In this document: piece after piece, positions 1-56,937 of the stretch
Layout: every line of letters begins with the position of its first letter
How positions within the stretch are numbered: position 1 is the first letter of the stretch
DNA from: an uncultured virus (IMG/VR IMGVR_UViG_3300035188_001352)
Taxonomy: Duplodnaviria > Heunggongvirae > Uroviricota > Caudoviricetes
Length of the DNA stretch: 56,937 nt
IMG/VR virus record: IMGVR_UViG_3300035188_001352
Coordinates: 62,001-118,937 of that record
Direction: 5' to 3' (one strand)
Program-made: the position numbers and the translations under genes
Notes under the pieces: model-generated
Seen by the model: the letters and a program-made list of their open reading frames with translations, nothing else
Database searches by the model: none
Told to the model about the DNA's origin: nothing

Positions 1-277
1 CATTTGTTCTCGGGTCAATCCTTTTGGAACAGTGAAAGAAGGTTCTTTTATTATCTGTTCAATCTCAGCTTGCCAATTTGCAGTCTCTACTAAGAATTCT
101 TCAGCTGAAGCACCTGGCTTATGGGCCATCATGCCAAGAGCTTCATATGTTTTTATTTGTTCTTCAGTCATCAGTTCAGTCATGTCTGCTTCTCCTTAAT
201 TTTGAGATATTATACCTTTTATATATGTTATTGTATACAATATCTTCACGTAACTGATAACTGGTTATCACTTTATT

Positions 278-316
278 TGGAAGCGAGTGTAGGAATCGAA
301 CCTACCTAGACGAGCT
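278..316 (-). pseudogene. Orphan 3' half of a tRNA (Met-like body)
   Basis: Minus strand reads A-GCTCG-TCTAG-GTAGG-TTCGATT-CCTAC-ACTCGCT-T-CCA (anticodon-stem 3' strand, T arm, acceptor, CCA). No D arm or 5' half upstream. Confidence 0.8.
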
Positions 317-334
317 ACACAGGCATTAAACTTT

Positions 335-342
335 TATAAATA
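335..342 (+). promoter_or_regulatory. T4-type late promoter TATAAATA upstream of endonuclease
   Basis: Exact TATAAATA, followed by a hairpin-forming leader and the ORF at 428. Confidence 0.7.
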
Positions 343-427
343 GGTTAGCTGGTATTTACGAGATATCAGCAACCTGAGCTAGAGTTTCAGGCTGTCCCTA
401 TACATTTATTTATGCTAGAGAAAAAAC

Positions 428-1219
428 ATGAAAAACTTTAAATATTCAACCAAATGTTCTTGTATTATATGTAATCAAGAAACTACTACGCAAAGTTTAA
501 ATAAACATTACGAAAGTCATTTAAAACCAATTATTACTAAGACTTGTCCTAAATGTAAATCTATTCATTCTAATCATGGAATCTTTTGTTCTAGAATTTG
601 CGCAAATTCTAGAACACCTTCAGAATTAACTAAACAAAAAACTGCAAATACTTTAAAAGAAATCTTTTCGGTTAATCCACCAATTAAAAAATATCCAGAG
701 TACACACCAATATCTTTTTGCACTAACTGTTCAAAACTTTTTATTGGATTGAAATCCACATGCTCCCAAGAATGTTTAACGGCAAGACTACAGTCAGCCG
801 GCAAAAAATCAGCTTCAGTTCAAATCAAACGCTCAAGAGATGAAATTACTCTATATGAGCTATGTAAATCTTATTTTTCTAATGTTGAACATAATCAACC
901 AATTTTTGAGGGTTGGGATGCTGACATTATTATTCATGATATCAAAACTGCTATTCTCTGGAATGGCCCATGGCATTATAAAGATTTAGGTTTTAACAAT
1001 CATTCACTCAAACAAGTTCAAAATAGGGATAAACTAAAAATAAATATCATCAACAAAATGGGATGGAAATCTTTAGTCTTTGAAGATCGTTATTATACTC
1101 CAAAACAAGCTTTTAGTTTTTTAATTTCTCAAATATCTCAAATATCTAAAGAAGCGGGTGCTGGATTCGAACACAGCGTCCACGAGGGTTATGAGCCCTG
1201 TAATCTACCACTGATATAA
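428..1219 (+). CDS. Putative free-standing homing endonuclease (Zn-finger N-terminus, Vsr/DUF559-like PD-(D/E)XK domain)
   Basis: Several CxxC motifs and FCSRIC; WDADIII...AILWNGPWHY...RDKLK; C-terminus overlaps tRNA-Met antisense. Confidence 0.7.
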   Translation: MKNFKYSTKCSCIICNQETTTQSLNKHYESHLKPIITKTCPKCKSIHSNHGIFCSRICANSRTPSELTKQKTANTLKEIFSVNPPIKKYPEYTPISFCTNCSKLFIGLKSTCSQECLTARLQSAGKKSASVQIKRSRDEITLYELCKSYFSNVEHNQPIFEGWDADIIIHDIKTAILWNGPWHYKDLGFNNHSLKQVQNRDKLKINIINKMGWKSLVFEDRYYTPKQAFSFLISQISQISKEAGAGFEHSVHEGYEPCNLPLI

Positions 1220-1225
1220 CCCGCA
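1152..1225 (-). tRNA. tRNA-Met(CAT), initiator-like
   Basis: Cloverleaf with CT-CAT-AA loop, GGG/CCC anticodon stem and 1:72 mismatch; no encoded CCA; bulges in T and anticodon stems. Confidence 0.8.
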
Positions 1226-1246
1226 TTTTTATTTAAAAGGTTTTAT

Positions 1247-1318
1247 CTCCGGGGCAGGGAATCGAACCCCGCTCACACGGTTTAACAGACCGGCCGCACA
1301 CCTTGTGCGTTCCCCGGA
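1247..1318 (-). tRNA. tRNA-Asn(GTT)
   Basis: CT-GTT-AA loop and TTCGATT T-loop; acceptor stem extended by flanking inverted repeat AGGTTTTATC/GATAAAACCT. Confidence 0.85.
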
Positions 1319-1385
1319 GATAAAACCTCTTCTTTATCAATTTTGTTAGAACTATTATACACCAAAAATTTGTCAGTGTAAATAT

Positions 1386-1610
1386 TTATTTATACTTTTT
1401 ACTAAATTTATTTCTGTAGTACTTCAATGTTGCTTTTGGATGTAAAAGTATTCCACCGATTGTAGCAATAGCCAACATTGGAAATGCTAATACCCACTTG
1501 TACCAAGGTGTTGGCTTACCGTTAGAATGTTTACGACCTATGTTCTTAGCGAAATCTACCACACTTGCTAATGTCCATACAAGTATAACAATTATTACCA
1601 AAGAAATCAT
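1386..1610 (-). CDS. Small membrane protein
   Basis: Two hydrophobic segments; abuts the panD stop. Confidence 0.6.
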   Translation of the reverse strand: MISLVIIVILVWTLASVVDFAKNIGRKHSNGKPTPWYKWVLAFPMLAIATIGGILLHPKATLKYYRNKFSKKYK

Positions 1611-1954
1611 TATGATTCTACCTTCAGGTTTTTATCATCAACAAAAACTACTTTTGGTCGAAACTCGTCAGTTCGTTTGACTTGTCCATACGCACAAATG
1701 ATAATCAAATCATTCACCATTCCAAGTCGTGCAGCAGAACCATTCAATGCTATCATACCAGGAACTTCACTTGGAATAGCATATGTAATGAATCGCTCAC
1801 CATTGTTGATGTTGTATATATGGATTTGTTCATGCTCTTCAATACCACTTGAATACATCAAGTCTTTATCAATTGAGCATGAACCATGGTAATCCAAGTT
1901 AGCTTCGATTACTGTAGCTCGATGGATTTTAGACTTCAATACAGTAATTAGCAT
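1610..1954 (-). CDS. panD: Aspartate 1-decarboxylase
   Basis: KSKIHRATV...Y-x-GS self-cleavage site, NGERF-x-TY, LNGSAAR motifs. Confidence 0.95.
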   Translation of the reverse strand: MLITVLKSKIHRATVIEANLDYHGSCSIDKDLMYSSGIEEHEQIHIYNINNGERFITYAIPSEVPGMIALNGSAARLGMVNDLIIICAYGQVKRTDEFRPKVVFVDDKNLKVES

Positions 1955-1976
1955 ATGTTATGTTTAGAGAGTTTCA

Positions 1977-2498
1977 TTATTGAGTGTATTTTTCATATGC
2001 CAAGATTTTTTCTTTAGTAATTGGTTTACTAGAAACTACATAAACCGTATCTCCAGACCAAGTAAAAGTTTTCCATTGATAATTTAGCTTAGATGCCATT
2101 TTTTTTGCAACTCGCAAATATAAAGATGTTCGTTTCAATAATTCTTTATTTGAGGATGAATGTATTTGTTTAGCACTAAAATACCATGTATCAATTTCTT
2201 TATCATTTTGACAAATATCAATCACTGTTGCTAAAATTCCGCTAACACCATCTGCATTGAACTTATTGATTGCTTTGAAACCTGCTTCATCCGAAAAAAA
2301 GCTAACTTCTGCAATTTTTTCTTTATCCATTGGAATTACTTGAGTAGCTACAATAAGTATTGGATTTGATTTTATTTCATACCATTTAGCAACAATATCT
2401 TTATAAGATTTTGTTTCAATCAGTTCATAATCTAAAGGTTGAGATAAACTTTCATCTAAAGTCAAATCTCCAAAATGATAGACTTCTTTTAACTTCAT
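1977..2498 (-). CDS. Hypothetical protein, putative capsid-targeted internal protein
   Basis: N-terminal MKLKEV...LDE leader; C-terminal pattern similar to 32894..33529. Confidence 0.55.
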   Translation of the reverse strand: MKLKEVYHFGDLTLDESLSQPLDYELIETKSYKDIVAKWYEIKSNPILIVATQVIPMDKEKIAEVSFFSDEAGFKAINKFNADGVSGILATVIDICQNDKEIDTWYFSAKQIHSSSNKELLKRTSLYLRVAKKMASKLNYQWKTFTWSGDTVYVVSSKPITKEKILAYEKYTQ

Positions 2499-2980
2499 AT
2501 TGTTTCAGTAGAAGTATCTTTTGATGCACCACTAGTTTTTACTTCTTTACCAATCTGGCTATACTTCGCATGATGAGCTGCTTCACGAATTGCAGTAATC
2601 ATCAGCTTTCTCCAGACTTTGTCAGTTGAAGAACTAACCTGTTTTGGTATCTTCACTTTGACTTGAGGTTTAGCTTTCTTTACTACTTTTTCTTGTACTG
2701 CTGGTTTTTTTGCTGCCACTTTTTGATTCCCCTATTTAGGATGATTTATTAAAACTGCCCAACTTGAACCACGCGGTTCTGTTTCAAACCCACATTCTTT
2801 TAGTTGTCCTCGCAACCATTCAGCCACTTCTTCTTGTGACTTACCAAGAAACCATGGATTATTTTGCACTGTCATTGCAACTTCAAACATGATATCAATT
2901 AGTTGTTGTTCATTATTCGTTTTACCTCGTCCAACTGAACCACTATTTGCTACACCCATAATGTTATTCCTCGTTATTCT

Positions 2981-3169
2981 CTATCCAAGCAAGATTTGCT
3001 GTTCATTTACCGTTTCTGATAATGCTAATGTCGAAATGCTTACTACATCTTCTTTCAATGTAGAACCATCAAACCATTGAACTCTGACTAAGGTTCCCAT
3101 GACTTCTTTTACTGTCATTGAAGGACCACCTGATTTCAATCTTACTGTACTACCTACTGATGTGCTCAT
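2981..3169 (-). CDS. YodC/DUF2158-like small protein
   Basis: VGSTVRLKSGGPSMTV...VQWF motif; start re-assigned to MSTSVG after a GGAG RBS. Confidence 0.75.
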   Translation of the reverse strand: MSTSVGSTVRLKSGGPSMTVKEVMGTLVRVQWFDGSTLKEDVVSISTLALSETVNEQQILLG

Positions 3170-5439
3170 ATTATACTCCATTTTTGATTTTATAGTATCA
3201 TTATTTATAGAGCACTGGATAGCCATCAAATTCAACAGGATAGTCATCTCTAATGAACGAGAGCCCCTCTACAATCAAACCGAATCGACGATGATGGGTA
3301 ACCCTAAACTTTTCGTAGACGAGACACTCGTGCTTTAGCTTGTTTCTTAGACGAACTCGTAAGCCTTTGACTGGAGTTCGTACCGTGTCTTCAACACTCA
3401 TGCAAACTTATAGAACTGACCTTTGTTGAAATATCCAGTCATATCTTCATTGTAATGAATGACTGACCCATCATCTTTGTGGTAATCAATAGGCTCATAT
3501 CCAAAGAAAAGTTCCCGTTTAGCTTGACAATTTTTCCGCTTACCGACAATTCCAATGATTTCAATAACGTAATTGCTCAATACTTCTATTGACAAAATTT
3601 TCTCAAAGTTCTTCAATGAAGTTGATTTGAAGCTTCGTATCATTTCAAATCCCCACGTGTGTATATCTCTATGGACTTCTGACGGATTTCATCTGAGATG
3701 TCAGTTCTTCTCATCGCATCTTTGAAGCCACGACGATGACGAGCTTTATCTGCATAACGGGAAGGAGAACCCATCTTGTCGTACCAACGAAGTAATTCGC
3801 GGCAAGCTGGACCTACTTCAAGTCGGGTCTTTACGAAAGACTCATCATGAATAGTGACACCATCAGGTTTGAACAAACGAATGCCATAACCTTTACCAAG
3901 GAATGTGACCTTTATCATAGGGTCGTTTTGTGTGAATGACATGTTATGCTCCTTGTTCAAATGGATAGTATGTAAAGCCATCTATTGTTGTAATTTCAGT
4001 AGAGACTAAACGCCATCCGTATTTAGCCATGGCTGAAGTCATTTGATGAGAACACATACCATAACGGTTTGCTGCTTTTGCAAGTTCATCGCAACCATCT
4101 TCAATCCCGCCACAGATAATGACATCAACTGCTTCACGAGTCATACTTTTATCGACATACGGGTCAACAAAAAATCCGATGAAGTCATCTTCGTAGTATT
4201 CAAAACCAGCAAAAACTTTCATATCATCTCTCTCTACTCAATTTTGTCTATTCTATACTACTTTTCGGACGATGTAAACTGTTCATCCCATCTTTTTAGA
4301 GCATCCATAACTAATAGTTCTGGGACGACTTGATTGCTATGTTTGCCAGTTGTTGCATGAGCCATCACTCGAATAGCACACCAATAGACAAGTCGCTTTG
4401 GAAGTATCCACGCAAAGCCGATTATCATTTGTTCCCATTGACGAGACATTGAGTATTTGAAGTATTTGAAATTGTTCATTATTGAGTTAGAGTAAGAGTG
4501 AAAGGAGAGATGTCATAAATGAGCTTCCAGCCAAAGCAGACTAATATGAATATGAACCAGACCCCAATCTTATCCCATATAGTATTAGGAATACCACCAA
4601 AGCTGGTATATTGACCCAAATCATGCCATGCATAAACAATCCAAACGGCTGATACCAATAGCATGATGATGACTAAAATTGCCCAACCAAAAGCTGCTAA
4701 CATTATCTTACTCCGAAGTGTTGTCTAACGTCATTGAGCGTATGGCCGTGTTGTTCGATTTGATTGCCACATTCATCAATGATTAGTTTGACAAGTTCAT
4801 ACAACTTGTCTCGAAAGAAACCATCATATTCACATTCGATTTCTTTGAGATTGATATCAGCTTCAATTAGTAATTCTGCCAAGTTATGTTGAAGCTTCGT
4901 CTTTTCCCAATGGGTTATCTCGAATGTGTCAACGTTATGAGGAATGTTGAAGCTTACCCAAATCCCACCATCGCTATTAGCTCCAAAACCCCCAGCACTA
5001 TAACCACATTCAATACAAGCCGGAGTGCTCCAACCTTTAGTATGATGAGTTAGGACCGATTTGATATGTTTGGAGCCACAAGCCGGGCAGATATTTCGGT
5101 CCATTGCTTGTACATAGGTAATCGTTTTTGTAACTTTAGTTGCCATTCGTTAGGTCCTTGTATTTAGCTTGGAGTTGTGCCAACAATTCAAGCTCTTCAC
5201 GTTTAGTTTTTTCATAGCATTCAATCCGTTTAGCTTCTTCTTCAGGAGTTTCAGGTCGAATACCATAAATCACAATATCGCTGTCAATCGCTTCACATTG
5301 AATGTCACTTACACCAACATCATTATAAGCTTGATGTATTTGAAGTAATTCTTGTATTGCATACAAAAGAGATTCACTAAACAAATCTCTCGGGTCGTAT
5401 GTAGCTAAACGTACTTTCTTTGTTTGAGTGCTCATATTC

Positions 5440-6429
5440 TTATACCATTGCTAATGCTTGTTGAAAAGCTCTGTCTTTCATTTTGCCATACACACTGAAT
5501 TCTGAGTCCCAGAACTGATGCGAGGTGTCACGTTTGCCAGTGCCATGGGTGTACTGTTGAGTGATTGCATTGACCACACCCCAAAGAGTACCAGTCGCCA
5601 TATCAGCACCCATACCTTGACCTTTGTACAAGTCCATCAAGTTATCGATTTTACGTTCTTGAACTTTAGTCAAAGGTTCAGTAGGTTTGTCGAATACGAC
5701 TTTACTCAAGAAGTTGTATGCTTTCTTGTCAGTCACTTTAGTAGCAGACAATTTGCGAACATCTTGGATAAATTGCAACCATGCACCATCCATCAAACCA
5801 AGTTCAACTTTGACAGTATCAGGGTCCCATTCGGAACGATGTGATACTTGAACAACGTTTCTTGTGCCTTTTTCAGCCATTGCAATGTTCAACGTATTGT
5901 TGCAGACTACACGAGTTGAAACGAACTTACCGACAGTTTTCATACTGCCATCGACAGCAGTAGTCAGCATCAAGTGACCTGTCACTTTATCGCCAGAGAC
6001 TACTTCGAAGTCTTTACCAAGTTCAGCAAGAGCCCAGAACTTACGGCCACCAAACAATGAACCAGCAGTTGAAAGCTTCATGTTGTTCTTTTCGACCAGG
6101 TCACGAAAGAACTCAACTACTTGACGAGGTTGAACTACTTTGAAATCTTTACCAACTACAGCCAATGAGTCTTTAGTATCAGAACGATACAAGACTTTGC
6201 GGTCAGCCATCGTTTTGATTGAAGGTATGAACAGATTGGCAGATGTTCCTGGGATTGTGTATTGCACTTCAGCAGGCACTACATCCCAGTCCAAACCGGC
6301 CGATACAATCCAATCATCAACTGATGCATCTTGCTGAAGTTCAGTTCCAAGACCGTGCCAAACTTTATCACGACTTCCAGTGAAAGCCATATTTGCACGG
6401 TTGTTGCTCATGTCGATTTCGTGTGCCAT
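5440..6429 (-). CDS. DUF932-family phage/plasmid protein
   Basis: MAHEI...WHGLG, AGLDW, TAGSLFGGRKFW, RVVCNNTL, GTLWGVVNA motifs. Confidence 0.85.
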   Translation of the reverse strand: MAHEIDMSNNRANMAFTGSRDKVWHGLGTELQQDASVDDWIVSAGLDWDVVPAEVQYTIPGTSANLFIPSIKTMADRKVLYRSDTKDSLAVVGKDFKVVQPRQVVEFFRDLVEKNNMKLSTAGSLFGGRKFWALAELGKDFEVVSGDKVTGHLMLTTAVDGSMKTVGKFVSTRVVCNNTLNIAMAEKGTRNVVQVSHRSEWDPDTVKVELGLMDGAWLQFIQDVRKLSATKVTDKKAYNFLSKVVFDKPTEPLTKVQERKIDNLMDLYKGQGMGADMATGTLWGVVNAITQQYTHGTGKRDTSHQFWDSEFSVYGKMKDRAFQQALAMV

Positions 6430-6445
6430 CTGAGTTCTCCTCGTT

Positions 6446-6501
6446 GTGTTTGTTTGAATGTATGGGTCTATTATACTAAGAACTTCCTACTTTGTAAACG
6501 G
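6446..6501 (-). promoter_or_regulatory. Repeated early promoter/leader (GTTTAC-~17-TATAAT-AGACCCATA..TTCAAACA)
   Basis: Similar copies near 8017-8066, 11114-11182, 16764-16832, 29537-29591 and 35790-35836; promoter-only copies near 18251, 25290, 30600, 32060 and 37767(+). Confidence 0.8.
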
Positions 6502-7047
6502 TCTTTTCTTAGAAAATGTGACCGGCGTAACAGAAACAAGTTCATCTCCATGATATTCATGGATTTCCCATTCCCACTCATCATCTCGTTTATGAGTGGG
6601 GATTTTTGATTTTGCTATTTTTTCATTTTTGTATCGAGGTCTATAATCATGACCTCTATTCTCATTCACGGTAGCATCTGGGTTATCGCCATCTTGTCTA
6701 TGGTGTCCACACCAACTTTTGTTAGCTTTAGAATATGCAGTAAAACTTACCTTTTTTGGACGAGGGTCTTCAATTTGACCAGACTTGATATCGTATTCAA
6801 GACGTTCCATACAATGCACAAACACTTCAGGATGAGCTTTTGTCAATCCGACAAAATCATCTATCTTCTTAGTACTCCAACGCATACTAGCATCTTCAGA
6901 TATCAAGATGAATGGTTCTACTGATACACAAATAGCATGTGTAAAACATTCAGCACCAGAAAACAACTTATTCATGGTATTGCCATCACGGGCAATAACG
7001 ATATCGCCTATGTTCATATTATGCTCCAAATCTCTCAGTGTATGCAT
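6487..7047 (-). CDS. Hypothetical protein
   Basis: ORF track; C-terminus resembles 7747..8001 (IP-x-x-KR...EWEW/EYEW). Confidence 0.6.
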   Translation of the reverse strand: MHTLRDLEHNMNIGDIVIARDGNTMNKLFSGAECFTHAICVSVEPFILISEDASMRWSTKKIDDFVGLTKAHPEVFVHCMERLEYDIKSGQIEDPRPKKVSFTAYSKANKSWCGHHRQDGDNPDATVNENRGHDYRPRYKNEKIAKSKIPTHKRDDEWEWEIHEYHGDELVSVTPVTFSKKRPFTK

Positions 7048-8103
7048 TTAGACATTTATCTGCAATCTCAGTAGCACCATAAGAAGTAGTATCAGATTTC
7101 GCAATCGATGCCAGCCAAGCTCGCATCCAAACTTCTCTTAGTTCAGCTTGTATTGCTGCGTGTTGGTCTCGTTGCATTTCTTGTTGAAAGCTCATTATTC
7201 ATCCTCCGGAAATTCAATACGTTGATATTCACCAGTTTCATCATTCTTTTTCCAAACAGGTTTGTTCAAGTCATGAAAAATCCAACCAAAACAAAATCCC
7301 AAACCCCAAAGAAGTAATGATACACCAAAAACTTCATTTCCAAATATTGCAAATAACCCGCATACTACGATAAACAGAACGCCATACAACATAACTTTGG
7401 CACCATCATTTAGACGATTCCAAACATGCTTGAGTGAAGGTTCTTTCCAGAAAGGTTTATCAGTTCTCATCGTAGTAACTCCTATTGGTCTTCGAAGATT
7501 TCATCAATTTCTTCGCTATCAACATTCATGTCCCAGAAGAATGCAAAGAACTTGCGAATGTTTTCTTCGGTGCCTTTGAATGTGACATCTGGAATACAGG
7601 ATGGGCAATCATTGCTAATCCCAAGAACTTCCAAATTTAGTTCTTCGAGCTTGTCTTTGACTTCGGTATCTTCTACACATTTAAAAGACCAAGTGATTGT
7701 TTTGATTTCGTTTGTGTTGTCAGTCATCGTAGGTTCCTCTGTGAAATTATTTTGAAAAAACTATTGGAGTTTCTGAAACATAATCTTCATTTTCAAATTC
7801 TTGCATAACCCATTCATATTCATTTTTTCTTTTTGAACGAGGTATAAGGTCTTTAGCTTCTTTAGGTAAAACTTGATAAAGACGTTTTCTATCAAGTTTA
7901 GGACAGATATTATCTACATAATGAATGTATCTTGTTTCACCATCTTGTAAAGCAGCATAAGCATCAAGAACTTTTGAATATGCAATGTATCTGATAATCA
8001 TCTCAAGTTCTCCATACGTTTGTTTGAATATGGGTCTATTATATAACATCCAAAGTAGATGTAAATAGACCCAACATCAAAAAGTGATACCTACTTCACA
8101 AAT

Positions 8104-8742
8104 TTACTCATAACCCGTTTTTTCTTTATAAGCATTATCAATCCTTTCTTGAATTTCATGCCATTTGATTTTTGATTGTTGAGCTTCTTGTTCCTGTTCT
8201 TCCTTACGACGCCGAGCTTTCATTGTATTCAGAACAATGAACACCGCATCATCGTCGCCTTGAACTAGCACCTTACGTAAGTATTCATATAGGCGATAAT
8301 ACCATTTGCTTTTAGGACCATAACGATAACATAAAGAGAAAACTAAGTTTGCTGGTTCTGACATTGGTTGAACCCCAACAATATCTGAAGCAATTAGCTT
8401 GCTAATACCCATTCCTCGAACTAATGCAACCATTTCTGCTGATATACTAGATGAAAATCTAATGATATCCCTATGTCCATCGAGATTAGATTTTTGACGA
8501 TACACTGCATCTCGTTCATCATACAGTTTGGCTAGCATATCCTCATACTTAGGATGCAACCATTTTGGAGTAAATTTGATGCCATATACTTCAACGAGTG
8601 AAGCACCTGGAACTTTATAAACTTGGGTCTTTATACAATTAAGCCAAGTGTCTTTGTTGATATACCAACCAGCATTGATAAACTCTCGATGAAGTTCTTT
8701 GCCATTGGCATCATATGATATTGCGTATGAAGGTAAGCTCAT
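8104..8742 (-). CDS. Protein containing a gp23 (Gol-peptide-like) capsid segment
   Basis: MVALVRGMGISKLIASDIVGVQPMSEPANLVFSL resembles this phage's capsid segment IIPMIRRIIPGTIATELVGIQPMSGPVSLAYSL. Confidence 0.7.
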   Translation of the reverse strand: MSLPSYAISYDANGKELHREFINAGWYINKDTWLNCIKTQVYKVPGASLVEVYGIKFTPKWLHPKYEDMLAKLYDERDAVYRQKSNLDGHRDIIRFSSSISAEMVALVRGMGISKLIASDIVGVQPMSEPANLVFSLCYRYGPKSKWYYRLYEYLRKVLVQGDDDAVFIVLNTMKARRRKEEQEQEAQQSKIKWHEIQERIDNAYKEKTGYE

Positions 8743-8959
8743 TGTTCTTGCGTCCAGTATAATCCACAGTCAGGGCATTTATGAACGGTCCAATAACAAT
8801 CTTGGGTCGGGTCATAATTGCCAGTATTTGCTTTATGAGAAATAGTTTGATTAGGATGAGTGCAAGTATGTTGAAGTTCTTCTAATGCCTTATCCCATTT
8901 TTTGATATTCTTTTGAATGCAAGTATGCTCTTTCTTTACTTCTTCAGGAGACAGTGTCA

Positions 8960-9325
8960 TTATTTTTCCTTTACCAAATGGACATATACTTTGAGCCCTT
9001 TCTTTTCGGCGATTGATATCATATGTTTTGTACCAGGACTTTTACCATCCCACAGAGCTATGAGTGCATCTGCATGGTTAGCCATTTCTACATTACGTTT
9101 GATACCTGCAGCTTTATCATACACACCAGGAGATGGTCGCCATTTAGCAGGAAATTCTTTGAGTGGGATATCAAACTCTTTAGCAAACCTTTCACCTAAA
9201 GTATCAACACCTTTAGCTTTACCAGATACTACTTCAGAGATATCATCAAAATTGGAGAACAAAATTGCTCTACATAGTTCTTCATAATCGGTAATATTTT
9301 GAGAACCAGCAATAATAACTTTCAT
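8960..9325 (-). CDS. YspA/SLOG (DUF2493-like) protein
   Basis: MKVIIAGS, VVSGKAKGVDTLGE, AGIKRNVEM, WDGKSPGTKHMI. Confidence 0.85.
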   Translation of the reverse strand: MKVIIAGSQNITDYEELCRAILFSNFDDISEVVSGKAKGVDTLGERFAKEFDIPLKEFPAKWRPSPGVYDKAAGIKRNVEMANHADALIALWDGKSPGTKHMISIAEKKGLKVYVHLVKEK

Positions 9326-9489
9326 TCTTCTTGTTCAAGCTCAGGGAAAAGTTCAGGTAGTACATCAAGACATTTTTGACAATACTCGCCAATATGAAGT
9401 CGCACTTTGATTTCTTCTAAAGTTTGACCTTCATATAGGCAAGTTTCAATATCTTCTTCGGATACTTTATTACAAATACAAACTATCAT
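9322..9489 (-). CDS. bfd: Bfd-like [2Fe-2S] ferredoxin (55 aa, not in ORF track)
   Basis: Hand translation MIVCICNKVSEEDIETCL...IGEYCQKCL; CxC...CxxC spacing. Confidence 0.75.
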   Translation of the reverse strand: MIVCICNKVSEEDIETCLYEGQTLEEIKVRLHIGEYCQKCLDVLPELFPELEQEE

Positions 9490-9501
9490 TTTTGATAATG
9501 C

Positions 9502-10089
9502 TTAGAAGGCAATAGGAGGAATAGGTTCTCCTAGCAAAACACACTTTGGAATGTCAGGAGGCAATATGATTTCAATGACTTTTTCTTCTGTCATATTTTT
9601 ATATATTTCCATCCATAATTGACCAAGAACATTTTGACCGATTTGAACAGTTGGTGCTTCTTTGTTATCAGGAACAGTTCCCCAAAATCTATCTTTATGT
9701 GAATACTCAACAATGTCACGACCACGAGTTTCTTTCAAAACTTTTGACAATCTTACAAAGTTTGATGCGTACTTCAATTGCAAACACCATCTCATGATAT
9801 CAATCCGAACATCTTCGAAATCAGAACGAGTATGAGTAGCACGATAATGATTAGCTCTCATCTTAGCACCCATGCCACTTTTGATATCTAAGATTTCTTT
9901 TTGAACCTCAGGATAGTCTGGAAATCTCATAGCTTGATAAAGACCTTCAGAATTGAAGATTCTCTTACTATTGTAAGGAAGAACGAATTCGAATCCACCT
10001 GTCATATTTCCGAACTCACCCCATTTTTCTTTGGCTTTGGAAAACAGACAGACGTTTGATGGAACATAATGCTTAGTATCTAAGTTCAT
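9502..10089 (-). CDS. NADAR-domain protein
   Basis: SEGLYQAMRF, MRWCLQLK, L-x-ET...IVE-x-S-x-KDRFWG, GQNVLGQLWME. Confidence 0.85.
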   Translation of the reverse strand: MNLDTKHYVPSNVCLFSKAKEKWGEFGNMTGGFEFVLPYNSKRIFNSEGLYQAMRFPDYPEVQKEILDIKSGMGAKMRANHYRATHTRSDFEDVRIDIMRWCLQLKYASNFVRLSKVLKETRGRDIVEYSHKDRFWGTVPDNKEAPTVQIGQNVLGQLWMEIYKNMTEEKVIEIILPPDIPKCVLLGEPIPPIAF

Positions 10090-10164
10090 AATCTTACCTC
10101 TCCTATAATCAACTCAACAATAAAAGACTATTATACTCTACTTCAAGCTCTATGTAAATAGACG

Positions 10165-10292
10165 ACACATACATAGCATAAAAGTTGAACAAAAAGAAGA
10201 CTTCGGAAACTGGCCACGCAATGGGCCAGAAGATTCGCCAAATGAAAGATAACCGAAAATCAGTCGGTCCGACCTTTATGCTATGTATGTGT
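10165..10292 (-). ncRNA. Y-RNA/Yrl-like RNA 1 (no T-loop)
   Basis: 18-bp terminal inverted repeat; core GGTCGGACCG..GATTTTCGG-TTATC...CCGAAGTC-TTCTTTTT-GTTCAAC. Confidence 0.6.
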
Positions 10293-10298
10293 ATAAAA

Positions 10299-10375
10299 TG
10301 GCGACCCCAACCGAACTTGAATCGGTGGCCTCTTGCGTGACAGGCAAGCGCTCTAACCAGCTGAGCTATGGGGCC
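10299..10375 (-). tRNA. tRNA-Asp(GTC)
   Basis: Canonical cloverleaf, CT-GTC-AC loop, G73-CCA. Confidence 0.95.
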
Positions 10376-10381
10376 ATTGTT

Positions 10382-11116
10382 CTAAAGTTGTTCGTATTTT
10401 TCACGAACGGTTTGCAAATGTTTTTCATCCATGACTTTACCGAAAGTATTCACAGCCAAGAAAGCTGCATACTTTTCCTTTTCAGATGGTTCTTCCAAAG
10501 TACCCATCGACACACCATAATCTTCAAAGTGGTATTTGTCACTTCTTGAAAGTTCCGAAAAGTAATAGCCTTTGTATTGAAAACGGTCTTCGTAAAACTC
10601 AATCAATGCCGTCAAACGTTGTTTGCCATCAATAACTTCATAACCTTTGTTATCTACTTCAAATGGAACTTTAGCAAATACGAACAGACCGATGGTGACA
10701 TTGTTGAAGATTGAATCAATCAACTTTTGTTTGTCTTCCAATGTCCATACGTATTCACGTTGGTATTCAGGAGTAAAATCAACACCCGCATAATCACCAA
10801 CAACCATTCGTAACAGACCTTCAATGTTGCGATTTGATTGATTCATTCGAAAACGAATCGGTTGTTTCAAGCTTGTTTTTGGTAAATCTTCACGAATCTT
10901 ATACAATTCGTGCCATGCAACTTGAGATTCTTGGGTATAAGGAACTTGTGTTCCATAGTTGTTTTTCATACCCGAAGAATAGACTACATACATTCCACCT
11001 TCAAGGGCTTTTCTAACTACTGAATGTGTATGATTACCAAACTCTACGTCTTCACCTTCTTCAAAAGAACGTGTTGGTTTGAAACCATCTCTTACCCGCC
11101 AGTCGAAGTCTTTCAT
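10382..11116 (-). CDS. DUF262 (ParB-like) domain protein
   Basis: PEYQREYVW, LIDSI, VIDGKQRLTAL, F-x-x-VN motifs. Confidence 0.85.
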   Translation of the reverse strand: MKDFDWRVRDGFKPTRSFEEGEDVEFGNHTHSVVRKALEGGMYVVYSSGMKNNYGTQVPYTQESQVAWHELYKIREDLPKTSLKQPIRFRMNQSNRNIEGLLRMVVGDYAGVDFTPEYQREYVWTLEDKQKLIDSIFNNVTIGLFVFAKVPFEVDNKGYEVIDGKQRLTALIEFYEDRFQYKGYYFSELSRSDKYHFEDYGVSMGTLEEPSEKEKYAAFLAVNTFGKVMDEKHLQTVREKYEQL

Positions 11117-12006
11117 CTTAGTTCACTCTACGTTTGTTTGAATATGTGTCTATTATACAACAGTTCTAGTAAATGTAAACGGTTATTTTTGTGAAGCAGT
11201 TATCATTTACGAATATAAAATGTCAATTTGTCCAAACAATCCGATTCTTCTATACGTGGAATAGAAGTATAAGCAAACTGCTTTTCAATTCGTATCGGTC
11301 TATTCAAAAAGTTGTATAAGAGCATTTGCTGTTCAGTTGAAAGTTCCATGCCATTTACTCGATACACTGGAGCAACCCAACCACCACTACCATTTATCCA
11401 ATCACCACAAGCTACATTTTCAATACGATTAGGAGAAACTCTAAGCCAAGCTCGCAAGGCTCCTGCTGCATCTTCTTGTTCTTCTTGTGCAATGTTAGCA
11501 TTCCACCATTGTTGAATGTCTGGAGCAGCTGTCATTTCTCTGACAATCGAAACATAAGTACTCATCCCTCTTTATCCTCAGCTTCATTTTCGTTATACAT
11601 CTGTCGAGCATCAGAATAGCCATTCCAATTATCAACACCACAAGCTCGTAAGCAATCAAGAAAATCAGAATCTTCTACAAGTTCTTCAAAAAACTTTTTA
11701 GAAATCGTAATAGTTGCCGGCTCTTTTGCTTGTTCTGACATATTTCCTCTTGTGAAAGTTATTATGTAATAAGTTTTTAGTTTGAATGACGTCTATCTCC
11801 AAAGTAGACAGCAAGGCAAAGAACTAAAGCCATCACAACAAATAATCCAACACCAATCAACTCTTGGTGTTGTGCTTCTGCAATTTGCTCTGGTGTTTTA
11901 GCTGGTTGTTCTATAGAACTAGTTGTATCATCAACTGCAGCACCCCAAAACATTATACTTTGAGCATTCGAAAAATCTACTGGCATCTCATTTCCTCTGA
12001 TAACTT

Positions 12007-12080
12007 TGGAGCGGGATAGGGTAGTCGAAACCCTGTAGATGGAGTGGAAGTCCATTGCCTGACCGCTAGGCTAATCCCGC
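12007..12080 (-). tRNA. tRNA-Gly(TCC)
   Basis: GCGGGAT acceptor, CT-TCC-AC loop, U73-CCA. Confidence 0.9.
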
Positions 12081-12086
12081 ATTATT

Positions 12087-12162
12087 TGGTGGAGAATAGC
12101 GGACTCGAACCGCTCAGGCTAGGATCTTGCAAGGATCCTCCGGGTGCCCATGCCCATCCCCC
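12087..12162 (-). tRNA. tRNA-Ala(TGC) with atypical D arm
   Basis: G3:U70 pair, CT-TGC-AA loop, A73-CCA. Confidence 0.85.
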
Positions 12163-12216
12163 ATAAATCGAACCTGGCTATTTGTATTTGCACCGCCAGG
12201 AGGTGCCCCCATATTA

Positions 12217-12332
12217 GTTGATAAACAAAAATCGAAAGTTCAAATAAAGTTGTACCACACATTCAAGGCGGGAGTCGAACCCACAACTACTTTTTAGCAG
12301 AAAGAGATAATGAACTCTCAGCGGTTTATCAA
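12217..12332 (-). ncRNA. Y-RNA/YrlA-like RNA 2 (with T arm)
   Basis: TTGATAAAC-CG-CT-GAGAGTTCA-TTATC...GTGGG-TTCGACT-CCCGC...TGAACTTTC-GATTTTT-GTTTATCAA. Confidence 0.7.
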
Positions 12333-12561
12333 AATCTATTATACCATACTTTCTCTCAGAAGAGAGCAAAATATCAATAATACGGTGTTCGTAATATGTT
12401 ATTTACATTCTTCAAATTTTCTAACAATTTGTCAAGTGCTTCTTCTTTAGTTTTTCCAGTACCACTTACTTGCACCATACCTTGATACTGCTGTCTGCAA
12501 GTCCAACGTTTAGTATTGCTATCTTGACTATATACGTAATTCATATTCTCGTACAATAAAG

Positions 12562-12687
12562 ATTATTTTGTTAGTTACATCGCCTTACGTGCTTAGCCTG
12601 AGAAAGCGTTTATCGGTTTTACCAGCACGCCCAACGGAACAAAGAGGATGTCTCAGTTACTAACCTCACTATAACTAACAAAATAAT
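12562..12687. ncRNA. Structured RNA closed by a 16-bp inverted repeat
   Basis: ATTATTTTGTTAGTTA/TAACTAACAAAATAAT enclosing a GC-richer non-coding core with CTGAG/CTCAG pairing. Confidence 0.5.
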
Positions 12688-12689
12688 GT

Positions 12690-13316
12690 CTATAAATCTT
12701 TCAATATCAATCTAACATCTTTCTTTTCAGAAGAATAATCCTTCCCCCAAACTCTTGTATCATAATCCCAATCTTCTTTACCTTGATGAACTACAATATT
12801 CTTTTCGATATAAACATCTTTTGCAATATCAATAAGGTCAACGGTTACATCCGTCATTGCACTTATCTTAGCCCAAAGTTTTCTTGCTCCAAAGTATTGT
12901 ACTTCATCACCCATTAATTGATGTTTTAGAACTTTCAAAAAGTAACGATACATTTGAAGTGCTATACCATAACATCTAACATTTTCTCTAACCTGTACTT
13001 CATCAACATTTAGAAAAGATTCTCCAACTGATTTGACTGGAGTAAGTGTCATCTTGAAAATAACATCAAGTTTAGTTTCTTTTTCTTTTCCTCTTTTTGT
13101 CAAAATATCTTTAGTTTCAAACTTACCCAAAACATAATGATGATTAGATTTCATTTTATAAAGCTCCATATTTCCAATAGGAGTTCTTATATCACTTATC
13201 TTATCATAAAATTCGAATAAACCTGTTTCAGATAAAAAACCAAGAGAATAAATACCGGGCTCCCAGTTTCCAAAAGCCGCTATAGCATTCATTTCTAATA
13301 GTTTATTTACCCGCAT
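12690..13316 (-). CDS. GNAT-like protein with putative capsid-targeting N-terminus
   Basis: V-x-V-x-ENVRCYGIALQMY...GD-x-x-Q-x-x-GARKLW; start re-assigned to MRVNKLLE. Confidence 0.55.
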   Translation of the reverse strand: MRVNKLLEMNAIAAFGNWEPGIYSLGFLSETGLFEFYDKISDIRTPIGNMELYKMKSNHHYVLGKFETKDILTKRGKEKETKLDVIFKMTLTPVKSVGESFLNVDEVQVRENVRCYGIALQMYRYFLKVLKHQLMGDEVQYFGARKLWAKISAMTDVTVDLIDIAKDVYIEKNIVVHQGKEDWDYDTRVWGKDYSSEKKDVRLILKDL

Positions 13317-13817
13317 TTTTGCTCCAAAGTTTTTCAAGAAGTGTTTCGTATTCTTTGTTCAAATACTTTTCAACCAATAAACAGAATACTTCTTGTTGTT
13401 CTTTTGTCGCAAATCTAAACTCATTGACATATTCATCATGTTCAATCAAATCAAATTTAGTATTACGCCAGAAATGACTACATAACAATTTGATACCAGG
13501 ACAATCATATGTTTCAACAACATATGGCTTGTCAATTTCAAATGCTTTATATCTGTCAGTCATTCAAAGTAAATCCTAATTCCAACAAAATCTTTTTACC
13601 TTCTTCAGAAGCTTCCTTGACTGCAAGCTCTAAGTTTGATAGAGGGAAGCCAGCAAAACCACCGCAATTTTCGCATTTTCCAAGGATAAATGAAGTATGA
13701 AACCCACCTTGTAATGGAAATCCTTCATGATGTGTTGACCTTTTGAAAGAAATATTACCTGGGCATTCACAAAGCTTACCCACATTTGGCTTTTCAACTA
13801 CTTTCTTCTTAACCCAA

Positions 13818-14642
13818 CTAAACATCAGCCTTTACTCCTCGTTCTCTATTAGTTTCAAACTTGAACCATTCAGTCATAATTAATTCAACATCGTGGTCAT
13901 AAAAACCTGAACAGTTAATGCAATTGAACTCAACTACCTTAACAACACCATCTGGTCCAAGAAGTGCAGTGTCCATAACACAACAACTATCTGGTAACCA
14001 AATGTCTGCAAGCTCTTGAGCTTCTTCAGTGATACGTTGATCAGTAACTCTTTGCTTTATTAACCTGCCATCACAACGATATAATGACCCAGAAACAACT
14101 TTTCCATCAATGATAAACCATCGCCATTCAGCCATGATATCGTGTGGAGTGTTAACCACTATCTTCGTATCTTTTGTCAATTGAGCAGCTTTACTTGTAT
14201 CAGCCGCTAAAGCATCTAAGAAGAACTTCAAACATTCCATTTTGGTCGTAACTTCTCCAGCAAACTGCTTCAAATCAAGTACTGGTCGAATGAAGATACG
14301 TTCTTCGAGTTCATGATCTAACACTGTCGATAAGTAATCGACATATTCTCCAACCGTCGTGACCAGTTCTCCATTCAACATATCGGTTCTGTTCTTTAAC
14401 GCTACTTCATAATCGAAATTGTCATTAAAATGGACACCCTGCCAGCCAAGTTCTTTTGCTTTCAAAGTTAACGACGTTGAACCATACGGAATGTATGCAG
14501 TTCCCACAAGTTCGTTATCAGAACTTATTTCATGAGAGAATGGAATAATACCAATACTCTCAAAAGGTAACTTGTCAAGAACTGGAACTAGCAACTGCAA
14601 CTGGTATTCTGAAATCAGGTTTGTCTGAAACATGAACTTCAT
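13818..14642 (-). CDS. ATP-grasp protein (DUF4343/R2K-like)
   Basis: IFIRP-x-x-DLKQFAG, EWRWFII, VMD...KVVEFNCINCSGFY; start re-assigned downstream of tRNA-Ser. Confidence 0.8.
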   Translation of the reverse strand: MKFMFQTNLISEYQLQLLVPVLDKLPFESIGIIPFSHEISSDNELVGTAYIPYGSTSLTLKAKELGWQGVHFNDNFDYEVALKNRTDMLNGELVTTVGEYVDYLSTVLDHELEERIFIRPVLDLKQFAGEVTTKMECLKFFLDALAADTSKAAQLTKDTKIVVNTPHDIMAEWRWFIIDGKVVSGSLYRCDGRLIKQRVTDQRITEEAQELADIWLPDSCCVMDTALLGPDGVVKVVEFNCINCSGFYDHDVELIMTEWFKFETNRERGVKADV

Positions 14643-14659
14643 TTGAGTTTCCTTAAAAT

Positions 14660-14750
14660 TGGCGGAGAGCGGGTGCACTTGAAGCCCAAACCATTTCTGG
14701 TTCCCACAGTTTTCAAGACTGGTCCGGCGCGCCTGTCCGGTTCACTCTCC
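14660..14750 (-). tRNA. tRNA-Ser(TGA)
   Basis: CT-TGA-AA loop, long variable arm, G73-CCA. Confidence 0.85.
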
Positions 14751-15407
14751 ATAATTCTTTCGCTATTTCAAAATCTTTATGACTTCGAATGCTTGTTCTT
14801 CTGTAATGCCCACTTCTTCTAACTTGGTTGAAACTTCTCTAGCTTTTTTCAACCAAGATTGATGTTCATGACCAATCCAATTGTGTCTTTCATTTTTTAC
14901 TTCATAATACCAACTACAACCATCAGTATGATTATGCTTGCATAATATGCCATGCAATCGAATTGCTAATTGTTTGAGCGGGTCGTTATTATCAATTTCT
15001 GCTTGAGCTTTTTCAGCTGCTTCTTTTTCTTCTTTTATCAGCTTTTCAAGCTCTGCTTTATGTTGTGCTAATTCTCTTTCCAATTCTGCTATTCTGTTAG
15101 TGCTCATCGTTATTACTCCTCTATTCATCAAAATTAGTAGTGAGTTTCCACTTGATTTCATCAGCTAATTGTTTTGCAATATCAGCACGTTTATTCATCG
15201 AACCCTGTTCATTTTGCAAAATATTCAATACTTCTAACAATACCTTATTAGCTACTTCCTGTATTGCATCACTTTGTTCTGAATCAGTTTCACTTACAAT
15301 CTTATCAATTATGCTAGTCATCGTAATCACCTGTTCATCAATTTATGGTTCTATTATAAACAGTTTTTTATAAATGTAAACACTTATTTAGTACAGACTT
15401 CACAATT

Positions 15408-15689
15408 TTACTCACCATGATATTGCCATAAGACTGCATTACAAACTGCATGAACTGCTCCAATAGTCATACCAGTATCATGAGCATGGTGTAGATGAAC
15501 TGGCCATTTGAAAAAGTTCGGTGGAAATAACGTTCTATCAATTCGCTTCCCAATCATTTCTTTAGAAGCTTTACCATCTAATGGTTGTCCACAATGACAA
15601 CACTTACCTTCCTGAAGACGAACATATTCTTCTCGAACTAACCTACGTTGAGCTGAAGATATCTTATCGTAATTGACTGGTAATTGCAT
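15408..15689 (-). CDS. Small HNH/endonuclease VII-like protein
   Basis: Q-x-G-x-CCHC...HLHHAHDTG...GAVHAVCN. Confidence 0.65.
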   Translation of the reverse strand: MQLPVNYDKISSAQRRLVREEYVRLQEGKCCHCGQPLDGKASKEMIGKRIDRTLFPPNFFKWPVHLHHAHDTGMTIGAVHAVCNAVLWQYHGE

Positions 15690-15709
15690 ATCAATCTCTT
15701 TCTAAAATT

Positions 15710-15783
15710 TGGTAGGACCAGAAAGAGTCGAACTTTCATTGACGGATTATCGGTCCGGCATTCTACCATTGAATTATGGTCCT
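15710..15783 (-). tRNA. tRNA-Ile(GAT)
   Basis: AGGACCA acceptor, CC-GAT-AA loop (C33), A73-CCA; 5' end overlaps the endonuclease stop. Confidence 0.9.
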
Positions 15784-16419
15784 AATATATTCTTCTGTTA
15801 ATTGTTCTTTCAATAAAATGAACAACTTTACATTATTTTGTTCAATTACTTTGGCTATTTTTTCTTCATCTTGTTTTGCTTTATAACTATTTTTTGGGTC
15901 TAACCAAATATCATATTCCGGTAAATAAAAATCGGCAAAGTAATTTCTGTTATCATATTTTAAAGCCTTAGGTCTCAACCACTTAATGTTCAGATTATTC
16001 AAAATTTCACTACATCTTAATTCATAACTACTCTGAAGTGTTGTTAGCTTTCCAAAACTATCAATAACTTTCGTTTTTTGGCTTCGCCCAGCATTTTCTC
16101 GATATCCACCGCCTTTAGCAGAATTTACTCTATGTTGTTCTGTATTATCTTTGTGGTATTTTTTACTGCAATAGCCATTAGGTTCATTGTTTTCATAATA
16201 CTTTTTTACGCCTAAACTATTTTCAAATACTCTTGAATCTGTTTCTTTTGTTAGACCTTTATTCCAAGCTTTTCTAATTCCATTTTTATATCCACTATTT
16301 GGATCAAAATCTATACCTCTAATCTTTTTTATTTTGACGCCATTACAACTTTTAATATGTTTTTTAAAATTATTATTAGTTATATCTTTACAACATTTTA
16401 CACAATAAGTAGTTTTCAT
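15763..16419 (-). CDS. Putative free-standing homing endonuclease (PD-(D/E)XK)
   Basis: CxxC...HxxxC Zn finger, AWNKGLTKETD-x-R, QSSYE...YFADFYLPEYDIWLDPKN. Confidence 0.7.
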   Translation of the reverse strand: MKTTYCVKCCKDITNNNFKKHIKSCNGVKIKKIRGIDFDPNSGYKNGIRKAWNKGLTKETDSRVFENSLGVKKYYENNEPNGYCSKKYHKDNTEQHRVNSAKGGGYRENAGRSQKTKVIDSFGKLTTLQSSYELRCSEILNNLNIKWLRPKALKYDNRNYFADFYLPEYDIWLDPKNSYKAKQDEEKIAKVIEQNNVKLFILLKEQLTEEYIRTIIQW

Positions 16420-16443
16420 AATAATCTCACAATCGAAAATTAT

Positions 16444-16451
16444 TATTTATA
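16444..16451 (-). promoter_or_regulatory. T4-type late promoter TATAAATA
   Basis: Exact match, 3 nt downstream of the truncated tRNA-Ile anticodon. Confidence 0.7.
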
Positions 16452-16454
16452 CAG

Positions 16455-16489
16455 ATCAGGTTCACGTTCTACCTTTAAACTAAGGAGCT
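16455..16489 (-). pseudogene. Orphan 5' half of tRNA-Ile(GAT), ending at the anticodon
   Basis: AGCTCCT-TA-GTTT-AAAGGTA-GAAC-G-TGAAC-CT-GAT followed by non-tRNA sequence. Confidence 0.8.
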
Positions 16490-16860
16490 ATTTTTGATGT
16501 CAAACCATTCTTCATTTGATAAAAGTAAACCAATTGGAACTTTTATCATAAATGATGTCATCATTATTACTGCAAGCTTTACTTACCAAATCTGAAAAAT
16601 CTTTCAATGCTGCCAAATACTTTGGCAAAACACATGTAGCATGCACTCGATACATATCGAGTTCTTCAACATAGTGAACACCTGAAAACTTCATCGTAGA
16701 CAAGACTTCCAAGTTTTCATACAAATTTTGTAGAATTGCTTTTACTACTAATTCATTTCCGTTCATCTTAGTTCACTCCACGTTCTTTAGAATATGGGTC
16801 TATTGTATACTAAGAAATCAGTAATGTAAACACTTTTTATGTGAACTGCTTCACAAAAAT

Positions 16861-16959
16861 TGGTGGTGGAGTATCCTGGTAACGCTCACAGGTGGTGACA
16901 GTCGCGAACAGTCACAGAGCTTCACGGGCTCTACCGCCTCTTTAGCGGCTTACTACTCC
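16861..16959 (-). tRNA. Atypical tRNA with GTG (His) anticodon, long variable arm and CCACCA end
   Basis: AGAGC-CC-GTG-AA-GCTCT; variable stem GTGAC/GTCAC; T-loop AGCGTTA; A73; no G-1. Confidence 0.65.
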
Positions 16960-16964
16960 GAAAA

Positions 16965-17161
16965 ACATTATAACCTTACCCACTCTCTCGAGTATCCCCA
17001 CTCTCCACGAGCAGTGAATTATACGCTATACATCCATTCCTACTTTACAATGCTCTACGCGTCGAGCTAAAGTGTTTCGCAACTTTGGTTTGCATCCTAC
17101 TTGTTCAGGCGATCAACAAGAACTTTCGGTTTTCATTTATCCCAGGGTAGAGTTATAATGT
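16965..17161. ncRNA. ~200-nt structured RNA candidate
   Basis: Terminal inverted repeat ACATTATAAC-CTTACCC/GGGTAG-AGTTATAATGT; no ORF; inner hairpins CTTGTT/AACAAG and D-arm-like GCTC-GACGCGTA-GAGC. Confidence 0.55.
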
Positions 17162-17162
17162 C

Positions 17163-17615
17163 TTAGTCAAGATAGCTATCAATATTTTTTGCTATACTTT
17201 TACTCAAGTCTTTACTCAAGTTAGTCATTATTTCAATAATCGTGAAATAAACTTCTTCATTAGTTCTAAGTTCTTTTAGTTGATGATATCTATTCAAGCT
17301 ATCAATCCATAGTTCAATAGTATTCTTATCAGGTATCAAATCAGATATCATCCATTGATGATAATCATTATACTTTGGAACTTTATTTCCTTTCAACTTT
17401 ATAATTCTTATTTGTCTAATCCATCCATCAATATCGCCCAGATGTTTATTGTAGTTCAAATCATCTTTCCATTTTAGAACTTTTATTAGATGTTCAATAA
17501 TAGGATGTGCTAATCCAGTAATTTTACTTTCAGCATCTCTTCGCGAAAATGCCATTTCATACAATATATCCAAAAAACTTTCAGTTAGATTATCAAATAA
17601 TTCTACTAGTTTCAT
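17163..17615 (-). CDS. DUF29-like helical protein with putative capsid-targeting N-terminus
   Basis: MKLVELF...LYEMA; IIEHLIK...H...I-x-x-W. Confidence 0.5.
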   Translation of the reverse strand: MKLVELFDNLTESFLDILYEMAFSRRDAESKITGLAHPIIEHLIKVLKWKDDLNYNKHLGDIDGWIRQIRIIKLKGNKVPKYNDYHQWMISDLIPDKNTIELWIDSLNRYHQLKELRTNEEVYFTIIEIMTNLSKDLSKSIAKNIDSYLD

Positions 17616-17637
17616 TTATCTTTCTCTTTTACAAAAT

Positions 17638-17712
17638 TGGCATCGCGACGGGGAGTTGAACCCCGCTTGTCGGGTTGAAAACCCGATGTCCTAACCGATA
17701 GACGACCGCGAT
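17638..17712 (-). tRNA. tRNA-Glu(TTC)
   Basis: TT-TTC-AA loop, G73-CCA. Confidence 0.9.
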
Positions 17713-17718
17713 ATAATT

Positions 17719-17806
17719 TGGTGGGGAGAGAGGGATTCGAACCCCCTGTGTTTCTGTGTGCCTGGGTTACAGCCAGGTGCCCTTCCGCCGTCAGGACAGT
17801 CTCCCC
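17719..17806 (-). tRNA. tRNA-Tyr(GTA)
   Basis: CT-GTA-AC loop, long variable arm, A73-CCA. Confidence 0.9.
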
Positions 17807-17819
17807 ATAAAATACATAC

Positions 17820-17920
17820 TCAGGATAGTAGGATTCGAACCTACGTCCCGGCATCGGGCTATATTCTCGTTAGAAAACATAGTCCAAATGCCGTGCTAAA
17901 CCAACCTCAGCTACACCCTG
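17820..17920 (-). tRNA. tRNA-Pro(TGG) interrupted by a 28-nt insert (17856..17883)
   Basis: C1:G72, A73; removing the insert restores CGGCA-TT-TGG-GA-TGCCG; acceptor extended by ACATACT/AGTATGT. Confidence 0.75.
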
Positions 17921-17936
17921 AGTATGTACTCTATTT

Positions 17937-17996
17937 TGGTCGCCTATTATAGACCGGGCGAGTAACGGTCACGTCCTTCTACCATTGGTAGATGAC
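17937..17996 (-). ncRNA. 60-nt structured RNA candidate ending in CCA
   Basis: GTC..GAC-CA closure with hairpins CTACC/GGTAG and GACCG/CGGTC. Confidence 0.4.
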
Positions 17997-18324
17997 AACT
18001 TCTTACACCGTATATTTGATTTCCAACACTTCATCTTTCATATCTAATCGCATCCCTGAATAATCACCACCTCTAGGAACATCAAAAGTGATTGAAATAT
18101 CCTTAGCATTAGGATGAATTAACTTCTTTTCTATCAACATTTGAATAATACCTACACCATCAATAAGACCAGTAACTGTTTCAGTCACAACTTTTTGTTG
18201 TATTTCAAACATCTTAGTATTCCTCACTATGTTTTACCGATTATGTGTCTATTATAATCAGATTTTCGTAAATGTAAATGGTTATTTTTGATAACTGCTT
18301 CACATTTTTACTAACTAAAAAACT

Positions 18325-18413
18325 TGGCGGAAGACTGAGGGCATGCTCCCCAAACCTTGTTAGGTTCCCATTGTTTAGCAAACAAGTTCGGTACCTTGAC
18401 CGATTAATCTTCC
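18325..18413 (-). tRNA. tRNA-Ser(GCT)
   Basis: TT-GCT-AA loop, long variable arm, G73-CCA; non-canonical T loop AGCATGC. Confidence 0.8.
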
Positions 18414-18427
18414 AGAAGAGCCTTAAT

Positions 18428-18468
18428 AACAAAAAAGGGATTCTTTTTACGGAATCCCTTTTGTAAAA
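18428..18468 (-). terminator. Intrinsic terminator of putative attenuator
   Basis: AAAAGGGATTC-CGTAAAAA-GAATCCCTTTTTT. Confidence 0.75.
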
Positions 18469-18491
18469 TCTTTATAAGTAAAACTAAAACT

Positions 18492-18632
18492 TTACAAAAG
18501 AGGTCCCCATTCAGGATAACTTCCCTCACTATCAATCGACGCCGATTCCGGTGCATATACTTCCGGTCTGGCTTCAATAGAAGAGCCATAGAACATATCA
18601 ATAATGGAAGGATCGATGATAAAAGTTTTCAT
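18492..18632 (-). CDS. 46-aa putative leader peptide (not in ORF track)
   Basis: Hand translation MKTFIIDPSIIDMFYGSSIEARPEVYAPESASIDSEGSYPEWGPLL*; its 3' end is complementary to the terminator 5' arm. Confidence 0.65.
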   Translation of the reverse strand: MKTFIIDPSIIDMFYGSSIEARPEVYAPESASIDSEGSYPEWGPLL

Positions 18633-18659
18633 TTTACTAAGTTTGTTTTGTTATAAATC

Positions 18660-18722
18660 TATTTATAGAATTTCTAAAAATTATGTAGCTATTATACCAC
18701 AATTTTTTGTGGTTGTAAACAC
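18660..18722 (-). promoter_or_regulatory. Tandem early (GTTTAC..TATAAT) and late (TATAAATA) promoters upstream of the leader
   Basis: GTTTACAACCACAAAAAATTGTGGTATAAT and TATAAATA (18660-18667) on the minus strand. Confidence 0.7.
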
Positions 18723-19283
18723 TTTATTGAAAAAATGCTAAAATTACCACTATCAATACCACAAAAACAATAAACACTCTATAAAGATATTTCAATGCTA
18801 TTGATTGCATGTTCTTATTTCTTGTTGTAGTGGTTTTTGAACCGAAGTCTGTCTTCATCAGTAAGGTCATTGCCTTCCCAATCAAGAATACCAAGCTTTG
18901 CATCTATTTGCCATTGATGTTCTGCTGATTACTTGAAGTAAACAGCAGGTCTCTCAAAGGACTTCTCAAACATTTGACGTTCAGTCATGTCTTATTACAT
19001 GCCAAAAATACTGGATAAATGTTGGCAGTTCTAACATATTTTTTTGAAGCGAAGTGTTGTTCAAATTCATCGCTAAACACCGATTTTGTAATCAATTCAA
19101 AAGGCTCATTGAGCTGTTCCATATAAAATAGTAAATACTTTCCGATTTTTGACTGAAAGTATTCTTTTGACATAGAACCTTCTTTCTCAAAATAACCATC
19201 TTTTTCCCGTTGCTCAATCATTGCACTGATTTGAGCTTCGGAAATCGGTTTATTGTTGGTAATTTGTTCGGCAAAATAATCTT

Positions 19284-19853
19284 TTATTTCCATTGATGTT
19301 CTCGTTTTGATTGATATTTCCAACTTTTTTCTGCATTGCTAAATGCTTCTCTATCCCATGCATCTGGTGGAACTGCTTTTCTTCTATATTGTATCACAAT
19401 GTCAAGCTCTTGTGCATCAACATCGTAGAAGTCATTGCGGTTAGAACCAAATGTATGTATTCTTCTATAGCTTCCAAACGCACCACGTTTTCTTCCATGA
19501 CGACGATTGTGACATCTTACTTTCCAACGATAATCACGTTGCTTTTTCCACACATCATAAAAGCCACTAATATAAGATGGAGACAACCAGTTTCCGTCTT
19601 GGTCATATGCTGCATAATACACCGGATGATTTCTAAAAGAATAAGAAAGATGTCTTGATGCTTTATCTTCATCTGATACTTTATACCAAATCTTATCCCA
19701 ATTGACAAATTGACATAGTACAGACCATTGAGAAAAGTAATTGAAAAAGTTTTCCCAAGTATCAAAGTAGTAATAAGCTACTCGTCTGCTGACTAAGCCC
19801 AAGTTATCATCTACATAATACACATAGATGCCAGGAACATTTTGTATTTTCAT
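19284..19853 (-). CDS. Hypothetical protein with basic C-terminal PDAWD..KSWK..KR..QWK motif
   Basis: ORF track with GGAG RBS. Confidence 0.6.
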   Translation of the reverse strand: MKIQNVPGIYVYYVDDNLGLVSRRVAYYYFDTWENFFNYFSQWSVLCQFVNWDKIWYKVSDEDKASRHLSYSFRNHPVYYAAYDQDGNWLSPSYISGFYDVWKKQRDYRWKVRCHNRRHGRKRGAFGSYRRIHTFGSNRNDFYDVDAQELDIVIQYRRKAVPPDAWDREAFSNAEKSWKYQSKREHQWK

Positions 19854-20199
19854 TTTGAAGCTCTCCGTTACTAAGTAAAATTACCTAGTGGAAACCTTCA
19901 TTCCTCAAATGTAGTATGTATGTCATAATGTTATTGTCCTTTTGATGCTAACATTTCTGTTAGCTTTTGTTTTATTTCAGCATCTGTCAAATCAACTTTT
20001 TCTAAAATGTCTGGAGAATATTCCCACTCTCCATCATCAGAAATCAATATTTCTTCGCTAGTACCAGTATCAGGATTTCTAGATATTGCTAACCCTAAAG
20101 GATGGAGAATATCTCGATTAATACGACGTATCAATCCTAGTTCTGACATTTGGTTCCAATTTATAGATTGTATCATTGCTTTCCAGAATACTTTATGTT

Positions 20200-20276
20200 T
20201 GGTGCATCGGGAGGGAGTCGAACCCTCAAAACCGGGCATCTTAAACCCGTACGTATGCCAATTCCGTCACCGATGC
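20200..20276 (-). tRNA. tRNA-Leu(AAG), short variable loop
   Basis: CGGGT-TT-AAG-AT-GCCCG; Leu-type D arm GACGGAATTGGCATACGT; A73-CCA. Confidence 0.75.
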
Positions 20277-20281
20277 AAATT

Positions 20282-20365
20282 TGGTACCTCTAACAGGACT
20301 TGAACCTGTACGCCATTCGGCACTTGCTCCTAAGGCAAGCGTGTCTGCCATTCCACCACAGAGGC
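20282..20365 (-). tRNA. tRNA-Leu(TAG)
   Basis: CT-TAG-GA loop, long variable arm, CCA. Confidence 0.9.
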
Positions 20366-20369
20366 TTTG

Positions 20370-20861
20370 TTACTTTTTCGACCTAAATCCTAAAGACCTA
20401 CTGTAAGATTGTAATATCATTATATCACATCTTGCTGCTTCTGTACACAAATACTTTGGGTCAGGATACACTCCAACTCGTCCTAAGTCCAACCTATCAG
20501 CATCCCAACATATCTGAGTGGTAATGTCTGCCAGAGTTGCTCCATGAGTGTGGAACATGCATGCATACCGTAAGATGCTCAGTTCAGTATCATCAAGACT
20601 AATGATACCTTTATCATTCAGTTCTTTAGCAAAATCAGCTGCTCGGTCTCCATGTCTATGATCGTGGCCATCATTCAATCGACAACTATCATGTAAGAAT
20701 GCAAACAGTTCAATGACCTTGACATTAGCTCCAGGATAGTGCGTTGCAAGTGTTAGACCATTCAACTTTACTCTTGACCAATGAGCAACTCCATGAATGC
20801 CATTCCAATCCAGTTGATACTTTTGACGAACTGTTTCAATGAGTTGCTTAGTGATGTTCAT
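20370..20861 (-). CDS. HD-domain phosphohydrolase
   Basis: HG-x-x-HW-x-RV, LHDSCR, DADRLDL. Confidence 0.85.
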   Translation of the reverse strand: MNITKQLIETVRQKYQLDWNGIHGVAHWSRVKLNGLTLATHYPGANVKVIELFAFLHDSCRLNDGHDHRHGDRAADFAKELNDKGIISLDDTELSILRYACMFHTHGATLADITTQICWDADRLDLGRVGVYPDPKYLCTEAARCDIMILQSYSRSLGFRSKK

Positions 20862-21283
20862 TATGCTACGTTTAGTGTTTTACCTTTTTGAAAATCTGCT
20901 AACTTAAGACCGCCAGTGAATTGACAATGAGCCATTTCACGAAATCGGGTCCATCTTCCAGCCCATTCTAATCCAACTGACTCAGCAATGACACCGCAAC
21001 GTTCAAATGTTTTGAGGTCTGCCCATTGTGCTTTACCATTTACAACTGGCACGAAATCAAAAGCTACTCGCCAGTTATGCCAGCTTTGACCAGGCTTAGC
21101 ATTAGTTACTTTCTTACCTGGAGTTGTACGACCTTGTGCATAGATTGCAGCTTGAGATTCCAAGTCACGATAAGTGCTAGTAATAAGAACATCAATCCCT
21201 TCTTCATCGCATTTTGCGACAAAGTCACGACACATTTTTGCAACAATTGGATGCAAGTCGTCAATATTTCTAGAGTTTTTCAT
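20861..21283 (-). CDS. M15-family peptidoglycan endopeptidase (endolysin)
   Basis: T-x-TYR...Q-x-x-x-YAQGRT...VTNA-x-x-GQSWHN-x-x-x-AFD...EWAGRW...E-x-x-H. Confidence 0.9.
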   Translation of the reverse strand: MKNSRNIDDLHPIVAKMCRDFVAKCDEEGIDVLITSTYRDLESQAAIYAQGRTTPGKKVTNAKPGQSWHNWRVAFDFVPVVNGKAQWADLKTFERCGVIAESVGLEWAGRWTRFREMAHCQFTGGLKLADFQKGKTLNVA

Positions 21284-21462
21284 AGTTGTTTCTCCAATTT
21301 ATTTTAACTTTCTAATATTTATATACTATATTATTTATTCAAAGTTGCAAAAATGGAAGTTTCAAAACATTTATTTCTATTTTTTAATGAAACTAGTATA
21401 AATATTATTTGCTGAGACTGTTATGATGAGTTTTATTATCAACAATTTAAAAGGAAATAAAA

Positions 21463-21975
21463 ATGAAAAGAGTACTACTTTTATCACTTAGTCTTTTGAT
21501 TAGTTTTTCAGCTTCTGCAGTTATTTTACCTGCAGCAGTCGGACAAACATCAGGAGACTTAAAATTTAATGGAACTGTAGCTCCATCTTGTAATCTTATG
21601 ACTTTTGTCGATGGAACAATTACTACTTCAGCAGACCAAACTCAATTATCTTCTGAAAATTCAGGTGGTTCTCCAGCTTCAGTAAGCTTACGTGCTAATG
21701 TGAATGGATATTCTTTACCATTAGGAACGCCAATTATTATTGGTCCTAATGGAGTTTTATCTGACGCGATTGTAACTTCTTCAGCAATTGGTAATGGTTC
21801 TGATTTATTTGGCGTTGCTGTAAGTCAATTTGGACCAGATGCTGCGTCTAATACATTCTTCTTTGATGGCGGAACATACAACATTGCCGTAAATGCTAAT
21901 GTTACGCGTCAAGATGGTTCTGCTTTCCCTGCTGGAACATATCAATTAAAAATACCAGTATCTTGCACAATGTAA
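21463..21975 (+). CDS. Secreted pilin/fimbrial-subunit-like protein
   Basis: Signal peptide; GDLKFNGTVAPSC start and AGTYQLKIPVSC end; late promoter TATAAATA at 21397. Confidence 0.6.
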   Translation: MKRVLLLSLSLLISFSASAVILPAAVGQTSGDLKFNGTVAPSCNLMTFVDGTITTSADQTQLSSENSGGSPASVSLRANVNGYSLPLGTPIIIGPNGVLSDAIVTSSAIGNGSDLFGVAVSQFGPDAASNTFFFDGGTYNIAVNANVTRQDGSAFPAGTYQLKIPVSCTM

Positions 21976-21982
21976 TGTAAAA

Positions 21983-22066
21983 TAATAAGTTGAGGGATAG
22001 GGAATTTATAACCCGAAAAGATTTAATCCAGGTCCTTCTCTCAACTTATTACTGGATTTATAAATT
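21983..22066 (+). promoter_or_regulatory. Structured intercistronic RNA element (long stem plus pseudoknot or alternative pairing)
   Basis: TAATAAGTTGAGGGA/TCTCTCAACTTATTA stem; loop AATCCAG and AATTTATAA can pair with downstream CTGGATT and TTATAAATT. Confidence 0.55.
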
Positions 22067-22087
22067 ATAAAGTATAAAGGACATATT

Positions 22088-22453
22088 ATGAAACAGCATC
22101 TGATAAACTTATTTATTACCTTTTTTATATCAATCCCATCAGTATTTGCAGTAAGTGTTTTTCCAAACAAAATAACTACAACCGGAGTTATTGGTACTAA
22201 AACTCCGATTCAATTTAAAATTTATGGTCACTTTGAAACTGCTTCTATAGAATTTGTAAAAGTAATTGATTTACAAAAAAATGAAGACAAAATTATTTCT
22301 GAATTTGTTTTAGGTAAAGAGCAAGAACGAATTATTCCAATTGATATTATCATAAAAGATAATTCAAAATATTATCTTTGTGCGGTTCTAAAAGATTCTC
22401 AATCAATGAGGTTAAGAACATGCTCTATAGTTACCACAAAAGTTTCTCAATAA
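22088..22453 (+). CDS. Secreted Ig-fold, pilus-chaperone-like protein
   Basis: Signal peptide, beta-rich, SVFP start, C-terminal YLC...RTC cysteine pair. Confidence 0.45.
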   Translation: MKQHLINLFITFFISIPSVFAVSVFPNKITTTGVIGTKTPIQFKIYGHFETASIEFVKVIDLQKNEDKIISEFVLGKEQERIIPIDIIIKDNSKYYLCAVLKDSQSMRLRTCSIVTTKVSQ

Positions 22454-22857
22454 TACTATTACTTATAGTTTCAAATAATGGTTATGGCTCACCAATGATG
22501 CCAATGACTCCTCAAAACTCAATTGGTGGAGATTCTGTTAGAGGACGTGATGGAACAACATGTAATCAAGGAACTCATATTGGCCCTACATTAGATTTTG
22601 GTATTACCGGAACAAAAAATACTAATGCATCTAATAGTTCAGACCCACAAGTTATCAATAATTATTATTCTAATCAAGAATCTTCTAATAATATCGCCGG
22701 TAATGACATTGGAGTTTATGCTCGAATTGTTATTCCTATTGGAGAAGAACCTGCGAGAATTGATTGCACACAACTTTACGCTTTAGAAATAGAACGATTA
22801 AAAATGGAGTTAGAAAACATGAAAAAAGCCGGTTCTTCAGCTGTTAGTATTGAATAA
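22420..22857 (+). CDS. Secreted protein with amphipathic beta-hairpin and C-terminal coiled coil
   Basis: Signal-like N-terminus; TLDFGITG and IGVYARIVIPIG strands; IDC-x-x-LY-x-LEIERLK helix; start uncertain. Confidence 0.55.
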   Translation: MLYSYHKSFSIILLLIVSNNGYGSPMMPMTPQNSIGGDSVRGRDGTTCNQGTHIGPTLDFGITGTKNTNASNSSDPQVINNYYSNQESSNNIAGNDIGVYARIVIPIGEEPARIDCTQLYALEIERLKMELENMKKAGSSAVSIE

Positions 22858-22881
22858 ATTCATTAGTTTATTCGCATTTAT

Positions 22882-22967
22882 TGGTAGCATCGCCCGGACT
22901 TGAACCGGGATAGCCGAAGCTGGCAGATTTTAAGTCTGCTGGGTATACCTAATTCCCCCACGATGCC
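22882..22967 (-). tRNA. tRNA-Leu(TAA)
   Basis: CT-TAA-AA loop, long variable arm, CCA. Confidence 0.9.
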
Positions 22968-22977
22968 ACGTATAATT

Positions 22978-23117
22978 TGAAGTGAATGAATAGGATTCGA
23001 ACCTATGACATGCTGCTTGGATTTGGATAATCATTTTCAACGGTTCAACGTGAATTGAACAAAAACTAAAAACGCTATTTTGATGGCGGCTGCTCTACCA
23101 ACTGAGCTATCATTCAC
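22978..23117 (-). ncRNA. tRNA-like RNA whose anticodon loop is replaced by a Y-RNA-type stem (circularly permuted YrlA-like)
   Basis: 8-bp acceptor GTGAATGA/TCATTCAC, canonical D and T arms; insert TTTTT-GTTCAA-TTCACG-TTGAAC-CG-TTG-AAAATG-A-TTATC. Confidence 0.65.
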
Positions 23118-23164
23118 ATTATTCTATAGAAAAATACTATTTATTCTAATACTTTTTTATAGAA

Positions 23165-23436
23165 TGACTAGCGATTAGAACATACCTGTCTAACCACCAG
23201 TCATCAAGAACCTTTGTCTTACATCTTTTTGCAAATAACCCACATGTTTGACGATGAGTTTGAGTTATATTTGACCGACACTCTAACCACTGAGTTACTC
23301 CACCCCACTTGATACTGACGAGCTATTCAATACCAAGTGGAGGTGGAAATGGGATTCGAACCCACGACTTTCGGTTTATCATAATAGAATGATAAGATTG
23401 TGCCTATTTGCAATTGTTAAGATGCCTTCCTAGTCA
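23165..23436 (-). ncRNA. Large YrlA-like RNA (T arm precedes D arm)
   Basis: TTATC...GTGGG-TTCGAAT-CCCAT, closed acceptor-like stem TCCACC..CCACTTG/CAAGTGG..GGTGGA, then TA-ACTC-AGTGGTTA-GAGT; terminal TGACTAG/CTAGTCA. Confidence 0.65.
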
Positions 23437-23441
23437 CGTAT

Positions 23442-23640
23442 GCTGAGCGATACGAAGAAGATAACTTTGTAATAGAACTGAATACTCACATAAGAGCAGA
23501 ATATGCCTGTTCTTCTACTTCCCCACAAAATATTCTATGTTGATAAAACACTTTGTGGGGAAGGATGGACTCGAACCACCACATCAATTCTAAAACGATT
23601 TACTACAATAATAAAGATAAGTTTGGCTCGTTTGTTTTCT
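23442..23640 (-). ncRNA. YrlA-like RNA, degenerate; ends approximate
   Basis: TTATC...GGTGG-TTCGAGT-CCATC followed by CTTCCCCACAAA/TTTGTGGGGAAG stem. Confidence 0.55.
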
Positions 23641-24031
23641 AATCCAGGTCAATCAAAATGGTATCACCGTCTATGACCTGGACATATCTAATCATATTTA
23701 TCATACACTGAATCATAGTCAATTCAGTTAGAACTTCTATTGCTTGATAATTTCTAAAAAATGGAGATGGAACAATTGCATTTGCAAAATCCCTAAACAT
23801 ATGAGCTCTGATTACTCCAGCTTCTATTGCTTGACCAACAGTTTCAAATACTACTTCATACACAGAATAATCAGAAAGCATATCAGGTACAATACCAGAA
23901 TATTCTGATATGACTTCTTTTAGATTTTCCATTGTAACTTCTTTAGAAGATTTTGCAAACTTCCAAATAACTTGGCCTATACCTTCAGGTCTGTACATCG
24001 AATTTTCTCTCCACTTTATTTCACAATTTGG

Positions 24032-24104
24032 TAAAAGTACAACTAAAAACGCTTATGGGTTTGTATCTTAACGGGATAATCCATTAGCTCCGGTTGAACT
24101 TTTA
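24032..24104 (-). ncRNA. Minimal Y-RNA-like RNA
   Basis: AAAAGTTCAAC-CG-GA-GCTAATGGA-TTATC...CCCATAAGC-GTTTTT-AGTTGTACTTTT, directly behind an early promoter. Confidence 0.6.
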
Positions 24105-24146
24105 TTTGTATCTATTCTATCATGCTTTTTAGTCAATGTAAACGGT

Positions 24147-24911
24147 TTATTTGAAGACATCCAAAATCAAGTTTGCAATCGTGTTACCGATTTTTTCGTT
24201 GATGACTTCAACAGAGTTTGCACGCTGTCTTGCTTGTTTGGTTTCAACCAACAATTCATCAAGAATTGCAATTGCATCTGCTTTTTGCTTGGAAGTAGCA
24301 GCACCAGAAATCAAACGACGTTTGAATGTTCCAACAACTTTATCGGCAGTCACTTTTTCAATTTGAGCTGGATGTTTGTCAGTTGCTTCATACAAGACCA
24401 CAGCAGTCATTGTCTTTTCAGTTTTGCTGGTGACTTCTTCACCTGTCGTTACGAACTCGCCTTTACGACCATTGTCAGTTACTTTCCATTCTTTAGACGC
24501 ATCCAAAGTTGGAACCGTATCCATCACATTACGCAATGTTTGCAGACGAGTTTCAAGACCAAGCAATTCATCAACCGGTACATTAGGTACTAATACTTGT
24601 CCACGGAACAACAGGTCAGCATTGGCAATTTGGTTAGTACGATTTTTTGCAAAAGTGATGTCTTCGGCTTTTGCCCAGAAGTCAAACACATATTCAAGAG
24701 TTTCAGGGACTGTAGTTGGCAAAGCTTTTTCGTCACGAGCAGCTTCTTCAATTGCAGCATTTTCCGGAGAATCAACCAACATTTTCAATGTTTTGATATG
24801 ACCTGCAAAAAACTGGTCTTTACGGAATTTGTTGCTAGTGTCATCCAGTAATTTTGCAACTGCAGTGTTACGAGTTTTTTCAACAGCTAGGATTTCGTGG
24901 AGTTTTGTCAT
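24147..24911 (-). CDS. Conserved phage hypothetical coiled-coil protein
   Basis: MTKLHEILAVE..., YEATDKHPAQ, ARQRAN motifs; GAGG RBS. Confidence 0.7.
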   Translation of the reverse strand: MTKLHEILAVEKTRNTAVAKLLDDTSNKFRKDQFFAGHIKTLKMLVDSPENAAIEEAARDEKALPTTVPETLEYVFDFWAKAEDITFAKNRTNQIANADLLFRGQVLVPNVPVDELLGLETRLQTLRNVMDTVPTLDASKEWKVTDNGRKGEFVTTGEEVTSKTEKTMTAVVLYEATDKHPAQIEKVTADKVVGTFKRRLISGAATSKQKADAIAILDELLVETKQARQRANSVEVINEKIGNTIANLILDVFK

Positions 24912-25321
24912 TTTGATTTACCTCTTGTGATATGTTTATAAGTATTACGATAAAGTTGTATTATATACCAGATTTCTTACGTAGATGATATCTTAGTGTA
25001 AGAAGTTTTTCGCGAAAGTCTACATAATACCTGTCTTGTTCAGTTGCAAGTACATCAGTGACTACACTTCGTGGGTCATGATTATGCATATCATATTCAG
25101 TCTGAACAATATAACCAGCGGGATTGATAGCCTCAATGGACTCAAGTGGAACATAGATGTCTTCAACTAAAGAAAGAACTGCGCTAATCAGGTCTGATTC
25201 AGACACATTGATAGAAACTATCTGTTGTTGAGTACCACGAATTTGAACTGCCATATAAAAGACTCATAAGGTTTTAAGATTATGAGTCTATTATAACAAG
25301 CAGAAGGACTAAAGTAAACGG

Positions 25322-25498
25322 TTATTTTTGCGGAAGTTGGTTTTGGTCAGGAACAGGTGGTGCATTGCCATGACGATGACTGTATTCATTGCGATGATAG
25401 CCAGACGGTTGTTTTGAACCATCATCTTGATAGACACTTGTTGTTCCACACGCAGTAAGAACCATCGTGATTGTGATTAAGATAAGTAGAGCTTTCAT
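25322..25498 (-). CDS. Small lipoprotein (58 aa, not in ORF track)
   Basis: Hand translation MKALLILITITMVLTAC, with lipobox. Confidence 0.6.
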   Translation of the reverse strand: MKALLILITITMVLTACGTTSVYQDDGSKQPSGYHRNEYSHRHGNAPPVPDQNQLPQK

Positions 25499-25767
25499 AT
25501 GTTATTGTGCCATTGGAAAAAGATGTTTGATTATTTTGTCAATAAAAGAACGATGTTCATTATCGACAAACTGTAAGCGAGATTCAAGCTTCTTGATTTT
25601 CATTTGAGCTATACGTAATTCTTCAGTGAGTTCTTCAATTTGTTCGTTCTTGCTTTTTACTGCATATTGAAGAACTCGCAAAAAGTCTGCATACTTACCC
25701 CAAATGCCATCCTTGCATTGCTCCATAGGACCAAACTTCCAGAAGCCTTGATTGTATCGGTTCATCA

Positions 25768-26061
25768 CTACTTTGCAGCTTTTTCTGGTCCGCCCCATAC
25801 GATTGGAGTAGAAGTGACATAACGAAGACCAATATTGATGATAGTCAAGATTTGAGCTTGCATACCTTCATCCATGACATAACCGTACTTGCTCTGTAAA
25901 AAGAATGCTACAAAAGCTAACAAATTTACCCAGATTGTCTTGCTTTGAATGATGCGCTTCGCGTCCTGCATATCAATCTTGCCATCATCAAGAATACCCA
26001 ATGTATCAAGTTGATTAGGTTTTGTGATTTCTTCTGTAGTGTCAGGTTTTTGAGTGTTCAT
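25768..26061 (-). CDS. Holin-like membrane protein
   Basis: IIQSKTIWVN..two TM segments..LRYVT-x-x-PI; late promoter at ~26098-26105. Confidence 0.55.
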   Translation of the reverse strand: MNTQKPDTTEEITKPNQLDTLGILDDGKIDMQDAKRIIQSKTIWVNLLAFVAFFLQSKYGYVMDEGMQAQILTIINIGLRYVTSTPIVWGGPEKAAK

Positions 26062-26121
26062 ATCGTTATCTCCATATAAGTGTATTTGGTTATACCACTA
26101 TTTATGGAGATAGTATGAAAA

Positions 26122-26198
26122 TGGTAGGCCGGGAGGGATTCGAACCCGCTGTCTTCACCTTATGAGGGAGTTGCTTATACCGCTTAAGCTTCCGGCCT
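26122..26198 (-). tRNA. tRNA(CAT), probably Ile2
   Basis: AGGCCGG acceptor, CT-CAT-AA loop, imperfect anticodon stem, A73-CCA. Confidence 0.75.
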
Positions 26199-26575
26199 GA
26201 AAAGGTTATTGACTTATTTCATTATTGCGACGTAAGCAGTATTTACCACCAACTTCATCTGCAATGATGAAGCCATTTTGGCTGTCACAAGTACGTCTAA
26301 ATTCCATGTCTTTCATGGCTTTTTCGTAATTGAAAACATAAAGACCAACAATGAGTGCGAAAATAATTGCAAGGCTAATAAGAATACGTTTCATCATGAT
26401 AGTTCTCTCTCTTCGTAGTTATAGTTGATAAGTAGTGACTTGGATGTCACGAGTTTCACTTGATTCTGAAGGACATTGTATACTAGTTTTTTCAGAATGT
26501 AAACGGTTAATTAGCAAATGCATATAAAAAATCAATCCAAATACAATGACATGAAGAGCAATGATATATGCTTTC

Positions 26576-26923
26576 TTAGTCATCATAATGATGACTATTA
26601 TAATGACCGTGGTGATGTCTATGTTCTCCGCTACGGTAAGAAGTATATCCTCTATAGTAGTATGGACGATGATACACTACTGGAGGTGCATAATAGTGAT
26701 GCTCATACACTACAGGAGGTCTAACATAGGTTGGAACTGAAAATGTAATGCTTGGAGAATTGTAAGTATTCCCAAGTGGGATTGTGATACTACCAGAAGA
26801 CGGTTGTTGATAATATCGTGGCGGTTGAGTATCATAATAGTAATCGCCATCATAAGCATGAATAGACATGCTCGTCATAAAACCGATTATTCCTAACAAT
26901 GCTCCTAATTGATAACGTTTCAT
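26576..26923 (-). CDS. Secreted Pro/Tyr/His-rich protein
   Basis: Signal peptide MKRYQLGALLG; PPVVY repeats; late promoter at 26952-26959. Confidence 0.6.
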   Translation of the reverse strand: MKRYQLGALLGIIGFMTSMSIHAYDGDYYYDTQPPRYYQQPSSGSITIPLGNTYNSPSITFSVPTYVRPPVVYEHHYYAPPVVYHRPYYYRGYTSYRSGEHRHHHGHYNSHHYDD

Positions 26924-27562
26924 TATATACTCTCCTTTATTATCTAAAAGGTATTTATAGCCAGCTGCTATACAATCTATGACTATACGGAACAATGTCA
27001 TCTAACAATTGAGCACCATTGATATTGCAATTCCAAAAATCCAAAAGAACTTGACGATTGAGCTTGATAAAACCTTCAACCAGTTCAAATCGTGGTTTTG
27101 TCATGATAACATCAAATGGCCCTTTGACATATGAATGTCCAAAGAAGAATGATGTTAGTTCAGATGAAGTATCAACAATGTCGCCATCATGAATAGCAAT
27201 ACGAATTCTTGGACCATTGTCGTCTGATACACAGTTCTTAGTTAGAGCAAGTGATACCATTGGAAGATTTGTCTTTTCACGTGGCAAATCAAACATCAAC
27301 CACTTGTCATTCAAAGTACCATCGATTGTTGAGAACCTAAAACGTTCTTCTTCCATATTAGTCTTCATAAGGTTCAAGCTCATAGTTATCTGCATCTTTA
27401 CCCAAATGTTCAATTGACCATTCTACGAAATCACGGACTTCCAAATAGTCGCCAAACCATCCATAAGTGCGTGCAAGCTCAACTAAGTCAGCTATTAGCG
27501 CATCAGGATTGCTTTGTATGTTAGCAGTAATCATTACTCTATTCCTCGTGTGTTGTTATGAA

Positions 27563-27693
27563 AGGATTGACTGAAAGGGGGTTCGAACCCACTACCTACC
27601 TCATGCGGACTTACAGGCGCCACTTATCTGTTAGGAATCGAACCTAACCCCCTGCCCTAGCTGAGATGCTCTGCCGATTAAGCTATTCAGTCA
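27563..27693 (-). ncRNA. tRNA-like RNA with a second T arm inserted in the anticodon position
   Basis: TGACTGAA/TTCAGTCA acceptor, D arm, TCTCA/TGAGG stem enclosing GTTAGG-TTCGATT-CCTAAC, then a normal T arm. Confidence 0.65.
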
Positions 27694-27899
27694 TTACATC
27701 TGATATGTTCTGGATTTTCGTCTTCATATGGTCGCCAAAAATCCAGAAAGTCTTGCGAAAAGCTGTAATCTCCAATGCATTGTATCACATTTTCTGAGGT
27801 TTGTCTAGAAATGTCTAAGTATTTTAGCAATGGCATAATGCTAAACAACAGAAGTACGATAAGAAATAATTGGAGATTGATTTTCATTTCCTACATTTC

Positions 27900-28346
27900 C
27901 TACAGTTCCTCAATCGCAGACTTAGCAAATACTGAAGCAGCTTTACCATCATACTGACCAGCATAGTTAGACTTCAAGTATGCCATAATCATACCAATTG
28001 ATGGTGTCTTATCTGCATCAACGACAAACTTGGCAATGATGTTTTCAAGCTCGATGTTTGACATTTGCTTTGGCAGATAACTGTCCAAGATTGCAAGTTC
28101 GCGTTCGGTCACGATAATCTTATTAACATCTTCAACTCGTTCGAAGACATCAAGCATTTCAAGAGCACCGGTCTTGAACTTAGTCAAAACTTTCAGTACT
28201 TCTTCGTCAGTACTTTCACGACTGCCATCGTCTTTACCAGGACGAGAAGCTTCGCCTAACAAAGTTGTTAGATACACTGCTTCAGGCGCTTTAGCCTTGC
28301 GAGCTTCAAGCGAACGGTCTTTGATTTGTTGTAGTAATGAAGTCAT
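27900..28346 (-). CDS. GatB/YqeY-domain protein
   Basis: SLLQQIK..ARKAK, TDEEV, E-x-x-IL-x-x-YLPKQMS, YAGQYDGK. Confidence 0.85.
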   Translation of the reverse strand: MTSLLQQIKDRSLEARKAKAPEAVYLTTLLGEASRPGKDDGSRESTDEEVLKVLTKFKTGALEMLDVFERVEDVNKIIVTERELAILDSYLPKQMSNIELENIIAKFVVDADKTPSIGMIMAYLKSNYAGQYDGKAASVFAKSAIEEL

Positions 28347-28817
28347 CTTTCGTTATTCCTCTTCTGAGTTTGATTTCTATGTTGTTTATCTCGTTCTATT
28401 GTTTCTTGTGAAAACCATCTTGGATGATATTCACCATTCTCTGTTAGTATTTCTGCTTTTATCAGAAGTTGATATCGATGACGTTGAGCATCATCGATAC
28501 CTAATTGCTCTGACGTAGCAGTCATTACTTACTGTTCTGTTTCAGATGTCGCTAGAGAAGCTACAACTTCTTCAACATTGAACTCTGCTAAACCTTTTGG
28601 ATAGACCACAATTCGTGCTGGTTCAAAAGCTTTCTTTGCCGCTGCTGCATAAGCTTCCATATGCTCTTTGGCTTTTGACATAGTTCCAATATCAACACCA
28701 ATTGTAATGACATGAGACGATGTCAATTGAGATGTATCCAACCAATTGACATCGCACTTTTCAAAGTTTATTTCAGATTTCATATTTGTTATAAAGGTTA
28801 TTACTACGTGAGTAAAA

Positions 28818-29216
28818 TTAGTCTAAGACGCGATGTCCACGTCCACGCATACAGTTGCGATAGATACGTTTGTAAGTTTCATCGCCTTCAATTGCACCTT
28901 TAGCAACACCACCTAACGCACCGGCTGATGCACCTACTGCTGCTCCCATGCCCGGATTGCCCAAGAATGCACCACCAACGGCACCGGCAGCACCACCAAG
29001 TAAGGCACCAGCTAAACCGTCAGTTGCAGCACCTTTAGCAGCACCTGAGTTTTCTGATGCCAATTGTTCGCATTCATAAGAGTCTTGTGATAAGAAAGCT
29101 GCACGTGGGTCGCCATAAGTATCAACTACTGGTCTATAGTTTGTCACTGATGCACAACCAGATAAAGTAGTCACAGCAGCTACAATAGCAGTAATAAGTA
29201 AAGTATTGTGTTTCAT
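28818..29216 (-). CDS. Glycine-zipper lipoprotein
   Basis: LSGC lipobox, GAxxGA repeats, CMRGRG-x-x-VL C-terminus. Confidence 0.8.
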   Translation of the reverse strand: MKHNTLLITAIVAAVTTLSGCASVTNYRPVVDTYGDPRAAFLSQDSYECEQLASENSGAAKGAATDGLAGALLGGAAGAVGGAFLGNPGMGAAVGASAGALGGVAKGAIEGDETYKRIYRNCMRGRGHRVLD

Positions 29217-29867
29217 TGTTTCATTTCCTAATTGAGATAAAAAGTCTATTTATACGATGGCATTTAGGATTTTTAGATTAGAGTCAAACATCATAACAAA
29301 AAAATCATCGCCTTGTTGATACGCAGCATTTCGTAAGTGGTTCATTTCACTTTTCAAATCTTGAATAACTTTGAAAAAGGTGTCAAAGGTATCACGTTTT
29401 TCTTTTGCTTGACGAACTTTGCCATCAACAAAATTCAAAAAAGCAGCTTCAGGTAATCCACGTGATAACGCATCTTGAGCCAAAACATGCAAAAAACTCT
29501 CTCTACTTAATACCATCCCCATGATACTCTCTCCTCAACGTTTGTTTGAATATGGGTCTATCATACCACATCAACCATACAATGTAAACGGTTGATGTGA
29601 TAGAAAATGTGAAGTGGTTATCAGATTAGGGTTGCCATGAATTTCAAGTTTTTCAATAGTTCGAGCAAATCCCAGAACTCTTTGATAGCTTGTAAATCGA
29701 CCATGTCTTCATTGATATGTTTCAAGTCAGTCAAGTCATTCAACAGTTCAATGTATTCAACTGTTGAGATTTCCTTGTTTTCGTGAAGCTTGATGATACG
29801 TTGAGACCTTTCAGCTAAGTCCTTAACAACTGGGACAGGTGATAAAAGAAAGTCATTCAATTCCATG

Positions 29868-30254
29868 TTATTGAGCTCCTAAAGTTGCGGCAATGAGACG
29901 TGAGCCGTCTGCAATGTTTTTGAGTTTTTCTGTGCAATATGGTACTGATGGAGGTGTCATACCTTCAGCATACTTATCACTGAATTCTTGGACCATTGAA
30001 AGTAGTGCTTTAGATGAACGTTGGATTTCTGGACTGTTTGACCTGAATTCCGCATATGTTGCCATATGATGAACATAGTTCTTGATACTTTGGGTATCTT
30101 TACGAACTGCTGACGGGTCACTACATTTGGTTTGCAAATCTACAGCGACTTCATAGATAGTCACAAACCTATCATATTGAAGTCCGTCAAACTTGATGTT
30201 TGAACAACCTGCTGATGTTGCTAAAAGTAATAGTGCTATGTATAGTTTTTTCAT
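29868..30254 (-). CDS. Lipoprotein
   Basis: SAGC lipobox; adjacent to the 29621..29866 helical ORF. Confidence 0.65.
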   Translation of the reverse strand: MKKLYIALLLLATSAGCSNIKFDGLQYDRFVTIYEVAVDLQTKCSDPSAVRKDTQSIKNYVHHMATYAEFRSNSPEIQRSSKALLSMVQEFSDKYAEGMTPPSVPYCTEKLKNIADGSRLIAATLGAQ

Positions 30255-30271
30255 ATGTATGTTATCTCCCC

Positions 30272-30544
30272 TTATAATAGTTTAGTTTCTATGATATTTT
30301 CAATTCGAAAAGATCGCCATGCATTCTTATCTAAATCATATACGGCAATCGTATTAGGATTATCAGCTTTATTTTTTGGTTCATAAACACTTTTGTCTAA
30401 TGTCACCGGTATCAAGTCTTCATTGAGGGTGCAGTTCATTATTCGTGTGTCGCCGTTGACTTTGGTAAATGTCACTTGAACTTTATTATGACTCAAAAAA
30501 CTTTTGAGCATTTTTTTACGATTGGCAATATCAGTCGTATTCAT
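30272..30544 (-). CDS. WYL-like/SH3-fold (DUF2693-like) phage protein
   Basis: VTFTKVNG-x-x-R-x-M-x-CTL...VYDLDKNAWRSFR. Confidence 0.8.
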   Translation of the reverse strand: MNTTDIANRKKMLKSFLSHNKVQVTFTKVNGDTRIMNCTLNEDLIPVTLDKSVYEPKNKADNPNTIAVYDLDKNAWRSFRIENIIETKLL

Positions 30545-30624
30545 TATATTTATTCCACTATTACATACAAATGTTAATTATATACAAGTTCTGTGTTGAT
30601 GTAAACGGACATCACTTATGGACT

Positions 30625-30848
30625 TTACTCTCAAAAACTGACAGACTATATAATTGATTTCGCTTAGGTGTAACTTATTGATTTTATTACTCGAAAAACT
30701 GACAGACTAAGGGTATATATTATATTTAGTTGTCTCTCCCTCTTCTTCATTTTCATATCATTTTCTCTTTTACTTCTGGTTTGTCTTTTTCTAAGTAGTT
30801 GATTTTATTACTAAAAATATTTATCATTATCTTCGTAACTTATTGATT
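30625..30848. repeat. Non-coding AT-rich locus with three IHF-consensus sites and a direct repeat
   Basis: WATCAANNNNTTR on the minus strand at 30671, 30792 and 30836; TTACTC..AAAAACTGACAGACTA at ~30625 and ~30687. Confidence 0.6.
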
Positions 30849-31012
30849 TATATACTAGTTTTCAAACACATCATTTTCCATGACTAATCACTCGGCAATT
30901 TTTGAAGAAAAATGAGGATTTTGAAGAAAATCATATTTTGATGTTTATGGGTGTCATAAATAGTGATAAAATATACTTATACAAACACTTTCAAACAAAG
31001 GTTCTCGTTCAT

Positions 31013-31750
31013 ATGATTAGGTTCGCCAAACATTATACTCCTACATCTTTTCTTCTAAGTAGCATTTTAGTAGCATCCAATGTAAATGCTTGTCCTGAAC
31101 TTGATGATACATTGGAACCGAAGCTATCATATCAAATTACTAAACTATGCAGGTCTGAATTTGAACTTGGTTATTCTACTGAGAAAAAAATAACATTGTG
31201 GGCAGGTGAAAAACTAACTGCAATTGAAGCTCGAGATACTGAACCAAGAATGAGTTTATTCAAAGCAGACCCAGAGTTAGAAAAAGGACAACGTGCTGAA
31301 CTATATGATTATACTAACTCAGGTTTTGATAGAGGTCATATGGTACCAACTGGAGATATGCATACCCTTGAAGGAATGACTGATAGTTTCTTGTTGTCAA
31401 ACATGATGCCTCAGAAGCCGTCAAACAATCGAGGAATTTGGAAGGTATTAGAAAAGTTTGCTAAAGATACTGCTAAGTCGCATGGCGAAGTGATTATCTT
31501 CACTGGACCTGTGTTGAGTAAAACTACATTGACTATCGGACCAAATAGAATACCAGTTCCACGTGCAATGTATAAAGTCATTTTTGACCCTAAGTCATCT
31601 GAGAGTTGGTCTTTTATTGTACCGAATGAAAAGATATCTTCTAGCTTATTACCTCGTAAATTGGTAAAGCTGAAAGATATAAAAGATGAGACAGGAATTG
31701 AATTTTTGAAAGGGATGCAAGTAAAAGAACAAACATCCCTTTCTAATTAA
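31013..31750 (+). CDS. Secreted DNA/RNA non-specific endonuclease (NucA/EndoG family)
   Basis: SGFDRGHMVP, LSNMMPQ-x-x-x-NNRGIW; signal-like N-terminus from MIRF. Confidence 0.9.
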   Translation: MIRFAKHYTPTSFLLSSILVASNVNACPELDDTLEPKLSYQITKLCRSEFELGYSTEKKITLWAGEKLTAIEARDTEPRMSLFKADPELEKGQRAELYDYTNSGFDRGHMVPTGDMHTLEGMTDSFLLSNMMPQKPSNNRGIWKVLEKFAKDTAKSHGEVIIFTGPVLSKTTLTIGPNRIPVPRAMYKVIFDPKSSESWSFIVPNEKISSSLLPRKLVKLKDIKDETGIEFLKGMQVKEQTSLSN

Positions 31751-32893
31751 GAGCGGGATTATTTGATAACGCCTAATCCATCATGGGCTAACTGAAAATT
31801 GACACAACCTTGCATTAGTTGTTTGATGTTTTTAGCGTTAGCGATTTGAGCATTTGCTTTTGCAATATTTTTTGGGCGAGCGTTTGACTTAGCTTTAACT
31901 TCTTCGTAAGCACGTTCCTTTGCTTTTGTCAAATCTTTTTCATTTTGCAATGAAGCAATAAACTTCATTGAGAAGAAAGCATTGTCAGAATAATCAGGTT
32001 TAGTAGTCATCGTATTTTCCTGTATAAAAGATTGAAATAAAACTTTACTTACAGGTCTATTATACCATAGACTTTACTAGTTGTAAATAGTTTTTAGTAG
32101 TCGCCTAAGGTGCAATAGTCACAGTACATTTCAACTTGTTGTTTGATGTACTGTTCATTTTCATAACTTACTGTCACACCAATTTCCTGAAGTTCTAAAA
32201 ACAAACCTTTGAGAATGATTTGGCTTATAGGAACTCCGGACTCTTTGCTTACCTTATCAATAACATTGATATCGTATTCGTCTTCAAAGCTAAAACGTTC
32301 TGGGCTATTTAGCTCTAATTGAATAATGATACAATTATCATTGAAGTCCAAGCTTAGATTTACATCATGATGTGTGGGTAATTGTAGAGTGTTCATATCT
32401 TTATCCTTCTTATTGTATGATTACTAGTGGCATAAACTATTTAATCGTATATGCCACACTTGTAATCAGTTTATCTTATATTACCAAGAACTTACATCAG
32501 TAATGTCAATCGATTCACCGCAATCACATGTGACGATATGAGTTGGACCGATACCACTTTCATGAGAAGTTTTGAAGTGAATTTGAGTAAAGACTTCTTC
32601 ATGGTCTTTGATGTAAGGACACGTTTCTGCATGTTCTAAAATCCATTCAGCAAAAGCTTTAGCTTCTGTAACGGTAATAGACAAATTTGCTTTTGATTTG
32701 TTTGATGGCATAACATCCTTCCTATGTTCATTGATTTTTGACATTCTTTGGAACTTTTTGCTATCAGCCGCTTGTTTGATTTCGCTAATTGAAATAGAAA
32801 GTAAGGTTGGTTCTTGAACGTGTAACGTATTGTTATACACAAAAACTTCAACCTTATCTCCGTCGTTATTAACGTCCCATGAAAGAGTTCTAC

Positions 32894-33529
32894 TCATAGA
32901 GTTTTATCCTGACCTGCCTCTATTACTAATTGATAGATTTCTTTTTGCTTTAATTCTGGTATATGTCTAGCTATAATTGCTATAGCTTTACCTTTAGGTA
33001 ATATAATATCTCTATACACATTTCCAAACTTTTTCGCAAATTTATCTGCCATTCTACCATAGAGTCGCATTCGAGGTTCTATGTTGTCAACAGCAACAAA
33101 TAATACTACATCAACATCAAAATGAATAATCTTTTCACCTAATGAGTTTTGAATAGTTCCTATTACCTGATTGGGTTGTCCAGCAGAAGTTAGATTAGTT
33201 GTATATTCACCATCTACTTTTACTTCAAAACTAACATTAACCCCTTTTAATAAAGTATCATTTACTTTGTATTGAAAAAGTTCAAAATGAATAACGTAAT
33301 CAAAACCTTGTGATGAAAAGAATCCATTCAGCCCTGTTTCAGTAGCTCGTTCCCATTTTACCGGTAAAGCCATTTCGTTTAGAACAAATTCATCCCACAC
33401 TGGAGGATAAACATATTCTTCTCGTAATACATGGCCATTATAGATTGGTCGTATACCTAACCGCCCAGATAAATCTTGAAGGTCAATATCGATTTTTGAC
33501 CAATCTATAAACACTTCACTTAATTTCAT
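32894..33529 (-). CDS. Hypothetical protein, putative capsid-targeted internal protein
   Basis: MKLSEVF leader, LRE/LNE motifs, R-x-x-LY-x-RMA-x-K motif shared with 1977..2498. Confidence 0.55.
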   Translation of the reverse strand: MKLSEVFIDWSKIDIDLQDLSGRLGIRPIYNGHVLREEYVYPPVWDEFVLNEMALPVKWERATETGLNGFFSSQGFDYVIHFELFQYKVNDTLLKGVNVSFEVKVDGEYTTNLTSAGQPNQVIGTIQNSLGEKIIHFDVDVVLFVAVDNIEPRMRLYGRMADKFAKKFGNVYRDIILPKGKAIAIIARHIPELKQKEIYQLVIEAGQDKTL

Positions 33530-33794
33530 TTTGCTTTTTTGTCCTCTTCGATTTTGTTCAATTGAGCAATTTCGTCTTTAGTCAAAAGCGATTCAAAATA
33601 ATGTAAGTGCTGACACATTAAGACATGAACTTCACGAACTGTTGCCGCTTTAGCCTCATACATTTGGAATGATGCTTTATCATCACGATTATCAGACCGA
33701 GCATACATTGTAGCACACATATTAGCGTCCCGGTCAAATGATCTTGCGTGATTTAGAATAGCATCGCATAAGTCGTTAAGAGCTGTAAGTTTCA

Positions 33795-34886
33795 TTATGC
33801 GCTAATCCCTTCTTTGAAGTGAACACCAACTTGAGGCCAGTAAAGAACTTCAGTTCCGACAGGCAGTTTGCGATTCACTGATGTAGATTGAACGAATACT
33901 TCCCACTTGCCCAAATCGCCAGGTCTAAGTTTCGCATCACCATACTTTGGCAATCCCAACATATCGCGAGCAGCTTGACCAGAATAGATGACTTTCGTAT
34001 TTTTGTCTCGAATCATAATCAGCTTGGTTTGTTGTACTTTGTCTGCAGTCTTTTTGCCGCCAACAAGTTTGTAGAATGCTCCACCTTTCAACATTTTGTC
34101 GCCAAGCTTATGTTCAACGAACTCACGAATGTTTGAACCTTCAGCTTCAGTTTGGACCAACCATGAAGTGACTTGAGATGAGATATCGACCAATTGAGCT
34201 TTGACTTCGTCAAGTGATACATTATGCAAGTCTGCGTAAAACGAACGAGTTGCAGTCTTACCTTCGCTACGAGCAGTAAAGTAAGAACCTAATGAAGTAG
34301 TCGTAATGGTTGTTGATTGTTCCATACCACGAGCAGTAGTTTCCCATTCTTGAACATTGCCATCGTATAAGCCAAGGTCACGGACTAATTGACGTGCATA
34401 GCCTTTTGGAGTTCTAAAAGCAAAGGTCCAACGGTCAGTGCTTTGAAGTGCTTTGATTTCAGCCGCTAATGTTGTTGCTCTCCAGTTATAAGAGCTGTTT
34501 TCTTCACCATCAGTTACAACCAACACCAAGAATGAAGTGTTTGGGTCGGCAAAGTCTGGAGATTTTTTTGCAATGTCAATAAGCTCGCCGACGCTGTCGT
34601 AAAGCGGAGTACCACTACCATCAGTTTCATAACTGTGTTCAGGAATGGAAGCAAGGCCAGTGATTGATGCATTGACGAATTCAGTTCGAACTTCACGAGT
34701 TCGACCATAACCACAATTGACTAATGATACGACTACGTTTTGCGATAGGTCAATTGCATTTTGTTTGATTGTTGCAATTTGGGAATTGTAATCGCGAGCT
34801 GCTTGTTTGGCAATACCACGCATAGACGCAGAATGGTCTAAGGAGATAAGGACGTGAGTTTTGTATTGTTGTGCTAAAGTATCCAT
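33795..34886 (-). CDS. von Willebrand factor A domain protein
   Basis: MIDAS D-H-S-A-S-M, TPLYD, VTDGEENSS; start probably MDTL. Confidence 0.85.
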   Translation of the reverse strand: MDTLAQQYKTHVLISLDHSASMRGIAKQAARDYNSQIATIKQNAIDLSQNVVVSLVNCGYGRTREVRTEFVNASITGLASIPEHSYETDGSGTPLYDSVGELIDIAKKSPDFADPNTSFLVLVVTDGEENSSYNWRATTLAAEIKALQSTDRWTFAFRTPKGYARQLVRDLGLYDGNVQEWETTARGMEQSTTITTTSLGSYFTARSEGKTATRSFYADLHNVSLDEVKAQLVDISSQVTSWLVQTEAEGSNIREFVEHKLGDKMLKGGAFYKLVGGKKTADKVQQTKLIMIRDKNTKVIYSGQAARDMLGLPKYGDAKLRPGDLGKWEVFVQSTSVNRKLPVGTEVLYWPQVGVHFKEGISA

Positions 34887-36986
34887 AAAGTATAAACCTC
34901 TAAAATGTGTGTAAAAAGTAAAAATCAATAAAGTATACGAACCGAATAGTATAAGCTCGTATATCTATTTATAGCTTTCGTTTCCATGCTTTTTGCGATG
35001 TCCAGTTATGGAAGTCAATTGCTGGCTGCCACTGATACAATGTTAGTGCAATTAACGGGTGTGCAATAATGTCATGGACTAAAGCCCAGAATAAGCATTC
35101 ATCAAACATTATGCAACAATTGTTAGGGTCAAGTTTTGCCATACTTACTTCTTCCGAAAAATAACAATGTCTTCAAGTTTAGAAAAAAGATTGATTAGTT
35201 TATCAATGCCCAAATTGATTGATGCTACAATACAAATACAAAATCCAAGAATTGGGCAAAATGATAAGATGCACCATGAAGTAAGTCCAAAAATGTCCAT
35301 TAATGTCATTTGACGCTTTCGACAATATTCTTTTCGCGCATAACGATAGATGTATATCAACATTATGCAACCAGCAATAAGGGTGATTGGAGCAAAGAAT
35401 CCAAAATCGTGGTATGTAATGTTCATTCAACTACCGTTAAATTTGCTCTACGTTTTTTGGACATTCTCATAATGTATGTTTGCAAGTAGTCACAGAAACC
35501 TTTAGGAGGCATTCCGTTGTAGCTACCGAATGTAGTCATTTCAAGTTGCTTACCTTCAAACCAGAACTCGATTTGAGATGCAGGGATATCACCTTCAGCA
35601 ACACCCAAACGAAAGCGTTGAACAATAAGTTCAGAACCAACTCGAACTCTCATTGTCTTCCCAATTTTCAGGTTATGCTTAAGATACCGACAATACATTT
35701 TGTAGAAATCTTCAATGTTTGCATCACTAACAACTTGACCTTCTTTGGGATCATATACAATTTTCATCATGATGACTTACTCTCTATACTGTTTGAATAT
35801 GTGTCTATTATACTATACAAAATGTAAAAGTGTAAATGGCTATTTGTGATAACCAGTTATCAAATCTTGTAAGTCATACCTACTGCAAAAGCATCTTTGA
35901 GAGTAACATAGACCGGGATACACTGATAACCACGTTCTTTCCATAAGGGAAGTTTTGATGGTTCCCGTTCCACGTGATGAACAGCATCATTACCAAGCTT
36001 GTTCAATATCATCCAGCCAAAAAGAGCTTTTCGATTTTCATCAATATCAGAAGGAGTAGTCATCGTCTTGGTACCGTAGTGTAAGCGTATGAAATTTGGA
36101 TATGCGTCTAAAAGCAATAAGAAATGCTACCCACTTGTAGCGATACTTGCCAATCAATTCAGACGACATAGAAGTCGAATACATATGTCGTCTATAAAGA
36201 TACCACATTACTGTTTGAAGTTTTTGATTAGGTTAGCTTTAGCATGTAATAAGATTTGTTTGGCCTTCAACGCATCTCTTGACGTACATTCTTTGAGCTC
36301 GTCAAGTTGTCTATTAAGCTCGTCAAACACTTCAATGAATGACATATCTTGAGCGACAATTTTGTGATTAGTTTCACGCCCATCATCGAATGCATCAAAT
36401 CCGAAACGAGATTCTTTTTCTGTTTTTTGATATGCTAAAACGCTCATTTCAACTCCAACCGTTCAAGGATTTCTCCTCTAATAGAGTGCAAAACTCCTCG
36501 ACGAACACTAGTGATTTCATCTAAAGGTATTTGAGCTATTTGCTCATTAAGGATATCTAATACCTCTTGATATGTCAATTCAATCAACTTATCTGAATTG
36601 ACATATGTATCAGTATAAGCTTCAGGTTCGCCAAATGCACCATGCCCATATGATCTTACGTTGTATTTTGCTTTATCTATAAGGTCTGAATATAAGTTCA
36701 TTATGCTCCTGCCAACATTGCTTTGATTTCTTTACGAGAAATCATTTGACGGTTCAAGTAGTATTCGTTTCCAGCCATTCCCCATTCGCCATGAATGGTT
36801 GTCATGAACATACCATTGAAACTGAATACTTTGAAGTTACTGGGATTAGATTGGAATGCATCTTTCAAACATGTTAAGCTATACATCTTTAGGTTCCTCT
36901 CTTTAGTTGATGGAACCATTGTATACAGAAGTGTTGCAAATGTAAATAGACAATAATGATAACTACTTCACAATTTTGGACATACA

Positions 36987-37751
36987 ATGAAAGTACGCGA
37001 ACTCTTCCTAACTGAAAAAATCAATCTTACCGATATACGAGCAAAGTTGAACAAAATCATCCGCTTAGAGCTTGAAAAGCTTTCCGGTAAGCTTGAAATC
37101 TTTGATGAACATTATAAACCATTAGAACAAATAAGTGAAAGCATCCAAGCCATCAAAAAGCTTGAACTTAAAATTGCACAAGAGCTAAAAGAGTTTGGTG
37201 TAAAGACTGTTGTCATCCAAGGGGCTAAAGAAGCTTACTTCGACAGCGGACATGCACGTATTGGTTCTTTCGCAGCCGGGTATGGTGGGTTAGAGTTTTA
37301 CATACCATTCGATTTGGTCAATAAAGCAACCTACTTTGGAGATGCTAAGCGAGACAAGTTCATTTCTCTTGCCATTGCTATCCTACTGCATGAACTAACC
37401 CATGCAGTTCAAAACCAAAGAACTCCTACAGAAAAGAGCATCAAACGTTCTAACTATCATGATGACCAAGGGGAAGTGATGATAAAGCCTTACCTTAGCA
37501 ACCCATCAGAAATTGAAGCACTTGCTGTCAATACAGCAGAGATGCTAATGAATAGATTTGACAATGACAAGAACAAAATTTTGCACTCTATAGATAACCT
37601 AAAGAACGAGACTTCCAAACAAGACACCATTGGCACATCTATCACCAAGTATTGGACACACTTTGGCACTTCAGAAGAACGACTTGACCAACGCATTTGG
37701 AAGCGGTTCCTCAAGAAGCTCCATCAACATATTGTCGATTTTGATAACTAG
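36987..37751 (+). CDS. HExxH metallopeptidase-like protein with putative capsid-targeting N-terminus
   Basis: MKVRELFLTE; HELTHAVQ...YLSNPSEIEA. Confidence 0.6.
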   Translation: MKVRELFLTEKINLTDIRAKLNKIIRLELEKLSGKLEIFDEHYKPLEQISESIQAIKKLELKIAQELKEFGVKTVVIQGAKEAYFDSGHARIGSFAAGYGGLEFYIPFDLVNKATYFGDAKRDKFISLAIAILLHELTHAVQNQRTPTEKSIKRSNYHDDQGEVMIKPYLSNPSEIEALAVNTAEMLMNRFDNDKNKILHSIDNLKNETSKQDTIGTSITKYWTHFGTSEERLDQRIWKRFLKKLHQHIVDFDN

Positions 37752-37757
37752 TTATCA
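37742..37757. promoter_or_regulatory. Perfect palindrome TGATAACTAGTTATCA upstream of a + strand early promoter
   Basis: Related 16-mers at 255, 8085, 11190, 16840, 18289, 29608, 35847 and 36957. Confidence 0.6.
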
Positions 37758-38428
37758 CTTTTAACCGTTTACATCTGACTTTATTCCTTTTATAATAGCT
37801 ACATATTCTAAAGAGGGGAGAACTACGATGACAACCAAACCGATGACCTGGACCAAATTTTTGGAATCCTTTACAGAAGATGATTGGAAAGAAATTGTTG
37901 CTGATGACCAACGATTCAACAAAAGTAGTATAATTGGTGATTGTCTGTTACGAGAAAAAGCCCAAGAATGGGAAGCAAACATCGATTATTCTGGCGGTGT
38001 TATTATGACAATGCGAAACATTTCCCATGAAGCTTACAAGTACTTTACCAACAAATACTTTGAATCGATTTACTCAAAAGAGCCATTAGTGAAATGAAAA
38101 GACCATTTGAAGTTCGCATCAAATCCCTTGGCTTGGCAAGCAAATATTATCAAATCGAATACACTGAATACTGGTTTTTTGGTTTATTCAAGACTTGGGT
38201 TACAATTGAACAATATCATTACCTTAAAGGTGATGTATCATATGCTGGACTTTGTTGGACTCGATGGTTAGGAACCTATCAAGAAGCTATTGTGTTTGCA
38301 AAGACTTTGACTTCATATGAAAAAGTTGAAGAGTATAACCAAAGACAATTAGCAATCGAAGAAGAAAGTGAAAAACGTTATGCAGAGTATTTGAAGAAAG
38401 TACGACCGGTAAAAGTAAAGCAGATTTT

Positions 38429-39976
38429 ATGATTGAATGTCCAATATGTAACCGAAAGCTATCTAAAATTGATAAGCAACATCTAAAAGCTCATGGTTTT
38501 TCTAAAGAAGAATACTTTGAACAGTTTGGAAATGATGCTCCATTTGGATATTCACCAGAGCTAAAAGCAAAAAAGTCTGGTGACAATCATCCCCTAAAAG
38601 GTAAAGGTCATTCAGAAGAAACTAAAACTAAAGCTAAACTTGTTGAAACTACAAAAAAACTTTGGCAAGAAGGTAGGGTTTCTGATAAACAAAAGAATGG
38701 TATTGGACAACGATCTAAAGAAGCTGCAGAAAATGGAGAGCATTTCAATACTGGTAGAACTCATGAACGTTCAGATGAATATCGTGAAAAACTGAGTATT
38801 GCGCTAAATGAATATTATCATAACAATCCAAAACCTCCACTTTCTGATGAAAGAATGGAGTTTCAAATACCTCACCTAGAAAAAATTGCTAAGCGAAGGA
38901 AAGAAGAAACCGCTAAAAAACTAGAAACTAATCTTCAAATTGAATGGGGTGAAGTTTTAGAAAATAGTGAACATTTCATATCAGGCAATTTTAGATTTAG
39001 TATCAAATGCAGTACATGTAATAACGTTTCGAATGTTGCATTAGTTACTTTGAAAAAGCATCAATTTGCTAATACTTTATGTCATACTTGCTTCCCTCCT
39101 CTAAAAGGAGAAAGTAAAGCTGAAGTAGAATTGGCTGACTTTGTGTCTCAATATGTTGAAATTGTTAGACATAATAAAAGTATTCTTCCGAATAACTTAG
39201 AACTTGACATTTATATTCCAAGCAAAAACATTGCTATCGAATATCATGGCTTATATTGGCATTCAAGTAAAGCTGGTTATGATAGGTATAAGCATCGGAA
39301 AAAATATGAATTATGTAAAGAACGTGGAATTAGATTAGTTCAAATTTTTGAAGATGAATGGTTGTCAAAAAAAGATTTAGTAAAAAATAAAATCATCAAC
39401 ATTATTGGTTGTAATGTTTCAACGAAACTTTTTGCACGTAAATTACAAGCTAAAATTATTTCATCAAATGAAGCTACGTTATTTCTAAATCAATATCATA
39501 TTCAAGGTTCAGCAAAATCTAAAGTGCAAATTGGATTATTCACTGGTATTGATTTAGTAGCAGTAATGACATTTTGCAGACCTCGAATAATGATGAACCA
39601 AATTGATGATGGTAATACGTGGGAGTTATTACGTTATGCAACTCATAGTGATTATCAGATTATTGGTGGTGCAGGGAAATTATTATCATGTTTTATAAAA
39701 AATAATCCAACAAAGAAAATTATTTCTTGGGCAGATTTGCGATGGACTGATTATAATAAAAATGTATATCAAACCTTGGGCTTTTCATTAGTAGGTGAAA
39801 CTAAGATTGGCGTATTCTTTACTAACTTTACTGAAAGAAAACATCGATGGGGATTTAGAAGACCTGCTCATTTAGGACATGATATTATCACTAAAGATTA
39901 TTGGGACTCACTAGGATGGTATTCTATTTCGGATGCAGGACAACTAAAATATCAATTAGAACTGTCAGATGGGTAA
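38429..39976 (+). CDS. Hef-like free-standing homing endonuclease
   Basis: Zn finger and NUMOD-like repeats; ELDIYIP..AIEYHGLYWHS..IFEDEW; C-terminal WELLRYA..GGAGKLL..DAGQ. Confidence 0.8.
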   Translation: MIECPICNRKLSKIDKQHLKAHGFSKEEYFEQFGNDAPFGYSPELKAKKSGDNHPLKGKGHSEETKTKAKLVETTKKLWQEGRVSDKQKNGIGQRSKEAAENGEHFNTGRTHERSDEYREKLSIALNEYYHNNPKPPLSDERMEFQIPHLEKIAKRRKEETAKKLETNLQIEWGEVLENSEHFISGNFRFSIKCSTCNNVSNVALVTLKKHQFANTLCHTCFPPLKGESKAEVELADFVSQYVEIVRHNKSILPNNLELDIYIPSKNIAIEYHGLYWHSSKAGYDRYKHRKKYELCKERGIRLVQIFEDEWLSKKDLVKNKIINIIGCNVSTKLFARKLQAKIISSNEATLFLNQYHIQGSAKSKVQIGLFTGIDLVAVMTFCRPRIMMNQIDDGNTWELLRYATHSDYQIIGGAGKLLSCFIKNNPTKKIISWADLRWTDYNKNVYQTLGFSLVGETKIGVFFTNFTERKHRWGFRRPAHLGHDIITKDYWDSLGWYSISDAGQLKYQLELSDG

Positions 39977-39980
39977 TAAC

Positions 39981-40009
39981 AAAAAACCCGCCATGAAGCG
40001 GGTTTTTTT
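39981..40009. terminator. Bidirectional intrinsic terminator
   Basis: AAAAAACCCGC-CATGAA-GCGGGTTTTTT between convergent genes. Confidence 0.85.
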
Positions 40010-40031
40010 ACTTTCGTATTTCTAATTTCTA

Positions 40032-41324
40032 TTAGATGAATGAAAGATTTGCAACATTCACACGACCATAGTAATCGGCACTATTGCCCAACGAAGTAGC
40101 AGTATCGGTAAATGTAGCTTTTCCATATCTTGTCATCAAGCTTACTTGTGGGTTGTAAGTTGCAGGGTCAAACAATACGTTTGAGCTCATAAGTGGAACG
40201 TATGGGCAGTAGAAATAACCGGTATCCATTTCGCCGTTTCCACCTTTGTAACCAACCAAGATTGGCTCAGAACCAGTGTCATGATAGATGTAAGTGTAAA
40301 CTTTGATAGAACCGTTTAAAGTACCAATCAATTTGGTGTTGTTAGGACCTTCGAATGAACCGCTTACTGCTGGAGCAAATACTGATTTTGCAGCAGATTG
40401 TAATACTGAAGCAACGATTGGAGATACAACAATCCAGTTAGCTGCATTACGACGAGTTTTGCGAGCAATCTCGTTTGCAACTTTATTGATTAAAGTACCA
40501 AGAACTGCATGACGGTCACCAACATAGTTAGGAACACCAGTGAAAGTACCATTCATGTCGAAAGTTTCAACAGTACCAGCAAGAGCAATCAAGTCATTGA
40601 TGATTTCGTTGTCGATTTCAGAAACGATTTCAGCAGAAAGAGCTGCAGTGATTTCAGCTTCAAGGTCTAAACCATGTTGTGCTGAAAGGTCTTGCATCGC
40701 TTCAACTGTCCATTTAGCTTGTAATTTACGTGAGCCAGCAGTAACAGTTTGTTTCAATACTTCTAATTGCAATTGACGTCCGCCGTACGCTTCGAAGTCA
40801 GCTGTAAGAGCTGCAGTACCAAGAGCCATACCACCAGCATTGATTGCACCAGAATACCAACGTTTAGTTTTGCTGTTGTTACCAAATACTTCAGTAGCAC
40901 CTAAATAAGTACCAGTTACTGGGTCAACTAAACCAGCACCGATGATGTCTTCAGGACCAGCACCTGGTGTTAAGTTCACAGCAGAAATAGTTCCATCTGG
41001 ATTAGTAACATAACTAACAGTTGGAACATCAGTATTTTGAGAGAAAAGGAAACGTAATGAGTACGCTAAAGATACTGGACCTGACATTGGTTGGATACCA
41101 ACAAGTTCAGTAGCGATAGTGCCAGGGATAATACGACGAATCATTGGGATAATGATTTTTTGGAAATTACCAATTGCGCCTGCAGCGTTAACACCAGCAG
41201 CAGCAGTTTCCATCAACTGTTGTTTAGTGTTTTCCATAATACGGCCCATGTAGGCTTTTTTATGAGCAGGTAATTCAGTTAGTAAAGCTTCTTTGGTTTG
41301 TGACCAATTTTCAAAAAGTTCCAT
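40032..41324 (-). CDS. Major capsid protein (T4 gp23-like)
   Basis: VGIQPMSGP, SRKLQAKWTVEAMQDL..HGLD, FYCPYVPL, MTRYG. Confidence 0.97.
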   Translation of the reverse strand: MELFENWSQTKEALLTELPAHKKAYMGRIMENTKQQLMETAAAGVNAAGAIGNFQKIIIPMIRRIIPGTIATELVGIQPMSGPVSLAYSLRFLFSQNTDVPTVSYVTNPDGTISAVNLTPGAGPEDIIGAGLVDPVTGTYLGATEVFGNNSKTKRWYSGAINAGGMALGTAALTADFEAYGGRQLQLEVLKQTVTAGSRKLQAKWTVEAMQDLSAQHGLDLEAEITAALSAEIVSEIDNEIINDLIALAGTVETFDMNGTFTGVPNYVGDRHAVLGTLINKVANEIARKTRRNAANWIVVSPIVASVLQSAAKSVFAPAVSGSFEGPNNTKLIGTLNGSIKVYTYIYHDTGSEPILVGYKGGNGEMDTGYFYCPYVPLMSSNVLFDPATYNPQVSLMTRYGKATFTDTATSLGNSADYYGRVNVANLSFI

Positions 41325-41362
41325 ATAGTTAACTCCTATTCAGATATATTAAGATTTTATTT

Positions 41363-42295
41363 TTAAGATGTTATGCCGGCAATTCTTTTTAAGAACGCTA
41401 AATCAGCAATAGATTTTTGTTGTTGTTCAGAAATGATTGGCTGTTTAGTTTCATCATCACCAGTTGCAAGAACGACTGCGTCTTCTAAAGCTTTGTCTTC
41501 AGAAATAACTTTGTCTTTTGCGACAGTAGCGGATGATTTAGGTGCAGCAGCTTCTTCTTTCAAAATACGACCGATGAAGTAACCATAAGCTTCTTCTAAT
41601 TTTTCAGTTTCAACGTTTTGTAAAACAAAACTCATTTGCTCACGTTTTGAACCAGAAAGTGGTCTTAACACGTCTTGCATTTTAGCTTCGCGAACTAATT
41701 GTGCTTTTTCAGTTTCAACTTCTTGCATACGTTTTTCAGCATCAGCCAATTTACTTTCTGCAATACTTAATTGTGATTGAATAGAAGTTTCATCAACATA
41801 TGATTTTGAATATTCGGTTACGAACGCTTCAAATACACGTTTACCGAAGTCATTTTGTTTTACAACTTCTAAATCTTCTTTCATTTCTTCAAATTCTTCT
41901 GAAAGTCTAACTTCCAAGAAAGAATCCAATTTATCAACTAAAGACTCGATTTCAGACTCAACTTCTTCTGCTAATCTTTTCTTTTCTTCAACTAGTTTAC
42001 CAGCGAACTCAGCTTCCAAATCGCGAAAACGTTCGATATCGCTTTTCAATTCGATGTATGATTGTTTTAGTTGTTCAGTAACAAATGCATCAACCTTATC
42101 GACTAATGCTTCACGAGCAACAACAAATTGTTCAGCTAACTCTGCGCGAACTTCCAAAGATACTTCTTCTCTAATTTCTGCACGCTTAGCTTCAACAGCT
42201 TCAGCCCATGCTTCTGAGATTTCGGTTTTTGTGTCTTCGCTAAGTAGGTCTGTTTCTAACAACTTTTGTAAAATTTCATCCATATTTACCTCCAA
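41363..42295 (-). CDS. Prohead core scaffold (gp22-like)
   Basis: Acidic coiled coil upstream of capsid; NDFGKRVFEAF; C-terminal LKRIAGI. Confidence 0.85.
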   Translation of the reverse strand: MEVNMDEILQKLLETDLLSEDTKTEISEAWAEAVEAKRAEIREEVSLEVRAELAEQFVVAREALVDKVDAFVTEQLKQSYIELKSDIERFRDLEAEFAGKLVEEKKRLAEEVESEIESLVDKLDSFLEVRLSEEFEEMKEDLEVVKQNDFGKRVFEAFVTEYSKSYVDETSIQSQLSIAESKLADAEKRMQEVETEKAQLVREAKMQDVLRPLSGSKREQMSFVLQNVETEKLEEAYGYFIGRILKEEAAAPKSSATVAKDKVISEDKALEDAVVLATGDDETKQPIISEQQQKSIADLAFLKRIAGITS

Positions 42296-42370
42296 AGATA
42301 TATTGATTATCTAAAACCCTAATTCAAGGGTGCTAACTTTATTTATAGTAGTTACCTATAAATTTGATTT

Positions 42371-42550
42371 TTACTCGTCATTATCTTCTTCAGAAGAAAT
42401 AGAATCTTCGCCTGAAGGTTTTGATTGAATGCCGGCTATCTCTTTCATTTTAGTGGTAAAAACTGGATGTAAATCCATTTCTGCTTGAGTTGTATTATCT
42501 TTAATTAAGCTTTGAATGAAGTTTCTTATTGAATCTTTCGTTTCTGACAT
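42371..42550 (-). CDS. Small acidic prohead-core-like protein (59 aa, not in ORF track)
   Basis: Hand translation MSETKDSIRNFIQSLIKDN..KMKEIAGI..EEDNDE; GGAG RBS. Confidence 0.6.
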   Translation of the reverse strand: MSETKDSIRNFIQSLIKDNTTQAEMDLHPVFTTKMKEIAGIQSKPSGEDSISSEEDNDE

Positions 42551-42571
42551 ATGTGTATCTCCTAAGTTTTA

Positions 42572-43303
42572 TTACGTTTTTGAATATGATGAAATGACTT
42601 TCCATCCTTTACTTTTACCCCTAGTTACAGGAAGAGTGTTTTGAACTTGAGCTTTATATCTAAAAATTGAATATGCTAAATCAAGTTCTTGACAAAAGAG
42701 CGTTATGTCTCCGGTCTCAATCACTTCTCCGATTGGATTTTCTAATATCCAATTTTTTGCATTATGATTATTTGCTCCTTTCATTTTTATTTTCATAAAT
42801 TCAGAATGTGTTCTACATCTTTCAGAGTTTTCTTTATTTTCTTTAGACATTCTTTCTGAATTTTTTCTATGATGTTCTGTATTAAATTTATTTTTACCAA
42901 GCAGTTTATTACTAATTCGCTGTAGATACTCAAAATCTTCTTTTGTCCTTCCCGATTTGGTTTGTGCCATTCTATCAGTCATTTCTTTTCGTTTTTCGTC
43001 AGAAATACATTGAGCTACACCTAACCCTCCTTGTCCGCCAATAGCAATATTATAAGTATCTTCTCGCATAATCATTTCGGCATTTACAATTTTTGTCTCT
43101 AACTCGTTCATTTCTTCTTCTGAGGAACAAAAATGTAATATTTCTCTAACAAAATTATTTCTGCCATATTTGGCAATAGCGGTTTTTAGAAGTTTTCCAC
43201 TACCTAAATAATTATCGTTAAGATTGTTTGTTTTATGTTTTCCTATATAAAATTTATTATTCACTATACATATAGTTCTATAAATTAGATAAAACGAATA
43301 CAT
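42572..43303 (-). CDS. GIY-YIG (Seg-like) homing endonuclease
   Basis: LIYRT-x-x-x-VNNKFYIGKH, YLGSG, YNIAIGG. Confidence 0.9.
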   Translation of the reverse strand: MYSFYLIYRTICIVNNKFYIGKHKTNNLNDNYLGSGKLLKTAIAKYGRNNFVREILHFCSSEEEMNELETKIVNAEMIMREDTYNIAIGGQGGLGVAQCISDEKRKEMTDRMAQTKSGRTKEDFEYLQRISNKLLGKNKFNTEHHRKNSERMSKENKENSERCRTHSEFMKIKMKGANNHNAKNWILENPIGEVIETGDITLFCQELDLAYSIFRYKAQVQNTLPVTRGKSKGWKVISSYSKT

Positions 43304-43351
43304 AAATCTCCTACTACAATTATTATAAAAATCTATTTACATTATTAGATT

Positions 43352-43651
43352 TTATTTATTAGTAATAATATAATTAGCTAAAGCTTTCCAATTACCACTA
43401 AAACCGTATTTCTTTAATACTTCTTCATCTGCTTCTCTATACAATAAAGCTGCTAAATCTTCAACATCAGCTGAAGATTTATGTTTTTTACTAACTAAAT
43501 CATCATACTCATCTTGAATTGATAAATCACTAGGCATCCATTTATCAATCTTGTAAAGTATTGTGTGAAAGTCGTCTTCATTCAGAATTGCCATTGCTTT
43601 ATCAATGTCTTTGATGCCAGCAATTTCAAATAGTTGTTGAAGAGTTTTCAC
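43352..43651 (-). CDS. Putative internal head protein
   Basis: LQQLFEIAGIKDID..LNE leader. Confidence 0.6.
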   Translation of the reverse strand: MKTLQQLFEIAGIKDIDKAMAILNEDDFHTILYKIDKWMPSDLSIQDEYDDLVSKKHKSSADVEDLAALLYREADEEVLKKYGFSGNWKALANYIITNK

Positions 43652-43655
43652 TATC

Positions 43656-44033
43656 TTAGTCCTTTAAGCTATGTACATGTAAATTTAAGGATTGAACGCC
43701 GTCAAACCCGGTTATTTTTTTACAATGAGCCTGAAGTGCCTCACCAAAACGTACTACTTCATGGTAAAATCTTTCAGTTTTAGGAACACCAAGATACTTA
43801 TCAAAATCGTTTACCATCATATTGAATTGACCAAGAAGAAGCTCTGCTTCTGATATTAAGTCATATGCAATTTTCTTTTCATCTTTTGATTTAAGATCAT
43901 TAAAGAGTTTTCCTTTGATTGCTTTTTCTTTAGTTTCAAAATCTTTTTCATCACTATAAATGCTTTGGCTGAAAGCATTTTCATTGATATTAGTAATTCC
44001 AGCAATTTTCATTAGTTTTTCAAAGTCTTTCAT
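43656..44033 (-). CDS. Putative internal head protein
   Basis: LMKIAGI..INE leader. Confidence 0.6.
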   Translation of the reverse strand: MKDFEKLMKIAGITNINENAFSQSIYSDEKDFETKEKAIKGKLFNDLKSKDEKKIAYDLISEAELLLGQFNMMVNDFDKYLGVPKTERFYHEVVRFGEALQAHCKKITGFDGVQSLNLHVHSLKD

Positions 44034-44074
44034 TTTATAATTCTCCGTATGAAGTGTTCGGGGGTTAAATTTTG

Positions 44075-44677
44075 TTATTCTGCGTACTCGTCTAAATCAC
44101 GCTCAATCATTTCTCGTTGACATGCAATAATGTCTGTGTTATTTTTTAAAACATATTCATTTATTTTTTTTGCTGCTTGTTTTAACGCAGGTATTGCATT
44201 TTCATCAATGATAACAGGGATTCCTTCTTTGACATGACGCAATAAACCACCAACAAACTTATTGTCGTATTGAATTGGCACCTGTATTGTTGTGCCAAAA
44301 GAACCATTGCCTTTAACAAAATTTCGTGATTGACGTAAAACTTCAACTTGTGTCCCGTTAGCAATTAATGGTTCAATTAATTTTCCAAATAATTGTTTTT
44401 CTTTTGAAATTGCTAAATTTTCCGCATCTTCATTGTAATCTACTTGATGTTTACGTGGACCTGGTTCTTCACCTTGAATTGTATAACTAATGTTATATTC
44501 TTTACTATCAGGAGAAGCTATTTTGGTTACTTCATCAATGATTAGCGATTTACTGGTTTTCAATTGTTTTTTGACAAGTTTCTTTTGAATAAAAAACAAT
44601 AGAATATCATTATGCTCAGCAAATCCTAACGATGCTTCTTGTAAAGTTACCTTTTCAAACAGTTCATTAATTTTCAT
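44075..44677 (-). CDS. Putative internal head protein, paralog family
   Basis: MKINELF..LQE leader; C-terminal IIACQREMIERDLDEYAE. Confidence 0.65.
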   Translation of the reverse strand: MKINELFEKVTLQEASLGFAEHNDILLFFIQKKLVKKQLKTSKSLIIDEVTKIASPDSKEYNISYTIQGEEPGPRKHQVDYNEDAENLAISKEKQLFGKLIEPLIANGTQVEVLRQSRNFVKGNGSFGTTIQVPIQYDNKFVGGLLRHVKEGIPVIIDENAIPALKQAAKKINEYVLKNNTDIIACQREMIERDLDEYAE

Positions 44678-45270
44678 TATTCTGCGTACTCGTCTAAGTC
44701 TCTTTCAATTAATGCTCGTTGACATGCAACGATGTCGGTATTTTTTTGAATACAAGAATTGATAATATCAGCCGACATTCTTAATTCACTACTGGCATTT
44801 GGGCCAACTAAAATTGGTTTTTTAGATTTAAGATGATGCAATAAGCCCCCTTTAAAATTATTATCATACTCCCACATATCAATAAAAACTCCTAAAGAGT
44901 TTTTTGATTGTTGCCCATTTTCAGTCCAACTAACAGAAAAACTCATATCAGTTCCGAGAAGTACTTTAATTTGAGAAATTATAGAATTATCTCCATAGGG
45001 ATGCATTAGCGCTTTCTTACTTGGATTATGCCATATAGGCATCTTCTTAAGTCCATTTACATAAATCTGATAATCATTCCATCCACGTTTCCATATATCA
45101 ATATCAGTTATTTCTAATTTCATCATACTACGTGAATCACGTACTGCCATGTTTTCATTATGCATCACTAATGTTTTTCCAATAAGTTTTTCTTTTATAT
45201 AATTTAAAACGTATAGGTCTTTATTAAACTTAGTTGGTGCTGCTTCAGTAAATAGTTCGTTAATTTTCAT
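44677..45270 (-). CDS. Putative internal head protein, paralog family
   Basis: MKINELFTE leader; C-terminal IVACQRALIERDLDEYAE. Confidence 0.65.
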   Translation of the reverse strand: MKINELFTEAAPTKFNKDLYVLNYIKEKLIGKTLVMHNENMAVRDSRSMMKLEITDIDIWKRGWNDYQIYVNGLKKMPIWHNPSKKALMHPYGDNSIISQIKVLLGTDMSFSVSWTENGQQSKNSLGVFIDMWEYDNNFKGGLLHHLKSKKPILVGPNASSELRMSADIINSCIQKNTDIVACQRALIERDLDEYAE

Positions 45271-45896
45271 TATTCTGCGTACTCGTCTAAATTCTTTTCA
45301 ATTAGTTCTCGTTGGCATGCAATGACATTTACGTTATTCTTAATGGCGTCATTGACAATCTTTGCTGCCTCTAATAATTGTTCTGATGCTTTAGCTCCAA
45401 CTATAACCGGAACTTTATCTTTGACATTAGACAATAAACCGCCAACATAATTGCCAGGATATTGAGCTTTTATTTTTACTCCATCAATGCCTATCATCCC
45501 TTGTGATTGATAGTTTTGACTTTCATATCCACCCACTTTACTACCTTTTGGTAAAAAGCTTTTTATCTTCTTGAGCATGCCTTGTTGATATTCTTTATGC
45601 TCTCTTAGCGGATGCCAATCTATAGTTTTATCATAAATGATTAACAATTTCTCAGGGTCACGAAAAGAATTAAATGCAACATTTTTTATAATGACTGCTG
45701 ATGATGGGTCAGATAAAGTAACTCGGGTAAGTTCTTTACCAATAAGTATTATCTGTAACGCATCTCGTAAAGTATCATTCCAGTCTGCCCAACCTGCTGA
45801 TGAAGTTGATGCCTCAGTAATCAAAGACAGAGCTGAGTCAATATCCTTAATACCTGCAATCTCAAACAGCTCTTTCATTGATTTTTCTGATTTCAT
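45270..45896 (-). CDS. Putative internal head protein, paralog family
   Basis: MKELFEIAGIKDID..ITE leader; C-terminal VIACQRELIEKNLDEYAE. Confidence 0.65.
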   Translation of the reverse strand: MKSEKSMKELFEIAGIKDIDSALSLITEASTSSAGWADWNDTLRDALQIILIGKELTRVTLSDPSSAVIIKNVAFNSFRDPEKLLIIYDKTIDWHPLREHKEYQQGMLKKIKSFLPKGSKVGGYESQNYQSQGMIGIDGVKIKAQYPGNYVGGLLSNVKDKVPVIVGAKASEQLLEAAKIVNDAIKNNVNVIACQRELIEKNLDEYAE

Positions 45897-45902
45897 TTTG
45901 AC

Positions 45903-46379
45903 TTACTCCGGTTTTCCTGCTACAAAAAATGTCATGATATTTCCAACTGTTCCATTGCCTTCCCAAGTATCACCCTTAATATACCCGCCTTTTGGTTGAG
46001 TTATAAGATATCCTTCATTACGTAAAGAATTGTAGAACTTATCTAGTATTTTGTTAAATGCTTCATAAGAATTGTGAATGTTATGCAAATCATTTGCTTT
46101 TGTAATAACTGGTATTCTAAATCTAGCAACAGGTGTTTTTCCATCAAGAAAATCTTTATCTACAATTAGCTTATACATTTTATTCGACAGGTTTTCAGTT
46201 TCGCTGGTTCTAAGCGAACCAAAATCTTTTTCAAATGCTGCACTTATTTTATCGGCAATTTGTTTTGTAGTAAGGTCGACTTCTCGTAGATTAACTTCGG
46301 TAATCAAAGATAGAGCTTTATCAATATCTTTAATACCAGCAATTTCAAACAATTCTTTCATTGATTTTTCTGGTTTCAT
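45903..46379 (-). CDS. Putative internal head protein
   Basis: N-terminal ~28 aa nearly identical to 45270..45896. Confidence 0.65.
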   Translation of the reverse strand: MKPEKSMKELFEIAGIKDIDKALSLITEVNLREVDLTTKQIADKISAAFEKDFGSLRTSETENLSNKMYKLIVDKDFLDGKTPVARFRIPVITKANDLHNIHNSYEAFNKILDKFYNSLRNEGYLITQPKGGYIKGDTWEGNGTVGNIMTFFVAGKPE

Positions 46380-46400
46380 TTTTATTTTCTCCCTGGTTCT

Positions 46401-47021
46401 TTATTTTTTTGTAACTATTGATAGTAAGAATTTTTTGATTTCTTTTTCTAAATGCTTTTGAGCACTTTTGTCTTCTACCACAATTTCAGCTAAGGTTACT
46501 ATCTTTTGATTTTCTAAGCTTTCACGAACAAGGTTAGGGCGAGCATCAGGAGCTGAAGGATTATCAACGATATCAACAGTCACAAAGCTAAAGCCAGATA
46601 CTTTACCGTCAGCACCGACTGAACCTGTACCACGAGAAGAAACACCAAGTCTAACACCACCTTCAAGAATCGCTTTTGCAATTTGACCAGATGGAGTATT
46701 CAAAAGTTTCATTTTACCAACTACGTTTGAACCATCCATTCTCATTTCAGTAATAGCATGAGATACGTTGGCAAGGTTGATAGCGATATTGTTAGGGTGG
46801 GTCAGCTCACCCATGATTAGCTGACCGCTTGCAATCTTTTTAGAGTTTTCTTCAACAACTTTCAACATTTCTGCTAATTGATACTCGCGGCCATTTCCAT
46901 TGATAACGCCTGCTTGCATCATAATGCCAGAAAGATAATAGTTTTTGCCATCATCAATGCTTTCAATTAAGTTAGCTTGATCAGGAGTTAGGTCTTCAGT
47001 AAGTAATATTTGTTGTGACAT
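46401..47021 (-). CDS. Prohead protease (gp21-like)
   Basis: GELTHP, VSHAI, TPSGQI, LGVSSRGTGSV, DIVDNPSAPDA. Confidence 0.95.
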   Translation of the reverse strand: MSQQILLTEDLTPDQANLIESIDDGKNYYLSGIMMQAGVINGNGREYQLAEMLKVVEENSKKIASGQLIMGELTHPNNIAINLANVSHAITEMRMDGSNVVGKMKLLNTPSGQIAKAILEGGVRLGVSSRGTGSVGADGKVSGFSFVTVDIVDNPSAPDARPNLVRESLENQKIVTLAEIVVEDKSAQKHLEKEIKKFLLSIVTKK

Positions 47022-47086
47022 GATATTGTCTCTCCATGTATTTGTAGATTTTTAAGTGATTATCTATTTAGGATAATCTTTGATTT

Positions 47087-48811
47087 TTATAGACCTAAAT
47101 TGTCCATGCCACCACCGGCTCCTGGTGCTCCAAGTCCCATGTCGTCAGCTCCACCACCAAGACCACCACCTAAATCACCACCAAGACCACCACCTAAATC
47201 ATCACCTGGAGGAGGGCTTCCTCCTCCCATGTCCATACCTAACTCATCTCCGCCTCCGCCTCCACCAGCCGGAGCTTCATCTGACTCGATATGTTTAGGT
47301 TTGATTTTCGCGGCTTGTCTAGCTTCCATTTGAACTGGGTCATAGATTTGACGTAAATCAGAAACATTAGCATCTTCATCAATCTCAAGTTCTTGTTTGA
47401 GCATTTTCTCATTCATTTGCAAGTCATCTTCAGTTAAGCCTAAGTAACGTTTTAGTTTCCATCTCATTGACAACTGTTTGACATCTTCAATCGATTTGAA
47501 TGCATTGATTAAGTCTGAGTCAAGAGCATTTTGACGGTAGATACCAAAGTTTTGTGGTTCAGGTAATCTAAGAAGGAATAACCAATCTTCGACATTGATA
47601 CCAATCGTTTTGAGATAGAGTTTGAACTGTTCGTCCATCACACATTCAATCTTGTTCTGTAATCGACGGATGTAGTTGGCAAATCGTAACTCGTCAAGAA
47701 GTGCAACACCTAACTTACCGTCATTGTATTGTTGAGGTTGTGCATCTGCTCCACCTAAGTAAGAGGTTGGAACACGTAAGCCTTTGTAAAGCTTTTCACG
47801 GAAGTATTTCAACTCATTCAATTCACCCAAGTTTTCGCCACCTGGCAATACTTCTACACGAGAAGAACGACCTGAGGCAGTCACTGGAAAGTAATAGTCT
47901 TCAGAGATACTGTTAGGATTATAAGTTCCGTCGATGACGTCTTGATTGTTGGTTGTGTTAGGCATTCTCTTTTGACGTATCTCATTCTTGATGTTCTCAA
48001 GATATTGCTTAACACGTTGTTGAGGCATATTACCAACGTCAACATAGAAGACTCGACGTTCAGGTGCCCTAACAAGACGGTAGATGATGACAGAGTCTTC
48101 TAACATTGAAAGCTGTTTGAAGGTTCTAAAGATTGGTTGAAGAACACTTTCGCCGAATGGAGCACTTTCACCCATGTCATCAGACAGGGTAAAGTGGATA
48201 ATCCCTGCAGCAGGTACGACCTCTACATCAGTCACCTTACCTGCATATCCAACCATTCCACCACCATCGCCTTTTAGTTGGTATGCAACTCGGTCACCAT
48301 TTTCGTCAAGATAGATACCCAATACTTTAGATGGGTCAAGGTATTCCCACTTTTTAGTATCAGCCGACTTCTTGAAGAAGCAGTCGCCATACTTTGACAT
48401 AATGCGACCAATGCGGAAGATGCGATTGCTAAAGTCTTGAACGCGAGACCATTGTCTAAGAGCCGCACGAATAGTAGTAACGGTATTTTCCGATACTTCC
48501 TGGTCATCTTCAGTTTGATACTCTATTTCGAATGGAAGATTGGTGGTTTCGTCGTCATTTGATATTTCTTCAGCGATAATATCAAGAGCACGAGAGATGT
48601 CAATATCATTATCCATGCTATCATACTGAATGTATCGTTGCATACGAGTTCCAGCGCCTTTCATTACTTGAGTTAGAAAAGCAACAGACGATGCAGCGTT
48701 TGAGAACCCGTTAGGTCCATTCATATTAGTCGAGTCAGCATGCAATTGAGTATATTGCTTCTGACTCGATACTGGAGTGATTATTCTGAAGTAACTTTGT
48801 AAAGTTGCCAT
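47087..48811 (-). CDS. Portal protein (gp20-like)
   Basis: LEDSVIIYRLVRAPERRVFYVDVGNMP, EDYYFP, LPGGENLG. Confidence 0.97.
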   Translation of the reverse strand: MATLQSYFRIITPVSSQKQYTQLHADSTNMNGPNGFSNAASSVAFLTQVMKGAGTRMQRYIQYDSMDNDIDISRALDIIAEEISNDDETTNLPFEIEYQTEDDQEVSENTVTTIRAALRQWSRVQDFSNRIFRIGRIMSKYGDCFFKKSADTKKWEYLDPSKVLGIYLDENGDRVAYQLKGDGGGMVGYAGKVTDVEVVPAAGIIHFTLSDDMGESAPFGESVLQPIFRTFKQLSMLEDSVIIYRLVRAPERRVFYVDVGNMPQQRVKQYLENIKNEIRQKRMPNTTNNQDVIDGTYNPNSISEDYYFPVTASGRSSRVEVLPGGENLGELNELKYFREKLYKGLRVPTSYLGGADAQPQQYNDGKLGVALLDELRFANYIRRLQNKIECVMDEQFKLYLKTIGINVEDWLFLLRLPEPQNFGIYRQNALDSDLINAFKSIEDVKQLSMRWKLKRYLGLTEDDLQMNEKMLKQELEIDEDANVSDLRQIYDPVQMEARQAAKIKPKHIESDEAPAGGGGGGDELGMDMGGGSPPPGDDLGGGLGGDLGGGLGGGADDMGLGAPGAGGGMDNLGL

Positions 48812-48824
48812 TTAGTATTCCGTA

Positions 48825-51800
48825 TTAGTTGATATATTCATAACGACCACCTCTGCCAAATAATGATGAATGACCTGGAATTGGTTTGAGACTTTTTGCA
48901 TTCTTATAAGCTTCATCACTTGCTGTCACTAATGCGGCAAGCATATCAAGCTGGTCTTGTTCTATATTTAGTGACTTAGTTTGTGTGTCATTCAAAGTTG
49001 TTAGATAATTACCAAGTTTAGCGATAGTATCTTTTGACAGCCTAATAACTGGAGCATCAGCTTCGTTTGAACTACTTGAACTTGATGTTCCAGCAGTTGA
49101 ACCACCTATTGGGGTTACTCTAGAAGCTGTTGACGCAGATGGTTGTGGACTATAGATTGATGGGGGATTCGTTCCTACCGGATATGAACTTGATATACCA
49201 GATGTTGGAGACGCATCACTTGAACCTTCTCCTCCTCCCGATGCACCATATAAACCAACACCTGCGCCAATCACTCCACCTGCTAAACCGACTAACGGGT
49301 TACCAGATAGCATTCCCAATGATGCACCGGACATCGCGCCTGATGCCATTGCAGCCAATTTTCCGCCAGTTGATACTTCGCCAGTTTCCGGGTTAGTTTG
49401 ATTGTCAATAATAGCATTAGCCGCTAAACCTGAAGCTAATGCACCAACTCCAAAACCTGTTGGCTTCAACGCCCCAGCTAATCGGCTAACATTTCCAGCT
49501 CTTGGTCTTGCAGGTGTCGTTCTATTTCTAACCCCACCTCGTCTTCTTCTTTGACTTTCTTCTCTTCTACGTCGTTCAGCTCTTTCTTGTGCGGTTCCAC
49601 CACTACTATCATCACCTGTCGATGATGACATACTACCAGTGTTCTTGTCAATATTGAACAACGAATTTTTCATGCTTCTGAAAGTTTCAATAACTGAACC
49701 TCCGGCTCTAAAAAGCAGAAGCAAGCCACCAGCAGCAAGAGCAATTCCACCAATAGCTTTTACAATCGGGTCAGTGATAACAGTCTCAATACTATGTCCA
49801 ATGTCAATCAATGTTGCTGCCCAAGGCGGTATCTTGATATCTCCATCAACGGTTTGACGACCAAAAGCTTTCTCAGCAAACTTGCCTAAAGCATCGGTTG
49901 TTTTAGAAGCTTCTCGTCCTTGTTCCATCATAGCAAGTAACGGTCCTGATAAACCACCAACTAAAGACTGGATAATGTTCTCATCGCCATAACTTCCGCG
50001 TCTTCTAACATCAGCGCGTTTTTGCATTTCAACCGCAGCTTCCATTAGTTCTTTCTTCTCATCAGCTGTAGCTCTATCACCTTTACGAACTATTTGACCA
50101 AGTTGAGCTGCATTCTTCATTCCAAGAACACCTGCTAATTGTTGGAACTTTGCTGCTTGGGTAAATCTGTCTGCTAACTTTTCTTTGCCTAAATCCTGAA
50201 TAGAGATAAGTGCTTTATTAGCGGATTGAGCTGAAAGTCCTAACTTGACGAAGTCTTCACGTAATTTGAACATCGCATTCATTCTTACTTCTCGCTCGTC
50301 TCGACCTATACCATTCAATTGCTCTTGAACAGATTGAGCGTCAAAAAGCTCATCATTAAGAGCTTTGAACTCTGAAGCTGAAGCACCTGTCAATACTTTC
50401 AATCGGCCATATGCTTCCGTTTGAGTCTTCATAGCCTTTCTTACTTTATCATTACTTGTGATGTCAATACCTGCTTTAGTTGCATTCTTTGCAAAATCAA
50501 CCGCAGTCTTAGCAGCATCTTCATTACCCATGCCTAACAAAATCAAACTCTTTTGACCTTCATCTAAGGCATCTGCAAAATCACCAACATTATCACCAAC
50601 GCTATAAGCCATTCTTCGGTTCTCTTGGAAGATTTTAGCAGTTTCTTCAAAACTAATACCTAACTGAACTTGTGCTTCTTTGAGTCTTGCAAAACTTCCT
50701 AAGTAATCATTTGCGCCAAGCATACCAATATCAGCAGCTTTAGTAAACTGGTCATAGACTTTGACAATGCTATCGCCAAGCATCATAACACCTAAAGCAA
50801 ATAACCCAAATGGGCCTTTGCCTCCAAATAATGCGCTAGCGTATTTTCCAAACTTATCATGGAACGATTGTGTCATTTTAGCAATAGTCATATGCTTGAC
50901 TGCAATCTCTTGCATTTTTATCATATCAGCTTTGATTTGATTTGTATGATTTCGAATAGCCTGAACATTTTGAACTCGTCCATGTTCATCCATCATATTA
51001 GTTTTTCTTGCAATTTCCAGAATCTCTCGTTGATGGTCTGTTAAATTACCAGTAGCTTGTTCAAGCTCGTATAGACTTTCAATGTATTCCGATGTTTGAT
51101 TTCCGTGCTCTTTCAGTAATGCTTCAAATACTTTACCATCTTTATTCAGTTCATCAATTGCTTCAGACAAATCTTGAACCGAAGACAACTCTCGACCTAA
51201 ATTAGTAAAGCTTGATAGTGTATCACTTGCATCAAGTAGCTTAGTAATATACTTATCATATGCCGCATTTTGAAGACTTGAACCTTCGACCATTCCAGCT
51301 AACATTGAAGACTGAGCGGAAATGGATTTGTTCATGCTCAAGTTATAGTCTTCAAAAGCATTCCAGTTTGCACGAACAGGTTCGGTCAAACTTGATAAAG
51401 CTCGACCTAATCTTCTCGAACTATTTTGGATAATTTCTGATTGTTCTATTTCCCCACGTCTAGCTTCAAGAATGATTTCACGTGCTATTTGAGCTTCTTC
51501 GCGTTGGTCAGCAAGAAGTTGTCTTCTATCATCTGATAACCTTTCTTCATGTCCTTCAACGCTATTCTTTAAGTCTTCAATAGAGTTTATCAAACTATCA
51601 AGAGTTTGTTCTAACTCTTGTGTAGTGCGGTTCTGTAGGGCTTCACGACGTCGTTGAGCAGCATCACTTTGAGTATTACTTCCGCTATCGTTAGTCCCAC
51701 TTCCTGCTCCTCGTCGGTCACTTCCTCTATCACCACCCGAACCAACTGAAGCACTACCATTACTAAGTGCTCTTTCTATCTTTAGAAGAATTTGGTATGT

Positions 51801-51839
51801 TTCTTCTCGTAATTGTGCTTCAGAAACTGCTCTTGCCAT
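48825..51839 (-). CDS. Tape-measure-like protein
   Basis: 1004-aa helical Ala/Gly-rich protein with hydrophobic segments, next to baseplate hub genes. Confidence 0.6.
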   Translation of the reverse strand: MARAVSEAQLREETYQILLKIERALSNGSASVGSGGDRGSDRRGAGSGTNDSGSNTQSDAAQRRREALQNRTTQELEQTLDSLINSIEDLKNSVEGHEERLSDDRRQLLADQREEAQIAREIILEARRGEIEQSEIIQNSSRRLGRALSSLTEPVRANWNAFEDYNLSMNKSISAQSSMLAGMVEGSSLQNAAYDKYITKLLDASDTLSSFTNLGRELSSVQDLSEAIDELNKDGKVFEALLKEHGNQTSEYIESLYELEQATGNLTDHQREILEIARKTNMMDEHGRVQNVQAIRNHTNQIKADMIKMQEIAVKHMTIAKMTQSFHDKFGKYASALFGGKGPFGLFALGVMMLGDSIVKVYDQFTKAADIGMLGANDYLGSFARLKEAQVQLGISFEETAKIFQENRRMAYSVGDNVGDFADALDEGQKSLILLGMGNEDAAKTAVDFAKNATKAGIDITSNDKVRKAMKTQTEAYGRLKVLTGASASEFKALNDELFDAQSVQEQLNGIGRDEREVRMNAMFKLREDFVKLGLSAQSANKALISIQDLGKEKLADRFTQAAKFQQLAGVLGMKNAAQLGQIVRKGDRATADEKKELMEAAVEMQKRADVRRRGSYGDENIIQSLVGGLSGPLLAMMEQGREASKTTDALGKFAEKAFGRQTVDGDIKIPPWAATLIDIGHSIETVITDPIVKAIGGIALAAGGLLLLFRAGGSVIETFRSMKNSLFNIDKNTGSMSSSTGDDSSGGTAQERAERRRREESQRRRRGGVRNRTTPARPRAGNVSRLAGALKPTGFGVGALASGLAANAIIDNQTNPETGEVSTGGKLAAMASGAMSGASLGMLSGNPLVGLAGGVIGAGVGLYGASGGGEGSSDASPTSGISSSYPVGTNPPSIYSPQPSASTASRVTPIGGSTAGTSSSSSSNEADAPVIRLSKDTIAKLGNYLTTLNDTQTKSLNIEQDQLDMLAALVTASDEAYKNAKSLKPIPGHSSLFGRGGRYEYIN

Positions 51840-51961
51840 AATTTGTATTTCTCTCTCTTGCTTTGCAGTGATGTTGGGTATATGGTGGGTATTTACAAAG
51901 TATAAATAGTTTTAGTATTTATTGTATAATCATAACTCTATATTATAAGGTTTCTTACATC

Positions 51962-52747
51962 ATGTTAAATGAACACAATCCACTTCTCGCTAAATTAAAA
52001 CTTCCAGGCCGAGTTCTTCAATTACCTTCTAGAGGTCTTCTATATTCGAACGGGGAATTAGATAGTAGTATTACTGCTGGAGAATTACATATTCAGCCAA
52101 TGAATGCATTTGATGAAGTAGTTCTCAAGAATCCTGATATGTTATTTACCGGTAAAGCATTAGACCCAGTATTCTCAAATTGTATTCAAGGAATTATAAA
52201 ACCAACTGAACTATTTGGTAAAGATGTTGATGCTATTATGCTATTCTTGAGATTAGTGACTTATGGACCAAGTTATGAAATTACTGCCAATCATCGTTGC
52301 GAAAACGGAAGACAACATACATATACTATTGATTTAGAACAAGTATTATCAACAATAAAGTATCTTGACTCAACTATTCTAGAAAATCAGTTTGTGGTTA
52401 GATTAGAAAATGGACAAATAGTAAAACTTCAACCTGCTAGATATGACAAAATTATTGAAGTGTTACAAGCAAACGAAGGCAAAGAAAAACTCTCAGTTGA
52501 GGATATTCAAAACAATATCTTTATGAACCTAATGAGTGTTATTCAGAGTATTGACGGAATTGAAGATAGAAATTTGATTAGCGAATGGATTAGATCTGCT
52601 GGAGCAAATCATATTGACCGAATAGCAGGATATCTTGATGATATCAATAATTGGGGATTAGATTTGACATCTACTTTAGTATGTCGTGATTGTGGTGAAA
52701 AATTTGATGTTGAACTTCCATTGAACCCTATAAGTTTTTTCTCCTAA
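51962..52747 (+). CDS. Baseplate hub subunit (gp26-like)
   Basis: LPSRG-x-x-Y, PM-x-x-x-DE-x-x-LKNPD, DVDAI-x-x-x-LR-x-x-TYG, terminal CxxC..NPISFF; late promoter at 51901. Confidence 0.8.
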   Translation: MLNEHNPLLAKLKLPGRVLQLPSRGLLYSNGELDSSITAGELHIQPMNAFDEVVLKNPDMLFTGKALDPVFSNCIQGIIKPTELFGKDVDAIMLFLRLVTYGPSYEITANHRCENGRQHTYTIDLEQVLSTIKYLDSTILENQFVVRLENGQIVKLQPARYDKIIEVLQANEGKEKLSVEDIQNNIFMNLMSVIQSIDGIEDRNLISEWIRSAGANHIDRIAGYLDDINNWGLDLTSTLVCRDCGEKFDVELPLNPISFFS

Positions 52748-52971
52748 TGCTCCGTTCAGGTGAATTAGCACGAATTCAAGCACTAATTGACCAGCTCGGA
52801 GCAGAGATAAAATCAATCATTCAAAGTTGTTTAGAACTATCTTGGTATTCTCGTGGTGCATGGGATTATCATACAACTTTGCAAATGACAGCGGGTGAAC
52901 GTGACATTGCTTCCGACTTTATCAATAAAAGATTAGAGCAGGAAGCTAAGAAACACAACCCTGTGTATTAG
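52747..52971 (+). CDS. Baseplate hub assembly protein (gp51-like)
   Basis: WYSRG..Y..MT-x-x-ER motif, directly after the gp26-like gene. Confidence 0.65.
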   Translation: MLRSGELARIQALIDQLGAEIKSIIQSCLELSWYSRGAWDYHTTLQMTAGERDIASDFINKRLEQEAKKHNPVY

Positions 52972-53291
52972 CGATTAGGAGTGTTTTTGAAAGAACGTTT
53001 TAACGAACGGTAAGTGCCGCGAACTGAAGCAGGTTCGTTGGTCATTTGCCCATAAGCAACAAACGTTGCATTGTATTTTGGACGACCTGTTTCGCTATCA
53101 ACAATTGGACCACCATCAATATCTTTCAATAGTTCAAAGTGATACTTGCGACGGCTTTCGTTTTCAACCAATTGTCTGTCTAAGACAATGCCACTAGAAG
53201 CAGCCATAACACGAGCAGCTTTTCTTAATGCTTTTGCAGTTTTTAAGTTCATATGGGTATTTCCTAAAAGTATTATTGAAGTTATATTATA

Positions 53292-53831
53292 TCACAATAT
53301 CCAAAAAGAGTTATGTTTTAGAAGCTCTAACAAATGACAGACTTTATCGCCAGATGGTAAAGTCATATGTTTGCATGGGAGTTCAATGTGAGGTCTTACT
53401 GCGGCATAGTAAGGGGTGTTGTTCCATTTCATAATCACAATTCCTTCTTTATTGACCTTGACTTTATCAACATCAACTTCATCAAGCCAACCATACACAC
53501 TATGCTTTCCGACAAAGAGGGACTCAAAGCTATCAGGAGTTTTGTATGCTTTAGTCTCAATCACAAATCGAAACTTTACTCCTGCTTCTTCTTCATTACT
53601 TGGCACTACATCACCAACATAATGTTCAAGTGTTTGCTTAGAGAACATATGTCCTCTAAACCCAAAGTTCTTTCCGCCAGTAATTGCACCAGATTGTTGT
53701 GTTCTTACGAATTTAAGGGGTGCCAAATGTTCTGCTAAAAGTTTTGAGAGCTTCAGTTCATTTGAAGAACCTTTACTTTTGGAATTTATTCGCTTCTTCT
53801 TTATAGGTATTGTTATAGTTTCTGTTTGCAT
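53292..53831 (-). CDS. Holliday junction resolvase (Hjc-like PD-(D/E)XK)
   Basis: NSKSKGSSNE, RTQQSGA, GD, IETKAY. Confidence 0.75.
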   Translation of the reverse strand: MQTETITIPIKKKRINSKSKGSSNELKLSKLLAEHLAPLKFVRTQQSGAITGGKNFGFRGHMFSKQTLEHYVGDVVPSNEEEAGVKFRFVIETKAYKTPDSFESLFVGKHSVYGWLDEVDVDKVKVNKEGIVIMKWNNTPYYAAVRPHIELPCKHMTLPSGDKVCHLLELLKHNSFWIL

Positions 53832-53832
53832 A

Positions 53833-54429
53833 TTAGTCCGCTAATCGATAGTTTTGTTCAAAATGAGTCTTATCAAGTTGGATTAGAGTTGAAGCATCAT
53901 CGGTTGGATAGCCGAGATAGTCACCGAACTTTACGTGAATGGTATGTCCATGTTCATCTTGCAGTCTAAGAGGTTCATGTTCGTTATATTGAAATGCTAA
54001 GATTTGCCCTTTTGAACGATATGATGTATAGCCTTCTGCATCTGGTTTGCTATCGCTTTTTTCGATTTCGTATTCAACTTCAAACTCGTGTTTTGGAACA
54101 ACTTTCATTGCATTTGGATTTTCGCTATCACGAACAACTAAGTCACCTTCTTTTGTCACAATGTTCTTTGACGGAACACCAGGAAAGTTTTGATGGATTT
54201 CTTCTCCAACATTTGCTTCCTTAGCTTGTAAAGTTTCATTCTTTACATAAGGTTGAAGACTGCCATTACCATCAGCTTCTTTGAACATATCTTGAAGATG
54301 GTCTTTCATGCTTTTATGTTCATCTTTAGGTGCATCCTCTTTATCCCCACCTTCTTGCTGTTGTTCTTGTTCGCCTTCTTCAGTTAGTGATTGACGGCGA
54401 AGTTCTAATAGTTCTTGTAATATGCTCAT
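53833..54429 (-). CDS. Hypothetical protein (PGDYG-like domain) with putative capsid-targeting N-terminus
   Basis: Start MSILQELLEL..LTE; EGDLVV and FGDYLG..F-x-x-x-Y repeats. Confidence 0.5.
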   Translation of the reverse strand: MSILQELLELRRQSLTEEGEQEQQQEGGDKEDAPKDEHKSMKDHLQDMFKEADGNGSLQPYVKNETLQAKEANVGEEIHQNFPGVPSKNIVTKEGDLVVRDSENPNAMKVVPKHEFEVEYEIEKSDSKPDAEGYTSYRSKGQILAFQYNEHEPLRLQDEHGHTIHVKFGDYLGYPTDDASTLIQLDKTHFEQNYRLAD

Positions 54430-54466
54430 GTAAAGTAATCCTGTACGTATTCGTGGAAAGTTATTA

Positions 54467-56218
54467 CTATTTACACTCTTCGCTTTGCAAACTAACGGTA
54501 CTAAAGCCATTCTCCTTTATGACCAACATCTTTCTATCAAACTTATCTTCTACACCTTCACGATGCATAATGACCCAGGTTGATAGTTCATCTTCTTTTG
54601 TCTTTTGGTTTAGTAAAGCAACAACACTTTCAACCCCGGATGCACATAACGAAGCATCAATTTCATCGACAAACAGTAAGTTATCTTTTGCATGTAAATG
54701 ATGTAAGACATCTCTAAAAGCTAATGACATTGCAAGATTGACACGTTTCTTTTCGCCAGCGGATAAGTTACCAAAATCAAGTTCTCGTCCATACTGAGAC
54801 ACCATACAAGTCATATCATCTTTGAACTGTATGACATGTGGTAATCCTAATTGCTTAGCATAAGTATTCATTCTAAGATTTAGAAACGGGATAGTTCGAC
54901 TGATAATGCGACGTCTTAAGAAGCTATTCTTATCAGTCAAAAGTTTCAAAAGAAACTGTTGGTGTTCAATGGTGCTTTTCAATTCATCTAGTTTCTCATA
55001 GCTAATAGAACTTTCATTTACTTCTGACTCCATTTGTTCATATGTTTCAAAGTATGGATTTTCTGCTAGTTCGAGTTCGCGTAATTGAACTTGTAAGGTA
55101 TTCATGTTTGCTAATGTATCAAGTAACACTGGAAGATTATCATATGTCATACTTTCGTTGACTTCTTTCAATTCAGCTTGGATGTTAGTTAGCTTAGTCG
55201 TTTCTGTCGCTAGTTTTTCTTCATGCTCTTCTAAAGAAGCAACAAGAGCTAACAGCTTCTCTTCAATGTCATGTAGCTTAGAAGCTGCATCTGCCATGTT
55301 CTGTAAGCAATACGGACACTTGTCATCTTCCAAATGCTGTTGCTGTTTTAGGAGTGTTGCAATATCTTTATCAAGTCGTTCTTTAGCTCGTGTTAGCGAT
55401 GCCTTAGTTGAAGAGGTTCGTTGTTGTTCTTCTGACAACTTTGTCTTACGTTCAAATAGTTCTCGTTCATTAGTAAAGTCAATGCCTTCTACTGAAGCTA
55501 ATTGCTTGCGATAACTTATTAGCTTAGCTTCTTTCTGTTCTTCCCAACTAATGACCTTTTGTTCAAACTCTGCTAAACGTTTCTGCTTCAGCTTTGACGA
55601 AGTTTCTCGTTCTTTCAATAAGGCTTCTTCTACCTTTGCATCACTTTCACTAGTTTGAATAACCTTCTTCAGCTTTTGAGCTTTTTCGCTTAAGACTGTA
55701 ATGTTGAATAGTTCTTCAATATGAGCTCGTTGCAAACTAACCGGTAAATCAAGGAATGGCGTAGTATTACCAGCAAAGACAATTACTCTAGTAAAAAGTT
55801 CATAACTTCTACCATAGATACGTTCTATCAATGCATCAGTTTCGTTAATACTATCTGGAGTAATATCAATTCCATTTTCTTCTAAAGTTACACCGTGAGA
55901 TTCACCTCGCTTACGTTTGATTTCATATATGTCAGAACCTTTAGAAAAAAGATACTCAACTTCCATCAAAGTATTCTTTGCCGCATTAGTGATATTGATT
56001 AGTCGAGGTAAGGTGATATTATCAAAAGCTCGATTATAGACGGCATATACAATAGCATTTAGAATTGAAGTTTTACCAGCACCATTTCTAGTATTAGTAT
56101 CTATGTTTTCTCCGTAAATGAAAGTAGAAGTAGAGTCTTCAAAATTGATTTCAGTCCATTGGTTACCAAATGACATGAAGTTTCTAAAACGTAATCTTAT
56201 TGCTTTTAATCTTTGCAT
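54467..56218 (-). CDS. Recombination endonuclease subunit, SbcC/Rad50-like (gp46)
   Basis: Walker A NGAGKTS, CPYC zinc hook, LSAGEKKR signature, LFVDE Walker B. Confidence 0.95.
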   Translation of the reverse strand: MQRLKAIRLRFRNFMSFGNQWTEINFEDSTSTFIYGENIDTNTRNGAGKTSILNAIVYAVYNRAFDNITLPRLINITNAAKNTLMEVEYLFSKGSDIYEIKRKRGESHGVTLEENGIDITPDSINETDALIERIYGRSYELFTRVIVFAGNTTPFLDLPVSLQRAHIEELFNITVLSEKAQKLKKVIQTSESDAKVEEALLKERETSSKLKQKRLAEFEQKVISWEEQKEAKLISYRKQLASVEGIDFTNERELFERKTKLSEEQQRTSSTKASLTRAKERLDKDIATLLKQQQHLEDDKCPYCLQNMADAASKLHDIEEKLLALVASLEEHEEKLATETTKLTNIQAELKEVNESMTYDNLPVLLDTLANMNTLQVQLRELELAENPYFETYEQMESEVNESSISYEKLDELKSTIEHQQFLLKLLTDKNSFLRRRIISRTIPFLNLRMNTYAKQLGLPHVIQFKDDMTCMVSQYGRELDFGNLSAGEKKRVNLAMSLAFRDVLHHLHAKDNLLFVDEIDASLCASGVESVVALLNQKTKEDELSTWVIMHREGVEDKFDRKMLVIKENGFSTVSLQSEECK

Positions 56219-56222
56219 AATT

Positions 56223-56937
56223 CTATAATAGTTTGTAGATTGATACTAATGTGGTAGGGTTAATAGTTGATGTTGCTTGAACCCCAGTTTCAATAAGTTT
56301 CATAACAGTTTCATCTAAAGAACTTAAGTCTAATTCTTCAAGCTCAGCAATACTTTCTTCAAGAGCCGCTTGTTGTTCTTTGACATTTTCTTCAAGTATT
56401 AACTCACGTAAGTCGTATAACTCCATAAACTCTTGCTTTAGTGCTTGAGCTTCAGAGTAAGTTACTTCCACATCTAATAAACATCTAACTCGTGCTTTAT
56501 TCTTAGGTTTTACTAATTCATCAAGTAACGAGCTTAACTCAGTTTTTAGATAAGTTGGACCTGCTTCATAATCAATAAAAGATACTTCAGCTGTACTAAC
56601 ATTTAAGATACAACAACCTCGTTCATAATCGCCAGCATCTGCATATGAAGTGCCGAACGGATTACCTATGTAGATAACATTATCAGTTGCTTGTCTTTTA
56701 TGATAATGACCAGAGAAGATATGAGTTGGACCATCAAATAATTTATGATGATATCCATGTTCGGCTCTTGCATTAGTACCAGTCAAATAAAAGTTTCTAA
56801 ACTCAAAATGACCAAAGACATATTTAGATTTATTAACTTGTGGTGCAACTAATGGATATTCATCTTTGAAAAGATAAGGCAATAATAACATATCATTAAG
56901 TTTAGCCGGAGCATCGATAATATGAACATTGTTCAAT
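56223..56937 (-). CDS. Recombination endonuclease subunit, SbcD/Mre11-like (gp47), 5'-truncated by window edge
   Basis: FGHFE, FSGHYHKRQ, YIGNPF. Confidence 0.92.
   Translation of the reverse strand, partial: LNNVHIIDAPAKLNDMLLLPYLFKDEYPLVAPQVNKSKYVFGHFEFRNFYLTGTNARAEHGYHHKLFDGPTHIFSGHYHKRQATDNVIYIGNPFGTSYADAGDYERGCCILNVSTAEVSFIDYEAGPTYLKTELSSLLDELVKPKNKARVRCLLDVEVTYSEAQALKQEFMELYDLRELILEENVKEQQAALEESIAELEELDLSSLDETVMKLIETGVQATSTINPTTLVSIYKLL

What the first reader, a model, noticed from the sequence alone, without database searches (positions are those of the whole stretch)
10165..28346. Integrated translation-rescue region
Seen together: about 14 tRNAs, several with unusual anticodon loops (C33 in the Ile and GTG tRNAs, A34 Leu, masked Pro), Y-like RNAs, tRNA-like RNAs, a putative attenuator, an R2K-like ATP-grasp, an HD phosphohydrolase and a YqeY protein. 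Known: hosts use anticodon nucleases against phages, and phages counter with tRNAs and RNA repair. Inference: one sense/replace/decoy/repair system against tRNA-targeting immunity.
Basis: inference. Interest (0 to 1): 0.7.

Follow-up and report, generated by a model that had tools for sequence, protein, structure and literature searches.

The report
Phage tRNA and Y-RNA gene island
This stretch of a giant freshwater phage is an island of transfer-RNA genes mixed with several tRNA-shaped small RNAs, some probably partners of the phage's Ro60 protein, and unrelated accessory genes, not one integrated system against tRNA-cutting defences.

Summary
I found 12 ordinary tRNA genes and 7 tRNA-derived RNAs in 10165-28346. 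C33 is present in tRNA-Ile and in a GUG tRNA-like gene, A34 in tRNA-Leu(AAG), and tRNA-Pro has its anticodon masked by a 28-30 nt hairpin. The R2K ATP-grasp and YqeY proteins are confirmed, the HD protein only weakly. No attenuator could be identified.

The reading as one sense/replace/decoy/repair system is not supported:
- The three proteins assort independently in other phages.
- No RNA ligase, RtcB or kinase is present.
- The tRNA set simply matches the phage's A/T-ending codons.

The stretch is the downstream part of a 36-kb tRNA and small-RNA island of a T4-like jumbo phage.

The odd RNAs belong to conserved families:
- Permuted YrlA-like Y RNAs. Relatives encode Ro60/Rsr (4 of 5), once 3.6 kb away.
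- A homologue of phage T5 stable RNA 'rna2', a tRNA with a second elbow in place of the anticodon loop.
- An 'H-type' tRNA-scaffold RNA. Its relatives lie beside Ro60 genes in 15 of 79 viral loci and in 0 of 86 control loci.

The last point suggests an undescribed, unpermuted kind of Y RNA.

The parts
10299..10375 (-). tRNA-Asp(GUC), CCA encoded
12007..12162 (-). tRNA-Ala(UGC; G3:U70, odd D-arm, missed by Rfam) and tRNA-Gly(UCC)
12216..12345 (-). Y-RNA-like element 2. The 5' and 3' ends form a long stem around a T-arm, and a -10-like TATAAT lies upstream. The support is weak.
   Evidence: YrlA 19.9 bits; fold z -1.5; sequence; not checked in relatives
13818..14678 (-). R2K-clade ATP-grasp protein (predicted peptide ligase acting on proteins)
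   Evidence: Pfam R2K_3 E 9e-18, R2K_2 E 7.5e-16; phrog_7313; passages of PMC4431377
14664..14750 (-). tRNA-Ser(UGA)-like, long variable arm, imperfect T-arm, GCCA end
   Evidence: tRNA-Sec model 31 bits; read
15710..15783 (-). tRNA-Ile(GAU) with C33
16864..16959 (-). GUG tRNA-like RNA. It has an acceptor stem plus ACCACCA, a D-arm, the loop CCGUGAA (C32 C33), an extra arm with a UUCGCGA loop and an odd last arm. A -10-like box lies upstream.
   Evidence: missed by ARAGORN and Rfam; fold z -0.27; no DNA match in 5 relatives
17638..17806 (-). tRNA-Tyr(GUA) and tRNA-Glu(UUC)
17820..17920 (-). tRNA-Pro(UGG) with a 28-30 nt hairpin insertion after position 37 ('masked Pro'); no CCA encoded
   Evidence: the G001 orthologue lacks the insertion; the hairpin is unique in the window
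20200..20365 (-). tRNA-Leu(UAG) and tRNA-Leu(AAG; A34, short variable arm)
20370..20861 (-). Small HD-superfamily protein (weak assignment)
   Evidence: no Pfam or NCBIfam hit; homologue in G001 inside its tRNA island
22882..22967 (-). tRNA-Leu(UAA)
22982..23116 (-). H-type tRNA-scaffold RNA. It is a full tRNA body whose anticodon loop is replaced by a 68-nt conserved module: a long-range helix, a hairpin and an invariant GUUAUC. It is a candidate Ro60-linked RNA.
23268..23380 (-). YrlA-like Y RNA 1. It is a circularly permuted tRNA: anticodon-like stem open, then T-arm, closed acceptor hairpin and D-arm.
   Evidence: YrlA 25 bits; conserved with compensatory changes in L006 and L007; fold z -5.8; 120-nt RNA-library contig of depth 302 at 23212-23294
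23440..23585 (-). Permuted tRNA-like RNA 3: T-arm, then a long closed acceptor-like hairpin, then a D-arm-like part
   Evidence: covarying hairpin in L006 and L007, read by eye; fold z -5.1
26122..26198 (-). tRNA with CAU anticodon and two mismatches in the anticodon stem
27568..27692 (-). rna2-type RNA, a homologue of phage T5 misc_RNA 'rna2'. It is a tRNA body with a second T-loop hairpin and the GGGY/RUCC helix in place of the anticodon loop.
27900..28346 (-). YqeY/GatB-C-terminal-like protein, next to the rna2-type RNA here and in close relatives
   Evidence: Pfam YqeY E 1e-15; phrog_1460; synteny

Best explanation
The region is the downstream two-thirds of a roughly 36-kb tRNA and small-RNA gene island. 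The host genome is a T4-like jumbo phage from lake water (a 119-kb contig, about 35% of the genome). The island is a mosaic of separately promoted small genes.

(1) Decoding tRNAs.
- There are about 23 on the contig, most with CCA encoded. All 20 amino acids are covered only if the weak or non-canonical Ser, His and Pro genes are counted.
- Their U34 and A34 anticodons match the phage's A/T-ending codons.
- They most likely keep phage translation supplied. Inferred from the literature, they may also make it less dependent on host tRNAs that are scarce or cleaved.

(2) tRNA-derived structured RNAs that use the tRNA frame for processing and stability and carry another module where the anticodon loop would be.
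- Two or three are permuted YrlA-like Y RNAs. One is an H-type RNA. These most likely bind a phage Ro60/Rsr protein encoded beyond the contig end. By analogy with known Ro60-Y RNA particles, they would direct an RNA-decay or quality-control particle (inferred).
- One is the rna2-type RNA known as a stable RNA of T5. Its function is unknown and does not depend on Ro60.

(3) Unrelated accessory proteins: R2K, HD, YqeY, a gp5.9-like protein, NADAR and a DUF262 protein.

Shown: gene content, conservation, RNA structure covariation and genomic linkage.
Inferred: Ro60 binding, any anti-defence role and lack of splicing.
For: Phage type and size:
- gp23, gp20, gp15 and sheath domains.
- Contig size and completeness estimate.
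- Lake and freshwater sequencing runs hold the region.

tRNA set:
- tRNA list.
- Third codon positions are 76% A/T over 25,173 codons.
- Leu-AAG pairs with CUU (23% of Leu codons), Thr-AGU with ACU (55%), UAA with UUA (35%), UCU with AGA (36%), and so on.

Promoters: 92 promoter-like sites, against 66.7 +/- 10.1 in shuffles, mostly on the minus strand.

YrlA-like RNA 1:
- Conserved in L006 and L007 with compensatory changes in both stems.
- The L007 orthologue scores 34.5 bits, E 5e-5, full length, on Rfam YrlA.
- It lies 3.6 kb upstream of a 541-aa TROVE ORF.
- Known Ro-adjacent RNAs of cultured phages score only 35-59 bits on the same model.

TROVE (Ro60/Rsr): present in 4 of 5 relatives.

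H-type RNA:
- Model R2 gives 103.5 bits in the window.
- There are 26 long hits in 15 of 79 Rsr loci, all on the Rsr strand and most within about 1 kb.
- There are 0 hits in 86 control loci, 357,762 bases.
- There are none in G005, which lacks Rsr.
- On the model-fitted alignment 89.4% of cells are paired, against 61% in shuffles and 35-48% when slid.

rna2-type RNA:
- Model R1 gives 80.6 bits in the window, 108 for T5 rna2 and 107 for G001. Everything else scores 35 bits or less.
- The Y/R pair in the GGGY/RUCC helix is UA in 13 and CG in 6 sequences, with 0 broken. The inner hairpin keeps its pairs in 19 of 19.

Expression hint: in an RNA-library run, a 120-nt record of depth 302 with adapters at both ends lies at 23212-23294. 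A second study shows depth 109 in the bin 22895-23508, against 30 or less elsewhere.
Against: - Ro60 is not on the window's contig, so its presence in this phage is only inferred from relatives.
- The outer, Ro-binding stem of YrlA is poorly matched.
- The CGAA motif is in the window's copy but not in its two orthologues.
- H-type RNAs were not found next to Ro in 3 of 3 cultured phages checked.
- Three H-type-bearing fragments show no TROVE (G000, G009, G010).
- The R2-fitted alignment leans towards its own structure.
- Contig-level RNA data cannot show RNA ends, strand or splicing, and RNA libraries may hold DNA.
- YqeY sits next to the rna2-type RNA in 3 related phages and R2K lies 570 nt from one in L094. 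Some local protein-RNA partnership is therefore not excluded.
- The host is unknown, so codon compensation could not be tested against host usage.
Confidence: 0.7

Rival explanations
1. The tRNAs, tRNA-like and Y-like RNAs, R2K, HD and YqeY act together as one system. It senses tRNA cleavage, replaces cut tRNAs, decoys the nucleases and repairs RNA.
For: - All parts lie in one island.
- In the nearest relative G001, YqeY, HD and a remnant of R2K are also inside the tRNA island.
- A cREC (cyclic-phosphate processing) domain protein lies in the upstream part of the island.
- The literature supports tRNA replacement and RNA repair as phage counter-measures (passages of PMC7824862, and of PMC10264068).
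- C33 and A34 are departures in the anticodon loop, the region that such nucleases read.
Against: - Independent assortment: R2K matches 61 records, YqeY 54 and HD 6. R2K and YqeY share 11 records and there lie 35-220 kb apart. HD shares none.
- In G005, R2K and YqeY lie far from the tRNAs and HD is absent.
- The G001 R2K has 2 stop codons.
- There is no RNA ligase, RtcB or kinase on the contig, and RtcB is absent from 5 of 5 relatives.
- The proposed decoys lack anticodon loops.
- R2K enzymes are predicted to ligate peptides to proteins (PMC4431377).
Confidence: 0.08
2. The insertion-bearing genes are intron-containing pre-tRNAs. They are spliced to working tRNAs, at least tRNA-Pro, by an unknown phage or host activity.
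For: - Removing 28 nt from the Pro gene leaves a normal UUUGGAA loop (ARAGORN intron call).
- The insertion sits at the canonical 37/38 place.
- The G001 orthologue has no insertion.
- No other tRNA-Pro is on the contig.
Against: - Inserts of 28-68 nt are far too small for group I introns, and no intron family matched.
- For the rna2 type, excising the conserved module would always leave C at position 37 and no U33 (read).
- T5 annotates the full 125-nt form as a stable RNA.
- The H-type and rna2-type modules are conserved in sequence and structure across distant phages, which is unlike introns.
- An RNA-library contig spans the unspliced Pro gene (record 29). This is weak evidence, since it may be DNA or precursor.
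Confidence: 0.12
3. The odd tRNA-like genes are decaying pseudogenes or insertion scars with no function.
For: - The GUG element and Y-like element 2 fold no better than shuffles (z -0.27 and -1.5).
- No homologue of the GUG element was found in 5 relatives.
- The Pro hairpin is unique to this phage.
Against: - Three families show covariation and wide conservation.
- Folds of YrlA-like 1, element 3 and Pro(i) have z -4.9 to -5.8.
- -10-like boxes lie upstream.
- There is high depth in RNA libraries over 22.9-23.5 kb.
Confidence: 0.05

Closest known systems
tRNA gene clusters of large lytic phages (T4, T5, KVP40-like), including the proposed role against tRNA-targeting defences (PMC10264068; PMC11464382; PMC11555353)
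   Same: - Many tRNA genes on one strand, interspersed with small ORFs and homing-endonuclease-like genes.
- CCA is encoded.
- Anticodons fit phage codon usage.
- The anticodon loop departs from the norm (C33, A34).
   Different: No test of nuclease resistance was possible and the host is unknown. This island also holds at least five non-decoding tRNA-derived RNAs.
Bacterial and phage YrlA Y RNAs with Ro60/Rsr (Rfam RF02553; PMC4201824; Thermus phage phiLo Ro60, PMC12135203)
   Same: - A permuted tRNA-like domain with T-arm, D-arm and closed acceptor.
- Two or three such RNAs in tandem.
- Relatives encode Ro60, once 3.6 kb away.
- The score range is like that of Ro-adjacent RNAs of cultured phages.
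   Different: - Scores are below Rfam's gathering score (25 and 19.9 against 69).
- The Ro-binding stem is not recognisable.
- Ro60 is not on this contig.
- The RNAs sit in the tRNA island, not beside Ro60 (about 50 kb away in G001).
Phage T5 stable RNA 'rna2' (misc_RNA, AY692264.1 32962-33086)
   Same: - Same architecture and invariant motifs.
- R1 scores are 108 (T5) and 80.6 (window).
- Both lie in a tRNA region.
   Different: It sits in a T4-like jumbo phage next to a YqeY gene. T5 has no YqeY or Ro60. The function is unknown in both.
T4 Pnkp/Rnl1 and RtcB tRNA repair against PrrC-type anticodon nucleases
   Same: A cREC domain protein and an HD protein could in principle process RNA ends.
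   Different: No ligase or kinase was found on the contig, and RtcB is absent from 5 of 5 relatives. The fragment covers only about 35% of the genome.
tRNA introns (bacterial group I; archaeal/eukaryal bulge-helix-bulge)
   Same: An insertion in the anticodon loop; in tRNA-Pro it lies at position 37/38.
   Different: The inserts are too short for group I introns and no intron family matched. Two of the inserts are conserved functional-looking modules, not variable spacers.

Membership tests
Canonical decoding tRNA (Rfam RF00005) | Cloverleaf scoring above the gathering score, with a 7-nt anticodon loop | tested here: met
   - Ten tRNAs score 47-67 bits with no insertion.
- Ala and Tyr are found by ARAGORN only.
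- Three further matches (35-45 bits) have 30-68 extra bases in the loop, so they fail the 7-nt loop feature.
Canonical decoding tRNA (Rfam RF00005) | U33 before the anticodon | tested here: not met
   Not met for tRNA-Ile (C33) and the GUG element (C33). Met for the other 22 loops listed.
YrlA / bacterial Y RNA | tRNA-like domain: T-arm, closed acceptor stem-loop, D-arm, ends in the anticodon-stem position | tested here: met
   Element 1: the fold reproduces the domain, compensatory changes are seen in 2 orthologues, and the match covers model positions 23-85.
YrlA / bacterial Y RNA | Score at or above Rfam's gathering score (69 bits) | tested here: not met
   The scores are 25 and 19.9 bits, and 34.5 bits for the L007 orthologue. 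Ro-adjacent RNAs of 3 cultured phages also score only 35-59 bits.
YrlA / bacterial Y RNA | Encoded beside a Ro60/Rsr (TROVE) gene | tested here: inconclusive
   - No TROVE on the 119-kb contig.
- TROVE is present in 4 of 5 relatives, 3.6 kb from the orthologous RNA in G002 and about 50 kb from it in G001.
YrlA / bacterial Y RNA | Ro60-binding stem with the conserved CGAA-type motif, and binding to Ro60 | tested here: inconclusive
   CGAA is in the window's copy but GGAA is in both orthologues. The outer stem is poorly matched. Binding cannot be tested with these tools.
Phage T5 rna2-type RNA | tRNA frame plus the GGGY/RUCC helix, an inner T-loop hairpin and the invariant GUAAR-UCCGCA | tested here: met
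   R1 gives 80.6 bits, against 35 or less for plain tRNAs. Covariation is shown.
H-type tRNA-scaffold RNA (defined here) | tRNA frame plus a long-range helix, a hairpin and the invariant GUUAUC in place of the anticodon loop | tested here: met
   R2 gives 103.5 bits. The window sequence was a seed of the model, so it matches by construction. Independent members were found, and the structure counts are.
Phage tRNA repair (Pnkp/Rnl or RtcB pathway) | An RNA ligase together with end-healing kinase/phosphatase | tested here: not met
   No such Pfam family matched in the 198 ORFs scanned. RtcB is found in 0 of 5 relatives. T4-type Rnl families were not searched in the relatives.
Group I intron in tRNA | Self-splicing fold of about 200 nt or more in the anticodon loop | tested here: not met
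   The inserts are 28-68 nt, and no intron family matched at E<=5.
Bulge-helix-bulge tRNA intron | Two 3-nt bulges around a 4-bp helix at the exon-intron junctions, and a splicing endonuclease | not tested
   I only inspected the Pro insert by eye. No dedicated search was made for the motif or the endonuclease.
R2K-clade ATP-grasp | Match to R2K family models over the catalytic module | tested here: met
   R2K_3 E 9.1e-18 and R2K_2 E 7.5e-16. The catalytic residues were not inspected.
YqeY / GatB C-terminal domain | Full-length match to PF09424 | tested here: met
   E 9.8e-16 over residues 6-143 of 148.
HD phosphohydrolase superfamily | H...HD...D metal-binding motifs and similarity to HD-domain proteins | tested here: inconclusive
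   The motifs were read. PDB HD hydrolases match at E 0.0025-0.66. There is no Pfam hit at E<=0.01 and no NCBIfam hit.

The most novel reading that the evidence does not exclude
The H-type RNA (22982-23116) represents an undescribed class of Y RNA. It is an unpermuted tRNA, with open acceptor end and intact D- and T-arms, whose anticodon loop is replaced by a conserved module that binds phage Ro60.

Together with the permuted YrlA-like RNAs next to it, it would form a phage-encoded Ro60 particle that redirects host RNA decay or quality control during infection.

The tRNA island would then be partly a store of tRNA-framed effector RNAs. The rna2 type, shared with T5, would be a second, Ro60-independent kind.
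Probability: 0.4. Interest if true: 0.7.

Novelty: new variant of a known kind. Interest (0 to 1): 0.55.

Why it matters
Phage tRNA islands are usually read only as codon-supply or anti-nuclease devices. Here a sizeable share of the 'tRNA genes' are not decoders. They are conserved tRNA-framed RNAs.

- One family is shared with the model phage T5, so it is directly testable in laboratory E. coli.
- Another family is genomically tied to Ro60 genes in many uncultured phages, yet public models call its members only 'tRNA'. If they bind Ro60, the known repertoire of Y RNAs widens, and it becomes clearer how Y RNAs arose from tRNAs.

The work also shows that co-location in such an island is not evidence of a common system.

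Tried and rejected
- Megablast of the whole region against 50,697 phage records: no match.
- Blastn of an H-type RNA against the same records: only a T-arm match.
- Reads: four runs were laid (3 RNA, 1 DNA, all as contigs).
  - No joint skips any of the three inserts.
  - The joints listed join tRNA-like parts of other organisms or also occur in DNA.
  - Contigs cannot show ends or splicing.
- Search for the GUG element in 5 relatives: nothing.
- The Pro hairpin as a repeated mobile element: only 1 copy in the window.
- YqeY or R2K as general neighbours of the rna2-type RNA: YqeY in 3 closely related loci and R2K in 1, out of the 106 pattern loci L015-L120 searched. Rejected as a general link.
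- The rna2 type beside Ro60: 0 of 79 loci.
- RtcB in relatives: 0 of 5.
- TROVE in two further H-type contigs, two rna2-type contigs and T5: 0 of 5.
- RNAalifold on the 7-sequence MAFFT alignment of H-type RNAs gave no usable inner structure. I replaced it with a hand-written structure and a model-fitted alignment.
- Literature:
  - Searches for T5 stable RNAs and for phage tRNA introns found no paper on these RNAs.
  - Searches on YrlA and Ro60 in phages found none describing an unpermuted tRNA-framed Y RNA.
  - The library lacks most subscription journals and the 1980s T5 papers.
  - The supplements of PMC4201824 (the phage YrlA list) and of PMC10264068 were not opened and may bear on novelty.
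- No 'attenuator' could be identified.

Full report
**Where the window lies.** The window is bases 62001-118937 of a 118,937-base IMG/VR virus record, judged 35% complete. Pfam places the phage among T4-like myoviruses: gp23 capsid, gp20 portal, gp15, tail sheath, prohead protease and T4-type terminase. Lake-water and freshwater metagenomes from 16 studies hold the region. Megablast against 50,697 phage records found nothing.

**The observation.**
- ARAGORN finds 10 tRNAs in the window, 9 of them inside the finding.
- Rfam adds a CAU tRNA (26125-26198) and three tRNA-model matches with 30, 68 and 58 extra bases in the anticodon loop (17820-17920, 22982-23116, 27568-27692). It also gives a weak class-II hit that reads as tRNA-Ser(UGA) at 14664-14750.
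- A stem-loop scan found the 'GTG tRNA' at 16864-16959. It has an acceptor stem followed by ACCACCA, a D-arm, the loop CCGUGAA and an extra arm. Both tRNA finders miss it.
- C33 in tRNA-Ile, A34 in tRNA-Leu(AAG) and the masked anticodon of tRNA-Pro are as described.
- R2K (E 9e-18) and YqeY (E 1e-15) are clear.
- The HD protein (20370-20861) is supported only by its motifs and weak matches to HD hydrolase structures.
- I could not locate the 'attenuator'.
- The tRNA island is larger than the finding. On the whole contig it runs from 54.4 to 89.7 kb, with 24-25 ARAGORN genes.

**The decoding tRNAs.**
- Twenty of the 24 genes listed encode CCA.
- Over 25,173 codons of ORFs of 150 aa or more, 76% of third positions are A or T.
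- The phage anticodons pair with its commonest codons. The two A34 tRNAs pair with CUU (23% of Leu) and ACU (55% of Thr).
- Codon supply therefore explains the set, including A34, without invoking nucleases. It does not exclude that reading.
- The literature shows that phage tRNAs can rescue infection from tRNA-cleaving defences. I saw passages of PMC10264068 and of PMC7824862, and only the search-listing abstracts of PMC11464382 and PMC11555353.

**The proteins do not travel together.**
- By tblastn against 50,697 phage records, R2K matches 61 records, YqeY 54 and the HD protein 6. Rows were listed for 60 of 61, 54 of 54 and 6 of 6.
- Eleven records hold both R2K and YqeY, always 35-220 kb apart. 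None holds HD together with either.
- Among five viral relatives, only G001 holds all three. There the R2K match covers residues 128-276 and carries a TGA and a TAA.
- G005 has R2K and YqeY far from its tRNA cluster and no HD.
- No RNA ligase, RtcB or polynucleotide kinase family matched the 198 ORFs scanned on the contig. RtcB is absent from 5 of 5 relatives.
- R2K enzymes are predicted peptide ligases acting on proteins (passages of PMC4431377).

**YrlA-like RNAs.**
- Element 1 (23268-23380) is a circularly permuted tRNA: an open anticodon-like stem, a T-arm, a long closed acceptor hairpin and a D-arm.
  - Its fold has z -5.8.
  - Orthologues in L006 (G001) and L007 (G002) keep both stems through changes on both sides.
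- Element 3 (23440-23585) has a T-arm and a long closed hairpin that also covaries in the two relatives. I read this; its fold z is -5.1.
- Element 2 (12216-12345) is weak (19.9 bits, z -1.5).
- Rfam's YrlA model gives 25 bits in the window and 34.5 bits (E 5e-5, full length) in L007. Both are below the gathering score of 69.
- The Ro-adjacent RNAs of ScottMcG, TunaTartare and BONAISHI also score only 35-59 bits.
- TROVE (Ro60/Rsr) ORFs of 530-569 aa occur in 4 of 5 relatives.
  - In G002 the ORF starts 3.6 kb downstream of the YrlA-like RNA, on the same strand.
  - In G001 it is about 50 kb away.
  - By synteny that position would fall beyond the end of the window's contig, which has no TROVE.
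- Phage Ro60 with Y-like RNAs is known (PMC4201824 and PMC12135203, passages).

**The rna2-type RNA.**
- The 125-nt gene at 27568-27692 has a complete tRNA body. In place of the anticodon loop it carries a 4-bp helix GGGY/RUCC, a second hairpin with a UUCGAUU loop, a conserved AUGG and an invariant GUAAR-UCCGCA.
- A pattern scan hit 95 viral stretches. Of these, 42 loci with 31 distinct sequences have the full frame.
- One of them is phage T5, where record AY692264.1 annotates it as misc_RNA 'rna2', beside other misc_RNAs.
- Megablast finds the T5 form in 377 phage records.
- On 19 diverse members, RNAalifold keeps the Y/R pair as UA in 13 and CG in 6, with none broken. The inner hairpin is kept in 19 of 19.
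- Model R1 scores 108 (T5), 107 (G001) and 80.6 (window). It scores 35 or less for everything else in 1.34 Mb, including 0 of 79 Ro60 loci.
- T5 has no TROVE.
- YqeY is its neighbour only in three closely related loci.
- Excising the module would always leave C37 and no U33, so this is not an intron.

**The H-type RNA.**
- The 135-nt gene at 22982-23116 is a tRNA body with a 68-nt module: an A-rich lead, a long-range helix, UUUGU, a hairpin, CCG and an invariant GUUAUC.
- Eleven seeds from seven records gave model R2.
- On the seed alignment my structure pairs 77.4% of cells, against 60.5% in shuffles (0 of 500 reach it) and 31-50% when slid.
- Long hits of about 59 bits or more number 1 on the window's contig, 3 in G001, 3 in G002, 2 in G007, 3-4 in G008 and none in G005, which lacks Ro60. 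The three in G002 lie directly upstream of Ro60.
- In 79 loci fetched around Ro60 relatives (992,020 bases), R2 finds 26 hits of 119-144 nt in 15 loci. All are on the Ro60 strand and 11 loci have one within about 1 kb. Two further hits are plain tRNAs.
- In 86 loci not chosen for Ro60 (357,762 bases) it finds none at the same threshold.
- Rfam calls these Ro60-adjacent RNAs only 'tRNA', and no YrlA reaches the gathering score in 10 such loci.
- On the model-fitted alignment of 38 hits, 89.4% of cells pair and all six pairs of the long-range helix show double changes. That alignment leans towards the model.
- Against the link:
  - 3 of 3 cultured Ro60 phages lack the H type.
  - Three H-type-bearing fragments show no TROVE.
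  - Binding is untested.
- Another note of this scan (e1-5471844) reports a Y-RNA-like arm in giant-virus tRNA genes. I did not check it.

**tRNA-Pro and the GUG element.**
- The Pro insert is a unique 10-bp hairpin. It is absent from the G001 orthologue.
- Whether it is spliced, tolerated or disabling is open.
- The GUG element has no detected relatives and folds no better than shuffles.

**Expression.** Only contigs of runs were available. Three signs hint at abundant small RNA from the Y-RNA cluster:
- a 120-nt RNA-library record of depth 302;
- adapters at both ends of that record, at 23212-23294;
- depth 109 in the bin 22895-23508 in a second study.
They prove neither ends nor strand.

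**Verdict.** The single-system interpretation is not supported. The region is a tRNA and small-RNA island. Its most interesting content is a set of conserved tRNA-framed RNAs. One family, the H type, is linked to Ro60 genes and appears undescribed in the papers I could search.

Noticed in passing
window 21463-22857 (+ strand): Three ORFs on the opposite strand interrupt the island. They have signal-peptide-like starts and no Pfam hits.
   Followed up: no
window 278-1225: ARAGORN joins a 3' tRNA half (T-arm at 289-305 with a CCA end) to the CAU tRNA at 1151-1225 across 866 bases. That span holds a 263-aa ORF on the + strand. It could be an orphan tRNA half or a disrupted gene.
   Followed up: no
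contig 6.6-17.1 kb and 21.6-28.5 kb (L001 6647-17054; L002 2647-9517): Two runs of about 15 and 10 back-to-back ORFs of 157-312 aa (most 211-248 aa) have no Pfam match. They look like a large tandem gene family. Paralogy was not checked.
   Followed up: no
window 11562-11741 (-): A 59-aa protein matches the T7 gp5.9 RecBCD-inhibitor family (E 1.3e-18). Nearby are a NADAR protein (9502-10089) and a GmrSD_N/DUF262 protein (10382-11116).
   Followed up: no
contig 56419-56754 (L003 18419-18754, -): A cREC_REC (cyclic-phosphate processing receiver) domain protein lies in the upstream part of the tRNA island (E 4.8e-16). It is the only RNA-end-processing candidate seen.
   Followed up: no
contig 55641-55716 and 58621-58692: Two further A34 anticodons lie outside the finding: tRNA-Thr(AGU) and a weak tRNA-like gene with AUG (His codon CAU, 83% of His codons).
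   Followed up: partly
L006 13129-13243 and T5 RNA1 (L121 4973-5116): These are class-II Leu-like tRNA genes with a hairpin insert next to an intact CUUAAAA loop sequence. They are another kind of interrupted tRNA, shared between G001 and T5.
   Followed up: partly
L007 13700-13810: Between two H-type RNAs and Ro60 in G002 lies a further tRNA-like gene: acceptor stem plus CCA, a T-arm and an irregular middle. No tool calls it a tRNA.
   Followed up: no
window 23400-23440 and L006 about 11230-11270: A conserved hairpin (stem CGUAU/AUACG) lies between permuted element 3 and YrlA-like element 1, in the window and in G001. It may be a terminator or a processing site.
   Followed up: no
window 1610-1954, contig 48387-48644 and 51981-54164: Metabolic-looking genes sit in a phage: aspartate decarboxylase (PanD, E 2e-41), a FeoA domain protein and a 727-aa di-haem cytochrome c peroxidase-like protein.
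   Followed up: no

Follow-up and report, generated by a model that had tools for sequence, protein, structure and literature searches.

A probable homing-endonuclease cassette that carries its own spare tRNA-Ile in the tRNA region of an uncultured large phage

Why should a phage keep half of a tRNA gene directly upstream of a nuclease gene, and why should that nuclease gene end inside a second, complete tRNA gene with the same anticodon? The question is raised by a locus on the minus strand of the window, as we call the whole 56,937-nucleotide stretch analysed here, which forms part of a 118.9-kb IMG/VR record of an uncultured virus. The locus begins with the 5′ half of a tRNA-Ile(GAT) gene (16489-16455, minus strand; 35 nt, nt 1-36 in tRNA numbering), which by direct reading is truncated exactly after the anticodon and which we term the orphan. 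Exactly 3 nt later comes a TATAAATA box (16451-16444, minus strand), followed by a 5′ leader (16420..16443, minus strand) in which a weak A/U hairpin brings the start codon into pairing with bases next to the promoter, and then by an ORF of 218 aa (16419-15763, minus strand) whose product has a zinc knuckle at its N-terminus, a PD-(D/E)XK domain at its C-terminus and the motif WNKGLTKETD. The last six codons of this ORF and its stop are at the same time nt 1-21 of an intact, divergent tRNA-Ile(GAT) with an encoded CCA (15783-15710, minus strand; overlap 15763..15783), which is called by aragorn and scores 63.6 bits with the Rfam tRNA model (E 3.5e-13). The two tRNA-Ile sequences are far from identical: over the 5′ half the orphan agrees with its own linked tRNA at only 22 of 35 positions, and at position 33 the linked tRNA has C where the orphan has T, as seen both in the Rfam alignment and by direct reading. 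A preliminary description of this DNA had set out the same order of parts, from the half tRNA through the TATAAATA box 3 nt on to the ORF and the overlapping intact tRNA, and every anatomical statement in it held. A search of IMG/VR with an exact 31-mer of the orphan found the same cassette in one near-identical second record (L001), the sole other record with the window's stretch, and no second copy of the nuclease family was found in the 118.9-kb record.

The identity of the orphan has to be settled before anything is built on it. Read directly, it consists of a 7-nt acceptor strand, U8, a 4-bp D stem enclosing a 7-nt loop with A14, GG and A21, and five anticodon-stem bases followed by C-T-G-A-T, where the tRNA register ends. 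General tools miss it: neither aragorn nor the Rfam tRNA model, also when run cut at the break, reports it, and a generic model of tRNA 5′ halves (R1) gives the window orphan 9.1 bits at an E-value of 7.5. A profile of such halves for nhmmer, which returned 207 matches against 595 called tRNAs, was dropped as insensitive. A further model (R2) was trained on 27 intact phage tRNA-Ile 5′ halves, with all orphans and the window sequence excluded, and its top match across both strands of the 56.9-kb window is the orphan, over its full length (24.9 bits, E 3.7e-4). We note also that an intact tRNA-Ile(GAT) in a metagenome contig (L122:3-74) is identical to the window orphan at 32 of 35 positions and throughout nt 1-24, that the three differences all lie in the anticodon stem, and that the 3′ strand of its acceptor stem matches the acceptor strand of the orphan. 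The L122 contig begins at this tRNA, and a 26-mer of the orphan has no match in the metagenome contigs.

The ORF product had been described as a PD-(D/E)XK endonuclease, and fold and motif agree that it is a member of that superfamily. In a profile search of the PDB, the best match to its C-terminal domain is T7 endonuclease I (1m0d, 1fzr, 2pfj), at an E-value of 6.9e-6 over some 80 residues (aa 125-205), an alignment that brings the acidic and lysine motifs into register. A confident AF2 model (pLDDT 90.4) gives VIA fold scores for the domain (aa ~110-218; 15766..16092, minus strand) of Z 9.5 with Bax1, 9.4 with I-Bth0305I (3r3p; rmsd 3.0 over 84 residues), 9.1 with Vsr, 8.3 with TnsA, 6.6 with Hjc and 5.5 with I-Ssp6803I (2ost), at a sequence identity of 12-14% to I-Bth0305I and I-Ssp6803I; Foldseek against the PDB finds nothing at E <= 1e-3, and its weak best match (E 8e-3) brings up the same proteins as VIA. 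In an alignment of 66 sequences, E133, D163 and K187 are invariant, position 174 is always D or E (D174-x-K176 in the window), and K176 is nearly invariant. So are C6, C9 and H21, three residues of the N-terminal knuckle (C-x2-C...H...C, aa 6-25; 16345..16404, minus strand), which draws weak zinc-finger matches in the PDB profile search. A GIY-YIG catalytic domain of the Seg type was considered and rejected, given that profile and fold both indicate PD-(D/E)XK and that neither Pfam nor PHROGs returns a GIY-YIG match. Existing family collections otherwise say little: PHROG 9019, labelled 'Holliday junction resolvase', matches the ORF at an E-value of 1.5e-6, and Pfam at E <= 1 offers DUF7418 alone (E 0.39), which places the ORF in no family. 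The WNKGLTKETD motif is one that we take to be NUMOD3-like; NUMOD3 itself is absent from the Pfam matches at E <= 1. The family is nonetheless large, with 355 relatives at E <= 1e-3, and each of the 120 relatives listed is named 'hypothetical protein' and nothing more. A distant member with the same layout, annotated just as 'endonuclease', occurs in the cultured coliphage PhaxI and its Kuttervirus relatives, where it is fused to a tRNA-Met and preceded by a tRNA stub.

The TATAAATA box between orphan and ORF presumably matches the T4 late promoter consensus, and we read it as a T4-type late promoter of the endonuclease gene, which would place expression late in infection. The window holds 12 TATAAATA sites where 5.68 are expected, a number reached in 0 of 100 shuffles; by our reading an ORF on the same strand starts 24-90 nt downstream of at least 8 of the 12, and the box recurs after the orphan in sister cassettes. 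The leader hairpin of the window is not significant (z -1.05; 30 of 200 shuffles fold as well), but its counterparts in L013 (z -4.55, 0/200) and L005 (z -2.9, 1/200) are strong.

The arrangement recurs in other genomes. The nucleases linked to tRNA-Ile form a single clade of seven rows with full support (100/100), and clades of the family follow single tRNA species. In all nine unique close relatives or remnants the ORF ends 14-24 nt inside a tRNA-Ile-like gene, and all seven unique full-length close relatives have a tRNA half upstream in the same position, ending 31-41 nt 5′ of the ATG. R1 finds the orphans of L005, L008, L012, L013 and L014 (E 0.0046-0.6) in a scan of 47 of the 65 unique loci (L004, L019 and L065-L082 fell outside it); that of L011 is decayed and was seen by eye only. 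R2 also scores the L008, L012 and L013 orphans highly, but circularly so, because its training set had been retrieved with a pattern made from those very orphans. Adjacency to tRNA genes extends to the family at large: a same-strand tRNA adjoins 26 of 53 unique members as compared with 27 of 165 control ORFs (p 5e-6). The earlier proposal of a recurring class of element is thus borne out by the overlaps, the upstream halves and the tRNA adjacency alike. The layout has its variants. Many distant members lack an orphan and lie between two intact tRNAs, and the anticodons of orphan and linked tRNA differ in L014 (GGG against an ATC loop) and in L035 (GAT against GAA). A second cassette in the window, at 278-1225, had been said to have the same layout as this one; from a partial look it does form a mirror image, but its ORF lies on the strand opposite to its tRNAs.

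A homing cassette should also leave uninterrupted alleles behind. A pattern derived from the L008, L012 and L013 orphans retrieves 32 loci from IMG/VR, of which five consist of an orphan followed by the nuclease and 27 continue as an intact tRNA-Ile (22 of these called by aragorn), and interrupted and uninterrupted alleles diverge exactly at nt 36|37. The intact tRNA-Ile of L091 is identical to the L008 orphan at 35 of 35 positions, that of L095 to the L013 orphan at 34 of 35, and one empty site is syntenic: L112 reads Val-Ile-Phe where L088 reads Val-[orphan-nuclease-Ile]-Phe. The sister cassettes hence display the presence/absence polymorphism that is typical of free-standing homing genes. 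The prediction that empty alleles would be found in relatives came true for these cassettes and nearly so for the window orphan, whose nearest uninterrupted form is the 32/35 match in L122. Lateral movement and decay, the other marks of a homing cycle, are likewise seen among the relatives. The arrays of L008 and L012 are otherwise unrelated but have in common a single block, 95% identical, that starts at nt 1 of the orphan and stops 3 nt beyond the linked tRNA; L020 and L041 retain only C-terminal remnants of the ORF fused to the tRNA, and L028 has a truncated ORF.

The window phage itself yielded no syntenic cassette-free relative in searches with its flanking proteins or by megablast. When 3.5 kb was compared with phage records by megablast, nothing matched; the flanking 84-aa protein finds the same contig only, the 286-aa protein a single relative (36%) without tRNAs, and the 93-aa and 150-aa proteins scattered, non-syntenic relatives. 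The whole stretch is present in 18 lake or freshwater runs, with the cassette in every contig that covers the locus, and the contigs of four runs show no joints, variants or loose ends. Short contigs from RNA libraries (X19, X20) fall within the ORF, which would not by itself amount to transcription, and stretches that lack cover carry no weight.

We propose that the locus is a free-standing homing-endonuclease cassette, specialised on the tRNA-Ile(GAT) gene of large T4-like phages, that replaces the resident copy of this gene, presumably by cutting it, and we put the probability of this reading at roughly three in four. The cassette would comprise the late promoter TATAAATA, the nuclease gene and a complete tRNA-Ile gene that also encodes the C-terminus and stop of the enzyme. 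In a mixed infection, the enzyme would cut the tRNA-Ile gene of a cassette-less phage at or near the anticodon loop, and the break would be repaired with the cassette-bearing genome as template. Of its own gene the recipient would retain nt 1-36, the 5′ half, which becomes the orphan and may double as the left homology arm, and would exchange its 3′ half for the promoter, the nuclease gene and the donor's full tRNA-Ile. The right-hand homology arm would be tiny, since target and linked tRNA share few bases at the 3′ end, and the junction at 36|37 may be where recombination ended instead of where the enzyme cut. Because the donor tRNA differs in the D stem and the anticodon stem, the new locus would presumably be uncuttable, and the phage's tRNA function would be preserved by the donor tRNA. 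The overlap of ORF and tRNA would keep recombination from parting the nuclease from the resistant tRNA; moreover, maturation of the tRNA by RNase P would clip the stop codon from the mRNA, which may hold enzyme levels low. The suggestion that C33 of the linked tRNA is itself an immunity change fared less well. The C33/T33 difference is there, but T33 is what the sister cassettes carry, and among 462 unique phage tRNAs C33 is found in 17, so that a link to immunity is unsupported.

Other interpretations of the locus have to be weighed against this one. The orphan might be no scar at all, but a standing part of the mobile element, either a left homology arm or a regulatory piece, that is inherited together with the nuclease. 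The 95% block of L008 and L012 begins at nt 1 of the orphan, which indicates that the orphan was moved or converted along with the nuclease, and a paired D stem is kept in the orphans despite sequence change (GCTC/GAGC in the sisters, GTTT/GAAC in the window), both of which agree with such a role. On the other hand, the orphans of L008, L013 and the window each have the near-identical intact counterpart described above (L091, L095 and L122), while the nuclease proteins are just 60-73% identical, a combination easier to reconcile with resident alleles having been captured again and again than with a single ancestral orphan from which all descend, and the decay of the L011 orphan is what would be expected of unselected sequence. 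We consider a standing orphan unlikely, if still worth serious thought. More doubtful is the notion that the nuclease no longer homes, or never did, and instead serves the phage, for instance through breaks that promote recombination or amplification of the tRNA array, as is reported for SegB, with the cassette fixed. The invariable presence of the cassette in the freshwater contigs and the abundant tRNA debris in the tRNA region of the window would suit this notion, as would the finding that tRNA gene amplification driven by SegB aids immune escape (PMC13096335). Rare cassette-free variants are invisible in contigs, however, and the polymorphism, transfer and decayed copies at the sister loci are what a selfish homing gene usually passes through in its life cycle, which leaves a fixed, phage-serving nuclease improbable.

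It may finally be asked whether the half tRNA is a half tRNA at all, or merely a chance resemblance, or one part of a split or intron-containing tRNA with a distant partner. The silence of aragorn and Rfam and the poor score of the generic model would accord with such an origin, and the anticodon loop of another tRNA in the window does contain an insert of 68 nt. Set against this are the rank of the orphan in the Ile-specific search and its near-identity to an intact tRNA-Ile, together with the occurrence of orphans at the same position in seven of seven unique sister cassettes. A partner is likewise missing from the record: none of the five AGGAGCT sites in its 118.9 kb adjoins a T arm and CCA, and the downstream tRNA has a complete acceptor stem of its own. 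A group I intron in the anticodon loop was rejected, there being no 3′ partner in the record and no intron family detected by Rfam between orphan and tRNA. Chance or a split gene is accordingly an explanation to which we attach hardly any probability.

A homing cassette of this kind would offer a concrete and testable mechanism by which phage tRNA clusters turn over rapidly, acquire duplicates and accumulate debris, and may help to explain how such clusters are rewritten. It would also account for orphan tRNA halves, which annotation pipelines ignore or miscall. The break-and-bring-a-spare design recurs in many phages, and the large unnamed family of homing-type nucleases behind it, whose clades follow single tRNA species, offers kindred enzymes that nature has directed at different long DNA targets; the member in PhaxI brings the idea within reach of the bench. 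The overlap of ORF and tRNA suggests a general route by which tRNA maturation may throttle a toxic nuclease. A bolder extension, which we think rather unlikely, is that the tRNA arrays of large phages are built and constantly overwritten by isoacceptor-specific homing cassettes, comprising lineages of this one family for Ile, Thr, Phe, Leu, Met, Lys and Gly as well as other nuclease families, and that the tRNAs so spread, with their altered anticodon stems and, in the present cassette, C33, are selected for resistance both to their own nuclease and to host anticodon nucleases. Were this true, the selfish element would double as a vehicle distributing counter-defence tRNA alleles among phages.

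Several known systems resemble parts of the cassette. The homing endonucleases I-Bth0305I and I-Ssp6803I have restriction-enzyme-like folds and are encoded in introns or inteins, and I-Bth0305I is reportedly modular too, its N-terminal region binding DNA and its C-terminal one carrying the nuclease. In contrast, the cassette enzyme is free-standing and fused to a tRNA. EDxHD homing endonucleases, the type of I-Bth0305I, have a Vsr-like active site built on an E-D-x-H-D residue set; the cassette family keeps the classical E...D...(D/E)xK with its lysine, and its fold match to I-Bth0305I (Z 9.4) comes at 14% identity. T7 endonuclease I (gene 3), the best profile match, belongs to a family that acts as a domain-swapped dimer on four-way junctions. 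It is a structure-specific Holliday junction resolvase that, unlike the cassette enzyme, has neither a zinc knuckle nor a sequence-reading N-terminal half and is unlinked to tRNA genes. Integrase-borne islands and prophages that insert in tRNA genes carry a copy of the 3′ part with which the gene is made whole again, and they share with the cassette a tRNA target, a carried replacement for the displaced part and a partial duplicate left behind. They rely, though, on a site-specific recombinase and on identical short att repeats of the 3′ part, while the cassette has no integrase, brings a divergent whole tRNA and leaves a 5′-half remnant.

We found no description of the orphan-half, nuclease and spare-tRNA layout in phages, in a literature search of the main texts of openly available papers. 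The nearest phage precedent is SegB of T4 and T6, which is a free-standing nuclease gene in a phage tRNA array whose product cuts the tRNA genes of related phages and which is inherited preferentially together with flanking tRNA genes (PMC2330249; PMC13096335). As in the cassette, a tRNA gene follows so closely that the T4 segB ORF runs up to its 5′ end, and maturation of tRNA-Arg removes the stop codon of segB (PMC2330249). The differences are nonetheless considerable. SegB is a GIY-YIG and the cassette enzyme a PD-(D/E)XK nuclease; SegB recognises the T-psi-C motif, which many tRNAs share, and cleaves close to the 3′ ends of those tRNAs, and the relevant passages of the two papers describe neither an orphan half-gene nor a dedicated replacement tRNA for it (PMC2330249; PMC13096335). 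The cassette clade, by comparison, tracks one isoacceptor, with its junction after the anticodon.

The logic of the cassette is perhaps closest to that of the mORFs of fungal mitochondria, which create gene hybrids in Allomyces (atp6) and Glomus (atp6, atp9, cox2 and nad3; PMC3630166). There too an endonuclease gene, in that case LAGLIDADG or GIY-YIG, brings along a foreign version of whatever part of the target it displaces, and the native part is left as a non-functional duplicate that is closer to the relatives than the import is (PMC3630166). The mORFs target protein genes, replacing the C-terminal part and leaving the remnant downstream, whereas the cassette supplies a whole tRNA gene, leaves a 5′-half remnant upstream and has an ORF that overlaps the replacement gene. 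The relationship between remnant and import is nevertheless the same: the linked tRNA is intact, and the orphans agree with intact alleles from elsewhere at 32/35 to 35/35 positions, as against 22/35 for the window orphan and the tRNA to which it is linked.

The cassette lies on the minus strand and opens with an orphan tRNA 5' half of 35 nt (16489-16455), which has all the features typical of such a half and, read directly, ends in the bases C-T-G-A-T. A TATAAATA box (16451-16444) follows three bases past the orphan and leads, after 24 nt, into the 218-codon endonuclease ORF (16419-15763), the final six codons and stop of which are nucleotides 1-21 of the linked tRNA-Ile(GAT) (15783-15710), complete with an encoded CCA (aragorn; Rfam 63.6 bits, E 3.5e-13). 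The same arrangement is present in another IMG/VR record that is nearly identical. The window is the right-hand part (57 kb) of a virus record 118.9 kb long (~35% complete by CheckV), in which all 20 tRNA genes are on the minus strand and the nuclease family has one copy only. The whole stretch was present in 18 lake or freshwater runs; in the contigs of four runs, no variant form of the cassette was found. Directly downstream of the tRNA-Ile, a 93-aa gene (15408-15689, minus strand) has a weak endonuclease VII-like match; since its relatives (53-60% identical) are scattered across unrelated Vibrio, Agrobacterium, Rhizobium, Pseudomonas and other phages, the gene may be mobile in its own right.

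The orphan is not called by aragorn, nor hit by the Rfam tRNA model even when the search stretch ends at the break. A generic 5'-half model (R1) built from 110 phage tRNAs gives it 9.1 bits (E 7.5); this model is weak, the 5' half of the intact tRNA-Ile itself reaching just 11.7 bits. For a tRNA-Ile-specific model (R2), 27 intact phage tRNA-Ile(GAT) genes on other contigs supplied their 5' halves as training set, which included neither orphans nor window sequence. Over both strands of the whole window, R2 returned the orphan at full length as its top match (24.9 bits, E 3.7e-4), followed by the intact tRNA-Ile (18.0 bits). A degenerate 24-mer from the orphan's acceptor strand and D arm matched three metagenome contigs, two of them (L120, L121) with intact tRNA-Ile genes that have the orphan's acceptor stem. 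The third, L122, carries an uninterrupted tRNA-Ile(GAT) whose 5' half is identical to the orphan at 32 of 35 positions (nucleotides 1-24 throughout, with mismatches at 25, 26 and 29) and whose 3' end holds the complementary acceptor strand. With the adjoining linked tRNA-Ile the orphan shares only 22 of 35 positions, and a search for its 3' partner across the 118.9-kb record found none.

The ORF had been described as a PD-(D/E)XK endonuclease, and its conserved residues, its profile match to T7 endonuclease I and its fold matches show this to be right. It has no Pfam match and a weak match to 'Holliday junction resolvase' in PHROGs (E 1.5e-6, aa 121-205); 355 relatives were found in the protein collection at E <= 1e-3, and none of the 120 listed carries a Pfam domain or a name past 'hypothetical protein'. 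In an alignment of 66 sequences, N53, E133, D163, F164 and K187 are invariant, and C6, C9 and H21 (a zinc knuckle), W52/G55 (part of a WNKGLTKETD motif) and K176 nearly so; position 174 being D or E, the conserved E133, D163, D/E174 and K176 make up the classical E...D...(D/E)xK set. The profile of this alignment matches T7 endonuclease I (E 6.9e-6). The AlphaFold model (mean pLDDT 90.4) has weak Foldseek matches (best E 8e-3), all to restriction-fold nucleases, and an independent structure aligner places aa ~110-218 with Bax1 (Z 9.5), the homing endonuclease I-Bth0305I (Z 9.4, rmsd 3.0 over 84 residues), Vsr (Z 9.1), TnsA (Z 8.3), Hjc (Z 6.6) and I-Ssp6803I (Z 5.5).

The association of this nuclease with tRNA genes is recurrent; the preliminary description had suggested a recurring class of tRNA-replacing mobile element. 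A scan of IMG/VR with the 218-aa protein gave 79 loci, to which the window was added as an 80th row; removal of duplicates left 65 unique loci, in 53 of which the match extends to the C-terminal part. Among these 53, 19 family members have their stop inside a same-strand tRNA and 7 end 0-10 nt before one (26 in total, 49%), against 12 and 15 (27, or 16%) of the 165 other ORFs of at least 100 aa at the same loci (Fisher's test, p 5e-6). At every one of the nine unique loci with at least 46% identity (L004, L005, L008, L011, L012, L013, L014, L020 and L041), the overlap is with a tRNA-Ile-like gene and spans 14-24 nt; more remote members precede tRNAs for Thr, Phe, Leu, Met, Lys, Gly, Glu, Pro or Ser. 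A maximum-likelihood tree was built from 48 unique full-length proteins, leaving out duplicates, matches short of the C-terminus, rows without an ATG start or under 150 aa and the window (identical to L004). Its Ile-linked enzymes form a single clade (7 rows, 100/100 support), and the Gly-linked and Phe-linked enzymes cluster as well. The tRNA labels change 15 times on this tree against 22.2 in shuffles (0/200 as low), which shows clustering and not co-evolution, because kin share labels.

Orphan halves recur as well. In all seven unique full-length cassettes of the Ile clade, a tRNA 5' half ends 31-41 nt upstream of the ATG and is then followed by a TATAAATA-like box. The orphan shared by the window and L004 scores 24.9 bits with R2 (E 3.7e-4) and that of L014 23.6 bits with R1; the L011 orphan, decayed in look, was seen by eye only. 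The orphans of L008, L012 and L013 score 15.3, 14.6 and 15.7 bits with R1, and 52.5, 47.4 and 55 bits with R2, the latter values being circular because a pattern based on these very orphans had served to collect the R2 training set. At L005 (2881-2953), two different orphan halves stand in tandem ahead of the nuclease gene (R1 20.0 and 16.1 bits; R2 29.6 bits, E 2e-5), as if cassettes were nested. Orphan and linked tRNA agree in anticodon (GAT/GAT) in six of the seven; the exception, L014, has GGG in the orphan and the loop TTATCAA in the linked tRNA. This tRNA (~3563-3636 in L014-L018), called 'Asp(ATC)' by aragorn because of that loop, is clear kin of the tRNA-Ile of L011; we note that TTATCAA is the reverse complement of TTGATAA. 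The orphan scan covered 47 of the 65 unique loci, and 150 of 152 R1 matches lay on the same strand as the tRNAs, which implies that spurious matches are rare at the thresholds used. Among distant loci, an orphan stands directly upstream in L022 (27.4 bits, E 6e-4), L035 (21.6), L024 (18.0), L057 (16.5) and L030 (12.9), and ~135 nt upstream in L042 (28.5 bits); at many others scanned there was none, the nuclease gene merely lying between two intact tRNAs. L035 pairs an Ile-type orphan with a Phe-linked enzyme that matches in its N-terminal half only, which suggests a chimera.

A homing cassette should have empty alleles, and for the sister cassettes these were found. A degenerate 29-mer from the L008, L012 and L013 orphans, run against IMG/VR, matched 32 loci: 5 contigs with orphan plus nuclease, and 27 at which the match continues into an intact tRNA-Ile(GAT) (22 called by aragorn, five intact by eye). 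For the window's own orphan, the matching intact allele is that of L122, at 32/35. Among the 32 loci, interrupted and uninterrupted genes diverge exactly past nucleotide 36, and the 5' halves of two intact alleles, L091 and L095, are identical to the L008 and L013 orphans at 35/35 and 34/35 positions, respectively. The gene order tRNA-Val, intact tRNA-Ile, tRNA-Phe in L112 becomes tRNA-Val, [orphan-nuclease-tRNA-Ile], tRNA-Phe in L088, the tRNA-Val regions being 81% identical; from this comparison, the cassette would have replaced the 3' half of the resident tRNA-Ile and brought its own copy. L008 and L012 share a block, 95% identical, from the orphan's first base to 3 nt beyond the linked tRNA, with tRNA-Val and tRNA-Phe as neighbours in one and tRNA-Lys and non-tRNA sequence in the other. 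The orphan may be a fresh scar in every case or may at times travel along with its cassette. Right-hand homology between the cassette and new arrays is almost nil. L020 is related to L011 (flanks 75-80% identical) and has lost all of the ORF except its C-terminal third, which stands immediately past the upstream tRNA and is fused to the linked tRNA (93% identity); L041 retains a remnant of 56 codons. Taken together, invasion, spread and decay form the familiar cycle of a homing gene; the original observation is confirmed, and its interpretation is supported in its main lines. The proposal that C33 in the intact tRNA-Ile copy, where the orphan has T33, is an immunity change is unsupported, given T33 in the sister cassettes and C33 in 17 of 462 unique phage tRNAs. 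Separately, L085-L116 represent a widespread phage tRNA-Ile(GAT) family with an odd T loop, GGAGCGTTACC / GGATCGTTACC versus the usual GTTCGAATC type.

Other features of the window touch tRNA genes. At 278-1225, where the same layout had been claimed, there are a partial tRNA (a 3' end with T arm plus CCA, about 330->275, minus strand), a TATAAATA box (335-342) and a tRNA at the C-terminal end of a 263-aa ORF (428-1219, plus strand), but as a mirror image, with the ORF on the strand opposite the tRNAs. The C-terminal 68 nt of the ORF overlap this tRNA, a tRNA(CAU) (1152-1225, minus strand; Rfam 36.8 bits; missed by aragorn), in antisense. This ORF has no match in Pfam, PHROG or PDB; its N-terminal zinc knuckle resembles that of the 218-aa nuclease family (hhalign E 9e-4, 24 columns). 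On the minus strand, a tRNA at 22982-23116 (Rfam 45.3 bits, E 2e-8; uncalled by aragorn) has intact acceptor, D and T arms and a 68-nt insert in its anticodon loop, possibly a small intron or else what a deleted cassette left behind. At 23276-23373, also on the minus strand, a tRNA 3' part consisting of T arm, acceptor and CCA precedes a 5' half (23269-23304, R1 16.3 bits) by ~38 nt. The two together give a YrlA-like (Y RNA-like) match below threshold (E 0.0052) and represent either further debris of tRNA genes or a tRNA-like element in permuted form. Two further minus-strand genes stop just before same-strand tRNAs: a 244-aa GmrSD_N/DUF262 protein (10382-11116, E 5.7e-20), 6 nt before tRNA-Asp, and a 163-aa protein of unknown family (20370-20861), 4 nt before tRNA-Leu(TAG).

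As to expression, TATAAATA, which is identical to the T4 late-promoter consensus, is over-represented in the window (12 sites versus 5.7 expected; 0/100 shuffles reach 12), and by our own reading of the site and ORF lists at least 8 of these sites precede the start of a same-strand ORF by 24-90 nt. A gp23-type capsid domain encoded in the window is consistent with a T4-like phage. Two small RNA libraries yielded short contigs within the ORF, which are no proof of transcription. The promoter region and the start codon are paired in a strong hairpin at L013 (z -4.55) and at L005 (z -2.9); the corresponding A/U hairpin of the window falls short of significance (z -1.05). Such pairing has been described in T4 intron endonucleases and is also discussed in the case of SegB, the mRNA of which is proposed to be cut between last codon and stop by maturation of the downstream tRNA (sections of PMC2330249). 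By analogy, the window's cassette may be under hairpin-type control as in the T4 intron endonucleases, and its 21-nt ORF/tRNA overlap may be a stronger version of the segB-type clipping.

The literature searched yielded no account of a half-tRNA/nuclease/spare-tRNA layout in phages. The cultured Escherichia phage PhaxI (NC_019452, 135440-136208) has the same design in a distant family member, annotated 'endonuclease', the CDS of which overlaps tRNA-Met by 10 nt; a tRNA stub lies upstream (R1 16.7 bits, E 0.012), and the ATG is adjoined by an 11-bp inverted repeat; the relevant passages of a paper on Vi01-like phages list tRNAs and putative homing endonucleases and do not describe the layout (PMC3220722). 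Stenotrophomonas phage Bhz51 carries a homologue, without any annotation, between tRNA-Ile and tRNA-His. The nearest functional precedent is T4 SegB, a free-standing nuclease encoded within a tRNA array. It cuts tRNA genes, and its ORF, too, ends at a tRNA; SegB, however, is a GIY-YIG enzyme that recognises the common T-psi-C motif, and the sections on it describe no dedicated spare tRNA or orphan half (PMC2330249; PMC13096335). The same logic, in which a replacement is brought and the native part is left as a remnant, is that of the mORFs of fungal mitochondria, as portrayed in parts of PMC3630166.

Follow-up and report, generated by a model that had tools for sequence, protein, structure and literature searches.

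The locus described here raises the question of how a phage tRNA gene could take part in decoding when its transcript carries 28 additional nucleotides directly after the anticodon, and whether these nucleotides are removed, have disabled the gene, or have turned its RNA to another use. To our knowledge, self-splicing group I introns are the only tRNA introns of bacteria and their viruses.

The window, a 56,937-nt stretch of DNA, comprises bases 62001-118937 of a 118.9-kb IMG/VR record (IMGVR_UViG_3300035188_001352) that CheckV estimates to be 35% complete, which corresponds to a full genome of about 340 kb. Its source is a freshwater jumbo myophage. The structural genes of the record are T4-like (gp23, gp20, gp21, gp15, sheath and gp46/47-like proteins), and its major capsid protein is 50-60% identical to those of the jumbo phages RsoM2USA, XacN1, Xoo-sp13 and RAS14, whose genomes measure 309-385 kb. 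Because these capsid relatives infect Ralstonia (RsoM2USA), Xanthomonas (XacN1 and Xoo-sp13) and Stenotrophomonas (RAS14), the host is bacterial, in agreement with the long variable arm of the encoded tRNA-Tyr and with an Lpp-like lipoprotein encoded in the record. INPHARED nucleotide searches with a 2-kb region around the locus, and with the tRNA alone, returned no match.

A tRNA-Pro(UGG) gene interrupted by 28 nucleotides

Comparison with Rfam identifies the locus as a 101-nt bacterial-type tRNA-Pro(UGG) gene (RF00005, 43.9 bits, against a gathering score of 29). The alignment covers the full model, positions 1-71, with 30 unaligned bases in the anticodon loop as against the 2 of the model. 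The gene is missed by ARAGORN under default settings, and the intron mode of the same program (-i) reports a tRNA-Pro(tgg) with a 28-nt intron. An earlier note, prepared from the sequence alone, had described a tRNA-Pro with a 28-nt insert following its anticodon; that description holds, and the insert is exactly the one quoted there. C1-G72 and A73, which are proline identity elements, are visible in the sequence, and G35 and G36 of the anticodon are identity elements for ProRS. Unlike the adjacent tRNA-Tyr and tRNA-Glu genes, the tRNA-Pro gene does not encode CCA.

Whereas 35 nt separate the two strands of the anticodon stem in the unprocessed RNA, a 7-nt loop presenting UGG is obtained only when the insert is removed in silico. 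Removal between positions 36 and 37 yields the loop TTTGGGA, as the earlier note had anticipated, and removal between positions 37 and 38, the reading given by ARAGORN, yields TTTGGAA instead; default ARAGORN recognizes a normal tRNA-Pro(tgg) after either deletion. The features of the locus, together with those of two further tRNA genes discussed below, are collected in Table 1.

Table 1. Features of the interrupted tRNA-Pro locus and of other insert-bearing tRNA genes, in window coordinates
Feature	Position	Strand	Basis or remark
Interrupted tRNA-Pro(UGG) gene	17820..17920	-	RF00005, 43.9 bits; ARAGORN -i
5′ exon, tRNA nt 1-36: acceptor 5′ strand, D-arm, anticodon-stem 5′ strand, U32, U33, anticodon	17884..17920	-	Sequence, Rfam alignment, G001 comparison
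Anticodon U34 G35 G36, in 5′ exon	17884-17886	-	
28-nt insert, 36/37 reading	17856..17883	-	Bulged A and 10-bp hairpin with UAAC loop, CCC tail
28-nt insert, ARAGORN 37/38 reading	17855-17882	-	
3′ exon: G37, A38, anticodon-stem 3′ strand, variable loop, T-arm, acceptor 3′ strand, A73	17820..17855	-	
Extended anticodon arm: 19-bp rod, one U·C mismatch, one bulged A	17849..17893	-	Folding (predicted)
tRNA-Tyr(GUA), long variable arm, encoded CCA	17719..17806	-	ARAGORN; Rfam 24.7 bits; 13 nt downstream of tRNA-Pro
tRNA-Glu(UUC), encoded CCA	17638..17712	-	ARAGORN, Rfam
74-aa ORF, upstream of the Pro-Tyr-Glu cluster	18003-18227		
Sigma-70-like promoter match, TTTACA-16-TATAAT, 11/12	18251..18278	-	Upstream of the 74-aa ORF and the Pro-Tyr-Glu cluster
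Second tRNA-bodied gene, ~62-nt anticodon-loop insert	22982..23116	-	Rfam 45.3 bits
Third tRNA gene, 51-nt anticodon-loop insert with T-arm-like piece	27568..27692	-	Rfam 35.3 bits

The promoter match listed in Table 1 is a consensus match only, the region containing 2 such sites where 2.4 are expected. At least 21 Rfam tRNA matches occur in the record, in which ARAGORN finds tRNAs for Gln, Cys, Thr (two), Met, Val, Arg, Trp, Phe, Lys, Asn, Asp, Gly, Ala, Ile, Glu, Tyr and Leu (three). A further ARAGORN call, of an 866-nt "intron" at 278-1225, looks spurious, a complete 74-nt Rfam tRNA being present at 1152-1225. The interrupted gene is the sole tRNA-Pro in the 119-kb record, which represents ~35% of the genome. 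CCA, the codon cognate to its UGG anticodon, is the commonest proline codon of this phage, accounting for 47% of proline codons (30,220 codons counted).

The same insert is found in other contigs, including those of public runs, and it is therefore not an artefact of assembly. An identical insert-bearing sequence is present in a second, near-identical IMG/VR contig, and a JGI metagenome contig that carries the insert is identical to the window over 316 aligned bases. Every sampled word of a 3-kb region containing the gene is also present in contigs assembled from numerous runs of lake and other fresh water (share of 1.00 in 17 DNA rows), any of which may be the sample that gave rise to the record, and one DNA contig and one RNA-library contig span the tRNA-Pro gene without any difference.

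Predicted fold of the extended anticodon arm

The predicted minimum-free-energy fold of the tRNA-Pro transcript is a cloverleaf with a rod-like, extended anticodon arm of 19 bp, in which all four stems of the tRNA pair and the exons are intact. From its base outward, this predicted rod consists of 7 bp, a U34·C mismatch, 2 bp formed by G35 and G36 with CC, a bulged A, 10 bp and a UAAC loop; the 7 basal pairs correspond to the 5-bp anticodon stem followed by U32-A38 and U33·G37. The whole 101-nt RNA is predicted to fold with -43.1 kcal/mol (z = -4.9), and none of 200 shuffled sequences folds as well. The 45-nt arm reaches -23.2 kcal/mol, compared with -12.1 ± 2.5 kcal/mol when the insert is shuffled (n = 3000); as no more than 2 of the 3000 shuffles attain the observed value, the insert hairpin is not a product of chance.

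Within this fold G35 and G36 are paired with a probability of 0.999, a pairing that is unremarkable in itself, since it also arises in 1843 of the 3000 insert shuffles. Because these two nucleotides are locked in a 19-bp rod ending in a 4-nt loop, the tRNA-Pro as transcribed is predicted to be incapable of decoding. The hairpin of ~20 bp that the earlier note had drawn, with TGG paired to CCC, is recovered as the 19-bp rod with G35 and G36 pairing with CC, but its third anticodon pair is not, since U34 faces a C. Both by position and by pairing with the anticodon, the insert is intron-like, as had been supposed.

Each exon-insert junction adjoins a helix irregularity, the bulged A lying at the 5′ junction and the U·C mismatch at the 3′ junction. 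On the tRNA-sense strand, 2 of the 10 stem pairs of the insert hairpin are G·U, so that the hairpin is not a perfect DNA palindrome. The bulge-helix-bulge motif, with 3-nt bulges around a 4-bp helix, is absent, in line with the earlier note, which saw no clear one; between the junctions there are instead 2 bp, bordered by a bulge of 1 nt and a 1×1 mismatch.

Group I introns of tRNA genes, such as those of cyanobacterial tRNA-Leu(UAA) and Azoarcus tRNA-Ile, are ~200 nt or longer, possess a catalytic core and follow a 5′ exon ending in U. The insert has in common with them its location in the anticodon loop, where some of theirs likewise fall between nt 36 and 37. It differs in its length of 28 nt, in having no match to the Rfam group I model (Intron_gpI, at the gathering threshold and at E ≤ 1), and in that its 5′ exon ends in G36 (or A37) rather than U. 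Its length and the missing group I match agree with the earlier judgement that it is too short to self-splice.

Anticodon-loop inserts in related phages

The closest relative found is a 56-kb IMG/VR contig (G001), in which a neighbouring protein is 57% identical. This contig carries an uninterrupted 75-nt tRNA-Pro(tgg) gene directly beside a tRNA-Glu gene, and the loop of this tRNA is TTTGGGA, the same as that restored by in-silico removal at 36/37, so that the insert is most parsimoniously placed between G36 and G37. The two tRNA-Pro sequences have the same D-arm, a single base difference in the T-arm and, in the acceptor and anticodon stems, compensated changes only. RsoM2USA, XacN1, Xoo-sp13 and RAS14 also possess uninterrupted Pro(UGG) genes, often in two copies, and every relative examined retains at least one. 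The D-arm 20-mer is shared by 17 viral loci; 16 of them, representing 8 distinct sequences, have no interruption, and the seventeenth is the near-identical contig mentioned above. A scan of a metagenome collection for this tRNA with any insert of 16-46 nt after the anticodon returned one locus only, identical to the window. By these comparisons, the 28-nt insert is apparently unique to this phage species and appears to be a young, lineage-specific gain. As a singleton, it offers no conservation or covariation of its own, and the 3-kb region is monomorphic in the public runs compared, with no sequence variation to which a test of selection could be applied.

A single copy of the insert is present in the window, as in the 119-kb record as a whole. 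One of its 18-mers recurs in four other viral loci (three distinct sequences, L029 and L030 being the same), none of which has a tRNA context or can be aligned with it. On these grounds a mobile repeated hairpin element was rejected as its origin.

Two further insert-bearing tRNA genes in the window (Table 1) indicate that the phenomenon recurs, with the bias that the anticodon loop is one of the few sites at which an insert leaves a tRNA detectable. The insert of ~62 nt in the first of these is a conserved structured domain, found in six tRNA-bodied genes on five contigs (the window gene, two in G001 and one in each of three other large viral contigs), all scoring above the Rfam cut-off. In these RNAs the domain replaces the anticodon loop, and no U33-type loop is visible. 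A tRNA of XacN1 has a 33-nt extension of its anticodon arm (45.6 bits). Among 65 viral loci that share only the T-arm 20-mer with the tRNA-Pro, three (L205, L222 and L229) also have inserts after the anticodon, in Rfam-supported tRNAs of 101-118 nt; two of these, L205 and L222, can be aligned, and their insert hairpins differ by compensated changes. The 28-nt insert and the ~60-nt domain of 22982-23116 and its kin both contain a GTTTTC/GArAAT helix. Homology between the two was considered and dropped, the match being too short and the alignment having placed them apart.

Short inserts in phage tRNAs have been reported as "enigmatic" introns of Lak megaphages, predicted by running tRNAscan under eukaryotic settings (Devoto et al., 2019, Nat Microbiol, PMC6784885). 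According to that article and its Table S6, the Lak inserts are 23-141 nt long, begin 1-2 nt downstream of the anticodon, occur in some close relatives but not in others, and are unclassified by Rfam (PMC6784885). In these respects the tRNA-Pro insert is similar, being a short, Rfam-unclassified sequence just 3′ of the anticodon in a phage tRNA gene, present in some relatives and absent from others while the exons are otherwise conserved, and the size ranges overlap. The insert at 27568-27692 contains a tRNA-like piece, as several of the Lak inserts described there do; the 28-nt insert is unlike those in being a plain hairpin without such a piece. It also differs from the Lak inserts, as far as these are described, in its occurrence in one species only, and in residing in a jumbo phage with a T4-like core, near XacN1 and RsoM2USA, from freshwater rather than gut. 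The 28-nt insert belongs with the short Lak-type tRNA inserts of giant phages, a class that is set by description and not by homology. Our literature search found no account of a removal mechanism for short phage tRNA inserts, and one further article (PMC10264068) makes no mention of insertions or introns.

Possible excision, inactivation or mimicry

If the insert is removed, enzymes must be available to cut and rejoin the RNA. Profile searches for candidates covered five related records (four complete and one, G001, partial) and the 197 ORFs of the 119-kb record. The splicing endonuclease EndA (PF01974, for which a control search matches four archaea), the ligase RtcB (PF01139) and RNase III (PF14622) were each found in none of the five related records and in none of the 197 ORFs. 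The earlier note had proposed that a nuclease and an RtcB-like ligase process the RNA, with splicing endonucleases among the enzymes to be sought; these searches argue against both RtcB and EndA as phage-encoded enzymes, although a host RtcB is conceivable, and the ligases of this clade are instead of the Rnl2 type. The ATP-dependent Rnl2-family RNA ligase (PF09414) is present in all four complete relatives. It was not found in the partial G001 nor in the partial 119-kb record, and the latter yielded no ligase. A gene with a cREC_REC match (E = 4.8e-16) lies among this phage's tRNA genes, at record bases 56422-56754, outside the window. In a study that treats the phage RNA-repair theme in general terms, XacN1 is credited with three Rnl2 paralogs and the cREC phosphoesterase domain is linked to RNA ligases (Iyer et al., 2021, PMC7824862). 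Since the clade has Rnl2 ligases and this phage a cREC gene, it is plausible, on gene content, that phage ligases of this clade could close a nick in the anticodon loop.

Two known systems bear on how such a reaction might proceed. In T4-infected cells, host tRNAs cut in the anticodon loop by PrrC are healed by Pnkp and sealed by Rnl1. By analogy, a ligase would here seal an anticodon-loop break, with Rnl2 in the relatives and cREC in this phage as the corresponding components; the T4 pathway mends damage to host tRNA, whereas in the present case an encoded insert would be removed. RNase III, an enzyme universal in bacteria, excises the intervening sequences of bacterial 23S rRNA and cuts phage T7 R1.1-type hairpins. 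Its products, bearing 5′-phosphate and 3′-hydroxyl ends, suit Rnl-type ligases, and the rRNA intervening sequences are not re-ligated after their excision. The predicted rod, close to 20 bp in length with its 19 bp, one mismatch and one bulge, might serve as a substrate of RNase III, which would have to come from the host since none was found in the five related records, and it resembles RNase III processing hairpins in having an internal irregularity at the would-be cut sites. It departs from the canonical 2-nt stagger of RNase III, in that excision of the insert needs 3 nt on the tRNA side.

Our preferred reading, to which we assign a probability of roughly 0.4, is that the insert is excised by proteins and the exons are re-ligated to give a working tRNA-Pro. 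We infer a course in which the precursor would be trimmed like any tRNA, after which a structure-specific nuclease would make two cuts at the junction irregularities, one at the bulged A on the 5′ side and one at the U·C mismatch on the 3′ side. Candidates for this nuclease are host RNase III, acting on the rod, and a metal-independent RNase that would leave cyclic-phosphate ends. An ATP-dependent phage ligase (Rnl2/Rnl1 type) would then close the resulting nick in the anticodon loop, yielding the loop UUUGGGA; where the ends require healing, cREC or a polynucleotide kinase would provide it. The fuller proposition, that the insert constitutes a protein-dependent intron of a bacterial virus whose junctions are cut by a structure-specific RNase (RNase III of the host, or a cyclic-phosphate-forming RNase of phage or host) and whose loop is re-sealed by a phage ligase, we regard as doubtful. 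The action of RNase P and RNase Z on the 12-bp upper helix as a mini-helix was also considered and rejected; on geometry alone, the 3′ cut would fit and the 5′ cut would not.

Several observations speak in favour of splicing. The exons are undecayed, and their conjunction would restore the loop of the ortholog. The gene is the only tRNA-Pro seen in 119 kb of a phage whose clade always keeps Pro(UGG) and whose commonest proline codon is CCA. The predicted hairpin is non-random without being a perfect palindrome, and it has irregularities at both junctions. Inserts recur within the clade, the clade has Rnl2 ligases, and the Lak phages provide a precedent.

RNA data were surveyed at the level of assembled contigs. 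The tRNA-Pro is present in unspliced form in contigs of two RNA libraries that derive from one sample and that may contain DNA; one such contig (X18, record 2) spans 16979-21528 with no differences from the window. No contig joining across the 28 nt was found in two RNA libraries and one DNA run of one sample and in one small RNA run, a survey that is weak on splicing, since rare forms are lost from contigs and mature tRNA escapes standard libraries. The unspliced RNA-library contigs are weak evidence against splicing; the lack of a ligase match in the 119 kb also counts against it. Joints near 17845-17849 have sides of 20 nt and lead to other tRNA-like places, and look like artefacts of repeats or of other organisms. 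In X19, RNA contigs break at 17906/17929, near the 5′ end of the tRNA, with uneven depth (3.3 versus 18.8 and 45.3), which hints at processing weakly at best. In X20 the stretch 16353-18607 is not covered.

The evidence that counts against splicing, namely that the insert is a singleton missing from all orthologs and that EndA, RtcB and RNase III were found in none of the five related records, also favours an alternative that we consider a distinct possibility: that the gene was recently disabled by the insertion of a 28-nt hairpin (for example, as a scar of double-strand-break repair or through a template switch) that killed decoding. Its RNA would then be transcribed with its neighbours and functionless, and another tRNA-Pro copy or a host tRNA would cover proline. 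We know of no splicing nuclease in bacteria. Approximately 35% of the genome is in hand, and a second, intact tRNA-Pro gene could exist in the two thirds that are unseen, as relatives often have two. Breaks could be made by the products of the homing-endonuclease genes in the record, comprising a GIY-YIG gene at 42575-43303, an HNH gene at 38429-39973 and one T5orf172 gene, and the monomorphic state of the 3-kb region leaves no time over which selection might be judged. The earlier note had regarded a lack of conservation as the mark of a pseudogene, and since the insert has none, that reading stays alive. It is opposed by the state of the locus itself. The exons show no decay, and the hairpin is an imperfect palindrome in which both non-Watson-Crick pairs are G·U, whereas an insert aged by drift should be accompanied by exons that have drifted. 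Moreover, the irregularities of the helix fall exactly at both junctions, and other insert-bearing tRNA genes in the clade are conserved across diverged phages.

It is unlikely, in our estimation, that the RNA is a functional tRNA mimic that is never spliced and has a non-decoding role, such as luring or soaking up an enzyme or host defence that binds tRNA (decoy or sponge) or working together with an RNA-repair complex. The earlier note had offered an anticodon-less mimic as its alternative, and it stands here as a rival reading. An intact tRNA body (acceptor, D-arm and T-arm) with a buried anticodon would suit such a role, and this phage and its relatives carry tRNA-bodied RNAs in which a conserved domain takes the place of the anticodon loop; a weak YrlA-like match (25 bits, against a cut-off of 69) also lies nearby, at 23276-23373. 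Recognition through the anticodon would be improbable with G35 and G36 buried, and the insert is a singleton without conservation. Its removal restores a proline loop identical to that of the ortholog, as one would expect if a decoding tRNA had been interrupted but not if a mimic had been purpose-built.

Introns of archaeal and eukaryal tRNAs, which prefer the 37/38 position, pair with the anticodon and are removed by EndA or TSEN with RtcB or Trl1, likewise adjoin the anticodon and need a nuclease and a ligase, but an intron of this type, cut at a bulge-helix-bulge and joined by RtcB, is close to refuted here by the lack of a 3-4-3 motif in the fold, the negative EndA and RtcB searches of the record and its relatives, and the bacterial host.

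The short inserts in tRNA genes of giant phages have gone without an explanation since 2019, and the tRNA-Pro insert adds another case of the Lak kind. It is an unusually clean one: the insert, a plain hairpin, is of the smallest kind, and a close ortholog without interruption gives the exact junctions and makes the joined product directly searchable. Should the RNA be unspliced, the locus would represent a dated example of a phage tRNA gene dying or turning into a mimic. Should it be spliced, phage RNA-repair enzymes would double as a splicing system. If, in particular, the insert is a protein-dependent intron re-sealed by a phage ligase, this tRNA would begin to decode proline only after synthesis of the phage repair enzymes, and up to that point its buried anticodon would be protected from the anticodon nucleases of the host. 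The RNA-repair genes of jumbo phages would then constitute splicing machinery, which would also explain the short tRNA inserts of the Lak phages.

A conserved domain in place of the anticodon loop

Six tRNA-bodied genes distributed over five viral contigs carry, in place of the anticodon loop, a structured domain some 60 nt long that is conserved among them. Rfam scores all six as tRNA, at 40.9-48.6 bits, and none of the six displays a visible U33-type loop. The domain is composed of the shared elements TCGTTTy, a hairpin, ACCG and AAATGrTTATCC, and the helix formed by CGTTTy and rAAATG is retained among the six genes. Comparison of a single copy (window 22800-23700) with all Rfam families at E ≤ 1 yielded no family for this domain.

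Locations of tRNA-bodied genes carrying the domain or an insert
Feature	Location	Strand	Basis
Domain-bearing gene	window 22982-23116	-	Rfam tRNA
Domain-bearing gene	L024 (from G001, the closest relative found) 964-1091	-	Rfam tRNA
Domain-bearing gene	L024 3179-3310	-	Rfam tRNA
Domain-bearing gene	L076 (large viral contig) 160-285	-	Rfam tRNA
Domain-bearing gene	L088 (large viral contig) 135-260	+	Rfam tRNA
Domain-bearing gene	L167 (large viral contig) 164-286	-	Rfam tRNA
tRNA, insert after anticodon	L205 (large phage contig) 193-310	-	Rfam
tRNA, insert after anticodon	L222 (large phage contig) 193-309	-	Rfam
tRNA, insert after anticodon	L229 (large phage contig) 193-293	-	Rfam

Between positions 23078 and 23095, within the window's domain-bearing gene, contigs from two RNA libraries, and from one DNA run as well, hold 786 extra letters. 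They represent a population variant whose insertion is much larger and might be a full-length intron or else an endonuclease cassette. The surrounding region (22880-23600) is crowded with tRNA-like pieces; in it lies a weak match (25 bits, where the cut-off is 69) at 23276-23373 (-) to YrlA, a Y RNA-like, permuted tRNA-like module.

Other interrupted or lengthened tRNAs

A further tRNA gene in the window, at 27568-27692 (-; 35.3 bits), has a 51-nt insert in its anticodon loop, and within this insert lies a T-arm-like piece, TTAGG TTCGATT CCTAA. Some tRNA inserts of Lak phages "may encode a tRNA" (Devoto et al., 2019; PMC6784885), and the 51-nt insert is similar to these. A YqeY-like gene (27903-28346) adjoins this interrupted gene.

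On other large phage contigs, inserts follow the anticodon in three Rfam-supported tRNAs of 101-118 nt. The gene in L205 is Lys(UUU)-like, with a 25-nt hairpin insert at 37/38; it shares the motif TACAGCAAT with L222, and the differences between these two insert hairpins are compensated changes. In Xanthomonas phage XacN1, there is a tRNA with a Phe-like body (30282-30387, equivalent to L017 2282-2387; 45.6 bits) whose anticodon arm has about 33 additional nt and ends in a 7-nt loop, TTTTCCA.

Additional features of the window and the whole record

Rfam also gives tRNA matches at window positions 1152-1225 and 26125-26198 (-), at 36.8 and 47.5 bits, both missed by default ARAGORN; its intron mode instead offers a doubtful 866-nt intron at 278-1225. 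The roughly 750 nt at 18240-18985, which immediately precede a strong promoter-like site (18278 to 18251, - strand) on its upstream side, contain no ORF of at least 80 aa on either strand and no Rfam match at the gathering threshold.

Elsewhere in the whole record (G000), outside the window, a 111-aa protein encoded amid tRNA genes at bases 56422-56754 (18422-18754 of its stretch L007) contains a cyclic-phosphate-processing cREC_REC domain (E = 4.8e-16). Across bases 6650-29076 (stretches L005 and L006), also outside the window, some 30 ORFs, each 210-310 aa long, follow one another in tandem on a single strand. None of these matches Pfam; judged by their comparable lengths and close spacing, they may form a paralogous family.

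What the first reader, a model, noticed from the sequence alone, without database searches (positions are those of the whole stretch)
18325..18722. Leader-peptide attenuator gating a phage tRNA array
Seen: early and late promoters, a 46-codon ORF, an intrinsic terminator, then tRNA-Ser(GCT). The ORF end GGGGACCTCTTTTGTAAAG is complementary to the terminator 5' arm (TTTTACAAAAGGGATTCC). A ribosome at the stop would allow termination, while a stalled or absent ribosome would allow antitermination. By hand count 35 of 46 residues are S, I, P, E, Y, A, G or D, the amino acids of the downstream tRNAs. The late codons AGT-GAG-GGA-AGT-TAT-CCT-GAA match the nearest tRNAs (Ser-GCT, Pro, Tyr, Glu). Inference: the phage senses tRNA depletion or cleavage and induces backup tRNAs. 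Caveat: further promoters lie downstream (~18251, ~16802) and the leader RBS is weak.
Basis: partly seen in the sequence, partly recalled or inferred. Interest (0 to 1): 0.85.

Follow-up and report, generated by a model that had tools for sequence, protein, structure and literature searches.

The report
Leader-peptide switch before phage tRNAs
A tiny gene joined to a switchable transcription stop sits just before a serine tRNA gene of a giant lake phage and is spelled mostly in the amino acids of the tRNAs that follow, so it may let the phage sense slow decoding, but nothing has yet been tested at the bench.

Summary
On the - strand there is an early-type and a T4-late-type promoter, then a 46-codon ORF with gene-like codon usage but no Shine-Dalgarno. 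A hairpin follows whose 5' arm is the ORF's last codons plus the stop. That hairpin can sequester the whole 5' arm of a strong intrinsic terminator. A divergent tRNA-Ser(GCU) starts 20 nt after the terminator stem.

The competing pairing is the strongest of 41 terminator-like hairpins in the record (4 of 2000 shuffles reach it). The two folds are nearly isoenergetic. 35 of 46 residues belong to the next eight tRNA types (8 of 701 real protein windows do as well).

The closest cultured relative, Ralstonia phage RsoM2USA, has an unrelated 37-codon ORF with the same layout before a different tRNA block. It is spelled in that block's amino acids (32 of 37). Four more distant jumbo phages showed nothing similar (0 of 29 ORFs).

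Only the 89-nt tRNA lies between the terminator and the next strong promoter, so "gating the array" is overstated. Sensing of tRNA cleavage is untested.

I read the element as a probable (about 0.5) leader-peptide-type attenuator of a tRNA gene. Earlier notes of this scan report the same idea on other phage DNA. I found no published case.

The parts
18691..18719 (-). Early sigma70-type promoter (TTTACA, 17 nt spacer, TG-extended TATAAT). It is a member of the phage's repeated promoter family but lacks the family's upstream palindrome.
   Evidence: 11 of 12 matches; family listing; repeat copies.
18660..18667 (-). T4-late-type promoter motif TATAAATA, 27 nt upstream of the ATG.
   Evidence: 14 copies on the - strand against 4 on the +, with 7.1 expected per strand. 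Several copies lie 25-45 nt before gene starts.
18622..18638 (-). Region 1: the translation start region (AGUAAAAUGAAAACUUU). It can pair with the post-stop stretch 18493..18477.
   Evidence: I2: 17 nt, 88% complementary; duplex -12.5 kcal/mol, with 3 of 173 ORFs as strong; pair probabilities of about 1 in untranslated RNA.
18492..18632 (-). 46-codon leader-like ORF, MKTFIIDPSIIDMFYGSSIEARPEVYAPESASIDSEGSYPEWGPLL.
   Evidence: Codon-usage score 0.366 against 0.374 +/- 0.137 for real genes, above 3000 of 3000 out-of-frame windows. No Shine-Dalgarno. Six natural variants.
18486..18507 (-). Region 2: the 5' arm of the competing (antiterminator) hairpin. It covers codons 42-46, the stop codon and 6 nt beyond.
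   Evidence: (I1).
18451..18472 (-). Region 3: the 3' arm of the competing hairpin. It contains the whole terminator 5' arm (18462..18452).
   Evidence: The stretch is also a 15-nt direct repeat (87%) of the -35 region of the promoter at 18719 (D2).
18423..18462 (-). Intrinsic terminator: 11-bp stem, 8-nt loop (18462..18433), then a U tract.
   Evidence: -13.2 kcal/mol. In my scan no other terminator-like hairpin lies on the - strand between window 18462 and 37143.
18325..18413 (-). Non-canonical type II tRNA-Ser(GCU) gene with an encoded CCA and the T loop AGCAUGC. Its 5' end is 20 nt after the terminator stem.
   Evidence: sub-threshold only; family with compensatory changes in Otagovirus phages and Xanthomonas phages X1 and BUDD.
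18251..18278 (-). Next strong family promoter, with the upstream GTGAAGCAGTTATCA element. It marks the downstream border of what read-through alone can control.
17638..17920 (-). Next tRNAs downstream: Pro(UGG, with a roughly 28-nt insertion), Tyr and Glu. Their amino acids, with Ser and Ile, make up 26 of the 46 leader residues.

Best explanation
The element is a leader-peptide-type transcription attenuator placed in front of a phage tRNA gene.

Shown:
- Transcripts from the early and late promoters carry a 46-codon ORF.
- The ORF's last five codons and stop codon form the 5' arm of a hairpin.
- The 3' arm of that hairpin contains the entire 5' arm of a strong intrinsic terminator.
- The tRNA-Ser(GCU)-like gene starts 20 nt after the terminator stem.

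Inferred mechanism:
- A ribosome that reaches the stop codon covers the 5' arm, so the terminator forms and transcription stops.
- A ribosome that lingers on codons 26-41 leaves the 5' arm free. These are 16 consecutive Ser/Pro/Tyr/Glu/Ile/Ala/Gly/Asp codons, with AGU at positions 35 and 38.
- The competing hairpin then forms first and RNA polymerase reads on into tRNA-Ser. That read-through adds to transcription of the tRNAs beyond.
- Without any translation, the start region pairs with the post-stop region and the terminator forms.

The element would thus tie tRNA output to how fast the matching codons are decoded. It strictly controls only the 89-nt tRNA-Ser gene, because a strong promoter follows.
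For: Structure:
- The stabilisation from pairing the terminator 5' arm with upstream sequence is -11.6 kcal/mol. That is rank 1 of 41 hairpins in the record, reached by 4 of 2000 shuffles and 0 of 2000 native windows.
- The extended competing hairpin scores -21.5 kcal/mol against -19.5 to -22.0 for terminator folds. The estimated barrier between them is about 8 kcal/mol.
- Untranslated nascent RNA folds with region 1:2 and the terminator at probabilities of about 1.
- The 1:2 duplex of -12.5 kcal/mol is matched by 3 of 173 ORFs.

The ORF:
- Its codon usage is that of real genes.
- It has its own early and late promoters.
- 35 of 46 residues lie in the next eight tRNA types. 12 of 20000 random amino-acid orders reach this, as do 33 of 2901 or 8 of 701 real protein windows.
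- Two AGU codons lie in the 10-codon stall window (P=0.017).
- No family-type promoter lies between the terminator and the tRNA.

Independent parallel in RsoM2USA (capsid protein 60% identical):
- It was found by structure alone. It is the only terminator-like hairpin within 60 nt upstream of a tRNA in that phage's tRNA region.
- Its stabilisation of -11.1 kcal/mol is rank 1 of 21, reached by 11 of 2000 shuffles.
- A 37-codon intergenic ORF precedes it, and the ORF's last codons form the competing arm.
- 32 of 37 residues lie in the nine types of the next ten tRNAs. 0 of 5000 random orders and 4 of 986 protein windows reach this.
- Swapping the two peptides against each other's tRNA sets gives 16 of 46 and 13 of 37 by direct count.

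Survey and other loci:
- Survey of this phage, RsoM2USA and XacN1: 4 of 24 small intergenic ORFs match the downstream tRNAs at calibrated P<=0.02. 0 of 22 match the upstream tRNAs.
- A second leader-like ORF in this record precedes the Lys-Phe-Trp-Arg-Val-Met-Thr-Cys-Gln block, with 16 of 21 residues in the set and 1 of 702 windows reaching it.
Against: - There is no Shine-Dalgarno. The anti-SD energy of +0.7 is weaker than in 92% of 173 ORFs.
- There is no tandem run of one codon. AGY codons number 2 of 46 against 0.95 expected, with P(>=2)=0.24 over the whole ORF.
- At equilibrium the terminator is not excluded. Core pair probability is 0.59 on the local piece and about 1 in the whole untranslated leader.
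- The barrier is modest at about 8 kcal/mol.
- A strong promoter at 18278..18251 re-starts transcription right after the tRNA-like gene, so the array does not depend on read-through.
- The gated tRNA is missed by ARAGORN and Rfam. Its T loop differs from its own relatives at positions I number 55 and 58, so it may be decaying.
- A weak promoter-like site (TTTACA-16-AAGAAT, 9 of 12) overlaps the terminator.
- Four further jumbo phages gave 0 of 29 matched ORFs, against 1 of 25 in the upstream control. The phage Phosso has a terminator before a tRNA without either feature.
- One natural variant of the peptide (P0006) has a different C-terminus that starts exactly at region 2.
- Leader B has three His codons, yet Rfam found no tRNA-His in its block.
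- No relative carries this very locus with sequence differences, so the hairpins have no covariation support.
- There are no usable expression data.
Confidence: 0.5

Rival explanations
1. This is an ordinary ORFan cassette of the PeSL kind. A small acidic protein gene has its own promoters, and a compound stem-loop/terminator merely insulates neighbouring units in the hyperplastic tRNA region. The cassette was inserted upstream of a tRNA-Ser gene, which is now poorly expressed and decaying. The competing hairpin and the composition match are by-products or chance.
For: - The codon usage is gene-like.
- Six natural peptide variants keep the frame through three indels, though they were found by protein search, which biases towards intact frames.
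- Variant P0006 keeps residues 1-43 but has another C-terminus.
- The record has a repeated promoter family with upstream palindromes.
- The 3' arm of the hairpin repeats the -35 region of the promoter at 18719 (D2). The terminator lies between a TTTACA and a weak -10-like hexamer. PeSL elements are described this way (PMC2839356, section 14 read; PMC4122927, abstract and introduction read).
- The T loop of the tRNA-like gene is deviant.
- 0 of 29 ORFs matched in four other phages.
Against: - The rank-1 competing pairing and the composition match both recur at a non-homologous locus in RsoM2USA.
- The match is directional: 4 of 24 for downstream tRNAs against 0 of 22 for upstream tRNAs.
- The peptide has no homologue outside its own cluster among 1.84 billion representatives.
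- It has no PHROG family.
Confidence: 0.27
2. This is a constitutive timing or processing element. The bistable hairpin-terminator acts as a leaky stop that sets a fixed low level or a delayed onset of tRNA-Ser transcription, as in T4 where early transcription is extended into later genes. Alternatively, the roughly 20-bp hairpin is an RNase III or stability site that separates the mRNA from the tRNA precursor. In neither case is decoding sensed.
For: - The folds are nearly isoenergetic with a low barrier.
- The T4 review states that middle RNAs, including tRNAs, arise partly by extension of early transcription (PMC2988021, passages found with 'find').
- PeSL stem-loops are described as terminator/attenuators (PMC2839356, section 14).
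- XacN1 and leader B of this record have a hairpin over or after the stop codon but no U tract.
Against: This does not explain why the ORFs are spelled in the amino acids of the downstream tRNAs in this phage, RsoM2USA and XacN1. It also does not explain why the stop codon lies inside the competing arm in both terminator-bearing loci.
Confidence: 0.12
3. This is a chance constellation in AT-rich DNA. It is an untranslated ORF beside a terminator, with fortuitous complementarity and composition.
For: - The AU-rich arms pair promiscuously. 6 of 173 other start regions pair as well with this post-stop stretch.
- The 5'UTR-to-tail pairing is not unusual, with 1099 of 2000 native windows as strong.
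- A Met-rich mini-ORF before tRNA-Met proved to be an out-of-frame artefact.
- The top-8 residue types cover 35 or more of 46 residues in 28.5% of real windows when the set is chosen freely.
Against: - Shuffle and native-window controls argue against chance.
- So does the codon-usage score.
- The tRNA order fixes the amino-acid set.
- The architecture is repeated in RsoM2USA.
Confidence: 0.08

Closest known systems
Ribosome-mediated leader-peptide attenuators of amino-acid operons (trp, his, leu, thr, ilv, pheA; multivalent thr and ilv leaders). Named from my own knowledge.
   Same: A short ORF ends about 65 nt before the end of an intrinsic terminator. A competing hairpin has a 5' arm that a terminating ribosome would cover. 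A further upstream segment can pair with that arm in untranslated RNA. The leader is enriched in the amino acids relevant to the downstream genes.
   Different: - The downstream gene is a tRNA, not a biosynthetic operon.
- The leader has 46 codons and is enriched in eight amino acids, without a tandem run.
- It has no Shine-Dalgarno.
- The upstream partner (region 1) is the start codon region itself.
- It lies in a phage and is driven by early and late promoters.
- A promoter follows directly after the first gated gene.
PeSL composite promoter/stem-loop cassettes of T4-type phages (Arbiol et al. 2010, PMC2839356; Comeau et al. 2014, PMC4122927).
   Same: - A repeated strong sigma70-like promoter family.
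- ORFans in a hyperplastic region.
- The stop codon sits in an AT-rich stretch upstream of a TTTACA box.
- A stem-loop terminator lies between that box and a -10-like hexamer.
- The phage belongs to the T4 capsid superfamily.
   Different: - The -10-like hexamer is weak (AAGAAT).
- The downstream gene is a tRNA without a Shine-Dalgarno.
- The stem-loop has a statistically unusual competing hairpin that includes the upstream stop codon.
- PeSLs are not reported to match downstream tRNA content.
T-box riboswitches (recalled from my own knowledge).
   Same: Both link the supply of a given tRNA to read-through of a terminator.
   Different: T-boxes bind uncharged tRNA directly, need no translation, and control synthetase and amino-acid genes in Gram-positive bacteria. 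No T-box or other Rfam cis-regulatory family matched here.
Phage tRNA sets as a counter to host tRNA depletion (eLife 2023, PMC10264068, passages read; Nat Commun 2024, PMC11555353, abstract in the listing only).
   Same: These papers give the rationale for a phage to keep, and possibly regulate, a near-complete tRNA set.
   Different: They concern tRNA sequence features and rescue. In PMC10264068 I found no mention of promoters or terminators (0 occurrences).

Membership tests
Leader-peptide transcription attenuator | Promoter, short ORF and intrinsic terminator in one transcript, with the ORF ending shortly before the terminator | tested here: met
   The stop codon lies 29 nt before the stem and 67 nt before the end of the U tract.
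Leader-peptide transcription attenuator | An antiterminator that overlaps the leader's 3' end and sequesters the terminator's 5' arm | tested here: met
   All 11 nt of the 5' arm are paired in the extended hairpin. It scores -21.5 kcal/mol against -19.5 to -22.0 for terminator folds. Rank 1 of 41 hairpins; 4 of 2000 shuffles reach it. Caveat: the barrier is only about 8 kcal/mol.
Leader-peptide transcription attenuator | An upstream segment (1:2) that restores termination when the leader is not translated | tested here: inconclusive
   The start region pairs with the post-stop stretch at -12.5 kcal/mol. 3 of 173 ORFs are as strong. Probabilities are about 1 in the untranslated ensemble. The partner stretch is generally sticky (6 of 173).
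Leader-peptide transcription attenuator | Clustered regulatory codons placed so that a stalled ribosome leaves the antiterminator arm free | tested here: inconclusive
   Codons 26-41 are 16 consecutive residues of the downstream tRNA set. AGU codons at 35 and 38 give P=0.017 for a 10-codon window. There is no tandem run, and AGY codons overall are 2 against 0.95 expected.
Leader-peptide transcription attenuator | The leader is efficiently translated | tested here: inconclusive
   Codon usage is typical of genes, the second codon is AAA, and the leader is A-rich and unstructured. There is no Shine-Dalgarno. No ribosome profiling data are available.
Leader-peptide transcription attenuator | Downstream genes depend on read-through | tested here: inconclusive
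   Met for tRNA-Ser(GCU), apart from a weak 9-of-12 promoter-like site inside the terminator. Not met for the rest of the array, because of the promoters at 18278 and 16830.
Leader-peptide transcription attenuator | Leader content co-varies with the controlled genes in relatives | tested here: inconclusive
   Positive in RsoM2USA. Positive by composition in XacN1. 0 of 29 ORFs in Xoo-sp13, RAS14, Phosso and PA5oct.
Leader-peptide transcription attenuator | Read-through responds to the supply of charged tRNA | not testable with these tools
   This needs reporter, Term-seq or coupled in vitro assays.
PeSL promoter/stem-loop cassette | A repeated strong sigma70-like early promoter motif | tested here: met
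   About 22 copies of TTTACA-N16/17-TATAAT-AGAC.CATAT on the - strand; 6 copies found by BLAST.
PeSL promoter/stem-loop cassette | A stem-loop terminator within or next to the promoter boxes | tested here: inconclusive
   The terminator lies between TTTACA (18467..18462) and AAGAAT (18445..18440), 9 of 12 matches. The -35 context repeats that of the promoter at 18719 (D2). The region after the -10 does not match the family.
PeSL promoter/stem-loop cassette | Flanks ORFans in a variable region, with indels between close relatives at its borders | tested here: inconclusive
   The ORFan status is shown. Variant P0006 breaks at the start of region 2, but its DNA could not be fetched.
Canonical tRNA (Rfam RF00005) | A score above the family or program threshold | tested here: not met
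   ARAGORN calls it only at -ps80, a setting that is uninformative (67 calls on the reversed genome).
Canonical tRNA (Rfam RF00005) | A cloverleaf kept through compensatory changes | tested here: met
   5 sequences and 25 pairs, 98.4% paired, 12 pairs changed on both sides, 0 of 500 shuffles reaching this.
Canonical tRNA (Rfam RF00005) | The conserved T loop (T54, Psi55, C56, A58; numbering and consensus recalled) | tested here: not met
   The loop is AGCAUGC here and AUCRAGA in the four relatives.
T-box riboswitch | A match to the Rfam T-box model | tested here: not met
   No such match on 9000-24000 at E<=1.

The most novel reading that the evidence does not exclude
The phage's near-complete tRNA set is divided into regulons, each headed by a small test ORF spelled in the amino acids of the tRNAs that follow.

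- Leader A is the focal ORF. It precedes Ser-Pro-Tyr-Glu-Ile-Ser-Ala-Gly-Asp.
- Leader B lies at record 61447..61382. It precedes Lys-Phe-Trp-Arg-Val-Met-Thr-Cys-Gln.
- The two share a similar late promoter and an MKTF start.

Slow decoding would flip the RNA switch and raise output of exactly the tRNAs that are short. The slowdown might come from codon-usage mismatch, starvation, or host tRNA-cleaving defence. This would be a multivalent leader-peptide attenuation of tRNA genes, a control logic so far described only for amino-acid operons. RsoM2USA would share it.
Probability: 0.3. Interest if true: 0.9.

Novelty: new variant of a known kind. Interest (0 to 1): 0.66.

Why it matters
Why phages carry tRNA genes, and whether they regulate them, is an old open question. 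Recent work ties phage tRNAs to escape from host tRNA-targeting defences.

A translated test ORF wired to a terminator in front of tRNA genes would be the first case of leader-peptide attenuation controlling tRNA supply. It would give a direct sensor of decoding speed. The idea is testable with a roughly 400-bp fragment.

My searches found no published description. I ran four literature searches. I also read passages of the RsoM2USA and XacN1 genome papers, which do not contain the words terminator, leader or attenuat. Supplements of those papers were not read.

The work also shows a family of tRNA-Ser(GCU) genes that standard tRNA finders miss.

Tried and rejected
Searches for relatives of the locus:
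- BLAST of the locus against 50,697 phage records gave no match in near mode. In distant mode only the tRNA-Glu/Tyr part matched.
- Scans of viral and metagenome contigs with the peptide alignment and the neighbouring protein returned only identical DNA (L007, L011, L012). Three distant loci without tRNAs also came back.
- No covariation test of the hairpins was therefore possible.
- The DNA of variants P0001, P0002 and P0004-P0006 could not be fetched.

Expression:
- RNA-library contigs of runs X7 and X19 bridge the terminator and the tRNA. They may be DNA carry-over and show neither ends nor levels.
- Run X20 has no contig on 18230-18760, which is no evidence either way.

Rejected readings and dead ends:
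- A structured non-coding RNA in place of an ORF: the ORF body has z=-0.35.
- 5'UTR-to-terminator-tail pairing: not unusual, 1099 of 2000 native windows as strong.
- My first test of ORF composition against the next tRNA used ORFs of 30 or more codons. It was not significant (991 of 20000 label permutations, and 1534 of 20000 without the focal ORF).
- A Met-rich 16-codon ORF before tRNA-Met lies out of frame inside a 61-codon gene and was dropped.
- A tRNA-His predicted from the HHH in leader B was not found by Rfam.
- The alternative C-terminus of P0006 has no counterpart in the record.
- PHROGs, a profile search of 1.84 billion proteins and the ESM Atlas (best score 0.88) gave no relatives of the peptide.

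Corrections to my own analysis:
- My early reading that the competing hairpin leaves the terminator core free rested on a piece cut too short. It was corrected.
- In the survey my filter dropped the focal ORF, because a spurious 61-codon ORF in another frame overlaps it.
Full report
**What the window is.** The window is bases 62001-118937 of a 118,937-base IMG/VR virus record, estimated 35% complete. Its sequence occurs in lake-water metagenomes of many studies. The major capsid protein is 60% identical to that of Ralstonia jumbo phage RsoM2USA and 55% to Xanthomonas phage XacN1, with more distant T4-like hits. Nearly all genes around the finding lie on the - strand. ARAGORN finds 20 tRNA genes in the record. 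Rfam adds interrupted tRNAs at 17920..17820 and 23116..22982 and a weak type II hit at 14750..14664.

**The observation: promoters, ORF and terminator.** On the - strand the order is as follows.
- A promoter TTTACA-17-TGnTATAAT at 18719..18691, 11 of 12 matches. It belongs to a family of about 22 promoters with the consensus TTTACA-N16/17-TATAAT-AGAC.CATAT.
- A TATAAATA motif at 18667..18660. The motif is strand-biased (14 against 4, with 7.1 expected) and often lies 25-45 nt before gene starts.
- A 46-codon ORF at 18632..18492.
- An intrinsic terminator at 18462..18433 with a U tract.
- 20 nt after the terminator stem, an 89-nt cloverleaf with anticodon GCU and an encoded CCA, at 18413..18325.
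- A second family promoter at 18278..18251.

**Is the tRNA real?** ARAGORN at default settings and Rfam do not call it, even at E<=10 on 141 nt. ARAGORN calls it only at a threshold that also yields 67 calls on the reversed genome. That call alone is therefore worthless. BLAST found weak matches to unannotated places in Pseudomonas Otagovirus phages and in Xanthomonas phages X1 and BUDD. It also matched annotated tRNA-Ser genes of other phages. Aligned with the four unannotated relatives, 98.4% of stem cells pair and 12 of 25 pairs change on both sides. 0 of 500 shuffles reach this. ARAGORN and Rfam also miss the element where I scanned for it, in phiPsa267 and X1. So this is a real family of non-canonical tRNA-Ser(GCU) genes. 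The copy here has a T loop (AGCAUGC) that departs further from the norm than its relatives' AUCRAGA, which leaves its activity open. In those relatives the gene follows a CDS or another tRNA directly, without a small ORF and terminator.

**Is the ORF a gene?**
- Its per-codon usage score (0.366) sits at the median of 46-codon windows of long genes of the phage (0.374 +/- 0.137). It lies above all 3000 out-of-frame windows. Its other two frames score -0.31 and -1.04.
- The ORF body is not unusually structured (z=-0.35).
- It lacks a Shine-Dalgarno, with an anti-SD energy of +0.7, weaker than 92% of 173 ORFs.
- Six natural variants exist. They carry in-frame indels at ESA[S]ID. One has a different C-terminus from residue 44 on.
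- No relative exists outside this cluster.

**The RNA switch.** The stretch GGGGACCUCUUUUGUAAAGUUUU covers codons 42-46, the stop codon and 6 nt beyond. It pairs with AAGAUUUUACAAAAGGGAUUCC, which contains the whole 5' arm of the terminator.
- Adding the terminator arm to the 60 nt upstream stabilises the fold by 11.6 kcal/mol. This is the largest value among 41 terminator-like hairpins in the record (next best 6.5). 4 of 2000 dinucleotide shuffles and 0 of 2000 native windows reach it.
- On the nascent piece 18515..18433 the extended competing hairpin scores -21.5 kcal/mol and the terminator folds -19.5 to -22.0. The ensemble holds the terminator core at 0.59. A path search gives a barrier of about 8 kcal/mol from the competing hairpin to the terminator.
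- An earlier calculation on a shorter piece had wrongly suggested that the core stays free.
- In the untranslated leader from the early start site to the end of the stem, the start region (18638..18622) pairs with the post-stop stretch (18493..18477) and the terminator forms, both at probabilities near 1. That duplex (-12.5 kcal/mol) is matched by 3 of 173 ORFs.
- The stop codon lies 67 nt before the end of the U tract. From my own knowledge this is about the spacing in classical attenuators.

**Composition.**
- 35 of 46 residues are S, P, Y, E, I, A, G or D, the types of the next tRNAs on the - strand. The proteome fraction of this set is 0.471.
- With the order of downstream tRNAs fixed and the cut-off left free, 12 of 20000 random amino-acid orders do as well. 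So do 33 of 2901 or 8 of 701 real protein windows.
- If the set may be chosen freely, 28.5% of windows reach 35. The tRNA order is therefore what gives the count its meaning.
- Residues 26-41 are 16 in-set residues in a row (direct reading).
- AGY codons, the ones tRNA-Ser(GCU) reads, number 2 against 0.95 expected. Both lie in the ten codons before the competing arm (P=0.017).

**Relatives.** Earlier notes of this scan describe leader-like ORFs before tRNA genes in other phages. They made me test public relatives myself.

*RsoM2USA.*
- In its 69.5-kb tRNA region, exactly one terminator-like hairpin lies within 60 nt upstream of a tRNA.
- It has the largest competing-pairing value of 21 hairpins (-11.1 kcal/mol), reached by 11 of 2000 shuffles and 6 of 2000 native windows.
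- It is preceded by an unannotated intergenic 37-codon ORF whose last codons form the competing arm.
- tRNAs Met, Ile, Asn, Asn, Gln, Lys, Arg, Phe, Ala and Val follow.
- 32 of 37 residues belong to these nine types. 0 of 5000 random orders and 4 of 986 protein windows reach this.
- The two leaders do not fit each other's tRNA sets (16 of 46 and 13 of 37 by direct count).

*XacN1.* A 41-codon ORF lies between tRNA-Asn and tRNA-Phe, with 35 of 41 residues in the next eight types (0 of 66 windows). It has a hairpin over its stop codon but no U tract. Its counterpart in Xoo-sp13 matches only weakly (calibrated 0.084).

*Survey.* I tested the longest intergenic ATG-ORF of 20-80 codons that ends within 130 nt of a tRNA block.
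- In this phage, RsoM2USA and XacN1, 4 of 24 ORFs matched the downstream tRNAs at calibrated P<=0.02. 0 of 22 matched the upstream tRNAs. The focal ORF was dropped by my filter and is not among the 24.
- In Xoo-sp13, RAS14, Phosso and PA5oct, 0 of 29 matched downstream and 1 of 25 matched upstream.
- The feature is therefore not general among jumbo phages. It is concentrated in this phage and its nearest relatives.

*A second leader in this record.* A 21-codon ORF, MKTFMSKRFRCHHHQRWCVKL at 61447..61382, precedes Lys, Phe, Trp, Arg, Val, Met, Thr, Cys and Gln. 16 of 21 residues are in the set and 1 of 702 windows reaches this. It shares a similar TATAAATA context and an MKTF start with the focal ORF. 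It has no canonical terminator. Its three His codons have no tRNA-His that Rfam can see.

**Reading.** Three things together make a translation-sensing attenuator the best single explanation, at about 0.5:
- a statistically unusual, nearly isoenergetic terminator/antiterminator pair that includes the stop codon;
- gene-like coding with its own early and late promoters;
- a composition that tracks the downstream tRNAs here and, independently, at a non-homologous locus in the nearest relative.

The shown steps are the sequence features and their statistics. Translation, stalling and regulated read-through are inferred.

The main rival (0.27) is an ordinary ORFan cassette of the PeSL kind known from T4-type phages. 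Those cassettes combine a strong early promoter with a stem-loop terminator and flank orphan genes (PMC2839356, section 14 and passages; PMC4122927, abstract and introduction). The repeated promoter family fits this reading. So do the -35-like box in the hairpin's 3' arm, the altered C-terminus of one variant and the deviant tRNA.

A strong promoter follows the first tRNA, so the array is not gated as a unit. Nothing bears on tRNA cleavage.

**Literature.** Full-text searches for phage tRNA genes with leader peptide or attenuation found no such description. The RsoM2USA paper annotated only ORFs above 50 residues and does not contain the words terminator, leader or attenuat (passages). The XacN1 paper does not contain them either, nor the word promoter. 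Supplements were not read.

Noticed in passing
window 17820-17920 (-): tRNA-Pro(UGG) scores 43.9 bits in Rfam but carries an insertion of about 28-30 nt just 3' of the anticodon. This is a short intron-like insert in a phage tRNA gene.
   Followed up: partly
window 22982-23116 (-): A second interrupted tRNA scores 45.3 bits over 135 nt. ARAGORN reads it as Phe(GAA) with a 46-nt insert. Its identity and the nature of the insert are not resolved.
   Followed up: no
window 14660-14750 (-): A sub-threshold type II tRNA is read as Ser(UGA) by relaxed ARAGORN and as a 31-bit tRNA-Sec-like hit by Rfam. It is 79% identical to an unannotated place in Rhizobium phage RHph_I1_18.
   Followed up: partly
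window 18325-18413; L013 1495-1583; L017 375-463; L014 1472-1563; L018 372-463: A family of tRNA-Ser(GCU) genes has an A at the first T-loop position. It occurs in Pseudomonas Otagovirus phages and Xanthomonas phages X1 and BUDD. The records leave it unannotated. ARAGORN and Rfam missed it in the two records I scanned, phiPsa267 and X1. Compensatory changes support it.
   Followed up: yes
window 18289-18303, 16840-16856 and about 20 further sites in the record: The promoter family carries an imperfect palindrome about 10 nt upstream of the -35 box (GTGAAGyAGTTATCA, or TGATAACTAGTTATCA in some copies). It may be an operator for a phage regulator or the stem-loop part of a PeSL-like element. The promoter of the focal ORF lacks it.
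   Followed up: partly
L029 7883-7948 (-), record 61447..61382: A 21-codon ORF, MKTFMSKRFRCHHHQRWCVKL, lies behind a TATAAATA motif and before the block Lys-Phe-Trp-Arg-Val-Met-Thr-Cys-Gln. 16 of 21 residues are in these types. It has alternative hairpins but no U tract.
   Followed up: partly
L029 1006-1053 (-), record 54552..54505: A 15-codon ORF with four Gln codons in a row lies 48 nt before tRNA-Gln. Its stop codon sits inside a strong hairpin (-20.9 kcal/mol) that has no U tract.
   Followed up: no
RsoM2USA MG752970.1, - strand, about 76.7 kb (stitched position 36697-36762): A 21-codon ORF, MGEMPVRVWILRRRSSGRYKA, with six Arg residues lies 32 nt before a tRNA-Arg (calibrated P 0.012).
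   Followed up: no
window 16860-17160: A G+C-richer stretch without a sizeable ORF lies between two genes of the tRNA region. Part of it resembles tRNA ends. No Rfam match at E<=1.
   Followed up: no
window 15763-16419 (-) and 38429-39976 (+): Homing-endonuclease-like ORFs (PHROG matches) lie inside the tRNA region and next to the capsid gene. This fits a mosaic, invaded region.
   Followed up: no
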